A DNA stretch of 64,000 bases from Moniliella sp. 'wahieum' (GCA_003971905.1 RSEE01000072.1:1-64000), one strand, 5' to 3'; positions 1 through 64,000 are shown, counted from the stretch's first letter. Translations and numbers: made by a program. Notes: generated by a model from the sequence alone, not told the origin.

Positions 1-12
1 GTTATGCCGAGG

Positions 13-295
13 CGATAGCTCGCTATAAAATCGTCCGCTCTATGCAGCATATGCCCTCCGTTTCCCATCCGACGCCCCGTTCAAAAGTACCCCACCCCAC
101 CCTAACCTCACCCCCCTCACCCACCCCACCCACCTCCGATGGCCTCGACGATAGCTCGCTATAAAATCGTCCGCTCTATGCAGCATATGGCCTCGTTTCT
201 CGATTGGACGCCACCGTTGACAAGTTACACCCACCCCACCCTAACCCTCACCCCCCTCACCCACCCACCCTAACCTCACCCCCTCACCCACCACC
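13..295. repeat. 136-bp-period direct repeat plus C-rich telomere-like units
   Basis: The 41-mer CGATAGCTCGCTATAAAATCGTCCGCTCTATGCAGCATATG occurs at 13-53 and 149-189. Three copies of CCACCCTAAC(C)CTCACCCC..TCACCCAC lie at ~91-124, ~230-265 and ~265-291. Confidence 0.9.
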
Positions 296-1259
296 ATGCC
301 TGACACACCCCCCGACACACCAAGACCAGGCGTCGCATCACAGTGAGAGTGGTAGGGGTGGATAGCTACAGCCTTGTACTACTCAAACTAACTCACTCCG
401 TGGTCTTCCAGTCAAAAGTTGTCTCAACCCTGAATGGGTGGGTGGGCATGCCCTTGTAACCGCGCTGGTTTGACGGGCGAAGCGATCGAAGCGGCTACGA
501 GACCGTCAACCAGCCAGAGGCAGTGGACGGTCTCCTCCATCCCTGATCGTTGGCTTCCTCGTCCCAGTCCCGCTTGACGAGGTGGATTATGACGCCCCTC
601 CCGCCGCGGCAGCACCTGCCACTTGTCCAATGGGAGATCTCCCAGATCCAGAGGTGCGCTATCACAAAAATCGTGCCTCGGGGAACCAAGCGAGTAAAGC
701 GAGTAAGGTTCACTGGAAGGAATCCGGGCAAGAAGAGGGCAGGGTGCGCGCGAACAGGAGACCTTTTCAATTCGAGATGGCCGCTCGAGCAGTGTGGATG
801 CAATATGGCCTGGGTTGGCGGTTCGAGGCTCACACTTAGCAACACGCCCGTCCAATCGTATATGAAGACGAAATCGGCAAGATGTTGTGTTCCGCTACAA
901 AACCCTCTACCTCCAGGGCTGAGGAAGACTTCGAAGAGCCCCTGGACTTCCTCCAACAAGGTGGGACTTGGACGGGGAAGGGGAAGAGCGCGCTTGCCCT
1001 AACTAAAGTAACGAACGATGGGCCATCCGAGGTGCTTCCCAAAGCAAGCATGCAAAAAACAAGCCATTATGGCACGAATTGATTCCTGGTTGATGCTTAA
1101 CTGGCGAAGCGGCACATAGAAGTAATTGACCACAGAAGATTAAACGGAAAACGCAAGGAAGTAGAAATATAGTAGTGGTGGGAACTGATAAAACGTTAGC
1201 TGAATGACGAGATGCATTACATGTGCTGCTCATGCTTCCATACTTGGGGTCGGCGACCG

Positions 1260-2230
1260 TAGGCACGAAGACGGTGGGGAGGGGGGGGGGGGTGCGTGGT
1301 GCGGGGGGACGTGAGCGAGACGAAGGGAGAGATGGCAAAGAGAGGGTGCCGGGGGGGCGGGGGGCGAGCGAGCGAGTGAGGATGCCCAGAGTGGATCGCC
1401 AGCGCCGTCGGATGGCCCACAGGGTATGCACATGGTCTGCTTGCACATGCCCGCGGGGGGGTGCAATGGGCGCGACGGGGGGGGGGGGGGGGGTGATGGC
1501 CAGACGTGGGCGTGGCCAGGGCGGGGATGAGCGGGGGAGGGGGGGAGAGCGCAGGCGGGGGGAATGAGAAGACGCAGGCACAGGCAGGCGCATGGACTGG
1601 GGACACAGAGCAGGGGGGTCAGTGTGTGGCCGGGGCGGATGGCAGAAGCACGGGAGAGGGAAAAAGAAGGCAGAGATTGGGGGGATGACGAGGCAACAGA
1701 CCTTGGCATGGTGCGTTGGGCAAGGGCAAGGCCAGGGTGAGGATGGCCGCAGCGAGGCTGGCGAGGGTGATGGGGGCGGGGAGGCGAGGGGGGCAGAGGG
1801 TGGCGGTAAAGAGGAAGGTGGGCGGGCGCATAGGAATGGGGAGCCGTGGGATGCTGCACGGTGCGCTTGGAAATGGGCGAGGCGAGGGGGGGGGATGGCG
1901 GGAACGAGGGTGGGGATGGCGCGAGCGAGGGTGGGGATGGCGCGAGCGAGGGTGGGGGCGAGGGCGTGCGGCAGGGGGGCGGGGGGGACGCAGGGGGAGT
2001 GGGAAAGACGCGCGGACGGGTGGGCAGGGGCTGGACAGACAGAAGACACAGAACAGAGAGAGTCAGTGTGTGGCAGACGGGGCGTGGCAAAAGCAGGGAG
2101 AGACGCGAAAAGGAGGCGCTCATTCAGGGAATGACGAGGCAACAGACCTTGGGGCGCCAGGCCACGGCTCGGCTCTCGGCACAGGCGGCGGGTGGTGGGC
2201 CAAAGCCAGCTGGGGCGATCGCCACCCAAG
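1260..2230. other. Strongly G-skewed low-complexity tract with an internal 21-bp tandem repeat
   Basis: Long G runs. GAGGGTGGGGATGGCGCGAGC x~2.5 at ~1906-1960. ATGACGAGGCAACAGACCTTGG repeated at ~1685 and ~2131. Overlapping Pro-rich ORFs show no recognisable domain. Confidence 0.7.
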
Positions 2231-2297
2231 CCAACTCAGCACACCACTCACCCATCCACCCACCAATCACCCGTCCGCTACGTCCGTGCACCCGCAA

Positions 2298-2800
2298 GAG
2301 CGGATGCGCATCATATATTCAACGCTTGTATATCTGACCATCCCCAAACTTCATTGGGTGTACAGACCTCAGTTCTGAACCAATCCCGGTGCGGTTTGGC
2401 TCCCCGAGTAGATCTCAGCAGCGGGATTGATATGAGGCCAGTTGCTCTTCGATGCGGCCAGAAATAAATGCGGCGGTTTGCAACGAGCAGCGGATGCACA
2501 CCGTATATTCAACACTTGTATATCTCAACCATCCCCAAACTTCATTGGGTGTGTAGACCTCAGTTCTGCATCAATTGCGGTGCGGTTTGGCTTGCCTGAA
2601 AGATCTCGGCCGCGTGCACGGTCTGAGTGCAGTTGCGCTCGCATCCGACGAAAAGTAGACGAGACGGTATGCAACGAGGACAAGAAGTGACCTGCATTCA
2701 ACTCGGCGACCATCAGCTGCACCACCGCAAACATGCATTTCTGCGCCAAAAGCTCAATTCTGCACCGATTCGAGTGGGGTTTGTTTGTCCTGAAAGGTGT
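2298..2800 (-). pseudogene. Degraded ORF built of three ~192-bp (~64-codon) tandem units, product unknown
   Basis: Aligned blocks at ~2367, ~2558 and ~2752 translate on the minus strand as LGEPNRTGIGSELRSVHPMKFGDG, LSGKPNRTAIDAELRSTHPMKFGDG and LSGQTNPTRIGAELS, with in-frame stops. Confidence 0.5.
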
Positions 2801-4709
2801 GTGCGAGGAGGTCAATCTGAGTGTTTCCAACGTCGGATTTGGGCCAAAGGAGCGCTGCCAGGATGGAATGAGCATGGGAGCACCCCGCAGCACGGCACAG
2901 CTCACAGTCAGTGGCGTCCGCCCCAGGCCAGCGTCCCTGGCAGCGTCGATCAGCGATCCTCGATCCACGGCCACTGCCGGCGCAGCACCGCACTGGTCTC
3001 TGAGCATGCATCCCGCAGCACGCCTGCCGGCCCGTGCCGCCCATGCGCGCGACTGTCACATGCCACATGCCACATGCCACACAGGGTTAAGTACGTACTC
3101 AGTACTCAGTACGCATTACATCATTGTACGTCATTATATTGATGATTCGATGATCGACGTCCTCGGTCATCGGCGTGGCTCGGTGACTCATCGGCGATGA
3201 TCCATACGCCCGCGGTCCAGTGCTCCGAACGCCGGGCCTCGGCCTCAGTGGTGGTGCAGCCACTGAACCTGTGCGGTAATTCTGCCACTGCCTGCGCCTC
3301 AGCTTTGGTGTCGTACCGCCTGCACGCTTGATAGTCCTTCAACACCTCAGCGCTGGTGGCTGGTGCCGCACCGGCTGTGCCTCAGTGCTGGTGCAGTACT
3401 GCCTGCATTTGCATGTGCATGATGCATGACATATGACATGCATGATAGTGCTTCAAGCTTCAAGCTTCAAGCTTCAACGTCTTCAACCTCAGGCCTTAGG
3501 CGCCTCAGGGCAGCACCCAATGCGAATCACAGGTCGCATTGGCACACCAAGTGCACGGGCCATGCGGCTTGCACGAGGCATGCCATTCATGCATCAGTTG
3601 CATCAGTGGTATACCACTCAACGTTCAACGTACTCAACGTACTCAACGTACTCAACGTTTAGCGTCGAACGTACTCAGTGCTGGTGCTGCAGTGGCCAGC
3701 GAACCGCTGCTAGAGCCGCACGTCTCAGCTGTCACTGTCACTAGTCACTAGTCACTCGGGCAGTCTGCACGTACGGCCCCCTGCAGAGACCAGCGACTGG
3801 GGCCACAACGCCCGCCGCATCGCAGAGCACCGCCGCTACGCCCGCTGCCCTTGTTTGCTGCCGTTCACAACGGCAACGCCGCCACCCTGCACACCGGACA
3901 GATGCCAGTGTTTGAGAGCTCGGCCAACGCTCAGCGGGCGTGCCTGCAGGCCCAACTGCCCTCGCACCACCTCGCACGCCCCCGCGCCCCCCGCCTCCTT
4001 CTCGTGGCCTGCTGGACTGATGCACTGATGGGACTGATGAATGGATCAACACCTGGTCAACCTGCGTGCGGGTTGGGTGTCCGCTGGCCATCTGCATGCG
4101 CCAGCACCATCCCCAGACCTCTCGCACCTCTCCCCCACCACGCGCTTGCACTGCAACTCATGATCCCACAACATTATAACGGCCAAGCTGATAGCGATGG
4201 TACACTATGGGTGCCGGGGTGTGTTGCACTGAGCGGGCGGCAGAGTCGTAGCAGATGTATGGCAGGTCGTCGGTACTCCCCAGGAAGCGCCTCAGACGGG
4301 CTCTCAAGGGGCTGCGCGAGCAGCGGCCCAAGCCACCGCTTGTTCCATAGTTAGTTAGAATAGCTCGAGCGCACGTCGTAACTTCAAACTTGTCAACCAG
4401 CGAGAGGACCACCGGGCCGACGGCCTGGGTTGTTGAACGTGCAGTGTTGAAGTTCAACGTTGAGCACGTTGAGCGGGTTGAACGTTGAACGTTGAATGTT
4501 GAGGCCGGCTCCGCGCACGTGAGTTCCCGGGGACGGACCGTCGTTGACGAGGTCACGTGGAAGCGCTGCACCCCCCGACGTCCAGAGCCAGACAGGGGCG
4601 ACGAAGATCCCGGTTGTCACGTGAACCCGATCGCCACTTACATAATTACGTCACGAGTGGTGCGCCCAAGTTACCATTGACCTCGACCACCTCACCGGCG
4701 TCGATGCCA

Positions 4710-4989
4710 CCAGAAACAAGCTCACTGCCTAACTTACCTAGCCATCGTGGCGAGGTGGGAATGGGCTCATCGAAAGTTACGATGCTGGAGAATGAGAACT
4801 AACACTCACAGCGATGAACGACTATTCAGTATTCTTGGGTACAGGCGATGAAGATGCCAGCAAGTTATAATTGACCCTTTGATATAGTATCCTTCCTCCA
4901 GAAACAAGCTCACTGCCTAACTTACCTAGCCATCGTGGCGAGGTGGGAATGGTCTCATTCGAAAGCCACGATGCTGTAGAATGAGAAAC
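4710..4989. repeat. ~90-bp direct repeat, period 188 bp
   Basis: CCAGAAACAAGCTCACTGCCTAACTTACCTAGCCATCGTGGCGAGGTGGGAATGG... starts at 4710 and 4898. Confidence 0.95.
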
Positions 4990-5102
4990 ACTCGCCACCC
5001 CCATCGTCAATAAGGTTGAGGTCGCTATCTGCCTTGAGCATCCCCAGGCGGGTACCAGTTCTATAAGATGAACGACTTGGCGGCGGCGGCCGCCTATGCA
5101 GC

Positions 5103-5191
5103 GGGGTTACAATGTTCAAATGTGACGTTTTCGGCCAGCCCTTATTTTTTGGCGGGGCATGCCATTGTAACCCCTTAACCCTAACCCCCCC
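5103..5191. repeat. 12-bp perfect inverted repeat enclosing 72 bp, abutting a telomere-like seed
   Basis: GGGGTTACAATG (5103-5114) and CATTGTAACCCC (5163-5174), then TTAACCCTAACCC at 5175-5187. Confidence 0.8.
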
Positions 5192-5198
5192 TTGGTAC

Positions 5199-6450
5199 GC
5201 TATAGTTGGCGGGAACAGACAGAGTCCTGAATAAGAGCAAGTGCTACTGATATAGTAACCGCGACTTGCAGAGTGCTCGACGTAAGTCGTAAATTCGTAA
5301 GCGTATAACGGTGAGGAGTGAAGCTGAAGAGGGAAGTCGGGAGTATAGACGGGGGTTGACGTGGGGGCCCAACGGTGAGGATCACCGCCAGCAAGCCTCC
5401 GACCGACTGCTTATATATCGTAACATCACAACAGGCGTCAACAGAAGGAAGGGGAATCTACAGTAGTAAACGGAAAAGGGCGGCATGTTCTGTCCAGACT
5501 GCGAGCCGGGGGGGCGCAGTCGATGTGGAGTTCTATCAAGACCGGATGCCGCTGATACGAAGCATCGTACCGTTAAGTCCGGTCCTCTCCTGGCACTCCG
5601 CGGAAAACATCCGTGGCAAGTCGTCCGTGCTGGCTTTTACTCACAAGTGTCGTGGGAATGGCGTGTGCGTCGATGAAGGTTCTACGACATGCGGGGCTCG
5701 GTGTCCGGAGAGATGACCGGAGCGCCCCATAACAGTACCCATGCGCCCATATTGAGCGGGCTGCGAAGGATCCCAACTGCATGCACTGGATAATAGATAA
5801 GCTCTCTTGCTAGCCTATGTAGAGACTGACGTGCTAGTAAGAGATGCCTATGACATGCGGGGCTCTGCGTCGGGAGACACCGGAGCGCCTCGTAACAAGA
5901 GTCAAGAAAATACAGAGGCTAGAGAATACTCCTGTGCCTTCCAGGAAAGAGTATTGGAAGGAATGACCAGGAAGGTTCGGCGCTTTTGCACTACGTCTTT
6001 ACCCTACTGGGTGCCATTTGGCGATTGGAGACGTTGGCCAAAACAACGGAGCTCAACCACCGGTGTTGCAACTTGGGTCAAGGACATTAGATTACGATTA
6101 CACCGAACCATGCCAGTGAGAGGAGGAGTGAGTTACTAGTTTTCTCTATACTGCATCCCTATCATTGACAGAGCTTTAAAGGCGTCGCGGTGCTCTCATG
6201 TACCGCCTTCTGATGAGAGCTGGAGTCCAGATGGTCCTCGAAGGTGATGCAATCGCACTGATGGTGGTGGTGGTGGTGGTCTAAGCCAACCAACAACGCC
6301 TATACAGAGGAACATTAAGCAGCGAGTCGCCACCAGGGGCTAAGCTGCGGAACAAGGAAACACAGGAGAGAAAAACAACGGAACTCCTAGGGCTGAGGAG
6401 GAACTGAAGGGACATTGGCCAAAGAACGAGCCACCTGATGGCTCAACACC
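5199..6450 (+). repeat. Diverged third copy of the aspartic-protease upstream region, without the protease CDS
   Basis: 5207-5460 resembles 21557-21780 (GGCGGGAA.AGACAGAGTCCT...GTAAATTCGTAAGCGTA). 6215-6450 resembles 22035-22260 and 18370-18600 (CGGAACTCCTAGG.CTGAG.AGGAACTGA.GGGACA). Confidence 0.85.
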
Positions 6451-8068
6451 TTCCGGTACGCGGTCTGCGCCTGCGGCGTTACATGAGTTGCTCGTTTGCT
6501 CAGACCGACGAGACCATTTTTCTCACGCCCATCGTTTAGATGCTTGGGATGCACCTTACACTACACAGCCCCTGTACTGGCGCCGCACGGAGCCGCATGA
6601 GAGCACCAGTACAACCCTGCTGCCTGCGGCGCCACCGACTGATCGCCTATACTGCGATTCTCAGATCTCATGTCAATCATTCTCTTCAAGCTTCGCTTCA
6701 CTAGCTCTTCAAGCTTCAAGCTTCAAGTTTCAAGCTTCACTAGCCGCTAGTCACTAGCTCCACCAGTACTCTAGTACTCTTCGTACTACGTGAGGCCGGG
6801 TGAAAAAATGGGAAATGGGAAACGCCCCCGTGCACTTTTACATCAGCTGACGCGTGCCACGTTCCAGTTCACCTAGCCAGCGCGTATCTCTAGGGGGAAC
6901 GGTGGCTAAGGTGGCGGCCAAGCACCAAGCTGGGGCGAAGAGCTGACCGGGCCGTAGGCCGGTGGTCTCCTCGTTGGTGATATTATTTTGTCTCTCCAGA
7001 GGAAGGGTTCCAGCGTGGAACGGTGTGGAACGGTGGACCAGTGGAACGGCGGCTACGGTGGCAACGGTGACCCAGCCCAACAGGCTGGGGCGAAGCCTCA
7101 GCAGACCGGGCCGTGGGCGCGCGGTGGTTTCCTAGTGAGGCGCATAGCGGCCCGCCCACAGATCGCTCAGTTGGACGAGATGCAAAGAAAAGTAGTGGTG
7201 TGATTGATGAATGCCTGGCCCATCTGGTCAGCTGTGGCGAAGCAGCGAATACGCGGCAAACACATCCAAGGAGGCGGAACAGCGGCGGAACACGGGGCCA
7301 TCGCCTCGCACAAAGACCCCTCTGACCGGCCACGATCGAGGTTGCATAAGCAGATCCAGGGACCATTGCCTTTTGCTTTTGAACGTTGAAGCTTGAAGAC
7401 TCATGGCACTGATGTCGTTGTGATCGCCGACAACAGATTTGACCTCACTCGCGTCCTTGACCTCAGGATCGCTAGGGAGAGCCGAGATGGCGCTGACATC
7501 CTCGATGTCAGAATAATTAAGGTTTCTGACATCAGCGACATCACTGCCACCATGGATATTGATGACGTGTACACTATCAAAAAGGGGTCGGTAGTGCACT
7601 TTGTCAACTCTGCCTCTCCCCACACCGCGACACCCTGTGCGACTTGCTGAATTTGCCTTTGCCCACAGGACTGTCCGGTCGAGGGCGATAATGTCCCATC
7701 GACAGACGACATTGTGCGGGCAGTGTAGTCATATCAGTGTAGTCATATATCGATGAAGACGGTGAAGACGGTCCAAATGAGCTACGAATGATGTTATGAT
7801 TATAAGTTGTATCCACCACTGATGTATACTCTTCAAGCTTCACCATCAGTCTACAAGTTTTTGACGGTGGCGAGGTCCGCAGGGTCCGATAATAGATTGT
7901 AGGCCAGAAATTTCGATTAGCTATCAGTGGTTCCGACAACTATTTGGAGCTCCTCCGGTGGGTGAGCGAAGGCAAGAGATCTGGTCGAACAAGCGGCTCT
8001 TTCGGGGTGGAGTGTGTCTCGAAGAAGGGTGAGGGGGAAAAGAATGGTGATCGGCTTGGCCATCACAA

Positions 8069-9222
8069 TTGGATGGCAGAACACTGAGGCTGATCCAGTC
8101 CGCACGTTTCGCCGAAATCGTCGACGAGGACCCGTTTTGGCTCTGGACCCAGTATATGAGCCATGAGTTGTTACGGGTGGCCACTCTGCCAGTTCATCCG
8201 CCCCCCCTCTTTCCGACGCTGACAGCGCCCACCCCATCCATGTTACCGTTCACACCGAGCCGACGGCTTGCAGTTCCTCGACTCGCTCACCGTACATGCC
8301 AACGTTCTCTTCCTGAAGCAGAGAGAGATTTGTCCAGGTACGACTTGAGCAGGCAGTGGGAGATGAAAGTTCCGTCCAAGGTGAATGGGACTGAGGGAGG
8401 GCCACCGCTCCCTCAGGAGGTGTCGCCCCTGCCCCCCCTTCCTCGTTGTCTATTCCCTGACGACGAGCTCGACCTGAGTACCAGCAGGAGTTGCGCCAAC
8501 AACATCACCAACTTACCATGAAGGTCCAAGCACTCGCTCACCGATCGGGACAGACAATTTCGGAGCGAGTGGACACTTACTTGCAGCTCCAAGCTGACCG
8601 TTTTCGATCAACCGCGACAGTCTGTGGGGCGGGCGCGGTGTGTTGGAAGCTGGATCAGGGCCGATCGAACCCCTCGCCTACGAGCCCCATCGAGGTGAGC
8701 ATTAAGGAAAAGCACGGACGGTTGCATGCCACCAAGGTGCGCGTGCACCCTAACCTTCTCTTCCCGAGGCGCAAGTCAACCTCTGGAGAGAGGAGATAGG
8801 AACGTATGAGTTCTCACGGATCAATCGGTTCAGCCACAACACTGATATATGGACATTGATGATCCGGAGAGCATGGAACAACAGTTGCACGAAGAGGCGC
8901 TCCAGCTACGCCGACTTGCAGCCGCCCCGGGTACCACGGTGCGTGAGCGTGCGCGACGCTGTCCAGCTCCAGGAGGGTGCCATGTATGACGACTGGGTGA
9001 GAAGGGTTGCGTGGGAGTACGAGGATTCCAAGAGCGAGCATGAACAAGAGGACCTGGATTTGGATCGCTCACCTCCGAACTTCTCCTGAAGCTGTCGCTC
9101 TCGCACGGGAAGAGTTTGAAAAGGGGGTGGATCAGCTGGTGCAGCGCATTCTGCGCCCTGCTGCACCCGGATTTGAAGTGCGCAAGGATCCTCCTACCAC
9201 CTTGTTCCTCGTCCAAGACTGA
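8069..9222 (+). CDS. Hypothetical protein (frameshifted, start uncertain)
   Basis: Chain of overlapping + ORFs (8069-8521, 8491-8799, 8856-9089, 9007-9222) that join into protein-like sequence, e.g. FPDDELDL/EYQQELRQQHHQLTMKVQAL. No family recognised. Confidence 0.35.
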
Positions 9223-9376
9223 AAGGAATCGCGTCCAAAGCCGAATGGATCAATGCATCGTCGTAGGAGAAGGTTAGTTGTGTCACGTCGCCGCGACGAT
9301 CAACTCGCCTTTGTGCACAATCGCTTCCGCTCTCTTACCGTCGCTCTCGCTCCTCGGCTTCTCTGTCTATCACCAC

Positions 9377-9887
9377 TCAAAGTTCTGTATCTTTATTGCT
9401 CGCTATCGCTGCTCGGATTCTCGGTAAATATACAAAACCCACAACAGCCAAAACAGAGCCTCGCGCTCGTCGACGGTGTGCACCAGCTAGGACTGCATCG
9501 TTGAGCTTTTCAGCCAGCACAGCGAGCGCAGCCAAGTCGAGAGCCGGGGGGGGGTGGCGTCCTGCGTCCGTCACATGTCACCACGGCGGCCCTTGGGAGC
9601 GCATTTTCAAAGGTGGAAAAACTCTGCCACACTTGCGCCTGGTCCACAGGATCGACATCAGGAAGATGAGGGGACCTTCGAGGTGGACCTGGGAGACTGT
9701 GGACATCCAGCCTTCAGGGTTAGGGGCAACGCAGACGATTGCGGGGCGGAGCGGGACGGTGGCCAGGTCGGCACAGGAAGGCAAGGTGGAGCTGGAGCGG
9801 ACATGGCTCGGACACGTTGGCCGCACGCGAATCGCCGGTCAGGGCGAGAGTGAGCGCGACGGGCAGGGAGAGGGCAAGGAAACGCAT
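9377..9887 (-). CDS. Possible small secreted protein (frameshifted, 3' end uncertain)
   Basis: ATG at 9887 gives the signal-peptide-like MRFLALSLPVALTLALTGDSRA. The downstream frame is ambiguous. Confidence 0.3.
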
Positions 9888-10666
9888 GTGGGAGGCAGTC
9901 GACAGGCAGCCTGTCCTGCGCACTTTTGTAGCAAAAGGGGGGCGAGCCAATGTCCCACCGCGGTTGACGCTGCCGGTGAACGTTGGGGGAATGGTGAACG
10001 TTGGTGCGTTGATGGTGGTGCGGGGGCGGAAGGGCAGAACCGCGCTCAGGCGCTCATCACCGTATCTACATTCAAATTCAAAGATCACGCATCGTTCGTA
10101 TGCCCAACCAGATCCCAGAGCGCATCACGCATGACGGAGTACATTATGTGATTTGGATTTGGCGGCAAGCGACCGGCGACACGCCTGGACCATGTGGCAG
10201 TCACGAGTGACTAGTGACTAGGGAACGTCTGAAGCTTGAAGCAGCTCCCGCGCACCTGTCCGTCACAACACCAAATTCGCAGGCCACCCGCGGGGCCAAC
10301 ACAGGCGCTGTGTGCCCTGCCGCTCTCGGCAGGATTTGGGGTTTGGGGGCATGCGATTCGATCAGATCTTCAGAGTCATGGGAGTCACTCACTTGGTAGT
10401 CATCTGCCGCAAAGTCGGCCTATAGTTCGTCCTACTGCCACCAGGAATACGTCTGAAGGGACGGCGACACGAGGGAGATGGGGCGAGCAGGCAACCTGTC
10501 AGAGAAGCTCTTCGCCGCCGGGTAGGCGAGTGTCACACCCATCAAGCGAGGGCGGTGCAGGGGGACCTAGTAGTAGCACTGGCACTCGCCTCTCACAACG
10601 TCTGATGAATCTGATAGGTGCGGTGGGGGGGGGGAAGAGAAGAGCAGGCGGGAACAAAGAAATACG

Positions 10667-10754
10667 GGGTGCGACCGGGATCGAACCAAGGACGAGCGGT
10701 GCTGGTTGTTGCCCCGACGCGAAGGGACGCATGCGACCACTGCACCACCAGCGC
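10667..10754 (-). pseudogene. tRNA-like / Pol III A-box+B-box element, non-canonical cloverleaf
   Basis: Minus strand reads GCGCTGG TG GTGCAGTGGTCGCAT...CCTTGGTTCGATCCCGG, with A-box TGGTGCAGTGG, D-stem GTGC/GCAT and B-box GGTTCGATCC. Anticodon, T and acceptor stems are imperfect. Confidence 0.35.
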
Positions 10755-11282
10755 GAGGGCGCGGCGCGAGGGAGGCGGCAGGGGCGGAGGTGGGCGGCGC
10801 AATCGGACGATCCCTGGGCGATCAGCATCGCCTCAGCAGCGGGGGGGCGTGTGGTGTGGTGTGGTGCGTGTGGTGCGGCGCAGCGCAGGGGCAGTGCGCG
10901 CGCCGCCGCGTAGGGTTGGGGTGGGCGCCTGCGCGGAGGGCGTGGCTCGGGGCGAGTGTGTGGCGCGTCGGGCGCAGCAGCGCCGGGTGGGCGAGGGTGG
11001 GGCTGGCACGGCGGCGCTGTGGCTGCGCGCAGGCGGGGCGCAGGCGGGCGCACGGGGGCGCAGGCAGGCGCAGGCCGGCACTGGCACGCACTGGCGCGCC
11101 CTCGGCGGCGCAGGCGGGGCGCAAGCGACGCGCAGCCAACACCACCCGCTTCCCCTCGCCTCCGCCCGCCGCATCCACCCGCTGCCCCCGGCGCCCAACC
11201 CAACCCAACCCAACACCCAACACCAACACCCAACACCCAACACCCAACACTCGTTTCGCTGCCCGCCGCGTCGCTGCCGCCC

Positions 11283-12099
11283 ATGCCGCCCCCGCCCCCC
11301 GCCGCCTCCTCCTCCCCCGCGCCCCGTCGGCCGGCCCCACGCCCTCCGACCTCGCCCGCATCCACGAGGACGACGAGAACGCCCACGCCACACCCACACC
11401 ACGCCCACTCCCACTCCCACGCTTCGCCGGCACCAGCGCCTTCCAGCACGCCATGGCCCGCTCCCACGCCAACGCCCAGCTCCCCCCCCGCCGCCAGCAC
11501 ACCCGCCGCATCAGCCTCCAGACCCGCCCCACCCCGCCGCCCACACCCCGCCCCCAACCCCACGAGTACGACGACGGCACGGCCACCGACGACGGCGCCT
11601 CCACCGTCGCCTCCTTTGCCACGACTCTGCCTTCGACCCCACCCCGCGCCCCCTGCGCCCGCCGTCGCCCTCGGCCCTGGCCCTGGCGCGCCGCTGCCGC
11701 TGGCCCTGCCGCTGGCTCCGCCGCCTCCCGCCACGCCCCGCCCGCCGCATCCGACTGGCGCCGCTACCCCGCGACGCATGCCAAGGCCGTCTCCGTCGCC
11801 CCGGTCCCAGCCCAGCTCAACGGCGGCCCCGCCGCCTTGCCCGCCGGCTTCCCTGCCCAGGCCCACCAGCGCCGCGCTTCTTTGGCGTTGCGTCGTCCCA
11901 GCAGCCCGATGCGATGCAGGACTATGTCTCGGCCCAGCATGCTGCGCTGCAGCAGCAGATCGATGTAGGTCGTCTCCCCGTTTCTGTCCGTGCGTTCGGC
12001 ACAGCACCCACTGACCCGTCTGTCTCCCTCCTCCCAGTTCCTTAAAATGCAGCAGCAGTCGCTTGCCCAGCAGCACAACAGCACAGCAGCAGCAGCAGC

Positions 12100-12143
<44 letters not shown>

Positions 12144-15100
12144 GCGGCAAGACCAAAGAGGAGCAGCAGCAGCTCGCCCGTCTTCGTAACCCTCACCGCC
12201 GCACCCAAAGCTACGCCCCTCAGGCCCATTCCAGCTCCTCTCCTGGCCCCGGAATGGGTTTGGGACGGATGGGTCCGGCAGCGAACGGGCCGATGGGTCT
12301 GCCCCGCCCGCCCGGTGGGTACGGGCTGATGGGGGGATTCCGCCGGCAGCGTACACTGCCAACGAATATGGCGTGCCTTCCTACGGTTCCTCGGCCGCTC
12401 CGGGCCATGGCCGCCGGCACAGTGTGACCATCACCCCTCGTGGTGTGCCGTCGCGCCCGGGTCAAGTACCGACGGCGGCGCCCGTTCCGGATGGATCGGC
12501 GTCGCGGCATGTACCGCGCGACTCGTATGCTGCCCCGCAGGCGTTTGCGCCTGCCCCGCCGGCACCTGGCCCGGCAAGCTACCAGCTGGCCCAGGCAGCG
12601 ATGCAACTCCAGACTCTGGCGCCCGAGTACCTTCTTGCTGGAGGTGGCCTGCTCAACGTCGATGCCCTGGGCGGGATGGGAATGCACGATTTGGCCGATG
12701 GATTTACCAGTGGATACGACGGGTTCCCCGCCTCCCTGCCCGGTGCAGGCCAGGGCGGCGCTCGCCGTGGACACGGTCGCCAAGGTTCGGTGGGTCGGTC
12801 CATGTCCCAGCAGGCGATTAAGCCCAAGGTGCTTGACCTGGTCCAAGCCCAAGCTCAGCTTGCTCGCTCCACCACAGCCGCAACCAGATCACCACGGGGC
12901 GCATAGCCGTATGGCCTCTATGGCCTCTTCCTTCCCGCTCGGCCATGGTCGGTCCGAGTCGTTTGGCAATGCGGCCTCACTCGGTGGTGGTGGCGGCGGT
13001 CGGAAAGCGCTGTTTGGCTCGTACCTCCCGCAATCGGCTTTGCTCCGCTCTTGTCGACGGGCAAACTGGTGGTCGGGGTGTTGCGAATCAACAAGCGCAA
13101 CCGAGGCGACGCCTACGTCACCACCGAAGTGCTCGATGGTGACATCTTCATCTCGGGCTCTAAGGATCGCAACCGTGCGCTCGAAGGTGACGTGGTCGCG
13201 GTCGAGTTGCTCGACCCGAACGAGGTGTGGAACATCAAGAAAGAAAAGGAAGACAAGAAACGGCGCAAGGAAGAAGCGACAGGTGCCGGTCGTCCTGGCC
13301 ATCAGACCATGCCGTCGGTCAGCGGCGGGCTGCAAGGGTCCGGCAAGCCGGTCAACAAATCCAACGACGACATTGAAGTCGAAGGCGCCCAGCTGGCCTT
13401 GATTGAAGACGAGACGGATTACGACGAGCGGCCGCCTGCGTTGGCGGGCCATGTGGTGGCCATCGTTGAGCGTACGCCCGGCCAGCTCTTTTCTGGTACC
13501 TTGGGTCTGCTTCGCCCTTCGTCCGCAGCCACCAAGGAGAAGCAGCAGGCGGAGCGCATGGCCCGTGGGCAAGTCGATACCTCGGCCGCGTCCAAGCCCC
13601 CTGGTCCGGGCGGCGGCCGCGCATTGTGTGGTTCCGGCCGACAGACAAGCGGGTGCCACTGATTGCCATCCCGGCCGACCAGGCCCCCGCGCTGAGTTCT
13701 GGGACGAGGAAGGCAACGCGCACGAAACACATTTGCCAACCGTCTCTTTGTGGCATGCATCAAGCGATGGCCCATCACCTCTCTCCACCCCTTTGGTGCG
13801 CTGGTAGAGGAGGTGGGGTGATTGGAAATGTCGAGGCACAGACCCTGGCGCTGCTCAAGGACCATGTGCATGGCTACCGAGCACTTTTCCGACGCGACGT
13901 TGCGTCTGTGGCCCGACCCGCTCCCGGGCCAGGCCGCGTGGACCGTGCAAGAGAATGATATGCAGGGCCGCCGCGACCTGCGGGAATGGGAAACATTTAC
14001 GCTTGCCCCCGTCTCGGCCCCGGCATTGGCGTTGGAGGTGCAGCAAGAGGCAGAGCAAGAGGTTGCTTACTCGGTCCGTTCCAACCCCGATGGCTCGGTC
14101 CAACTCGCTGTGCACGTGGCCGATGTTGCGTTGTTCGTCCTGCACAGCGGTGGACCGCGACGCGCGCAAGCGCGGCGCCTCTGTCCAGCTCGTCCAACGG
14201 TCGGTCCCGATGCTGCCACCCGGTCTGTCGGAAGACGCGGCGGCGCTGCCCCTCGCTCGATCGGTTGGCGATCAGTGTCATTCTCACTCTGGCGCCCTCG
14301 TCCGATGCAGAGACGTCGATGGAAGAGGGCCAGGTGAGGACATGCCAAGCGGAGGTGACGGACGTTTGGATTGGGCGGACCGTGGTTCGTTCGGACGCGC
14401 ATGTGGACCCGGTTTTGCTCACCGCCGTCTTGGAGGGACACAACGACCGACTTTCCGCCTCTGTGGCGGAGGGAGTGCGCGCGGCGCATGCCCTTGCGCT
14501 GCGTCTGCGCTCAGCGCGCGATGCTGACGGCCAACTGGATGCGCTGGTTGCACATGCTCCAGGACTCGCATTTACCCTCGATGCCAACGGTCTGCCCACC
14601 GACGCCTCTGTCCGCCGGCCCGGTGAATCGGAGACGATGGCGCATGAGTTTAGTGTGGCGGCGAATGCGGCTGTGGGTGCGCGTTTGGTCGCTGCTTCCC
14701 GACTCGGCGCTGTTGGTGCGGCAAGATGCGCCTTCGGCACGCAAGCTCGAGTTGTTGGCGAGCAAGATGGCCAAGGTGGCGCCTGGGATCAAGTGGGACC
14801 TTGGTTCGGCGACGGCGTTGGACCGGAGTTTGGCTGCGCTCAAGCGATGGGCTGACGAACGGGTCGGGAGCGAGCGAGAGAGCATCTCCAGCGCCAGCGA
14901 CAGCGGGCTGCGCTGCTCGCCTTGGCCCAACGTGCGTTGATCCGGCCAAAGCGTTCTCGGCGGGCATGGTGGACATCTCAAAGTACTCCCACTATGCACT
15001 GTCGCTCCCGTTGCTCACTCACTTCACTGCTCCGCTCAGCCGGTACGCCGATGTGGCGGTGCAGCGGCAAGTGCTCGACGCTCTGGTTGAGCCGGCGTCG

Positions 15101-16206
15101 CTGTCCGGGTCCGAGGCCGGCTCGGGAGGGGACAAGGACGGTGCCGAAGTCAAAGCCAAGGACGCTGGGGCTCAGAGACCGTGGGTACCGACCCGGCAGC
15201 CAAGCCGGTGGCCAAGGAGACAGTGGCCAAGGAAACGGTGGCCAAGTTGGCACAAGTGTGCAACGCCAAGTTGGCCGCTGGCCAGCTGGCTGGGGAAAGC
15301 AGTGGCCATCTGTACCTGTGTCTGTTGGTGCACGACCTGACGATGCGGTACGGTGCGGTGATTCGCAATGCGACCGTGACGGCCGTGTGCCCTACGGGGC
15401 TGGACGTGCTGGTGCCAGAGCTGAATGTGGAGAAGCGGGTGCACGCGGACCTGTTGCCGGTGCATGCGGCGCTGCACGATGCGGCGAGCGGGACGCTGAC
15501 GCTGCACTGGCGGAACGGGGTGGACGTGCTACAGCACTTGGACGAGACGTCGGCGGATACGCATGCGCGGCGGTTGCGTGAGTTGGCTGCGACGCAGCTG
15601 GCCTTGATGGAGACCACGTCGCTCTCTACGGCCGAGACGGATGCGCTGTTTGACCAGGACACGTTGGACGAGGAAGAACGTGCGGCTCAGCGGACACGTC
15701 AGGCAGCACTGCACGCCCTCATGTCGGGCCAAGACGCGCGCACATCAGCTCAACGGTGGAAGTCTTACCAGCTGTCGGAGTATGCGCGGCGCAACCCTCT
15801 CCCGCTGCGTTGGGCGGGGAACCGATGCGGCCATCCGACAGCTCCGTCTCGACGGAATCCTTGGCTTCGTCCCATCTCGGTGCCGCAGGCAGTTCAGCTA
15901 GCTCCACCACTACCGTCCCGCACGACGCTAGCAGTTCCAACGCTCCCACCACGGCTCTGACGCTGCGGGGATCGTGTCCCCCCCGGAGTTGGCGTGGCGG
16001 CTGTGCCTGGGGCAACGGTCACCCATACGGCGGCTGCGCCGCGCGCCCCAGGTCCGTTGGGTAGCACCGTACAGACCATTGCGGAGCTCGACACGTTGCC
16101 CGTCATCTTACTGTCGGACATGACCAAGTCCCCCCCCGTGCTCAAGGTGTATGCGGTCAACCCGTTTGCTCCCACGGGCTCTTGGACATCGCCCGTGGTC
16201 ATGTGA
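11283..16206 (+). CDS. SSD1: Ssd1, RNase II/RNB-family pseudonuclease and mRNA-binding translational regulator
   Basis: Motifs RKALFGSYLPQ, GVLRINKRNRGDAYV...GSKDRNRALEGDVVAVELLD, GHVVAIVERTPGQLFSGTLGLLRPSS, VWFRPTDKRVPLIAIP, YSHYALSLPLLTHFTAPLSRYADV and C-terminal KSPPVLKVYAVNPF. Intron 11965-12037. Gln-rich N-terminus with HxRxxS sites. Multiple indels. Confidence 0.93.
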
Positions 16207-17431
16207 AGCTGTAAACCTGTGAACCTGCGAAGTGCGAACAGTGGAAGGAAGCTGTCTCATGGCGCGCCACGGCAAAGCTTGTCCTACCTTCCCCCTCTGT
16301 CCTGTGGCTCTAGTGGACCCCATGGGACGGTCCCCCCCAAGTTCCTAGTTCCAAGTCCCAAATTCTCCGCTCCAAGTTCCAAGTTCTCTGCTCCCAATTC
16401 TCTGCTCCAAGTTCCCCGTTCAGGCCGATGCTGCGGCCCAAGTTCCGGCCAAGCTCAGGCTCATATCCATTCTTCTTCCATGCACCCATGCACCCATCCA
16501 CTCCACTCCACTCCACTTCAATTCAATTCAATTCAATCCACTTCAATCCAATCCATTCTGCCTCATCTCGGTTCTTGAGGTCTTGCTCTTGCTCTTGCTT
16601 TTGCTTTTGCTTTTGCTCCTGGCCCACTCCGCTTTACTTTGTCTTCCTCTCTTCGCTTCGCGCTGCACCCCGTTTTTGGCCATCTTTTTTTTTCCTTTTT
16701 TTCTTTCTTTCTTTCCTTTCCCGCGCGCGCCCCTTATCGCCTCACCCCCCCCCCCCCCCCCTTCCCCTGCCGCCACGTCTCTTGCTCTCTTTACTCCTTC
16801 CTGCTGGTCCCATTCCAAATGGCCGGTTCTGGGCGGCTGCATTGGTCCCAACGTATGCTTTACTACGCCTACCCTGGATCGGCCTCTTCGCCCCGCGGCC
16901 GCATCTGGTTGGGATGGGATGCTTTTTTTTCTCTTTATCTTCTCTTTCGTTCTCTTCTTTTGCCTACTGTGGATGGACCCAGGACGCTAAGCCCACCCAA
17001 GCTAAACCAAGCTAAGCTAAGCTAAGCCAACCCAAACCAAGCACAAGCATGTTTGCAGGGGCTTCCAAGTTAAACGCGAAACGCGAAACAAAACGAACCG
17101 TGAGCAGATTTGATTTGGCCGATTGGCTTGCACTAGATCTAGATCTTCTTTGCTTTTGCTGTTTGCTCTTTGCTGTTTGCTGTTTGCTGTTTCTACTAGT
17201 AGAAGTTCTAGTAGTACTCAGGTGGGAACCGGGCGCCGAGGCTGGTCATATAGTGCCTCCTTCTCGTAGCACTACTACCTCTGTTTTTTGGTCGAGTTCC
17301 AGGGAACGAGTTTGGTGGGAGGTTCCAGTGTGCATTCCGGATTCCATAGTACTACCTTCAACGGACGGCATCGATAGCGAGGCAGGGACGAAGCAGTCTT
17401 ACTTTAATACTAACCTTAGCGGAGTCTGACA

Positions 17432-17913
17432 TGTCACAGGGGGCGTATTCTTTCTATATATAGTCTCACGCGTCACGGGCGAAGACGGGCTCGCGAGCAC
17501 GGCGGAACCTACGTGCGCCCTTCGCCTTCCTAACCCCGTCCCAGGTTGGTCAGTGGGTCGGATCCGACCTGATCCGATCTTCAAGCTAAGGCCCGTCTGG
17601 TCTCATAAGAGAGCTCGATCCTAAGTTTAATCCAGTTCCATCGCGGCGGGCTCGACCGCCAGCGCAATATTATCATCAAGTCTACGTATCCGAGCGACAA
17701 CGGTCGCCTTCCGGCTCAGTTAATTGAGGATCCCCGTTTCGTAGTTCCCCGCGTTCCCTTTGTGTTCTTGCGACGCTAATCGCCCCATGCTGTTGATCGT
17801 ACTCCTCCTTTTAGTTGCTCCTCCAGCCCCCGTCGTCAGCTCTCAACTGCCCCCAGCCAAAGTCCAGCCCAGTTCAGCGTGTGTGATCCAGCCTATAGCG
17901 CCCGCCCCTGATA
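17432..17913. mobile_element. Possible degenerate solo LTR
   Basis: Starts TGTCACAGGGGGCG and ends CGCCCCTGATA (imperfect terminal inverted repeat). 482 bp with no ORF, ending ~110 bp before homology of the protease duplication begins. No TSD found. Confidence 0.25.
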
Positions 17914-18793
17914 TATAGTGCCATGGGAACAATCGGCGCGAGGCTCGGAGGGCTTTCAGCGAGGTAGTTTGTTGGATCGAAAGGTGGCCGACGTTGGTGG
18001 GATTGGTGTTGTTGCCAGCGCGACAAGGACCACAGCTGGCAAGCCTTAGACATGGCTGCTTATATACAACAGAAGGAACCAGGCCTCAAGTGCCTCATGA
18101 CATGTATAGACAGAATGCGGGGCACTTGCCAGAGAGGCAAAAACTAATGCACAGCCCATGCTTCAACGGCACTGATGCTGCGTCGTCGGGCGCAGCAGGA
18201 AGGGTTCTGCCAATACTGAGTGCAATGGGCACAAAGCATCGTCCAATGAGCCCATAAGACCATGGCGAGCTGCGGATGATATACGCAGCACGGACAAGAT
18301 GTCGACTGGCTCTCTCTAGAAGTGTACGATGATAGTTTATCCGACAGATACCCCATGGTTGTCACTTGTGACCTGGAGTTCTGATGGTCCGCAAGGGTGA
18401 TGCTGGTGGTTTTGTGGTCACAATAACCAGCCATGCCTGCAGAGGCACATCACGCCGCGAGTCGCCATCAGGGCTAACTATTAAGCTGCAGGACAAGGAT
18501 AATAATTTAGTAACAGAAGGAAAACAGCGGAACTCCTAGGCCTGAGGAGGAACTGAAGGGACAATGGCCAGAGCGCGAGCCGCCCAGCTTAACGACACTT
18601 TGCCAAAGTAAGTCGTGCCGCTCTCCTCAGGGAAGAGCCCCTAGAATCGCCCCTCCTTCACCCTCCAGTAGAATATAAAACCGGCGCATTCACCAGTCCC
18701 TTTTGCTCTTCTTTTCTCCCACCCCCCATCACTCCTCTCTCCTCTCCCCAAGTACCTTCTTTTCCTCCTCCACGTCTCACACCACTTTTGATC

Positions 18794-20411
18794 ATGCTTC
18801 TTTCCAACACCTTCGTCGCCCTTACTGTGGCGCTGGGAGCCACGGGCGCACTGGGCGCCCCGTCGCCCACGGGCCACCGTCGGTCAATCGCCCTGCCGCT
18901 ACAGCACAACGAAGAACGCAGCCTGTTGACTGACGGTGAGGTAGACCAGAGCAAGGTAGCGTCCGAACTTGCCCGCTTGCGCTCCAAGTACGCCGCCGGT
19001 ATGGCCAACTACGAGCACAACGTCGGTCACAAGCACATGCTTGACGCTACTCATCTTGTCCATCATCGCGGCACGGGCAATGTCCCTCTCGATGTGCAAT
19101 TAGGCGGTATGCGATGGACTGGCCCGGCCGAATGGGGCGGTCAGAAAATCCAACTTCGTACGTCGTAACCGTCCCACTCCCTCCTATCCACCATTCTGGT
19201 TTTTTCCAAAGAGACCACCTAGGACCCCACACTTCCCCTTGAGCTATTCATGCGGAAGCGGTTCATGCGGAATCGCATCGTGGATGGAACGCTAACGTGA
19301 AAGGTTTGCGATACATGCAATGTGACGAACAGTTATTGACACGGGCAGTTCGGACACGATTGTCAATCCGGATGCCTACTCGCCGTCGAAGTCCAGCTCA
19401 TCAAAGGACACGGGCACGACGTTCCACGCTGCTTATGGAACCGGTTCTGTGACTGCTTCAGGGGAAGTTTACTCGGACACGCTGAGCATTGGAGGTGTGT
19501 CGGCGAACACTGCGTACATTGGACATGCCAACAAACCTTCATGAGCAACGAGGGGAACAGTCAGGGCTTGGCGGGATGGCCTTCCCTTCCCTCTCCTCCT
19601 TTAAACAAAAGGAACCCTTCTTCAGTCTCTCATCAAGGCCGGTGGCCTGGACCAGGAAGGATTCACCATGAAGCTCCGGACCGAAGGAGCGTCGACGATG
19701 ACCTTGGATCCATCAGCTCCAGCGCCGAGTATATCCCGGTCACCAAGCCAGCCTACTGGTCAGTCGCAGGCAAGATTAACGACCAATCCATCACAGCCGT
19801 CATCGACTCGGGCACAAGTATGATTGTTGGTGCGTCCCACTCCCACCTCTTGGATTGTTTCGATACCTGAAAAGGCAACATATACTGACCTCGGAGTTGC
19901 GTTGCCGTTGTGTGATTGGGCGTTGATCAATGATCCATACACAGCCCCCCCGTCCCAGGCCAAGCAGCTGCAAGTCGCTTGGGCTGCAAACGCAAGAAAG
20001 CGACGGCTGGCTCGAGGCGGCGTACAATTGCTCTTCTCCACCCGATGTGAGCATGACGTTTGGTTCGAAAACCATCCCTTGGGCAATGCAACGACGTACG
20101 GGAAGAGTGGCCGATTGTGTTTGTTTACCGTTTGGGCAGGGACCTGGGGATTGACGGATGGGTCACGGGCGATTCGCTGTTCCGCAATACGGTACGTAGA
20201 ATTATATCCAATGTGCTCTTCTTTCTTCTCTTTTGTTTTCTTTTTCTCTCCCTCCTTCCGCCTCTCAACAGTATCTCGTGCCATACGGAGCAAAGGGGGG
20301 AGAGAGGACGGGATGCACACGGCGTGGGACTGACAATCATATGTACCTGCGCGACGTGGTGTCTAGGTGATCTCCTTCGACGTGGCCAAACAACGCGTTG
20401 GGTTCGAGTGA
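18794..20411 (+). CDS. Secreted pepsin-like aspartic protease (family A1), copy 1
   Basis: Signal peptide MLLSNTFVALTVALGATGALGA, propeptide, catalytic IDTGSSD and IDSGTS, flap YGTG, WVTGDSLFRN and C-terminal FDVAKQRVGFE*. Three introns. Confidence 0.92.
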
Positions 20412-22445
20412 GGACCGCCAGCATGCCCGGGGGGTCGTGTACGTCGCGGGTAGTGGATCCACGCCATCCCCCAAGACTCGTGTGTGTCTGCCCTTTGTTC
20501 AAGTTAATCGGCGCACGCCCCATCGATTCCTCCTTTTCTTGTTCCTCCACCTCTCTCTGCGTGTGCGGCAAGTACCGATCCATCAACGTACTTGACGTGC
20601 ATGTCGCATGCGCTTCGTTTCCCAGGGGGAAATCTTTAACTTCTTTTGTTGATCCTTGTCCACTACTACTCTTTTCTCTGCTACGTACATTTCGTCGCTC
20701 ACACCAGTGGCAGGTGTGCGACGACGCTGGCCGTCTCGCACCGCCTGTACTGCTGCGACGGAAGAATGAATTAAGGCGAATGAATTAACGCCAGGATGAT
20801 GTTGCCAGGTCCTCACCCACCGGCGCCTTGCCTCATTCGTAGATGTGAATGCCAGACCCAAGAGTTCCGCGCGCAGGCCAGCAGGCCACGTGTCCCCTCC
20901 TGTCCCACTGCTTGTTCTGTCATTTTCGCAACCACCTCTTCCCCCTTCCCCTTCTTCTCGCTCACCTCGTTACTTGAAGCTGGATTACTACTCGCTGATC
21001 GTCTGTGGTTTAGTGCCTAGTAGGTATCTCGGGTCAGAGCCTTCAAGCGTCGCTACACTCTCTTGACGCGTGACGCGTGACGAGAGATGGCAACCTTAAT
21101 AGGCGTATAAACCCTTGGACAGGCCAATCTCGGTGTCTCGCACGTTAGGTCCCAGTTCTTCAGATCCTGGTTGAACGCGCGTTGAACGTTGAACCGCCGA
21201 GCAGGTGTAGAGGCGAGAGAGAGACCCTCTAGTTTGGGTGGCTGCCTGCGGGAAAAGGCTGCAGCTCAGACCCTACGAGCGGTAGGAGCCGCGTACGTAA
21301 TAGGTCGTTAGACCAGCTGAAGGGGTCCAAAAGCTCCGAAGTTACTCTGTTCCTCGCGGTGATACCACACTCTCTGTCGGCCTCGCTACTACCACAGAAT
21401 GTGAGCACTGAACGTCGTATTGACTAAGAAGCTTCTGCGACTGACTCGTCCAGAAGACTGGTGCGAGCTCGGAAGGAATGAAAGCTGACTCACGTGACTC
21501 AGGGTCCGCGCGGTCCTAGGACGGATGTCAACACTCTCGGTAGCTGTAGTACTGTAGGCGGGAAAAGACAGAGTCCTAAACAAGAGAAAGCGCTACTGAT
21601 GTGATCGATGAGAGTAACCGCGGCTTGCAGCGCACTCGAAGTAAGCGGTAAATTCGTAAGCGTAAGGGTGGTAGAAAAGAGAGAGGAAAGAGTAGTCGGG
21701 AAGACCAAAGACAGGATGGTTGACAAGGACCACAGCTGGCAGACTTTAAACAAGGCTGCGTATATACTCCAGAAGGAACCAGGCCTCAAGTGCCTCATGA
21801 CAGATATAGACAGAATGCGGGGCATTTCCCAGAGAAGTAAAGACTAAGGCACAGCTCATGCTCTCAACGGCGCTGAAGGCGCTAAAACGGCGTAGCCGGG
21901 GCGCAGCAGGAAGGGTTCTGCCCATATGAGGTGCAATGGGCACAAAGCATCGTATCAATGAGCCCATAAGACCCGGATGGCGGGCTGCGGATGATAGTTT
22001 ATCCCACATGTAGTACCCTATGGTTTTCACTTGATGAGACCTGGAGTCCTGATGGTCCTCGAGGGTGATGCTAGTGGTGGTGGGGCGCCAACCAGCAATG
22101 CCTAGTACGGCGGAACATCACGCAGACAGTCGCCATCAGGGGCTAAGCTGCAAGACAAGGAGTAACACAGGAGAGCCGGAAAACAACGGAACTCCTAGGC
22201 CTGAGAAGGAACTGAGGGGACATTGGACACAAAGCATGAGCCACCCAGCTCAACATCACTTTGCCATAGTACGTCGTACGCTCTCCACAGGGAAGAGCCC
22301 CTAGCATCGCCCCTCCTTCACCCTCCAGTAGCATATAAAAACCGGCGCATTCACCAGCCCTTTTCTCTTTTTCTCCCACCCCCCATCACTCCTCCTCTCT
22401 CCCCAACTACCTCTTTTCCTCCTCCACGTCTCACCACTTTTGATC

Positions 22446-24031
22446 ATGCTTCTTTCCAACACGTTCGTCGCCGTTGCTGTGGCGCGGGAGCCACGGGCGC
22501 ACTGGGCGCCCCGTCGCCCACGGGCCACCGTCGGTCAATCACCCTGCCGCTGCAGCGCAACGAAGGGCGTAGCCTTTGACTGACGGTAAGGTAGACCAGA
22601 ACAAGTTGGCGTCCGAACTTGGCCGCTTGCGCTCCAAGTACGCCGCTGGTCTGGCCAACTACGAGCACAACGTGGGTCACAAGCACATGCTTGACGCTAC
22701 TCATCTCGTTCCGTCGCGGCACAGGCAGTGTTCCTCTCGCTGTGCAAAACGACGAGGAGCTATGGACTGGCTCGGCCGAGTGGGGGCGGCCAGAAAATCC
22801 AACTTGGTACGTCGTCGTAACTGTCCACTCCCTCCTATATCTATTTCTGGCTTCTTCCAAAGAGTCCACCTGGGAGCCCCACACTTCCCCTTGAGTTGTT
22901 CATGCGGAAGCTGCTAACCTGAGAGGTCTGCGATACCTGCAATGTGACGAACAGATTTTGACACGGGCAGTTCGGATACGATTGTCAACCCGGATTGCCT
23001 ATCTCCGGCGAAGTCCAGCTCATCAAAGGACACGGGCACGACGTTCAGCGAAGCTTATGGAACCGGTTCTATGCGTGCTTCAGGGGAAGTTTACTCGGAC
23101 ACGTGAGCATTGGTGTGTGTGTCGGCGAACATTGCGTACATTGGACGTGCAGACGAAACCTTCATTAGCAACGAGGGGAACAGTCAAGGGCTTGCGGGAT
23201 GGCATTCCCTTCCCTCTCCTCCTTTACGCAAAAGGAACCCTTCTTCCAGTCTCTCAAGGCCGGTGCCCTGGACCAGGAAGGATTCACCATGAAGCTCCGG
23301 ACCGAAGGAACGTCGACGATGACCTTGGGATCCTCAGCTCCAGCGCCGAGTATGTCCCGGTCACCAAGCCAGCCTACTGGTCCGTCGATGGCAAGATTAA
23401 CGACCAATCCATCACCGCCATCATCGACTCGGGCACAAGTGTGATTGTTGGTGCGTCCCACTCCACGTCTTGGATTGTTTCGATACCTGAAAGGCATTAT
23501 ACTGACCTCGGAGTGCGTTGTCGCTGTGTTATTGGGCGTTGATCAATGATCCATGATCCATGATCCATGATCCACAGCCCCCGCGTCCGAGGCCAGGCAG
23601 CTGTACACGTCGCTTGGGCTGCAAACGCAAGAAAACATATTAGAAGGCACGGTCCAGGCGACGTACGATTGCTCTTCTCCGCCCAAGGTGAGCTTGACGT
23701 TTGGTTCGAAAACCATCCCCTTGGGCAATGCCACGTCGTACGGGCAGGGCTACAGCGGCCAGTGTGTTGCCGTTGAGGGCTCAGACGGCAGGGGACGACG
23801 GCATGGATCGTGGGCGATCCGCTGTTCCGCAACACGGTATGTAGAATTTTATCCAGTGTGCTCGTCTTTCTTCTCTTTTCTTTCTCTCCACTAGTGGTCT
23901 CTCGAGCCATATTGAGCAGAGGGAGGCGGGGTATTTCAACGACCTGGGACTGACAATCTTCTGAACCTGCGTGACGTGGTGTCCAGGTGGTCTCCTTCGA
24001 CGTTGCCAAACAACGCGTTGGATTCGAGTAA
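22446..24031 (+). CDS. Secreted pepsin-like aspartic protease (family A1), copy 2
   Basis: Paralog of copy 1 with FDTGSSD, IIDSGTS, WIVGDPLFRNT and FDVAKQRVGFE*. Same three introns. Indels are probably sequencing errors. Confidence 0.88.
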
Positions 24032-24789
24032 GGACCGCCAGCATGCCCGGGGGGTCGTGTAAGTCGCGTGTAGTGGATCCACGCCATCCGCCAAGACCCG
24101 TGTCTGCCTGCCCTTTGCTCAAGTGAGTCTGCGCATGCCCCCACATCACTCTTCCTTTTCTCGTTCCTCCCACCTCTCTCTGCGTGTGCGGCAAGTGCCG
24201 ATCCATCAAAGCACTTGACGTGCATGCCGGATGCGCTTTTTGTTTCCCCAGGGGGAAATCTTTAACTTTTGTTGATCCATGTCCATTACTACCCCTTTCT
24301 CTGCTACGTACATTTCGTCGCTCACACCAGTGGCAGGTGTGCGACGCTGGCCGCCTTGCACCCCTGTGCTGCTGCGACGGAAGAATGAATTAACGCGAGG
24401 GATGATGTTGCCACGCCACCCACCGCTGCCTGTTGATTCGTAGATGTGAACACGAGACCCTATAGAGTTGCCAGCTTGTTCTGTTCTCTTCGCCATCACC
24501 TCTCCTTCCCCCTTCCCCTTCTTCTCGCTTACCTCGTTACTTGATTATGACTCGCTGATCTTCTGTAGTTTCGAGACTAGGTGCCTCCAGGTCAGAGCCT
24601 TCACGCGTCGCTACACGTGCAGAGGGTACTACGAGCTAACCGGGAGAGAGCCAACCGAACCGAGCCGAATCCACCAAACCAAACAGCACAAAGTAAAAAA
24701 CGAACTAGCAGGCCAAAATGCATTGGGGAACTGAATTGATCTCGCGACCTCCGGAGCCCAGTCGGCTGAGTGGAAGCCGCCTCGGTACG

Positions 24790-27700
24790 CTACTGGACAT
24801 CGAAACGGATGCGCATGTTCATGGCAGCGAGTTCGGCGACGAGGTAGCGCAAGACATAAGGTACAGCGACGACGTCCAATTCACCGACGGAGCGAAGGAG
24901 AGCGTGGCGGGGGACCTTGATAGCGTTATCCTTATTGTGTCTGGTCATTTCAGCTGGGGTGGTAGCGCGTGTAGTGAGGGCCTTTGGTCTTCTGCGCGGC
25001 ACAAGCGACAAAATTCGCCATTAGGTCCCATACCACGTCGAGCAGCCAAGTCGGTACGTAAATCGATCGTTTGAGCGTCTAGTCCGCTCGTCGTTTCCTC
25101 GTACCCGACGAGACGAGGGACCCGCACGCCGACACCCCATGCCGTCGAGTAATCCGAGCAGTTCATCAGTCGGTCTTGTGAGGAGGAACGCGGTGCCATG
25201 CGCAAGCATTGCGTCACGCTCCATTTCTCCTAGACGAATACCACCTTGCCGTTTACGGCCCTTGACGGGCTGGTGGGTACGCTGGTCAATTGGTCCCGTG
25301 GTACGCACTTGGAACTTATCGTTGACCATGTGACGTAGACGTTGGTAGTACACCACGCCGAGGTAAATGTCAGCCGGGAACGGTTCACCCGTGATGCCCG
25401 AGTACATCGGTTCGTGGCCCATGTAATTGTACCCTGCCTTGACGAGTTGCTGACCGAAAAGTCGACGGGGGTATCGTCTTCAGAGAAGGACCAAGGGGTA
25501 GAGTCTTGTGCGATCCCATGCATCGCACCTGCTTTGCAGCCATCGACTCGATCAACATCCCGATCGTCATACGGGACGGGAAAGCGTGCGGGTTGATAAT
25601 CACGTCGGGTTGCATGCCGATTCCGAGAAGGGCATATCGACCTGTGGCCACTTTTGAGAGCACACACCTTTTTGTCCGTGCCGCGACGAAAACTTATCGC
25701 CAATGACGGGCGAACGGGGAATGCGCAAGGTAACTTGAATTTTCTGTGCTTCACGTGCACCCGTACCTGCGTCCATACCAATCACACGCACCGTATCCAC
25801 GTATGCGTAATCGTCGCCCTTCATCTTCTCAAACGACGTGACACCCGTATCTCGTCCCAGTACGCTAGGTACGCGTCGCCATTATTAAACCGTTCCCCGA
25901 TCTGGGGCAGACCCAACGTCGATCCGTTGACGGTGCGGGTGGGTGGGCGGCACGTCCGGTCCAAAGCCCAAGTGAACAGTAGAGAGTCCACTGCGCGTAC
26001 CTTGGTGTTTCGATGTCAGATCGACAATCACCGATTTGTAAATCACACCATACCCAAACCCACGCTCGTGCGCCGACTTGTTGAGAATCATAGCGTCCTC
26101 CATATCGTACCCAGTGTAGGAGATGACAGCGACAATCGCGTTGGCGCCATTGGGGTAATCGTCAAAGGAGTACTTGTTGTGCAGCCGCGGGCGGACAATG
26201 GGGTCTGCGGCGTCTGGATACGGTACAATTTGTTATCAGCACGGTGGTTGAGTGCGGTAGATGCGGTACCCATGGTCTGCTTGGCCATCTGGCACTGATA
26301 CATGTTCCGTGGCGAGTTAAAGTCCGAAAGGGTGTCAGGTTGGCCAAGACCGAGAGGACCGAAGTGGGTGCCAACTCAATGTGGGACGTCAGGCCCGTCT
26401 TGACGTCTTCGGGCTGACACGCCACGTCGAGGTACACCTGTTCAAAGGGTCCGACCATGTCGGGCTTGCCATTGGCCAAGAAAGTGACGGGACGCATCAT
26501 GCGCGACCGGTTGCTGAACAGGTACAAGCCAGGGAACTGACCAGCATGCGAGGGGGGTACCAAACCGATTTCCAGCTCGAGCGGCACGCCCGTTGACCCT
26601 CGGTCTTCCACAAGCGCAAAGCGTAGGCCATACGAGACGCCAGCTCAGGCGTAGTATGTCCAATCACCATACCATCCAGCATGACCACCATGGAAAGTGC
26701 CTTGGCCGACGTACCGGCGATATCGAGTGCACTGGCCACCGTCGGCACCATGCCCAGGCCAGCCAACACCTCGGGCACCCGACTGGTATCCGGCACCGAG
26801 GTCATGAGCTTACACGTGTGACTGAAGTGGTTGAGCAGGCCACAGGGGGATCCGTCGGGGGTGTGAACGGGGCAGAGGAACCCCCAAGCCTCGGGGAGCA
26901 ACTTGCGTACGGCCGTCGTCTTGAGCTCGGCAAAGAACGCACCACGGTGGACCGAGCGGAAGTGGGAGAGGAAACGGTAGTAGTTAAGTTTCTCAGCAAC
27001 GATCGTGAACCCCGAAGCTTGTTTAAGATCGAGACCGGATTGGGACACTAGGTTGCCCGTGGCCAAGAACGCGGCGAGACGAGCACCAATGTTGGAAGGG
27101 ACCTTGCCCATTGCCGCACTGATGTACTTGCCATCGAAAAGTCAGGGCTGACCTTGGTGGAGCGGTTGTTGTTCATGTCCTTGTTGGGGCCGTAGGGGCA
27201 CGAAGGTCGATCTGGATCTGCTGCTTGACCTCGGTGAGGAACCCTTCGAGGCGCTCCTTGATGATTTGGCCATAGAGGAGAGCCAGGCAAGAGGATGTCT
27301 TGGCACTGGGGGCTGTCTTCGTTGTCCAGACACGACTCGTCCGCCACGTTCGAGTAAAGCTTGCGGATCATGTGGACAGCATGCGGTATTTTCCGTGGCG
27401 ACGCGAGATGCACCAGGACGATTTGGCTAATGAAGCGGGCGCCAACTGGTAGTTGTCCAGTCCTCCGGGGCACCCATGACAACACGGAACTTGTCCCCAA
27501 TGTACTCGAGGCACTGGTTGCCATTGAACAGTTGGTAGTACTTGAAGCTGCGCAGCAGCACCTCCACACGGTCCGTCAAGAACGTGTTCTCATAGTCTCC
27601 CTGCGCGATGGAAGTGAAGATTTCCTTGTCGGTAGCGTCACGAGCGCCTTGAGAACCATGACAACGGGAATCATGTACTTGCTTGCGCCAACTGAAACGG

Positions 27701-28777
27701 AGCGTGATGTTACCATTCGCGAGATAATGGATCGTGTTGGTCATCGACACGAGGTCGTCTTTGGGCTGGGAACGGATGGTGACCGCTTTCTTGGTGTAGT
27801 ACGGGCCACGGTCTGCAAACGCACCACGCTCAATCGCCATGGCATGGTTGGCCTTGGGGCTGATCAAGCAGCGGATCAAACGCTCGTTTCCGTTGATGAT
27901 AAAGTAGCCTCCAAACTCGGTTGCTTCTTCGTTGTGCTTGACCAGGTCGCGGAAGACATGCCCTGGAGGTGGCAGCGGTTGGACTGAAACAAGAGACAGG
28001 TCAGCGGTGAACATGGGGAGAGGGGGCGGATCAAAGGGAGAAGAAGAAAGAGGGAAAAAACGTACGCGAACCATGATGGGAGCTTGACCAAACGAGCGGG
28101 TTTCACTGAAGGCGGGCCGCCATTGATGGACCACTGAATGCGAGCGGTCAAGGTACCTGCGTAGGTAGAGAGGCGTTCGCGTGCCTCGGTAGGGTAAATG
28201 TTGGGGTTACGAATTCCCTCTGTGCGTTCCGACACGGCCGGTCGAGCGAGGCTGACCGAGTCAACCCACATTTCCAAACGGTTTCCCATGGCAAACGCTT
28301 CGCCCGAAGCCCACTGTTCGCCGGTCGCGCCCTGGCCATCGAACGAGACGCGAGGCTGGATGGTACGAATAGCTTTGGCGAGAGACCTTCTCCCTCGGGC
28401 TTGCGGGGCTTGCCCTCAGCTTTGAGCTGGGCCTTGGTGGGCGTGACGCGCGGGTCGTCGCTCCAGAGCATGTTGAACGACTCGATCTGGGGCGCGCTGA
28501 GCTCGAGCAGTTCCGGGTGCTGGAACTCGTCCTTGCTGGGCGTTTGGAAGCGCTGGAACTGCTCGAGCGTGTGGAACGTAAACGGTTCCTCCCACCCGGC
28601 GCTGGCGAGGCGACGGGCATGCGCCAGCGAGTCGGGCAGCTGGAACTGGGCGTCAACGTCAACGTCCATGTCGGCGTCGGGCTTGAGGGAGCCACGGGCG
28701 GGCGCGGCGGCGGGGGTGGAGGGCCCGGCACTGTCCGAGTCGGACGAGGGCGAGGCGCTGCGCTCCGAGCGGGCCAT
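24790..28777 (-). CDS. RPA135: RNA polymerase I second-largest subunit (Rpa135/Rpa2)
   Basis: Motifs [110 protein letters not shown] and [10 protein letters not shown]. Intron 27984-28065. Confidence 0.97.
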
Positions 28778-29536
28778 GGCACAGCAGAGCAGAGGCAGCG
28801 AGGAGCGGTGGAGGTGGAGGTGGTGGTGGTGAGGAGGGCGAGGGGCGGTAGGGCCGCCGGGTGTAAAGCAGCCCTTTTTCCCCTCGGGTTTTTTTTTTCG
28901 AGCGCGGAAAGCACGCCGGCGGAATTCGGCGCAATGGCTGCCCTCTGCGCACCTGCCTCATCACAGCTGCATCACATCCCCATCGGCGGCCACCGGCCAC
29001 CCACCCACACTGAAGCTGACGTAACCCCCCGAACCTTCGGGCGCACGCTTCCCAACCGGCACCCCCCGCCCAGCCCGGGCGCACCCGACGTAGGATGGAT
29101 GGGCAAGCGAGCCGGCTGCCCATCGCATCGCATCGCATCGGATCGCCCTTGGTGCGTTGCTCCATCCCCACTAGCCCTACCGAACCATGGCTACTACGTA
29201 CATGCCTCGCCCTAACGACTATCGGCCATCGACCATCAGAGACCACGAGCACGCCTCAAACAAACAGTTGTGCAGGTGCAGAGCAGGTGCAGTGGGAGGG
29301 GGGGCACACTTGCATGTGATTGGACTGGCATGGGGGGAACAGGGGAACAGGCAGGGTCTGACCAACCGCCAACGCAATCCACGGCACGGCAGCTGAGGTG
29401 GGAACGGAACGATCGGACAGATATGCGACTGGTCTTGGTACGTACGAACCAGACGGCAGCCCAGGACGAGAGGCATGCAGCCTCGACTGCCCAGACACCA
29501 CATCCCACTCACCACACACCACACACCACGTACCAC

Positions 29537-30116
29537 TTAGTACGGGTTGTCGGCCGGGTGCACGTCGTGGCTGAAGTGCGAGCCAATCTAGACCAAGGAC
29601 AAGAAAACACAGGAAACCAAAATAGAAAACGTTAGACCAAAGCACACACTACGCACAGCCGTCGTAGCGGGGAGAAGCCCCTGGGTTGCGGGACCTAGGG
29701 AAGGAGGCATGCCCAAAGCAGAGGGGGAGGCAGACGAGTACCCTGTGCCACCCCCTGGCTTGTCCGACCCGACCCGACCCAGCCGGGTGGATTGCATCGC
29801 GACCGCAGGGCCCCAAGACGGGACCCAAGCGACCCCAGCAACCCAAGCAACCCACAGCCCAACGAACAGCAAAAGGACAAAAGGCAGGACGTACGATAGG
29901 AAGTTTCTCAAGGACGTCCTTGTCAAAGAGGGGGATGCCGCTCATGTAGAGGGCGATGAAGCCGGTGGCGGCGGCGCCCCAGCCGACGGCGGAGCCAGCC
30001 AGGTTGGGCAGCGTCTCCGGGGTGAAGATGCCGAGGGAGGGCTGGGGCTTGAGCTGGGGCGCCATCGCAGCGCGGGTGGCGCGCAGCGGCGCAGCACGGA
30101 CAACGGAGCTGAACAT
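29537..30116 (-). CDS. QCR10: Cytochrome bc1 complex subunit 10
   Basis: Exon 1 (30116-29895) MFSSVVRAA...PQPSLGIFTPETL..GWGAAATGFIALYMSGIPLFDKDVLEKLPI. Intron 29894-29588. Exon 2 IGSHFSHDVHPADNPY*, a typical fungal Qcr10 C-terminus. Confidence 0.88.
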
Positions 30117-30506
30117 GGATGCGAACGGGAACGGGGGGTGAGGCGAGGCGGTGGAGGAGAGCAGGAAGCCCACCACTGCTGGGCAGGGCAAAGGCAAGGC
30201 AAGGAAGGCAGCACTAGCCAGCTGGCTGCGGTGGGCGGTGGACACTGGCCCTGTGCGGCGCGGCAATTAATAATAACGCCCGTTTCATGCAACTTTCAGG
30301 GCGGCCTTTGCATGTCCAATTTTAAATTTTAAATTTCAAATCATCATCCCGGCGGCTGGCGCTGAATCAGCACGGGCCCCCAACCAGAGGCCACTCCAAC
30401 GGAGGACAAGGCTACAGAAAGCAAAGCACAAAGCACAACGCAGTGGGTGGTGGGGTGTATTGACAAGTCGGCCAATCGTCTGTGCAGGAGAAATCTACGT
30501 CTCCTC

Positions 30507-33500
30507 CTAGCCACTGGGGATGCGCGCACGCACATCACGCAACAAGGCAGCCACCTGCCTCCCCGCATCGTCCTCTCCGCCCGCCAGGGCAGTGTGGGCC
30601 TGGACCAGCGCCGCCAACGCCGCCGCCACATCCTCCAGCCTCAGTCCCACCGCCAACTCTGGCCATGCGCCCAGCCACCGACTCAGCAGCACCGCCATCC
30701 CGCCCGCCCGTAGCCCCGCCACCGCCGCCACCGCCGCCGTGTGCGCCTCACGCGGATCCACATCTGCTCGCGCTAAGCTCCGTCCAAACGTACCCTGCAG
30801 TCGCTCTGCCACCGTCACCGTCCCAGCGCGTGGTTCTGACCCCGGTTCGGACGCCGGTTCGGACGACGGTTCGGACGACGGGTTGGACAAGCTCGCGATC
30901 CAGCGCGCAGGCGCAATGAGCGACAGCAGCTCGGTACATGCTGAGGCAGTCTCGCACCCGACCGCGTACCAACGCTCGCGCTCCGTTGGCGCGCCCGTCT
31001 CGGGCTCCGTCTCGTGCTCAGGTCCTGGTCCAAGTCCAGGGGCGGGGCCAGTTCCCGGTGCGGATGAGGGGTCAGGTTCGTCCCAGGTAGCAAGGTCGAG
31101 GAGCAGGTGCAAGTCCTCGTCGGTCCAGGGGAGTGTGGGTAGTGTATTTGTGTTGGTGTTTGTATTTGCGTTTGCGATCCCGAGCTGCACCAGCGTGGTG
31201 AGTAACTTGATTTGGTTCAGTACCGCGCTCAGGTCTGGCGCCGGTGCCACAGCTGCACCACCTTCGCCACTACCATTACCACTACCACTACCAGCGGTAG
31301 TAGAGGTAGTAGAAGTAGAGTCGGCGGTAGAAGCATGGGGTTATGCGGTGAGCGAAACGAAGACGTGGTCAAGCGTTTCTTTTTCGCCGGTCCAGGTGCG
31401 GGGAGGGCGCGCGGTACGCGCGGACGAAGTGTGTGGGCCGGCACGGTAGGTTGAGCACGCCCACCTGCACGCCCACCTGTACCCGCACCTGCACGCCCAC
31501 CCGCACTTGCACCTGCACCCGCGGGTACCAGGGCCGGGGGAGCGTGGTGAAGCGTATCCAAGGCGCGTGAGAGGAGTGCGCGAGCGTGTCGCAGCAGAGC
31601 ACCGCCGTGGGGTTTGACAAGCCTTGCCACCTCTTCCGGCTCGGCAACAGCCAGCACAGTAACCAGCAGACTTACTGTCGCGTCCGCCTCGGCACAGGTA
31701 GCGTCCGTCCCATTATCTGTGCCAGGACCAGCCGAAGGACCAGCCGCAGGATGGGGTCTAGTATTGGTCTCAGGATTGGTCCCCGTATAGGCCGGAGTAT
31801 TGGCGCTGTAGACGTTGAGAGCATGGTAGAGGATACCGGAGGGGGCGAAGAGGGAGCGGATGGCGCGTGGGCTGAGGTGCGGGACGAGGTACCGCGTAGC
31901 GACCAGGAGGAGCGTGCGTGTGGTCTGTCCCTGTGTCAGGTGCTGGATTTGCTTGGCTACGCGCGTGCCGCCGTACAAGGCGAGGACGTGCCGTAGGATA
32001 AGGTCGCGGAGGTGGAGGAGGGAGTATCGACGGTCCCGGAGACGCTGGGGAGACACGAGGTAAGTACCGCCAGGATGTCGGATAACAGGGCTTCGTCTGG
32101 TGGTAGGTCAGGGACGTGCGCGTCTGGAGGTGCGAGAAGCCGGTAGAGCCCGAACCAGAACCCGAAGCCAAGACCGAAGCAGGCCCAGAACCAGAGACAG
32201 AGACCGAGGCAGAGACAGAGGAAGAGGACGAAGCAAGTGGGAGAGCGTGCGGGTCACCAAAGAGCAAAGAGCGTGCACGACGAGCTTGGGAGCCCGTCGG
32301 GAACGCCGAGAGGAACTGCGCAGCAAATAGCCCAGACACGTATCGATGTACCGCGCATTAGCTTGCTCCGCTACCGTCGCAGGGTGCAACTGTACCGACG
32401 ACTGCGACGTTGATGTTGACGTTGACGTTGATGGTCCGTCGGAGAGGATACTGGCGCTCGCCCCGGCCCCGGGACCGGACCCTGTGCGTCCCACCGACGG
32501 GGGGGGATACGCGCACGCATAAGCGCCGACCAACAAGTACGTGCTAGTCCTGACGACGTTAGGTCCACCAGCATCCCATTCTCTGTCCCACTCGTACCCG
32601 CACCCGTACCCGCATTCACACTTGTCCTCGCACCCCCACCCGCTGTACCCGGTGTTGGTGGCGCCGCGGAGGGAGGGTCAGTGAGACGATCGTCCACCTC
32701 CGGCGGGGGAAGAGCGGGGCAACGAGGTCCAGAGCAGCTTGGGCAGTATGTGCAGAGTGCGCAGCAGGGGGTTGTCCTTGTCCGTGGGCTTGGGCTTGAC
32801 TGTGCGCTTGACCTTGACTTTGGGCGGGGGCATGCAGTTCCGAGACCAAGTAGGCAATTTGGTCACGGAACAAGCGACTAGCGCCAGCCGAGCGTAACGA
32901 GGTCAAACTCTGCAGTTCCGCATGCGAATGAGCATGTGACGATGACGATGTGGTTCGGGACGCCAATCCCACGCGCGATCGTGACCGCGATCCCACCCCC
33001 AACCCGGAACGCGACCCCACCCCCGTCCGGGAGGTCGAGTGCGAGTTGGAGTTCGATTGGGAGTGCGATTGGGACTGGGACGGTTCGTCGTCCTCGAGGC
33101 ACTGGCTTCGCCCTCGCCCCACCGCGCCAGGAGTTCCTTGTAACTTGCCCGTGCGTGCACGCCTGCGCCCATCTGGGTCACACCGAGCATCGCGTCGAGC
33201 GAGTCGCCGCGCGCAGAAGTGTGGGAAGCTGTGCCCTCGTCCCCCGGGGCAAGGTCAGACGTAACCCAGACCCAAACCCAGAGGCAGACCCAGACCCAGA
33301 GTCGAATCCCGAGACAGAGGCAGATACAGAGGGGGGAGGAAAAGCAGAGGGCGGTGCGGAGGCGGGAGGGGGGGGAGGGCGAGCGCAGATGGGGCAGGGA
33401 GAGCGCGTTGGGCAAAAGATGCAGGGAGGGCAAAGGAGACGCCTGGCCTTGTGGCAAGGGAAGCGTGTACGCCTACGGCCGAGGCTGATGCCGTCTCGGT

Positions 33501-34209
33501 AGAAGAAGGAAGGTCAATAAGGAAGGCGCGCTGGGCACCGTACGTGCGTGTAGGGCCGATGGGGCGCAAGGGCCGCGCGGCAGAGGCAGAGATAAGCCGT
33601 GGTGAACCGCGCGTAGAGGTTGGGAGTGGGAGTAAACCTGCGACTGCAACTGCGACTGCGACTGGGAGTCGGGGTCAGCGTCGGAGGGTGGGGTGGGGTC
33701 AGGGTCAGACTGGATGGCCAGTGCTGAGTCCGCGTCGTCGTCTGAGTCGGAAGGCGTGAGTAGGCGCGGGCGAGGGGGCTTTTCCTTCGGCCGCGAGCGC
33801 ATCCGTCCCGACACGGACAGGGAGGAGGAGGGGTGGGACTGCGATTGCGATTGCGACTGCGATTGCGATTGCGATTGCGATTGCGACTGAGATTGGGATT
33901 GGGAGTGGGACTGGGAGTGGGGTGGGGACCACGAAGCGTCGTCAGAGTCGGGCGAGTCAAAGAGACGCGAGAGGTCGGGTGGGCGTGTGCGGGGGGTGAG
34001 GGAGGGCGCGCGGCGTGGACGTTTGCGCGGGCAGAAGAGCGGATGAGCGGCTCGTCCGGCTGCTCCTGGTGGGGCTCGTGGGGCTCATCCTGCGCGTCCT
34101 GGGCGTCCTGGGCGTCGGGATGGAGTGCGACGGGGTGGGTGCGTTTGCGGCGGTACACCTGGCGGATGCGGCGGGGGCGCGCGAGGGCGGCCGAGGCGGC
34201 GGGCTGCAT
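30507..34209 (-). CDS. WPL1: Wings-apart-like cohesin release factor (Wpl1/WAPL)
   Basis: Low-complexity N-terminus, then RTYGAQRAFLIDL, ASYKELLARWG and ELQSLTSLRSAGASRLFRDQIAYLVSEL, which resemble basidiomycete Wapl motifs, then a helical C-terminal domain. Several indels. Confidence 0.72.
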
Positions 34210-34210
34210 G

Positions 34211-34283
34211 GCGGTGGCGATGGCGATGGCGATGGCGATGGCGATGGCGATGGCGATGGCGATGGCAATGGCAATGGCAACGG
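34211..34283. repeat. (GGCGAT)n/(GGCAAT)n hexamer microsatellite directly upstream of the WPL1 ATG
   Basis: About 12 tandem hexamers visible in the WPL1/KSH1 divergent intergenic region. Confidence 0.95.
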
Positions 34284-34491
34284 CAACAGCAACGTCCAAC
34301 GCAGCGCGGTGGAAACACACGCTCTCCCCCCCTCCTCCAATTTCAACCGGCGCTGCATGCCACCTGCCCGCGTACGTCAGCCGGGTGCATGGTGTTACGT
34401 CAGCAGCTAGCCACAGCCACGACAGCTCCACCTCCACCTCCCCTCCACCTCACCCCTACCGCCTACCTTCTACCCCCATCTGTGCGCAGGC

Positions 34492-34886
34492 ATGTCGGCG
34501 CTGTTCAACTTCTCCTCGCTGCTGTTGGTGGTGGTGCTGAGCATCTGCACCTGCACGTACGTGCGTGCTGTTGCGCCCGGCCTCGTCGACCGCAACCAGC
34601 AGGGCTTCCGCGGCCCTGTCTGGAAGGGCGCCCGTATTGGTCCGTCTCTCCCTCCTGCTGCGCCTGCCTCACCTCCGTCCCTAACCTCTACCCCTGGTTT
34701 CTGTGTTTGTTGTGTTTGTTGTGTTTGCTTCGTTGGTTGTGTTGGCTGCGACTGATGGTGATGATTATGGATGTGGGCGGGATGGGCTTACTCCTGTGGT
34801 TGCGGCGAGCAGGCGAACGCATGTCGCCCTACGTCTCACTCGCGTGCATCGTCATGGCCATCCATAAGCTCCTCGGTGGCTCCTAA
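34492..34886 (+). CDS. KSH1: Protein Kish (TMEM167), secretory pathway
   Basis: [50 protein letters not shown], intron 34640-34812, then [23 protein letters not shown]. Confidence 0.95.
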
Positions 34887-35870
34887 CTTCCCACTGCTCT
34901 CGTTTCCCTCCTCCTCTCCCACACCCATTTCCCTTCCCACTCCCCCCATTCCCAATCCCATTCTCACTCCCACTCCCTCCGATTCCATCGCATTCCAATC
35001 CCCCCCCCCAACCCCCGCCCGACGATCGCCTCCCCTCCCCTCCCCTTCCCTCCCATCCCATCCATGCGATTCCCCACTTTACGTCTCACGTACCTTCCCC
35101 TCCCGCCTCGCTCCCTCTCCACCCCTTGCGCCCCTTGCGCCCACATCCCGCTACACCCTCCTGCCGGTCCCGCGCGACACACGACGAGCAAGCCCTCGAT
35201 TGTCTCGGGACAGACGGGTGGGCAGGAACGGGGAAGTGAAGTGCCATCTCCTACTGATCCATTTCATGGTCCCTTATGGTCCCCATGATGCTATGATGCT
35301 CATGATGCTGGCCCACACGATGCTGATTCCATGACGCGATGACGGCAACATCCGCACGCGCAAGGTCTGCCTGATCTGCCTGATGTGTGATGTGCAGGGT
35401 AGGCGGGGGCAGGTGTGCACGGGGAAAGGGGGGATCAATCATCGATCACCCCCAAACCAACCAAAAATCATTTATCTCTTTCCCTCCTCCTGCCCCGCAC
35501 CTGTACCCGCAATCGGTCCTGGGCTCGCACTCGGTCCTGTACGCAGGTCTCTTCGCCCCACCTGCCCCGGTCGCTGCATCGGTACTCGATGCCAGACACC
35601 ATACAGACAGGCCGATAGATGACGGACAACAGACCGGAGACAGCCGACGGACGACAGACCGACAGACCGAAAGACCGCCACGAAACCCCGACTTGCGCGT
35701 CGGTAGGTACTGGGTGTGCCTTTTGCCTGTGCGGTGCCTAGGGCCTACGACGTGACTAGGGGACTAGGGGAGTAGAGTATGAGGCTACGGGCACACGATA
35801 GGCGCGACGGAGAGGTGTGGTCAAGTGGGGGAGGAGCGATGGTCAATTAATATTGGGTAAAGGAAGGCCA

Positions 35871-35946
35871 GTACAGGTACAGGTACAGGTACAGGTACAG
35901 GTACAGGTACAGGTACAGGTACAGGTACAGGTACAGGTACAGGTAC
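35871..35946. repeat. (GTACAG)n perfect microsatellite, ~12.5 copies
   Basis: Directly visible. Confidence 0.98.
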
Positions 35947-36143
35947 GAGGTACGATGTGGGCAGGATAGGAGTAGTGGGAGTTGGACTTAGAGTTGGAGT
36001 TAGAGTTGGAGTGTGTGGCGTCTGGCCGCTTGGCTAGACCAGCAAGCAAGTGAGTGAGTGAGTGAGCGATGGTTTAAACGCACAAGAAAGAAAGAACGAC
36101 CAAGCTCCAAGCTCCAACCCGAAATGAAGAAAAAAACCGAAGA

Positions 36144-36206
36144 AAGAAAACCGAAGACGAAGAAAACCGAAGACGAAGAAAACCGAAGACGAAGAAAACT
36201 GAAGAC
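36144..36206. repeat. 16-bp minisatellite AAGAAAACCGAAGACG x4
   Basis: Directly visible, downstream of the GMC oxidoreductase stop. Confidence 0.95.
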
Positions 36207-36418
36207 AAAGACAAAGGCCAAGACAAAAAAGACAAGAAGACGAAGAAGACGAAGACGAAAAACCACCGTGGACAGCTGGTGGGCCGAGCCGTGCTGCAGG
36301 AGGCTGGTCCTGGTTGTGAGCCTGGGGGGGGGGGAGGGAAGGCAGCTGGAGGCTAGGTTGCTTGCCTCTGTGAGGCCCCATACTGCGTGCGGCATGCTGG
36401 GTGCTGAATGCTAGGTGC

Positions 36419-38503
36419 TCAGGATTCCAGTCCCTCGGCCAACTGTTCCGCCAAGCCATACAAGGCAGCGGAGAGGTGCGAGGAGACGAGGTAGGGGAGG
36501 ACACTAGCGTCGATGACGCGTAAAGAGCGTTTCGCGACGCCATAGACAGCTCCGGAGGGATCTACGACGCCTCCCTTATCCTTTGGTGCCATCTGGAGCG
36601 ATCCGACAGCATGTGCGACCGCCGCATACGATCCTGTGCCCCACTTGGCCCAATCGCGGTATGCGCCCAAGTTAGCGTCGACGGGCACGCGGGACGCTGG
36701 CGTGACTTCCTCGCCTACTGTACCGTTGAGTGGGGCAGAACGGAAAATGCGTCGGATCGCACGCCAGCCCGCAATGCTAATGTCCAGATCGAGTGGGACG
36801 GTCCAGTACCCTGGATCGACGTTTGGGGCAACAAATGGGTCCGTGGAGGAAATGTGTACCGATCCACGTGAGAGTGGGAACAAGTTCCAGCAATCGGTGC
36901 CTAAGGACGAATCGGGGAAGCCGTGATCGAGGAACGCTTCGAATACCCCGACGACGATCAAACAAGACGGATTCGATCGATTTCCATTGGGCAATCAGCG
37001 CGTCGGAAGATACGGCTCCACCGCGCTGCACGGTATCCTTTGCCCAGGTAGCGTAGTTTTGCTGCGCATAGCCACGCATGGCCGAAGCATTGCTAAATAG
37101 TTGGTACATGTTCGGGAAAGCAATTGTCGCACTGGACCGTGGCCCCAGAAGGGCGTGTGGGGCTGGTACCCAAGCGACTTTTCCGTCTGGTCTTGCAAGT
37201 TGGCCCCGACGCCCTCTAGGGGCACTTTGACGTTGATCCCCAGTTTCTTCTAGGCGCGCTGGATCGCCAATCCCGCCGCGCTCGAGGAACTGCGGCGAGC
37301 CAAGCGTGCCAGCCGAAACGACGACGCCCTTACGTGCGGTCAGGTGCACCCGGGTACCATTCTGCGTCTTTTGGATCGATGCGCCCGTAACGCGCGTCGG
37401 CTGGTCAGCGTCATGGAACAACGGGTGCACACCGCGCCAGCCAATCAACACTTTAAGATTGGAGCGTGAAAATTCAATTGGGGACAAGTAGCCTGTAGCT
37501 GACGATGAGCGTAGTTCCCCCGTCTTGTTATTCGCCACGGGTGATGGAGTTGGGTGTCGTAGCGCCCACACCGTACGATTCGCCATTGGACATATCGTAG
37601 ATTTGACGAAGCCCAATCGCCTTGTTGGCTGCCGTCAAAAGTCTTGCCCGTACGCATCAACGTACATGCGCTTTTTGTTCTGCGCCCGGGGCGGCCGCAC
37701 GCTGCGGTGCGACGCGGGGATGCACCCTCGTTCCCGTGCCGTTGGTTGGACACATTCGTCGCGGCGTGTAGGACACGTCGATCGGACCATTGTAGCCATG
37801 TACATCCTGTTCGGTTTTAAGGGTTTGAGGGGTTGGGCGGATGGTCAGTTTTGTCCTCTTCCCTAATACCTCACCCTCCTCCCGCACTGAAAATGCACAC
37901 CCTCGCCCGAGATGCAGGAAAGTCAAGACGAAAGGAACTCTGTACGTACCCAATCCGCGCCGGCGCCCAAGCGACGCTGCTTTTCCGTGGGCGCATGGAA
38001 AGTCTCTGCCTTTTTCATGTAGGGCAAGAGGTTGTCCCAGGTCCACTGGAGTTGCCCGTATAATTAGCCAAGGCATCCAACTCGGCCTTGGCGGTGTCCC
38101 CCAAGCACCGCCATTGATAGAGGTGCTACCACCAAGGGTGCGACCTGCATTGACAGTCCTATCTCCGCCCACTTGGTTGCGCGCGGCATAAGCCCAGTTG
38201 AGCTCAGTGGAAAAGGCTTCGGAGTACGTGTTGATGCTCTGGACTAGGGGGGAGGTACGGTTATCGCCACCTGCTTCGACGACGAGGACAGATAACCCCT
38301 TTCCACTCAACCGGTTCGCCGTCACTAGTCCACCGAGACCGCCGCCAATCACAATCCGTCCCATGTCGTGTGGCCACGTCGGCCACGTTGGACGTGATGG
38401 CGCTTGGGCCCGTGGAGGCGTGCGAGGACGAAGAGGAGGAGGAGGATGTGGCGGAGACAGCACATGCGACCAGGGGCGCAAGACAGAGACTTGCGAAACG
38501 CAT
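36419..38503 (-). CDS. Secreted GMC oxidoreductase, glucose oxidase/dehydrogenase-like (AA3_2)
   Basis: Signal peptide MRFASLCLAPLVACAVSA, FAD motif IVIGGGLGGLVTANRLS, GRTLGGSTSINGG, VVVSAGTLGSPQFLERGGIG, GVGANLQD, PLSRGSVHI and the His/His catalytic pair (AVAHAVGS...SSHL). Intron 37807-37949. Confidence 0.92.
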
Positions 38504-41500
38504 GGGTGCAAGCTGTGTGCGCGGGGATGGAAAGAGTGTAGGGTGTGAGGTGGGGGTGGGGGAGGGGAAGCGGGGGGAGGCCGGAGGGAGGGAGAAGTGC
38601 GAAGTAACGTGATGGGCGACGGGGGTAAAGAGAAAGAATGGAACTGTGCTACGTGCGAGACCTACTACCGTCTCTCCGGTGCCCTGCTGTGCTGCCATGC
38701 CACTGAGCGCAACTGAAGCGCACGCGCGAGAACGCCTGGCCGCCACGCAAGTCCGGCGCAGGCACGGAGGAGTGCTAAGGCCCACGGCGAAACGGCCCAA
38801 GGCTATAAGGAAGCCCTGTGCAAGCGCCCACTAAGCCTTCGCAGTAACTAGTAAGCGCTACTGAGCCTCTCGCGCTCTGCCGTTGAAGCATCAGCTTCAC
38901 ATGAAGCGGCTGGTGCGCCAACTGCTGTGCTGCTGTGTGCGGAGCGTATACGAGTACTGAGTACGGGGGAACTGTGTGTGGAGGTGCGGGCGAGGCGATC
39001 TTGTTCCTGCACTTGGCTTGTACGTCCTGTGCCTTGTCCAAGAGCAGCTGGCCGCGTGCGGTGCGTCCCAAACTAGCAACTCGGCTGGGTGAGACCAGGG
39101 CGCCACACCCGGCGTGGCGCTGGCTGAGCGGCTGAGCTGGCCAGCCTGCTCGCTCAATCATAACATTAATCGTTGGCCTGCTGCGGCGCGCGGCAGCAGA
39201 CAGCCAGGCGGGGACCAGCGATCATCTGCCCATCCACCAGCATCATCCATCAGCTTCAAGCTTCAAGAGTGTCCCAGATCCCATGTCAATTCCTCTGACG
39301 CGATGGTCGGTGATCGATGACGATGGTCGAAGGTCGTGGCTTGGCAGGTTTCCAGAGGGTGACCAGTTGCCGCGTGGGCGAGGCGGGGCGGGGCGAGGCG
39401 GGGCGTCGGAGTTGGAGGGCAAGCAGCTGTCGATCCTGCTCAAGAGCAAGAGCAAGAGCAAGAGCACGAGTAAGCAACGGGAAGTCGGAGGCCGATGGTC
39501 GATGGATGGCCCATGTGGATGGGATTGCTCGACGTGAGCAACGAGCAACGGCGCGGACGCGAGGATGTGCGGGGACGGAGGCGCAGGGTGTAGTAGTAGT
39601 GGTGGGGCATAGTATAGGAAGCGAAAAGCGCTAAGCTAGTAAATGATCTTTTAAAGCTTAATGATCGACTCTTCGCTTGCTGAAGCAGTACGTACAGCGG
39701 AGTCCGAGTACGGAGTAGTGTACCGAGTACCGGGAACGAGAGCACGAAGGAGTGATTAATGATTCGCTACTCGTGTTCGGCTCAGCTGAGCGCTCCAGCT
39801 GATGCAGGTGAAGCGAGGATGGTCATGTCGATGATGATGTGAATGATCGATGGCACGATGGCGAGGAGCCTTTGAGCTTTTGAGTGAGGCCTTTGAAATT
39901 TGAGGCCGAGGCCTGAGGGGCTGGCAGTGGCTAACGCGGCCAGGGGACTGTCTGACGTTGAACGCTGATGCTCGCGTGCGAGCGTCGATCATTACTTTTA
40001 GTCATCATTTTCACTGCATTCGTCGCGAAAAAGCACATGGTATGGTACTCGTCCTCAAGTACTCATCAGCGAGGTACCATGTGCTACTACTCCAGGTTAC
40101 TAGTGACTAGTGACTCCCCTCGCCTCCTGTTCCCAGTTCCCAAGTTCTCTTCAATCGTTCCGCGTCCGCGTTACATGTTACACGCGTTCCATCCATCCGT
40201 CGCAGACCACTGCCTGTCCCAAGCACACAAAAAACCATCCGAGGCGGGTCACATGGTCACGGTCATCGGTCTCAGCCCGGCACAGGCAAAGTCCCCAGCC
40301 CGCTAACGTTCTAGCCTGTTGAGAGTAGGATCGAGCATCCTCTTCGGTCCGTTCGGTCCTTTCGGTTTCAGGCCTTCAGGGATCGACGGTCGGATCTCCG
40401 AATCTCCGAGTCACCGATCATTCATTGGTTCAGATATCTCAGATCTCAGCGATTACCACACATCATGCGTGACGCATTGGTAGCTTTGGTGCCAGTGCTT
40501 GGCGATCGTCGTCGGGCCCGGGAACCCGGCAACATTAACCACTGAACAATGGTAACTCTAGCAACGAGTACCTCTACCAACTATACTAGAGCAAATGGAA
40601 CAGAAAACAGGCTAGTTACAGCCCCCAGACACGTCTCCGCACGCCCCAACATGCAGTTGTCTATTCACCATCGACCATCCATCCAGTCATCGGCCTCTCG
40701 TTGCCGGCCCATCTGGACCGACGACATGGACGACAATGCACCGTAGAGAAAGAAGTACCGGGATCGGGGGGAACATATATCGGCTACACAAGCTGCTACA
40801 AAGCTAGTATGGGACCCCATCCATTCGGCTGAGAGATGCTCGGCCGTGCCATATCGACTCTAGCTTTCTGGCGAGGGGAGGGCAAACAGAGGGCCAAAAA
40901 GTGTCCCTGCGCATATCGCGAGTCCACCCCTCTATAGTCTTAGGCTTTAGGCCCACATTCGCCGTCCTTAATTCCTCTACTGGCAGAAGGGCAGGCTAGG
41001 GTGCTGAGACGGCAGGACCTTTAGAGGGGAAGAGGGGCTACAGAGCTTGAAAGCGTAACCTCCCGAAGCGCTTTGGTCAGGGCAAGTCCACGCCTGTGCG
41101 TTGACTCGTCCCGTCGTTCGATCGATACACACTTTTGGGCGGTGTTTACTTGTATACCACAAAAACAAACAATGAGGAACGGAGAGCGTTGTAGTGTTGG
41201 CATTGCAAATTGTACTGCTATGTCCAAGCCCGTCCAAGTTCGTGTGTGTAGTGATGACAGATGACGCGATGATGGAGCGCCGTAAGGAATCAGCCCAGAT
41301 CCGCCAGACGCGAGTGAAGACCAAAAAGACCCAAAAGTTCTCGGGTCATTTCCAATTCTATACCAATTCCGTCGCGCTTCTCCTTATCGTCCCTTTTGTC
41401 CCTCTTTTGGTCTTGTTGATGCCGGCCAAGTTCGTCCGATGCGTCTGATGCGCTTGCTTTCTCCACAAACCACGTTGCCACTCTCCCCATCTTATACTGT

Positions 41501-42860
41501 AGGACTGGACCGTGGTCTCGGTCGGCCGGGATGACCTGGGCGACACCCCGTGACAACATCAACAGTCCACTAGTTACCATCCACCAGTCAGATCTCAGAG
41601 ATCTGACAGGATCAGCCGTCACCCACAAGCTGGCCTTCCCTCTGGTGCTTCCCTCATAGAGAGACACTTGTGTTCACGCTTGGTTAGTCTATGCACTGCC
41701 GAGATGTTCTGCCCTCTGTGCCCTCGCCCAGCATCAGCCATCAGCCAGCTACCTGCATCTCGCGACCATGTGCCAGCGGTCTCTCTATGGCGCGCCCCCC
41801 CTGTCGCCCTTCTGCCTACTCCTCCCGGGGGCATCACCGACGCTCCGGTACGCCTCTGGCCTTCCCGTCAGGGCCAGAGCGTATCATCCGTCTGTTTGTG
41901 CCCTTGCCTTTCCGGTCCTATAGGTGCGAGTAAACCCCATGGCCGGTCGCGAGGGCACGATCGTACCGTTTTGGCTTACCGACTTGCGCACTCATTTGCC
42001 ATTTCTTGTGTTCTTCTTTTCTGTCTTTTGTCTTCTGTCTTCTGTCTTCTGTCTTCTCTGCTTGTCCCATTTACCGGTGTTGGTGGGAAGGTGTCTCTGT
42101 GGACGCTGGATCATGGTTCGGTCGGGAGGGATGCGATATGCCCTGATGGTACGCTGACATGATGCCATGGTGACATGGGTCAGACATACGCTTGTCCCCA
42201 CGCTGATGCATTGGTACCTCGTCTGCCTCTTCCGCCTCCTCGTCGTCCGACATGCCGCCCTTACACAGCTTTCCCACCGGCTCGCCCATTACCTCACCGT
42301 CGTATGGCCCACACAATCCAAACCCCCCAACGGCCCTGCCATGGCCTTGGCTGGCAGTTGCTTCTCCAGCCTTGATCACCAACCCTCATCGCACTCCCAC
42401 CCGCATCCGCACTCGCACTCGCACTCGCACCATGTGGTGGGGACATGTGGTGGGGAGCGAGAGTGGGGGGGATGGGAATGGATCTGTGTGCGTGAGCGTG
42501 TTGGATAGGCTGGGGATGGATGGAGGTGGTAGTGGTTGGGTTCGGGTTGGGCGCCAAGACGGTTCAGGACCGTGGCTCCCATGCGTCGACGCTCCCGAGC
42601 TGCGTGACGGAGTAAGGCGATGAATACTGAACACGTGATGTCCCGTGTGACATGTGATGTCTGGCCACATGCGATCGGCGTGGCTCATCACGTGGCGTGT
42701 CACTGGGCGCTCTGATTGGGCCGGTGCAATTGGAAGGCGGCGCAACTAGCATTTCATTGTGGCATTGCTACGGAGCCTCCGAGCCTCCGTCTGCTTCGCA
42801 GCCGCAGCGGGGGGAGGACAAGAGCACGAGCAACAGGAGGCGGGTATTGGGATGGGACGC

Positions 42861-43634
42861 TTAGACAAACCCAAGCAGCGTGGGCGTCTTTTGCGCATAC
42901 GCGTCGTAGGCAGGGAAGAAGGCGCGCAGATGATGTTCTTCATGGCGGATGCGGCGGCGGAAAAAGTTGCCGAGCACCACGGCAAACAACACCACACTCA
43001 CCGGGTTGGCCAGCAGGATTTGGGTGCCCACCGCCCAGTAGAAGAAGCCAACGTAGCTCGGGTGCCGCGAGTAGGCATACACACCCGATGTGACCAGCTC
43101 GTGGCGGTCGCTCTTGGACGTGGCGACGACATGGGAAAAGTTCTCTGCCGCATGGACCATCGCGAGCGAACGCACGGTCTGGCCGGCCAGGACGAGTACA
43201 AGGCCTGTGGTCACCCCAAACAACACAAACAGGTCAGGACGCTGTCGTCTAGCGAAAACAAAATACAAAAACAGAAAAGCACCTACCGAGCCACAAGGTC
43301 CAGGGGGGCGGCACCCAGCCGAGGTACGCTTCCACCTCCATTCCAGCACGCCAGTGGCCATGGCAGCCCAGTAGGCCTCGCCGTTGCGCAGAAGGAACGA
43401 GTCGGGGGACACACGGGAGGGTGCATAGCGCGCCGTGACGACAAACTCGAGGAGGTGGAAGAGGGAGAGGAAGACGACAAAGCACGCGAGGCGCGGGCCA
43501 AGGACGAGGGGCGCGTCGGAGGAGAGACGCTGAGGGCGCGGGGGGGGCGAGGCCGATGGCGAGGCCGAGGCCGGAGCCGCTGAGCGCGCTCTGGAGCAGC
43601 GCGTGCGCCGGGCGCGACGTACAACGGAGGCCAT
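42861..43634 (-). CDS. STE14: Isoprenylcysteine carboxyl methyltransferase
   Basis: FHLLEFVVTARY..DSFLL, GQTVRSLAMVHAAENFSHVV, HELVTSGVYAYSRHPSYVGFFYWAVGTQILLANP and RIRHEEHHL..F..YDAY. Confidence 0.95.
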   Translation of the reverse strand: MASVVRRARRTRCSRARSAAPASASPSASPPPRPQRLSSDAPLVLGPRLACFVVFLSLFHLLEFVVTARYAPSRVSPDSFLLRNGEAYWAAMATGVLEWRWKRTSAGCRPPGPCGSVGAFLFLYFVFARRQRPDLFVLFGVTTGLVLVLAGQTVRSLAMVHAAENFSHVVATSKSDRHELVTSGVYAYSRHPSYVGFFYWAVGTQILLANPVSVVLFAVVLGNFFRRRIRHEEHHLRAFFPAYDAYAQKTPTLLGFV

Positions 43635-43951
43635 GGGGGGGGCGGTGGGAGCGGCGTCGGCCGGGCGGCGAGCGCGCACAAAGGGAGGCCGCCAGGGCAC
43701 ACTTTGCAATGGCTCATTAATCATTAATCACGGCCCTCGGCGCCGCGGGCGGAATGGGCGGCGAAGCAGCGTGCTTCCGCCCGGCGCACCCACGCGGGCA
43801 CGGCGCCAGTGTTGCGTGGCGCCCCCGCGGCCGCCGCGCAGACGCCCTCCGACGCACCGCACGGCTGGATGCACTCGACCACCACCGGCGTCCACCCGCC
43901 GCCGACGACCTTCTCCACGGCCTGCTCGCCTCTGCCCTGCCCTGCGCCGCC

Positions 43952-46900
43952 ATGCAGATGCTCACCAAGGTATGCCCCTGCCCCTGCTCCCTGTCCGCCT
44001 GCTGACCCCCCCCGCCCCCCCCCCAGTTCGAGAGCAAGAGCAACCGCGTCAAGGGCGTCGCCTTCCACCCGTCTCCCGCTCCTCGCCGCCACGCTCCACA
44101 ACGGCAGCGTCCAGCTCTGGAACTACCAGACCGGCACCATCGTCGACCGCCTCGACGAGCACACCGGCCCCGTCCCGGCGCCGACTTCCACCACCACCCA
44201 GCCCGCGTCACGTGCGCGACGACTACCAGATCAAGGTGTGGAACCACAAGACCGCACGTGCGTCTTCACCCTCAGCGGCCACCTCGACTATGTCCGCACC
44301 GTCTTCTTCCACCGTCCAGCCCTGGTCCTCAGTGCGTCCGACGACCAGACCATCCGCATCTGGAACTGGCAGTCGCGCCAGTGCATCGCCATCCTCACCG
44401 GCCACAACCACTACTGCATGAGCGCCCAGTTCCACCCCACCCGGACCTCATCGTCAGCGCCTCCATGACCAGACCGTGCGCGTGTGGGACATTAGTGCCT
44501 CCGCCAAAAGTCGACGCGGCCTCGGCGGCGACATGATGGCCTCCGCTGCCGCTGCCGCTGGCACGCCCAAACGCTCGAAGACCATCTTGCGCGCGCGGCC
44601 TACGGCGCCGGCGCCGGCGCTGGCGCAGGCGCTGGTGTTGACATGTTTGGCAACACGGATGCGATGGTCAAGTATGTGTTGGAGGGCCATGACCGTGGGT
44701 CAACTGGGCCTCTTTCCACCCCACTTTGCCCTCATCGTCTCGGCCGGTGACGATCGCCAGATCAAGTTGTGGCGCATGAGCGAAACCAAGGCGTGGGAGG
44801 TGGACACGTGCCGTGGCCACTTTAACAACGTTTCTTCGCCTCTTCCATCCGCGTCATGGCCTCATCATTTCTGCCCTCGGAGGACAAGACGATCCGTGTA
44901 TGGACCTGGAAAAACGTACGGCTGTCCAAACCTCCGTCGGAGGTGGATCGGTTCTGGGTCCTGGTCGGCCATCCGACGGTCAACCTCTTTGCTGCCGGCC
45001 ACGACAATGGACTGATCGTGTTCAAGTTGGAACGGGAACGACCTGCGCACACGGTGCACAACAACTCGCTCTACTATGTCCGCGACAAGCAGGTCCGTCA
45101 CCTCGACTTTACTACCAACACGGATGTTGCTGTCTTGTCGCTGGAAAATCTAGGATCCAAGTTCACGCCCCCGCGGAGCCTCTCGTTTAACCCTGCCGAG
45201 CGCTCCGTCCTCGCTGTCGCCACGACGGGCAACGATGTCAATGCTAAGGGCAGCTTCCATCTAGCTCCGTTGCCGCGTGATGCGCAGGCATCGGGCCAGG
45301 CTACGCTTCCGGACTCGGCCCAAACGGGCCTCAAGGGCGCCTGTTCCGCCGCCATCTTTGTCGCGCGCAACCGGTTCGCCATTCTCAATCGGGCCAGTCA
45401 GACGATCGAGGTACGGGACCTGAACAATGTGGTAACCAAAACGATTGCGTGTCCTGTACCCTCCTTTGCGGCACAGGCGGCTCCCAGCCCGGCTGGAACG
45501 GGCGTCACGGATTTCTTCCCGGCCGGAACCGGGCAACTGCTGTTGTCCACGCCGGCTGGGGTGATGCTCTTTGACCTGGGCCAGCAGCGGGTCTTGGCTG
45601 AGCTGGCCAACCCGCCGGTCAAGTACGTGGCGCGGCATACGGACGGCCAGCTGGCGCTCTTGTCCAAGCACACCTTGACGTTGACCCAGGCGGACCTGTC
45701 TCAGCCTCGTCTGATCCACGAAACGATCCGGATCAAGAGTGGTGGATGGGACGAGAGTGGGGTGGTGGTGTACACGACTCTGAACCACATCAAGTATGCT
45801 CTGCCTTCGGGCGACCATGGGATTATCAAAACGCTTCGTCAACCTGTCTATGTCGTACGCGCTCGTGGCAAGTCCATTGTCGTTCTCGATCGTCAGGCGC
45901 AGGTGGTTACCATCCCCGTCGACCCGACCGAGTACCGGTTCAAGTTGGCTCTAGCGCAAGAGCGATACGAGGACGTTTTGTCGCTCATCCAACACTCCAA
46001 CTTGGTCGGACAGGCGATCATTGCCTACCTCCAGAAAAAGGGGTACCCTGAAATCGCACTCCACTTTGTCTCGGACCCTACCACGCGGTTCGACCTCGCC
46101 CGAAACGGGCAACCTTGAAGTGGCACTTGAGATGGCCGAGCAACTAGGAGCCGATGCAGTGTGGCGCCGCCTCGCTGACACAAGCTTACGGTTGGGTAAC
46201 GTCAAGGTTGCCGAACGTGCGCTGCAGAAGACCAAACGGTTGGAACAGTTGTCTTTCCTCTACCTTCTCACTGGCCACCAAGACAAGTTGGCCAAGATGG
46301 GTACGATTGCAGAGAAGCGCGGAGACATGCTGAGTCGGTTCCAAAACGCATTGTTCTTGGGCGATGCCAGCAAACAGACTGCGGTTCTGCAAGACGTTGG
46401 ATTGGACGCATTGGCATACGCCAAAGCGATCGCTTCGGGTTTGCCACCGCCCGCGGGGCTCGTGCCCCCCCACGCCACGGGCTTGCCTTCTTCTGGACAA
46501 GCTTCGCTTTCGCTCCCGGCTATTGTCACGCCTGCTTCGGTTGCGGGCAACTGGCCGCACAAGCCCGGTGCCGAATCGTTCTTTGATCGTGCGTTGGCTG
46601 CTGGGGCTGCGGTGGCGGAGGTGGAGCAAGAGCAGGACGACTGGTTGGACCAGGAGGACGGGTTTGGGTCCAGCAAGGAGGACGATCCGGAAGGTGTTGG
46701 CTGCTACGGGAGGGTGCTGGCTGCGCCCGAGGTGGAGGCAGGTGGGGAAGAAGCGTGGGATTTGGAGGACGAAGTTGGGGCCGGAGCGGCGGGGTAGAGG
46801 AAGAAGTGGCACTGCCTGCGTTGGTGGACCCGACTCAGGAGCGGACCTGGTGCCGGCTCGGACGAGGCGGAACATTGGTTGCGCAACTCGACTGTCGCCT

Positions 46901-47806
46901 CGGTTCATGCGGCCGCGGGTAGCTTCGAGACGGCCATGCTGCTGCTTCAGCGGCAAGTGGGCGTGGTGGACTTTGCACCGCTCAAGCCCATCTTTATGGC
47001 CTTGTCGTTGGGTGCCAAGGCATCTCTGCCTGCTGCTCCGGGCTTCTCGCCGGTGGGGGGGGAGACCTGGCTATTCCGTTGCGGGAGGATGTGGACGAGA
47101 CGGAGCTGGCCAAGCGGCTGCCCGTGCGTCTGTGGACGGTACAGGAGCTGGCTGCCTCGGAACTCGGCGAGGCGTACCGCGCCGTGGCGCAAAACAAGTT
47201 GGCGAGGCGCTGAGTCTGTTCCAGCAGCTGCTCTTCAAGGCCATTTGACCCGGGGCGCCAATGCGTCGAGGGGGCCGAGGTGGCGGACCTGGTCGCGCTC
47301 TGCCGCGAGTACCTGCTCGGAATCTCGATTGAGCTGGAACGACGCAAACTCGTGGCGCAAGACAGCGCGTTTGCCCATTCGTCGCGTGGACTGGAACTGG
47401 CATTGCTCTTTACTCGCACGCAGCTGCAACCGGCGCACCAGCTCATTGCGCTTCGGTCCGGAATGGGCTGGCAAGCAAAGCAGGTAACCTGTTGATGGCT
47501 GCCTCGCTCGCAAGCGTATTCTCCAACTCAGTGTCACCCCGACCGCGTCGCGCAGCAGGCTCAGCAAGTCATCTCGCTCGCCGACCGCAACCCGCGGGAC
47601 TTGGTCCCGGTCGAGTATGGCCAGGAAGAAGGCACGATCTGCGCCGGCTCCTTCACTTGGATTTCTGGTGACGTGCTGCGCCAACCGGGCGGCACGGTGC
47701 GCGACCCGCTCACGGGCGCCGTCTATCTCGCTCGTTACCGCGGCGAACGGGCGCTGTCGGGATCAGCCAGGTGGGCCGGCCCGGCACTGGCTTGCGCTCC
47801 TTTTAG
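43952..47806 (+). CDS. COP1: Coatomer subunit alpha (alpha-COP)
   Basis: MQMLTK, intron 43970-44026, [17 protein letters not shown]40 repeats ([28 protein letters not shown]), [22 protein letters not shown] and [18 protein letters not shown]. Confidence 0.97.
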
Positions 47807-47955
47807 TCTCACACCAAAAACAACTGGCAATGTATGCAACGAGATTGGGTTCCGGATCTGACAAGTACAGCCGAGGGGAAAGGAGAGGGAGGGGGAGGAG
47901 AGGGAGAAGGAGAGGGGGAAAGAGGGGATGAGAGATGAGTTCGTCGATGAGACTA

Positions 47956-49956
47956 CTAGGCAGATGGGACAGAAGGTAGGACCTGTCGTCGTTTTTTCAG
48001 TTTCTTCTTTTGGCCCTTGGAGAGTTTGGGTGGGTCAGGTCGCTCGGTTGTTCGCCGGGTCCAAGGTCGGGGGGAGCAGCTTGCGCTTCTTGCGGGCCGG
48101 CTCGGCCGCCGCGGCATCGCGCGCAAACAGCGCGACAAAGAAGCCGTTGGAGGCGTTCGTGTGGCATGCCCCGGCCTCAGGTTCGGGCGAGGGGGAGTCA
48201 AACAAGCCCCCCGGGTACGCACGCAAGACGGCATTGGTGTCCATCGCGTTCTCGCGTTCGCGTTCGCTTCGTCCTCCTCGTCCTCGTTGTGCTCGAGCGC
48301 GACGCCGCGATGGGGCCAGTGGGCCAAGGGCCCTTGCGCCGACGCAGACACCAAGTGCCACCCGCGTTGCTGGGCCAAGGGCAACTGCAACGCCCGCGCC
48401 ACCACTTGCTCGTTCTCTTCCCGATGCACCGAGCAGTCGAGTAAGTAAAGCCTCGAGAGAAGGGAACTTCATTGCCTGTTCAATCATCTTGACTTGCAGA
48501 CCGCTCAAGTGAGCCAGACGGTCCTTCTCGTCCTCGGGTCCATGACCATCGTCCGCCTCGTCTCGGCGCGTGCTGTGAGTTGGTCCCACCGGCCCAGAAT
48601 CCCCGACCCAGAGCAGGACGGGTCCAGAGCAACAGACGCACGTCCGACCAATCTTCGTGGCTGGGTCGAGCGCAAGAAAGTCGCCTTGGACAGCGGTGGT
48701 GTTGTGCATACCGAAGCGGGACGGATCGGAGGCCACGCGCCCACGCGCCGTAGTTGACCCTGAAGCGTCACATAGCGTTTGCGGTCGCGTCTAGCGCGCC
48801 CAAAGCCCACTCTGGCACCTCGGCATGCAACAGCGCAGATAAATGCGACGTCTTGTTCCCTGGTGCCGCCGTCGTCCAGCGCACGCACACGGCCGTCGGT
48901 CGGCGCGACGGGTGTCGCAGGCGTGTCGGCCAGAGCACGTACAATCGAGGAATGGACGTGGAGGGGCCTCCTGCCGGTCCGGAAGGGAAAAGTAGTAGGA
49001 CGCCAGCAGTTGGGCCGGGAAGCAGGACGCAAGGTCTTGCAGCACGATGGCGCCGTGGGTGTACCACTCCGAGGCGAGCAGGGTGGAGGTGAAAGAAGGA
49101 TGGAAGGCATATACGTTGGGCACATGACTCGACCGGGCAAACGAGGTGCGACGCGCCTAACCAGACGCCCTCGGGACCAGACGCGACAAGATGCAACCCA
49201 GCGTCCTGCGCCCACTTCTCAAATTGCTCTTGGGGCGAGATGCTGCCCCCCCCCCCCCCCCTCCTCCTCCTCCTCTTCCTTCGTGCCTCGCCCCAACGCG
49301 GGCACGCGCGGGCACCAGACGCACCCAGCGGGGCACACGCGCCGTCGCCTGCCGCTCGTCCCGGTCAGACGTAGCTCGTCCAGCGTCGATGCGCCGCGGG
49401 CAAGTTGGATTCGTACTAGGGCAGCATGCAAGCGGGCGCGTTGGGAGGTCAGGGCGACCAAGGGCGGGTACGAAGCGCCGGCCTGGATCTTGCCGCGGGG
49501 GAGATGAGCAGGTCATGGAGCAAGACGCGGGCCAAGCTCGCTGCTGACGGCCGCGCCTCGCCTGCTCCCTTGGACCAGCGGTGGAGGTGGAGGAGCAGGA
49601 GTAGAAGTAGAAGCAGCAGCATGAGCAGGAGGAAGGTGCTTGCGCTTGCGCTTGTGCTGGTTTCCTTGTGTGCGCGGGCGGATCGGCGGTCGATGGTGGT
49701 GGCAACGCGGGGGGGCGGCGCCTCCTCGGGTCCAGTCGGGGGAGTTCTTTCCGGGACGCAGGAGGTCGGTGCGCTGGATCAGCTCGTCGAGCACGGCGGC
49801 GTAGGCGAGCGTGTTGGCGCAGAGGGCGAGCAGGCGGCGCTTGTGCGCTTGGCTGCCGCCCTTGGCTGCGGAGGCTGCGACGATGGCCTTGAGGCTGCTC
49901 GTGTGCTCCGCGACGGCGTCCAGCACGCCGGCGGCCTCGAGGTAGAAGGAAGCCAT
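47956..49956 (-). CDS. RCM1: 25S rRNA m5C methyltransferase Rcm1/NSUN5
   Basis: IVLQDLASCFPAQLL, AAPGNKTSHLSALL, LDPSCSGSGI, QAMKFPS, YSTCS.HREENEQVV and SNGFFVALFAR. Confidence 0.9.
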
Positions 49957-50262
49957 GGCGGATGTCGGTGATGCCGAGGATGCGTCGACCAACTCCAGTG
50001 GCGCTCCGGCCTGCTAACCCACGAAGGAGAAGAAACGAACAAGACGAACACGAAGACCAGGAAGAAAAAAGCCAACCAGCGCGCCAAAACGAAAAGCGAA
50101 AAAGAAATCAACGCGAATTGGGGCCGATTAAAGTATTTCTAAAGTGGGTGCGTGCTGGGGGCGCGATGGGCGGTGGCAGGTGCGCACGTTGCCTTAACCC
50201 CACCGCCACCGCCACCGCCACCGCCCATCGCGCCCGCGAGCTCGAGCTTGAACTTGGCCACG

Positions 50263-52791
<2,529 letters not shown>

Positions 52792-53186
52792 GATGTGGAG
52801 CTGCTTGCGTGAGCAGATGGGAGGCAATCGCATGCTTGGGACACTGCCGACAGCCGGAAGCACTGGTGTCGATGGGGGGGATGATCGATGATGCAGCCGA
52901 TAGATATACAGTGCCAGGGTGCCAGGGCCAGGAGGGGCACTGGCCCGTGCGTGTCCCATCCATCCGCCGCGCGGGCGGGGGGGGCAGTGTATGACGCATG
53001 GGCATGCGACAGACGCGAGAAGCGGACACCGGAGGATCGATGACGATGAGGTCGATGAGGGGGAACCAGCGGGCAGTCGTCCCATCCCATCCCATCCCAT
53101 CCCATCCCATCCCCTCCCCTCCGCTTCGTTCTCCTCGTGGCTGATGCGGCGAGGCGGTGGAGGCGTTCGGGACGCGCGACACGCGC

Positions 53187-54629
53187 ATGACGCCGCTGCT
53201 GCTGCGGCTGCCCATCGAGTGCACCTCGACATCCTCGCCTGCCCCTGCCGGAGCGCCTCGTGTGGGCTCGCCACACCTGCGCACTGCTCCGCCACCTCGC
53301 CGCCCTCTTGGCCGCCGCCTCCTCTGCCCGCCCACCACCCTCACCACCCGCTCCGGCACCACCCTCACCGGCGCCCGCCTCCGCCTCCCCGACCTCTACG
53401 CCCCGCCCACCTCGTCCTCCACGCTGCCGCCGCCACCGCCGCCGCTCCCGCCGCGTGCTCCCCCGTCTCGATCTCGATCCCGAGCCCGAGCCCGATCCTG
53501 ATCCCGCGCCGCCCGCACGGCCCTTCACTCCTCCCGACGCCCCCGATTCCCATCCCCATCTCAGGCTCCCCCTCATGCCCCTCCCCATGCCCATTTCGAC
53601 CTCGCTTCCCTTTCCTCTGCCGCGCGCTGCCCACTCCCCCGCCCGAGAGCGTGCAAAATGCGTGGTACGTACTGTCCCCGCGGCGGCAGAAGGAGCGTGC
53701 AGTGGCCCATGCCGCCGCGGGCTGCCCAGGCGGCTGCCTCGCGCCATCGGCTTGCTGTTGACCGTGCCGGCTTGGACGCTGGACCGTTGAGCGATGCGCG
53801 TCTGTTTGTGCGTGCGGTGCGCATGCTGCTGGACGAATCGTTTGGTCCGCTCCCACTACGTTCTGGGACTTGCCAGAGCGCAAGGGATACGCGCGCCGAC
53901 GCCGGTCTGCCCACTTCCCTCTTCCTTGTGGGATGGCATGGTGTTCCAGGCGACCTGCTGAGCCAAATGCTCATCTACGAACCCACCCTCCGCGCCGTAA
54001 CCACCATTGTCAAGACCGACCAGCACGACGGCGACGACGACGTCTGGGCTTCCTTCCCTGGTGCCTATGCCTCGGCCCATCGTGCCCAGCCCCCTGGGAA
54101 GCGATCGGTACCAGATCTTGGCACAGCGTTTATCCTCCTCCCATCCAGGCTGTTCTGATGACCCTTTGCACCTCGACTTGGCACCGAGCCTCGCCCCAAG
54201 TGCATCCTCTCCCTCCCCCCCGTCTCGGCCTGACGGGGGGCAGGTAGGGGAGGAAGAGGGGCAGTGGCGTGCCGGCACACCCAGGCCGCCGTCGCGATAG
54301 GCAGTCGTGACCCCCCTTTTTTCGTCAAGGCGCCGGCCTGAGTGCGGGGTACGACTGCATTTGCTTTCGGGTGCCGTCGGCGGAAGAAGCGGATGGTGGG
54401 CCGCACGCGCCCCAGCCCGCGCTGCGGCACATTATTCTCCAAGGCCGCTACCACCTTGCCGATGCGCAGGAACTGGCGACCATGTTTGAGTGGAGCGAGA
54501 CGACGTGCACCGGTTGTCGCCAGCCCATATTCGTCTGACGTGCCACTCAACTCCTCCTTGGCCTCGTTTCCTCGTTGCGCACAGGTGGTTGGCCAAGCTT
54601 CTCAGCATGGCTCTTTCGTGACGTGCTAA
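53187..54629 (+). CDS. Hypothetical protein with F-box-like N-terminus
   Basis: Across one indel the start reads MTPLLLRLPIE/VHLDILAC...TCALLRHLA (F-box-like LxxLPxExxxxIL). Protein-like ORF 53658-54158 and C-terminal LRHIILQGRYHL...GGWPSFSAWLFRDV. End uncertain. Confidence 0.45.
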
Positions 54630-54886
54630 CCCTCCCCTCCCCGTCCCTTGTGTGACGATCCAACGTCTATGTCCCCGTGCCGCTGCTCCATTCTCCCGCT
54701 TTTGTACTGTTATTCGCAGGTGCCCTCCTTCATCGATCATCCACGCTCTTCCTTCTCCATGCCTCACTCGCATCCATGACCCAGACCCAGACCCATCCAT
54801 CCACATTTTGTTCACACTTGAGTGCATAATAGTGCATACCGAACCTACGTTCCGGTCCTCGCGCCCGTACCGGGGACAGACCCCGA

Positions 54887-56195
54887 TCAGGCTGGTGCCT
54901 TGGCCTGTCGACAGTCCGTTAGCAGTGGGTTCCCAGCCAACCAAAAGCAGAAGCGAAGGACAGGAACGAGAACGAGAATGGGAACGTACCTTGGAATCCT
55001 CATAGACATGCTTGACAAAGATTTGTACATGGCCTTCCCCTCCCGGGCCAATCCCACCCACCTCGCCAGCACCGGGACCTTGGTGGCGTGCGTCCTCGAT
55101 GTTTTGTGCGCCGGCAGCGAGGGCAAGCAGACGTCCGTCGCAGCTGAATCCGCCTGTGCTCAAGGGGGCCGGGAAGCGCGGGTACTGCCGCAATCGTTTT
55201 TGGCTTTTGCATCCCACAGCGCACACACACCATCGCCGCCGAGACTGGCGAATGTGCCATGACTGCCAGCGCAAACACAGGTCAATCTCAATCGCTCGTC
55301 CTCTCACTCTCGTAGCATACAGAGAGGGGAACATGAGCACGTACATGGGGTGAAACAGGAGCGCATTGACCGGGTACACCGTGTCAATTCCATCCACTAC
55401 CATCCGGTGGCACTTGAACGCATACCGTCGCGCCAAGCCTGCTTCGGTATTGTCGAAAAACTCGACGGCCACACGGCCCTCGACCGAGCTCAAGGCAAAG
55501 CCTTCGCCCGACGGCATGCAGGCCACATCGCGCACCATGAACTTGAGGCTGGACTCGCGTGTCCACTCGGGTGCCAGACGCGCGTCGTTCCCCACGGCCT
55601 TTCCTCAGCGCATCCACAATGGGCAGCAAGGAGTAGCACACCAGTTGCCGCCCGGCGGTAGCTACGAGCACGCGCGGGGTCGGGTCGAGCGGGGGCGGAG
55701 CCAACTCGGCATGGGACCAGGGGGGCGAGACGTCCATGGCCAACGCCTTATCGGGCAGAAGAAGTTTGTGCAACAACTGGCTCTTTTCGGGGTCCTCCAA
55801 ATCCACCTCCCACAAACTCAAACTGCGGTCCCACGACGCGGCCAACACGATCCCAGCCTCGGGACAGAACCGCACGCGGGCAATGGGCGCATCGTGTTTG
55901 CCCAGCACCATGCTGCGGCCCGTCTCGAGGTCGAGCAGACGCAGGCGGCGATCAACGCTGCCGCTGGCGGCGTACCGCTCGGACAGCCAGCAGGTGTCGA
56001 GCACGGCAGCGTCGTGCTCGAACGTCTGCAGCGCCGTCGCGCCGTCGGGCTGGACGTGGACGAGGTGGACACGCGCGTCCCAGCTGCTGAGCAGGGCGTG
56101 GCGCGCGCGCGCATGCGTCGAGGGCCCGGGGAAGACTTGAGCGCGGACACGGGCGCGTGGGGCACGGCGTCGGTGCTGAGCTCGTAGTCGGACAT
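54887..56195 (-). CDS. BUB3: Spindle checkpoint WD40 protein Bub3
   Basis: RESSLKFMVRDVACMPSGEGFALSSVEGRVAVEFFD...RYAFKCHR..DTVYPVNALLFHP and KRLRQYPRF. Two short introns near the 3' end. Confidence 0.93.
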
Positions 56196-56378
56196 GGCGG
56201 CGGCGGTGGTGGGGCGGGGGCGGGAGCGGCGACGCGGTGGTCTGGGTGGGTGTTGGTTGGACGAGGAGGAAGCCGGCGGATTACGGCATGTGTGCACGTG
56301 ACCCTAACTGTGCGTCTATCCCTACCAGCAGACGGTCTGTAGAATATACCCCACTTACATATACCACCACCATCGCCA

Positions 56379-58933
56379 TCACCATTGCCGCCGCCGCCGC
56401 CGCCGCTCGCACGCCACCGCGCCTCCGCCGCGGCCACGCCCGATGCCCCGCCCGGCGTCCCGCCCGCGCCCGCAACCGTCCAGCGCAGCAGCGCCGCGCA
56501 CAGCGTCTCCGCCGGCTCCTCCTCGTCCAGGCGCGCCATCTCAATCTCCGAGATGAGCTTCTTGATGCCAATCTGCAGCCGCTGCTGCTCGAGCCCGCGC
56601 GCCGCAGCAGCTCCATCGCATGCGCATGCTCCGCCGCCGTCGCGAACAGCGCCGCCGCCTGCACCACATACTCCACCTCCGCCAGCGACGAGATCGCCGG
56701 CACGTACACGTCCGCCGAGAACGCGTCCACCAGCTCCATCTCCTCCAGCATCGCCCGGTTGCTCGACGTGGCGAGCACAGCAGCTGCCGCTCCTTGGGCG
56801 GCCGCCGCGTCAGGTACACGGCCAGCGTTTGGAACACCGAGTTCTGGAAGCGCGGGCCCAGCGCCACCCAGTCAATCAGCCGCTCAAACCCGTCCACCAC
56901 AATCACCGCCAGCGGCGACTTGTACGCGTCGTTGAACACCTTGGCAATGTACTGCACCTTGGCCGCCTCGGGCTTGCCCACCAGGTGCTCGGGCGAGATG
57001 ATCTGGATAAAGGGAAAGTCGGACTGCAGTGCAATCGTCGCGGCCAGCGCCGTCTTGCCCGACCCAATCGGCCCATGCAGCAGCACGGTCACCAGCGGCG
57101 TGCGCGAACTCTGGCGTACCTGCGCCACGCGCAACGCGCCTTGCCGCAGCACGGCGTCCACGTGCGGCGCAAACTTCATGATCCCATTCGACATGAGCGC
57201 TTGCAAGTCATCCTCGCTCACCCCAAACGCCGGGTGCACCTCCTGCAGCGCATGCACAAAGTCGTCCCGGTTCACCCGCATGCTCTCCACGTCGTCCGAG
57301 ATGCCTGCTGTGGTGCCCACCTTGACGTGGCGATTGAACGCAAACGACGTGGCACTCTTCACCAGCCCGGCAATCTCAGCCCCGGAAAAGTTTTTGGTCA
57401 GCGCAGCCAACTCGCCCACATCCACATCGGAATCCATCATGTCGTTTTGGCGCATATGCGCCGTATGGATCTTGACAATCTGCTCCCTGCCCTCCTCATC
57501 TGGCAGGCTGATTTCCACAGGTACCTCCAATCGACCGGGGCGGAGGAGGGCCTCGTCAATCATATCCCCAACGATTGGTCATGCCAATGATCAGGATATT
57601 GTTCAGTTGGTTCACTCCGTCCATTTTGGACAGCAGCTGGTTGACCACCGAGTCGCCCACCCCGGTTGACGCCGAAGAGGTACCGCGTTGTTTGCACACC
57701 GCGTCCAGCTCATCAAATATGATGATGTGCAGACCGGATTCGTCGCCTTTTTCCTTGTACTCCTTTTCGGCTTCGGAAAAGAGCTTGCGGATGTTTTCCT
57801 CGCTGGCGCCTACGTAGCGATTCAGAATCTCGGGCCCATTGACAATTTGCGGTTCGCGCGCATTGAGCATCTTGCCAATTTGACGTGCTAGCAGTGTCTT
57901 GCCCGTGCCTGGCGGCCCATACAGGATGATCCCCTTGACATGTTGGATTCCTAGTTTCTCCACCAACGCCGGAGGGAAAATCCGCGAAGCAAACGCCCGA
58001 CGAAAAATTTGCGAAAACTCCTCGTCCAACCCACCAACCCCCATATCTTCAAACTTAAAGTCGGCCTGTAAGATGGCATTGGGCGCCGCATGCTTCGCCG
58101 TGCTCCCATGCAGCTTGATCAAGCTCCTGCCGCCGGGGCATACGTGACTGTCGACTCGGGCACCAGCACGCCACTTGCCTCCTCGTCCGATTCCAGCGCC
58201 GAAGAAGCATCGACGACCCGGATGGACTTGACGGTGAGACGGAGCTGTTGACCATGATGTTCTTGTACCATCTCTTGGCCTACAGTAAACATGTACCGGT
58301 TGAACCGGCGGTGCAACCGCGCGGCCAATTGATCCGTACTGTATGCTTCGAGGTTTTCAAACGACTGGACGCAAAAGCTCACTTCCAAATCAACTTGGAC
58401 CAAGTGCGAGCTCTTGCCCTGCTCGTATTTCTCCACCACTACCATTTGGCCCACGGACAAGTGCGCCCAAGAGCGGTTGACCCGCCCACAGCCTATCGTG
58501 CCGGGCTGCGTGGCACCCGTGTGGTCCATCCTATATCCATCCGTCAGCACTGCCCCTGATTTCGCGGGGTGGGGCGCGGGGGGAAGCACACAAGGGCACA
58601 TAGGGGCACGTACAAGACAGTAAATGGGAATCGACCATTGAGTCGGACGTAACGGATGTTGGTATGCCACTCTTTGGGACTGAGCACGACCGCGTTCGTC
58701 GATTCGTATTGCGGTGGGCACGGGACCACCTTGAGTTCCTCGCCCATGGGACAGGTCGGTCGGCCGGGCAGCGGGTGCAAGCACCTTTTTGGCTGAAGCG
58801 GGGGACCGACGTTGGTTGGTAAGAGCGACCGCGTGCGTTGCCGCGGCTGCGGAGACGGACTTCGTCGTCGTGGGCTGAGGTTGGTGGAGCTGAGGTTGTG
58901 GCCGAGGGTGTGGAGGTGGTCCGGGCTGGACAT
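56379..58933 (-). CDS. SEC18: Vesicle-fusing ATPase NSF/Sec18
   Basis: [31 protein letters not shown]1 [38 protein letters not shown] and D2 [14 protein letters not shown]. Intron ~58531-58613. Stop position uncertain. Confidence 0.96.
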
Positions 58934-59587
58934 GGTAGGGCGGCCCAGGATGGTGGTGGAGATGGAGATGGCGTGGGAGAGGTAAGGAAAAGGACTGACA
59001 CGTTCAACGTACGGACTATCTGTTCAGTCTCTCCGATCTGGGAAAACTGGCCACTGTATAGTACTGACCGCCCAACAGAACACATCGTTCCACACTTTGC
59101 GCCAGGGGCTTTTCTACGCTAGCGATCATTAAATCATTTTGTCCTCGTGCTGTGCAATTTGGTTGGGCCGGTAATGCAATGGTCGCTATTTCGGTATTTT
59201 ACCGAAGAAACCCATAGAATCTCGCGTATCACGTCCCATGACGGCCCGCGCAAGCAACCGGCGACGTGCAACGGAAGGGGTCGAAAAGCAGGGCGATGGA
59301 ACTCGGTTATTGCACAAGTAGTTCATATCTGTGCTCTGCTTCTGCCGCTGCCACATCTGCCAATCCACCTGTTTTAATACGCACTCCCCCCGCCTGCCTG
59401 TCCCCAGCCGGGATGGATTTACCCCACGACATGTGCGTCTTCTGCACCGAACGTATACGAGACTTCTATCCACACACCTCTGTCCTATACCTCTCTCTTA
59501 TCCCACGGGGAGGATGGGATCAATCAAGTCTCATGGTTTGCTCTTCTTGTCGTCAGGAACATCACAGCCACCAAGTCCCTGGTGCGC

Positions 59588-61200
59588 TTAGTAAAAGTCG
59601 CCCTGGGCAATCATCGCGTCGAAGACGAGGATGGCGCCGTGCAGGTTGGCACCGCGGACGACGAAGGGAGTTCTTCTTGCTCCAGCGCGTACTTCTGGGA
59701 CGTGGTGTAACACTTGTCAAAGCACTCGCTCATAATCTGCTTGAGCCGTGCATCGACTTCTTCCGAAGTCCATTTTTCTCGCTGCGAGTTCTGGGCCATC
59801 TCCAACCCGGACACAGCTACGCCGCCTGAATTGGCTGCTTTGCCCGGGCCGTACCAGATGCCCGATTTGGACCGGTTGGCCTCGTACACCGAGATGGCCT
59901 CCATCGTAGAGCCCATGTTGGAACCTTCGGCAATGTACTTGCACCCTGCGTTGACGAGGTACTGTGCCTCCTCCTCGTTCACCTCGTTCTGCGTCGCACA
60001 CGGCAAGGCCACATCCACCTTTCCACCAACGTCCAAGGGCGAACGCCCTCGTGCCACTCAAATTCCGGCAGGTCCTCCGCGATCACCGCGAGACTTTTGC
60101 GCTGCGCCTTGAGCTGTTGGACTTGGACGACCTGAGTGGCTGTGAAGCCCTTGGTAGGATCCTTGGCAAGGTAGGTTCCCGTTGAGTCTGAGAGGGAGAG
60201 AACGATGGCGCCAACTTCGATGGCCTTGAGCGCCGCGTACTGGGCCACATTGCCACTTCCCGAAATGAGCACCGTTTTGCCCGCCAAGGTATCCTGGCCT
60301 TCGGACGCGGTGGCAATCATCTTCTCAACGTAATAAATCAATCCGTACCCGGTAGCTTCGGGACGAATGAGCGAGCCACCCCAACTCAGTCCTTTGCCCG
60401 TCACGACTCCTTCCCATTTATTCGCTAGCTTCTTGTACTGCCCAAATAGGTACCCCACCTCGGTCCCGCCTACATTAATGTCCCCCGCCGGCACGTCCGT
60501 GTCGGCTCCAATGTGCCGCCACAACTGGCTCATGAACGCTTGGCAGAACCGACGGATCTCAGCGGGCGAACGACCTTTCGGATCAAAGTCCGCACCACCC
60601 TTACCGCCTCCCATGTTGAGCCCGTAAGTGCGTTCTTGAAATCTGCACATGCCACGTTCCCCACGCAACAGGCACAAATCAAACACAACAGACACACAGG
60701 ATAGGGTCAGAAACCAGCTTCTCACGTGTAGTAGCACAACCTCGCGTTGGGTCACCTTCACACCACGCTTCCCCCGAAGACGATGACGGTGGGCCCTCGA
60801 ACCAACCCTCTGTTGAGGAACCCAAAACGCAGAACGCAAATCGCCAACCGAAAAAAACACACGCGCGAGAGAGGGAGAGAGAGAGAGGGAGAGAAAAAAA
60901 AAACTTACCTGCTCAAACCCGAGGAACTTGAGCACCGACAAGGTGACGGTCGGATGGAACCGAAGACCTCCCTTGTACGGTCCGAGGGCCGAATTGAATT
61001 GACACGGAAACCGTTGTTGACTTCCAGTTGGCCCGCATCGTTTCCCACGCCACGCGGAACTGTACCGTGCGTTCCGGCACAGCCACGACCGACAAGAGCC
61101 GTTCCAGCTCCGGGCGTTGGTCAAACAAGGTCGAATCGCGCAGTGTCGATACGAGCTCAGTGTAGGCTTGCTCAAATTCCGGCTCGTAAGGGGATACCAT
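59588..61200 (-). CDS. GDH1: NADP-specific glutamate dehydrogenase
   Basis: [68 protein letters not shown] and [19 protein letters not shown]. Intron 60643-60908. Confidence 0.97.
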
Positions 61201-61619
61201 GGTGAAGGTTAAAGGTGATGTGATGTTGGGTTGGCAATCGATATAATGGTAAAGGGGAGGATGGGGAACCGAGTACTGAGTACTGAGTGGAGAAGAGTTG
61301 GCAGTAAGAGGTTCGTGTGGAGTGCGGGGGGGGAGTGGAGGGGAGGATGGGAGGAACAAGAAGAAGGGAAGTGGGTGTGGAAAGTCTGCTTTTATCTCTG
61401 CTAGCAGAGTAAAATGGCTCACAAAAAAGTCATGCTGCATCAGGCCCATCAGGCCAGGAGGTTGAATGGGATGATGATCATGTTGAATGGCATAGGAGAA
61501 AGTGGAGTTGAAGCTTCGACACATCTGCGCCCTGCTGCGGCAGCAGCGCCTACTGTGGCCATGCTGATGATCTCGATGATGTTGCGAGCGAGGGCAGCCA
61601 TACAGGGTACCCTGTGGGT

Positions 61620-62811
61620 ACTATATAGTAGTGCCAACAAATAGAGGAACTCTCATGACATGCACATGACAGGGGGGAGCCAATCCACATCTCCGTCTAA
61701 TTCCCATGGAATCTCAGCCCGCGGGTTTCACTCCTATGGACCCGTATGCGGGGAGAGAGAGGAATTATACGAAGACGTGCATGACGCCACGCTTGCTATG
61801 TGAAAGAGGGTTCGGGACAAAGGGACAAAGGGACAGAGGAAAGAGGGACAGAGGGACAGTAGAGGGACGAGGAAACGACGAGGCGCAAGCGCGGGGTAGG
61901 CCAATGCACCACAGCCCACCGTCACCACTACAACTACCACTAGTAACTAGTAATGCATAATGGTCAAAAAGGGGGTATATAGGGACCACTGCATATATCG
62001 ATACAATGACCATCATGATGATGGCTCAGGATGATGCATGATCTCATCTGAAATCCTGACATCCTGAGATCTGAGAGATCCGACGCCAACGGGGGCGGAT
62101 ATGAGATCTGAGATCGAGATGCGCCGACCGGGACAGGGACCCGGGACTAGGAACCAAGGCTGCTCAACCACTCAGTTCTCAGTTCTCAGATCTCAGTACT
62201 CAAAAAGCACAGGAGAAGCACGGTAGGGTCAGATCTCAGAGGGGGCATGGGAACAAGACGGTGGGATTGGACTCAAGTGGGCGTTGCACGACCGCGCTCG
62301 TCAACGCCCCCGCCACATCAGGGGCGGAAGGCCACTGTGGTGGTACTGATGTCTGATATATGATACGGAGAGTGTGCCTCAATCCCACCGCCACTGGCAA
62401 CGCCTGAATAAGCCAAGGACAGAACGGAGAGTTTTGGATCGAGAGCACGACCCCGCGTCGGAGGGCTGATGTACGCCAAAAATGCGCCATAATACGATCG
62501 GGGGCGCAAGAAAAGAGACATTTTTTTTCGTTAACCAACTAGCGTTGCAGCTTCCCGCTTCAAGCTCTTCCCACTGACGCACTTACGCCTACTTGAGCTT
62601 ATAGAAGAGCAAACTGGCTTATCAAGGTTCAACCGCTATCGTCTGTCGCACAGGAGAAACATAGATGAGCGCGGCGTCGACTATCGACTATCGATGATCG
62701 ATTATCGATTGCCCAGCGCCCCTATTACAAGATCCTGCCCATAGGTACCATACTTAGCTTGAAGCTTGATGTGCCGGGGCTGCTGCCCCCTGTGTTAATG
62801 CAAGCGATTGG
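61620..62811 (-). promoter_or_regulatory. GDH upstream region with TATA-like and CCAAT elements
   Basis: TATATA-like at ~61622. CCAAT/ATTGG at 61680, 61901, 62266 and 62807. GATAAG (minus) at ~62618. Confidence 0.35.
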
Positions 62812-63400
62812 TGATGCTGATGAGGCCTGAGGGTGGTGGTGGGCAATTTAATACAGCGCCCCGCGGGGGCGCAAGGTCGGATGGACAAGTGTGCAACCGA
62901 GGCCTGGACGCCTGACGTTTTCGCCTCGGGGGCTGAGTCTCAGGGTGATGAGCTTGTGGCTTGAAGGAATGGACTGAGGCGGGGATGTAGGGCGGGATGC
63001 GGGGGATGCGGGGGATGCGGGGGAGCGGGGAAGGCAGTGGAGAATACACAGGCCCATGATGCATGATCCCTCTCAGTGGGGCAGATGCACATGCGATGGT
63101 TGGGTCCGGGATGTACGGGAAAACGCACAGACGAGCCAGGGAAAGGAGGAAGAAGGTTCCGACGACCAGGGGGAATACACGCTCCGCACCTTCGTCGCCT
63201 CTCCCCACCGATGGATGAGGTGAGGCAATTGAACCGAGCGCCATCCTAGATCTACGACAAGGGCGAGTTGGTACGCAAGTAGTTACCAGTCACTAGTTAC
63301 TGGTTACTGGCTACTGGTTACTGGTTACAGTCCAGCATTAGAGTAAAATATGGAATGGAATGAGACCTAGAGAGGCTGAGGGTTGAAGCTGTATGAGTGG

Positions 63401-64000
63401 CTAGACGGCCCACTTGCTTGCGCGTGTACCTGTTGCGCGCGGTGCCGATGAAGAGGAGGACGAAGATGAGGATGTGGGTGGGGGATGCTTGCCCCCGCGT
63501 TTGGTGGGACGAGAAGTGGGGCGAGAAGCGGGACGAGAAGCGGCGGGGGCGGCCGGGGCGTGTTTAGACGCAGATGGTAGCGAGTGCGAAGGGGCATTCG
63601 ACGCCAAAGGCAACACAGGCGAAAATACTAGCTCAAACGAAGCTACCAACGGAGACAAGTCCATTGGCATAGCACGAGGAATGTCCTGTTTAGTCGCATG
63701 GGGTTGAAACGCAATACGCGTCTGCGCATCGTACTGCACCACCAACAGTTTCCCATTCCCCGTCGGTCGAGGTAACACTTTTGCTAAACTCTCCAGAAAC
63801 GCCGTGAAGAGTAACATTGCTTGTGCCCGATCGTCCGCTTGGCCCGGGCCAGGGAACAAAGGTGCAGCCCCGATCGTCTTGAGTACCGTCCGGAGTTTTT
63901 TACGCTGCGGTTTGCTCATTAGTGCTCGTCCAATTCGTTCGTCTAGTCGTTGCCGTCCCCGCGGCCCAAAATACGTCGCGTCCAACTTGATCTCCCCTGG
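63401..64000 (-). CDS. Hypothetical protein, C-terminal part (truncated by window edge)
   Basis: Open frame from the window end to a stop at 63401, with globular-looking sequence (AMLLFTAFLESLAKVL, LVASFELVFSPV) and a low-complexity tail. Confidence 0.55.
   Translation of the reverse strand, partial: PGEIKLDATYFGPRGRQRLDERIGRALMSKPQRKKLRTVLKTIGAAPLFPGPGQADDRAQAMLLFTAFLESLAKVLPRPTGNGKLLVVQYDAQTRIAFQPHATKQDIPRAMPMDLSPLVASFELVFSPVLPLASNAPSHSLPSASKHAPAAPAASRPASRPTSRPTKRGGKHPPPTSSSSSSSSSAPRATGTRASKWAV

Follow-up and report, generated by a model that had tools for sequence, protein, structure and literature searches.

In the window, a 64-kb stretch of nuclear DNA from a basidiomycete that was analysed as a whole, the non-coding DNA is rich in 7-bp repeats, far above chance, and the extra peak at period 7 comes from one discrete family of words in which a 4-bp palindrome is framed by two copies of the same T-S-A triplet (S, C or G). 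Two layers are superimposed in the spacers: generic short tandem duplications and this palindrome-cored word family. All repeat counts, null models and word scans refer to this one window.

The window and its genes

Among the eukaryotic genes of the window, identified by Pfam and similarity, are those for COPA, CDC48 and the second-largest subunit of RNA polymerase I. The COPA fragment finds its best named matches in Ustilaginomycotina at 59–61% identity, and the fungal origin guessed in the sequence-only reading was roughly right. Telomere-like repeats lie at the window start. Conserved genes are broken by frameshifts without introns, in one case at a distance of ~15 nt from a run of eight G, and the assembly thus appears error-prone for indels.

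Heptamer repeats in the spacers

Exact runs of at least two copies were counted against a local order-3 Markov null, with 100 shuffles per null for the whole window. At periods 5, 6, 7, 8 and 9, the window holds 110, 118, 54, 18 and 19 runs, compared to 76, 22.6, 6.7, 2.1 and 0.65 under the null. The intergenic set (17,783 bp; 200 shuffles) holds 82, 35, 27, 35, 11 and 8 runs at periods 4 to 9, for 57.5, 17.7, 6.1, 1.5, 0.54 and 0.22 expected, whereas the genic set (22,169 bp; 200 shuffles) has a single period-7 run against 2.0. Head-to-tail copies are thus above chance, as in short tandem repeats with units of 1–9 bp, the period-7 runs exceeding the null both in the whole window and between genes. 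Autocorrelation of the intergenic DNA has its top value at lag 7 (0.300, z 8.1), tied with lag 6 (0.299, z 7.7), and in genic DNA lag 7 gives a z of -1.3.

The heptamer repeats listed in the sequence-only reading were all recovered where it had placed them, by TRF, direct reading and the exact-run list (Table 1), and their confinement to non-coding DNA is borne out by the intergenic and genic counts. By excess count, period 7 leads the intergenic classes with 33.5 runs (17.3, 20.9, 10.5 and 7.8 at periods 5, 6, 8 and 9). By the ratio of observed to null, its 24-fold intergenic excess is above that of periods 6 (4x) and 5 (2x), but equals that of period 8 (20x) and lies below that of period 9 (36x).

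Table 1. Repeat and word loci in the window; the strand is unassigned (.) in every row.
Coordinates	Strand	Feature	Detected by
2300..9266	.	Long non-coding stretch; 14 word loci alongside numerous further short arrays; ORFs of 110 aa or more without Pfam match
3057..3081	.	CACATGC x3.6, heptamer array outside the special class	TRF, exact runs
3095..3112	.	GTACTCA x2.6 (TCA + GTAC; AGTACT); reverse at 61271	exact runs
3416..3439	.	TGCATGA and ATGACAT, overlapping two-copy heptamers; palindromes ATGCAT, CATATG	
3450..3477	.	GCTTCAA x4 (TCA + AGCT; AAGCTT); unit again at 6707 and 39252, reverse at 62756	TRF, exact runs
3616..3658	.	ACTCAACGT 9-bp array with one 7-bp unit, TCAACGT x2; inverted relative to 4432-4503	
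3737..3756	.	GTCACTA x2.9 (TCA + CTAG; ACTAGT); reverse at 10206, 40099	
4446..4502	.	GTTGAAC array, imperfect; exact core 4477-4496 (TGA + ACGT; AACGTT)	
6659..6790	.	Mixed string of TCA + palindrome modules (GATC, AGCT x4.7, CTAG, GTAC)	
7379..7398	.	TGA-ACGT-TGA-AGCT-TGA; adjacent units with differing palindromes; inverted relative to 6706-6726	
10206..10242	.	AGTGACT x2.3 and a TGA-AGCT-TGA word	
11208..11250	.	ACCCAAC x6.3, generic heptamer array, 70% GC stretch	
16337..16386	.	CCAAGTT-like array, 67% matches	TRF
17149..17192	.	TTTGCTG x6.4, generic heptamer array	
21064..21082	.	TGACGCG x2.7 (TGA + CGCG; ACGCGT); adjoins copy A of the 3-kb duplication, outside it	
21180..21194	.	CGTTGAA x2.1 (TGA + ACGT); GTTGAAC unit also at 4477	
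23540..23574	.	TGATCCA x5; paralogous site 19924-19941 with one unit	
29496..29537	.	CACCACA/CACCACT array	
30318..30341	.	AATTTTA x3.4 (TTA + AATT), upstream of a QCR10-like ORF	
38662..42863	.	4.2-kb intergenic stretch; 11 word loci including 39252-39267, 40099-40115, 40436-40449 and 41587-41607 (next row)	
41587-41607	.	Odd palindrome, 21 nt, in the 4.2-kb intergenic stretch	
42019..42057	.	TTCTGTC x5.6, generic heptamer array	
43714..43730	.	TCATTAA x2.4 (TCA + TTAA) between divergent ICMT-like and COPA genes	
61209..63403	.	2.2-kb intergenic stretch; 13 word loci including 61271-61288, 61939-61962 (TAA-CTAG-TAA-TGCA-TAA), 62064-62120, 62171-62202 (CTCAGTT at 62171), 62677-62710 (TCGAYTA at 62677), 62756-62769	
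63292..63328	.	ACTGGTT x5.3, generic heptamer array	

The palindrome class accounts for 16 of the 35 intergenic period-7 runs. Once it is removed, the period-7 excess is 17.5 and forms a smooth series with those of periods 5, 6, 8 and 9. Most members of the class are words of 10–13 nt rather than duplicated heptamers. Between two 3-kb paralogues in the window, 48 indels have lengths of 1 (15), 3 (11), 2 (10) and 6 nt (3), and of 4, 7, 10, 13, 17, 19, 30, 37 and 53 nt (one each), with no peak at 7 or its multiples. The general fixed-length 7-nt duplication mechanism suggested earlier, together with the indel peak looked for as its mark, is therefore not supported. The sequence-only reading also offered a 7-bp-phased protein or chromatin code as a candidate. 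A single symmetric 7-bp staggered cut or target-site duplication, which would give two-copy loci one common phase with the odd palindrome as unit, does not fit the phases observed; among seven loci with whole copy numbers, judged by eye, one has that phase, four begin at the boundary between T-N-A and palindrome, and two elsewhere. What underlies the words is a first layer in which the long spacers are patchworks of short tandem duplications, with a unit-length spectrum declining smoothly from 4–5 bp to at least 9 bp. Replication slippage or microhomology-mediated tandem duplication ordinarily yields such a layer, and genes are purged of units whose length is no multiple of 3.

Anatomy of the palindrome-cored word

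Each word is a hexamer palindrome, A-xyy'x'-T, plus one base that is mostly C or G. The arrangement T-N-A, 4-bp palindrome, same T-N-A is present at 45 loci where chance would give 1.78 (~25-fold), 40 of which have C or G as N. TCA/TGA-flanked words (40 versus 1.5 expected) were the sole outlier when flanks of 2–4 nt were scanned openly; across the 64 flank/palindrome classes, the 15 remaining flank classes kept close to the null, as did palindromes of 2, 6 and 8 bp. The repeat arrays display the same rule: the unit is a 6-bp palindrome plus 1 nt at 22 of the 52 exact period-7 loci, where 5.4 are expected (P = 2.6e-9), and the outer pair is A....T in 20 of these 22 (P = 1e-10). The palindromic cores noticed in the sequence-only reading are thus statistically real, and the units are not sequence-blind. 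Among exact-run loci of periods 4, 5, 6, 8 and 9, enrichment of palindrome-plus-rest units is absent.

The centre is palindromic at 56 of 102 sites whose flanks carry the same N, compared to 9 of 66 with different and 2 of 30 with complementary N, indicating that the flank is a direct and not an inverted repeat. The words draw on 13 of 16 possible 4-bp palindromes, and adjacent units may share a flank while carrying unrelated palindromes (61944, 7380 and 62172-62202). Self-BLAST revealed no homology between the flanks of word loci, and the loci are independent of one another. The commonest form is a 12-mer composed of D, the reverse complement of its last two bases, and D again, where D is T-S-A-x-y. 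When two copies of T-S-A-x-y are separated by any 2 nt, these equal the reverse complement of xy in 46 of 57 cases (both strands); variants of the D form with periods 5, 6, 8 and 9 number 6, 7, 2 and 1, against 46 at period 7.

Counted by hand, 41 of 52 word loci are intergenic (17.8 kb) and two are genic (22 kb). The density in the window is ~0.7 loci per kb, and the 45 loci are spread over at least five separate spacers from 3 kb to 63 kb. Several words sit 80–350 bp upstream of gene starts (GDH, QCR10, COPA/ICMT and GMC oxidoreductase), positions that also fit a regulatory role.

Proposed birth and expansion of the words

Thirty of 49 word loci measure only 10–13 nt, with a mode of 12 nt (16 loci), and the period is extended by at least 2 nt in 23 of 30 non-array loci, compared to 19% expected from a 10-mer core. 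The sequence past the run ends is barely periodic (0.35 versus 0.31 in controls), which argues that the short words are not decayed arrays. Mean array length is 16.9 nt for palindromic and 18.7 nt for other heptamers (P = 0.59). Altogether, the words look born rather than expanded.

Whole-unit change in copy number was found between the 3-kb paralogues at TGATCCA, the only informative case, with one unit in paralogue A and 4–5 in B, and the number must have changed after the duplication. Further paralogue indels are tandem duplications of 10–15 nt; indels of 7 and 10 nt make or remove near-words between paralogous copies and, read by eye, could be insertions or deletions. A subsequent step of slippage expansion is plausible.

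Proposed origin as scars at T-S-A

From this anatomy, which is read directly from the loci, we infer an origin for the second layer. Tentatively, with a probability of roughly 0.35–0.38, the words would be scars left at T-S-A by break and repair or by template switching with a preference for that site, some of them later expanded by slippage. Such an event would insert 7 nt, a 5-nt direct copy and a 2-nt inverted copy, so that the palindrome would be automatic and nearly any sequence possible. In geometry the words resemble a target-site duplication whose filler is palindromic (P-type), such as hairpin-forming cut-and-paste enzymes leave behind, the enzyme being putative here. As each scar would be a 5-nt microhomology pair 7 nt apart, slippage would expand some into arrays of 2–5 copies.

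In transposon excision footprints and in V(D)J coding joints with P nucleotides, a short direct repeat surrounds a few palindromic filler bases, fixed in length, and excision-type scars are tolerated only outside genes. The words resemble such footprints in that identical short direct repeats flank palindromic filler (56 same-N versus 9 different-N), of which only the 4-bp length is enriched. They differ from them in filler that is nearly always exactly 4 bp, and one-sided in the D + 2 reading; a hairpin/P-nucleotide model predicts a two-sided spread of filler, whereas nearly only 2-nt one-sided filler is seen, which speaks against scars. A broader scan for patterns of this type was confounded by repeated counting of arrays. 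They differ also in that none of 33 TIR candidates in the window (at least 9 nt, at most 3 kb apart, matching 3-nt flanks) is flanked by T-N-A, and no transposase domain occurs among its Pfam matches. Element-derived filler would be the same within a family, whereas 13 of the 16 palindromes occur in the window; reading the words as D + rc(xy) + D (46/57) would remove this objection. No target duplication that could be confirmed for a fungal family corresponds to the T-S-A flank.

Alternative explanations

An unlikely alternative is that the words are functional cis-elements, in which A....T palindromic hexamers with T-S/S-A shoulders would be bound by putative dimeric protein(s), kept by selection while slippage varies the copies. 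Strict restriction to non-coding DNA and the sites upstream of gene starts agree with this, and palindromy is kept as the centre changes (GATC/GTTC/GTAC at 62172-62202; ACGT/AGCT at 7380), much like compensatory change. Identical 10-mers recur at 6–7 independent loci, and both shoulders are found on 56 of the 210 A....T palindromic hexamers in the window, about a quarter. However, 13 central palindromes with the same shoulders are hard to reconcile with a single sequence-specific protein, the words follow no visible rule of orientation or of distance to genes, and the majority of loci are remote from starts, within multi-kb spacers.

Hairpin-forming quasi-palindromic repeats are a familiar concept, and the units in the window are self-complementary bar one base per period, with mini-hairpins predicted. 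It is quite unlikely, in our view, that hairpins biased slippage: heptamers of palindrome plus one base would form mini-hairpins with a 5-bp stem and a 3-nt loop that stabilise slipped strands, and among random 7-bp duplications these would be favoured in birth, expansion or retention, whereas perfect palindromes of even period would lack stability and odd units of shorter length would be too weak. Exactly this hairpin does appear in the folds predicted for the arrays, with T-N-A as its loop, self-complementary units are enriched at period 7 alone, and perfect 10-bp palindromes are nearly absent (2/30). Yet the predicted hairpins of all seven palindromic arrays folded are weak (-1.1 to -6.4 kcal/mol, z +0.5 to -2.6; four with z <= -2.1, one with -1.3 and two ~ +0.5), and single words of 10–13 nt, the majority, are unable to fold. 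Only one of four outer pairs is used, A....T and not T....A, C....G or G....C, and palindromic arrays are no longer than others. Period-5 palindromic units are depleted (15 versus 28 expected), those of period 9 show no enrichment, and no general excess of short inverted repeats was found.

That nothing special is at work, the arrays being common micro- and minisatellites in a genome prone to repeats and the palindrome rule being a local quirk of a few spacers near a chromosome end, is very unlikely. The smooth unit-length spectrum that remains without the palindrome class, the many other periods, the telomere-like repeats and the single window as data would suit it; the size of the excess, its spread over separate spacers, the independence of the loci and the extreme specificity among the flank/palindrome classes all speak against it. 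Foldback- or MITE-like elements, of which the arrays would be parts with terminal inverted repeats of short tandem units, are highly improbable. Same-unit arrays do form inverted pairs 650–810 nt apart (3618/4457 and 6706/7379) or ~100 nt apart (62064/62184), but quasi-palindromic arrays look mutually inverted almost by construction, no similarity beyond the arrays and no flanking duplications were found, and the fold of 6650-7410 is no better than shuffles (z -0.44). An assembly or sequencing artefact is hardly credible despite the frameshifted genes, since random indel errors do not yield exact palindrome-cored repeats at 45 spacer-confined loci and diverged paralogues share arrays with differing copy number.

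Comparison with known repeats

Microhomology-mediated tandem duplication is reported to be a source of tandem repeats that is conserved and shows depletion from coding DNA, in PMC13167724 and bioRxiv 10.64898/2026.02.28.708716. The repeats in the window share this depletion, and each word constitutes a duplicable 3–6-nt microhomology pair. Head-to-tail copies and copy-number differences between paralogues are further likenesses to microsatellites and to such duplications (slippage, Okazaki-flap errors). Both processes are sequence-blind, however, and one palindromic word class supplying nearly half of the heptamer loci is unexplained by them.

Heptameric simple repeats are over-represented in bacterial intergenic DNA according to PMC4692102, including GGGAATC in Xanthomonas, GGGGAYT in Nostoc and heptanucleotides in Calothrix, and a polymerase-footprint hypothesis is quoted there to explain them. 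As in these bacteria, period 7 is conspicuous among the long simple repeats, and the repeats are intergenic, present at many loci with variable copy number and sometimes in inverted pairs (PMC4692102); in the window, the intergenic SSRs include an excess of period 7 in a wide variety of unit sequences. The window's own heptamer unit was found in three or more copies in at least 121 bacterial stretches, mostly from Pseudomonas and relatives (~0.3 expected by chance, by calculation), where it adjoins other heptamer arrays; both loci read (L036 and L028) are intergenic. The bacterial hosts are prokaryotes, unlike the source of the window with its COPA, CDC48 and RNA polymerase I genes, and their units are G-rich or join an AAGC core to a variable 3-mer, unlike the words described here. 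Flanks of the bacterial arrays lack the rule of T-S-A plus palindrome (nine non-AGCT word loci in 183 kb), and their other period-7 runs are palindrome plus one at chance level (13/111). A literature search found no description of a comparable heptamer-repeat excess in fungi, nor of heptamer tandem repeats in Ustilago.

Implications

It is rather unlikely, but conceivable, that some mutational process with site specificity that has so far gone undescribed, or else a nuclease or mobile element of a cryptic kind, acts in this fungal lineage at T-C/G-A and writes stereotyped 7-nt scars. If so, and if the density seen in the window holds, a genome of tens of Mb would carry of the order of ten thousand scars, which would seed the heptamer microsatellites of the host.

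Gene content and affinities of the window

The window has a GC content of ~60%, and its recognizable genes (see the table) are separated by spacers of 1-7 kb; an Rfam scan and a tRNA scan of the window gave 0 matches each. A fragment of coatomer alpha found its best named matches in Ustilaginomycotina (Tilletia, Pseudozyma flocculosa, Tilletiaria, Testicularia, Exobasidium, Violaceomyces and Ceraceosorus) at 59-61% identity, compared to 54-59% in other basidiomycetes and 61-63% in three further matches, and the top named matches of the GDH were ascomycete enzymes at 64-66% identity. The organism is therefore a basidiomycete to which no named species in the protein collection is closely related.

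Genes located in the window
Gene	Position	Strand	Basis
DIS3L2-like RNase	~12.4-16.0 kb	+	Pfam/tblastn
Second-largest subunit of RNA polymerase I	25.0-28.4 kb	-	Pfam/tblastn
QCR10	29.7-30.3 kb	-	Pfam/tblastn
GMC oxidoreductase	36.4-38.7 kb	-	Pfam/tblastn
ICMT	42.9-43.7 kb	-	Pfam/tblastn
Coatomer alpha	~43.9-47.7 kb	+	Pfam/tblastn
DEAD_2 helicase	49.9-52.2 kb	+	Pfam/tblastn
CDC48-like AAA ATPase	~55.4-59.0 kb	-	Pfam/tblastn
NADP-GDH	59.6-61.2 kb	-	Pfam/tblastn

In coatomer alpha (43950-47750) and GDH (59590-61200) the frame shifts at points where neither the protein alignment nor the DNA is interrupted, hence no intron is present there; one of these junctions lies ~15 nt from a run of eight G. 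The genes for the RNA polymerase I subunit and the CDC48-like ATPase have split reading frames as well, and the simplest reading of these split frames is assembly indel errors. A 136-bp unit, present 1.9 times at 13-295, includes degenerate telomere-like CCCTAA/C-rich tracts; G-rich low-complexity DNA follows at 1250-2100, and a chromosome end is probably close to the window. The intervals 12068-12149, 30800-34300 and 35871-35953 include a spacer array of 13.7 copies of GTACAG, in addition to a CAG run of ~28 copies and many 6-, 12- and 18-bp repeats in ORF-rich DNA of 64-70% GC; the CAG run and the latter repeats are probably low-complexity coding sequence.

Period-7 runs are concentrated in intergenic DNA

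The Pfam and tblastn landmarks set 17.8 kb as intergenic and 22.2 kb as genic, the remaining 24 kb being unclassified. They were used instead of an ORF mask, which covered 76% of the window, and of a home-made codon model, which had weak power as a gene map (GC by codon position 0.65, 0.53 and 0.62).

All heptamer repeats listed in the sequence-only reading are present at their positions. In the whole window, exact tandem runs with two or more copies at periods 5 to 9 numbered 110, 118, 54, 18 and 19, against 76, 22.6, 6.7, 2.1 and 0.65 under a local order-3 Markov null. Among 193 TRF arrays (score ≥30, overlaps resolved), period 7 was the commonest, with 36 arrays compared to 22, 21 and 27 at periods 6, 8 and 9. 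The proposed concentration in non-coding DNA was clear, as period-7 runs numbered 35 against 1.5 expected in intergenic DNA and 1 against 2.0 in genic DNA. The intergenic excess was 33.5 runs at period 7 and 17.3, 20.9, 10.5 and 7.8 at periods 5, 6, 8 and 9; expressed as a ratio to the null, period 7 equals period 8 and falls under period 9. The suggestion that period 7 is enriched over periods 5, 6 and 8 therefore holds against the first two, and not clearly against period 8. Intergenic autocorrelation has its maximum at lag 7 (z 8.1), level with lag 6 (z 7.7), and genic autocorrelation shows multiples of 3 only. Amid heptamer arrays at 3240-3700, a degenerate ~50-bp motif that includes CCTCAG and then a GCTGGTG-like stretch occurs at least five times.

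Palindromic units account for the peak at seven

The palindromic cores noticed in the sequence-only reading proved to be the key to this peak. The unit is a 6-bp palindrome plus one base at 22 of 52 exact period-7 loci (5.4 expected, P = 2.6e-9), with the outer pair A....T in 20 of these 22 (P = 1e-10), and no such enrichment was found at periods 4, 5, 6, 8 and 9. This class makes up 16 of the 35 intergenic runs; without it the excess is 17.5, in keeping with a gradual fall between periods 5 and 9. Short tandem duplication of the ordinary, sequence-blind kind therefore forms the background, and a universal 7-nt duplication machine, as had been envisaged, is unsupported.

Two 3-kb paralogues in direct orientation (18022-21058 and 21722-24616, 80.6% identical) also back this background. 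Their 48 indels have modes of 1, 3 and 2 nt, and several of the longer events simply duplicate 10-15 nt in tandem; a length of 7 nt occurs once, so the anticipated indel peak at 7 is absent. The paralogues differ at the TGATCCA array, where one has a single unit and the other has four. The duplication contains no Pfam domain, and an Atlas search with its 254-aa ORF gave no usable match. Pieces resembling it or its upstream flank lie at 5205-5305 and 6211-6435.

A word of fixed anatomy underlies the palindromic class

The special unit can equally be written as T-N-A plus a 4-bp palindrome. Further analysis revealed a 10-mer word, T-N-A followed by a 4-bp palindrome and the same T-N-A, at 45 loci compared to 1.78 expected. 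The 15 other flank classes stayed within ~threefold of the null, and T-N-A flanks were not enriched around palindromes of 2, 6 or 8 bp (7 vs 6.8, 1 vs 0.6 and 1 vs 0.08). An open scan of all 2-4-nt flanks gave TCA/TGA with a 4-bp palindrome as the sole large outlier (40 vs 1.5). The centre is palindromic in 56 of 102 cases with the same N, 9 of 66 with a different N and 2 of 30 with complementary N, indicating that the flank is a direct repeat. In total, 56 of the 210 A....T palindromic hexamers of the window have both shoulders with the same N. Among the 16 possible palindromes 13 occur, mainly those of 50% GC. A count by hand, from the word list and the landmark intervals, placed 41 of 52 word loci in intergenic DNA (17.8 kb) and 2 in genic DNA (22 kb), the other 9 falling in the unclassified part. 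No 10-mer in the window recurs more often than two of these words, which occur at 7 and 6 separate loci, and self-BLAST found the flanks unrelated between loci with the same unit. A perfect 14-bp palindrome (17191-17204) and a 21-nt odd palindrome (41587-41607) share the ACTAGT/AGATCT vocabulary of the words.

Two complete copies are present at just 19 of 49 loci. The commonest length is 12 nt, seen at 16 loci; lengths of 10, 11 and 13 nt are seen at 3, 4 and 7, and 23 of 30 non-array loci are at least 12 nt long, compared to 19% expected from a 10-mer core with chance extension. Periodicity beyond the run ends is 0.35 against 0.31 in controls, so the short words are not eroded arrays; palindromic arrays are no longer than other heptamer arrays. 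The 12-nt form consists of a pentamer D (T-S-A-x-y, where S is C or G), two bases and D again, and in 46 of 57 such cases the two bases are the reverse complement of the last two of D. The oriented flanks of 24 single 12-mers hold no additional conserved positions. Adjoining units may have their flank in common and yet carry unrelated palindromes, such as CTAG then TGCA within a common TAA flank at 61944, ACGT then AGCT at 7380, and the series GTTC, GTTC, GATC and GTAC at 62172-62202, a pattern that favours constraint or recurrent, modular events over duplication with later drift.

Possible origin of the words

The words resemble excision footprints and P nucleotides. We tentatively propose, at a probability of about 0.35-0.4, that they are scars left by an event with a preference for T-S-A, which would insert 7 nt as a 5-nt direct copy and a 2-nt inverted copy. 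Such an event would explain the period, the identical flanks, the obligatory yet arbitrary palindrome and the 12-nt mode. The scar would form a 5-nt microhomology pair, expandable by slippage or microhomology-mediated duplication (PMC13167724; bioRxiv 10.64898/2026.02.28.708716). Against this proposal, the window contains no element or transposase, the filler varies too little to suit a simple model of hairpin opening, and no word birth could be polarised. A search of the window for elements with T-N-A flanks likewise found none.

Several other routes were rejected. Dispersal by duplication or as a repeat family is at odds with self-BLAST, where 12 pairs were found and arrays alone match between loci. 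An inverted-duplication or strand-switch origin conflicts with the rarity of complementary-N words, which are perfect palindromes (2/30). Filler made of the P nucleotides of a 3-bp duplication predicts TCCA/TGGA centres, and the TGATCCA array alone fits; a symmetric 7-bp target duplication would also make a junction palindrome, but only one of seven whole-copy loci has the required phase. A general scan of duplication and P-filler geometries was confounded by multiple counting inside arrays and was set aside.

Instead of scars, the words might be putative protein-binding palindromes, since several are located 80-350 bp upstream of starts and changed centres remain palindromic; however, the same shoulders enclose 13 different centres, and we regard binding as unlikely. 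Somewhat less likely still is hairpin-biased slippage. The predicted hairpins, with a 5-bp stem and a T-N-A loop, do exist, but they are weak, single words cannot fold, one outer pair alone is used, and there is no general excess of hairpins (counts of 5-6-bp stems with loops of 0-10 nt differ from the null by no more than ~3 sd). The analysis thus leaves a sequence rule that is crisp and strongly enriched, in one window only. That it is a local quirk seems improbable. Foldback-type elements are very improbable, and an artefact is hardly credible.

Comparison with bacterial heptamer repeats

An excess of heptameric simple repeats is described for the intergenic DNA of Xanthomonas, Nostoc and Calothrix, its cause being unexplained and a polymerase footprint the sole proposal (PMC4692102). 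Three copies of the window's commonest unit are present in at least 121 bacterial stretches, against ~0.3 expected by chance (our own arithmetic), most of them in Pseudomonas and relatives. Other heptamer arrays adjoin the unit, and the arrays have an AAGC core in common. Bacterial loci (L036, 990-1090; L028, 985-1160; L001, 500-1300) comprise, in Pseudomonas and other bacteria, long intergenic strings of differing AAGC-core arrays, where for instance eight AAGCCAG units come straight after five AAGCTTC units, and, in a Hyphomicrobiales MAG contig, A/T-rich 7-8-bp arrays that extend over hundreds of bases. The T-S-A/palindrome rule does not apply to the flanks of the bacterial arrays, which contain 9 non-AGCT word loci in 183 kb, and palindrome-plus-one units are at chance level (13/111). 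The bacteria therefore resemble the window in period, not in rule. In the open-access literature we found no account of heptamer or palindromic 7-bp repeats in fungi, Ustilago or basidiomycetes, and nothing relevant to six literal repeat strings. The (A)n-TATA-(T)n mitochondrial palindromes of PMC7218506 are unrelated to the words.

The word rule offers a eukaryotic counterpart to the bacterial heptamer excess. If it holds genome-wide, it would give a eukaryote a mutational or regulatory signature sharp enough to be written as a regex, would trace the origin of a whole microsatellite class to specific seeds and not to random proto-repeats, and would point to a new enzyme activity or DNA-binding protein.
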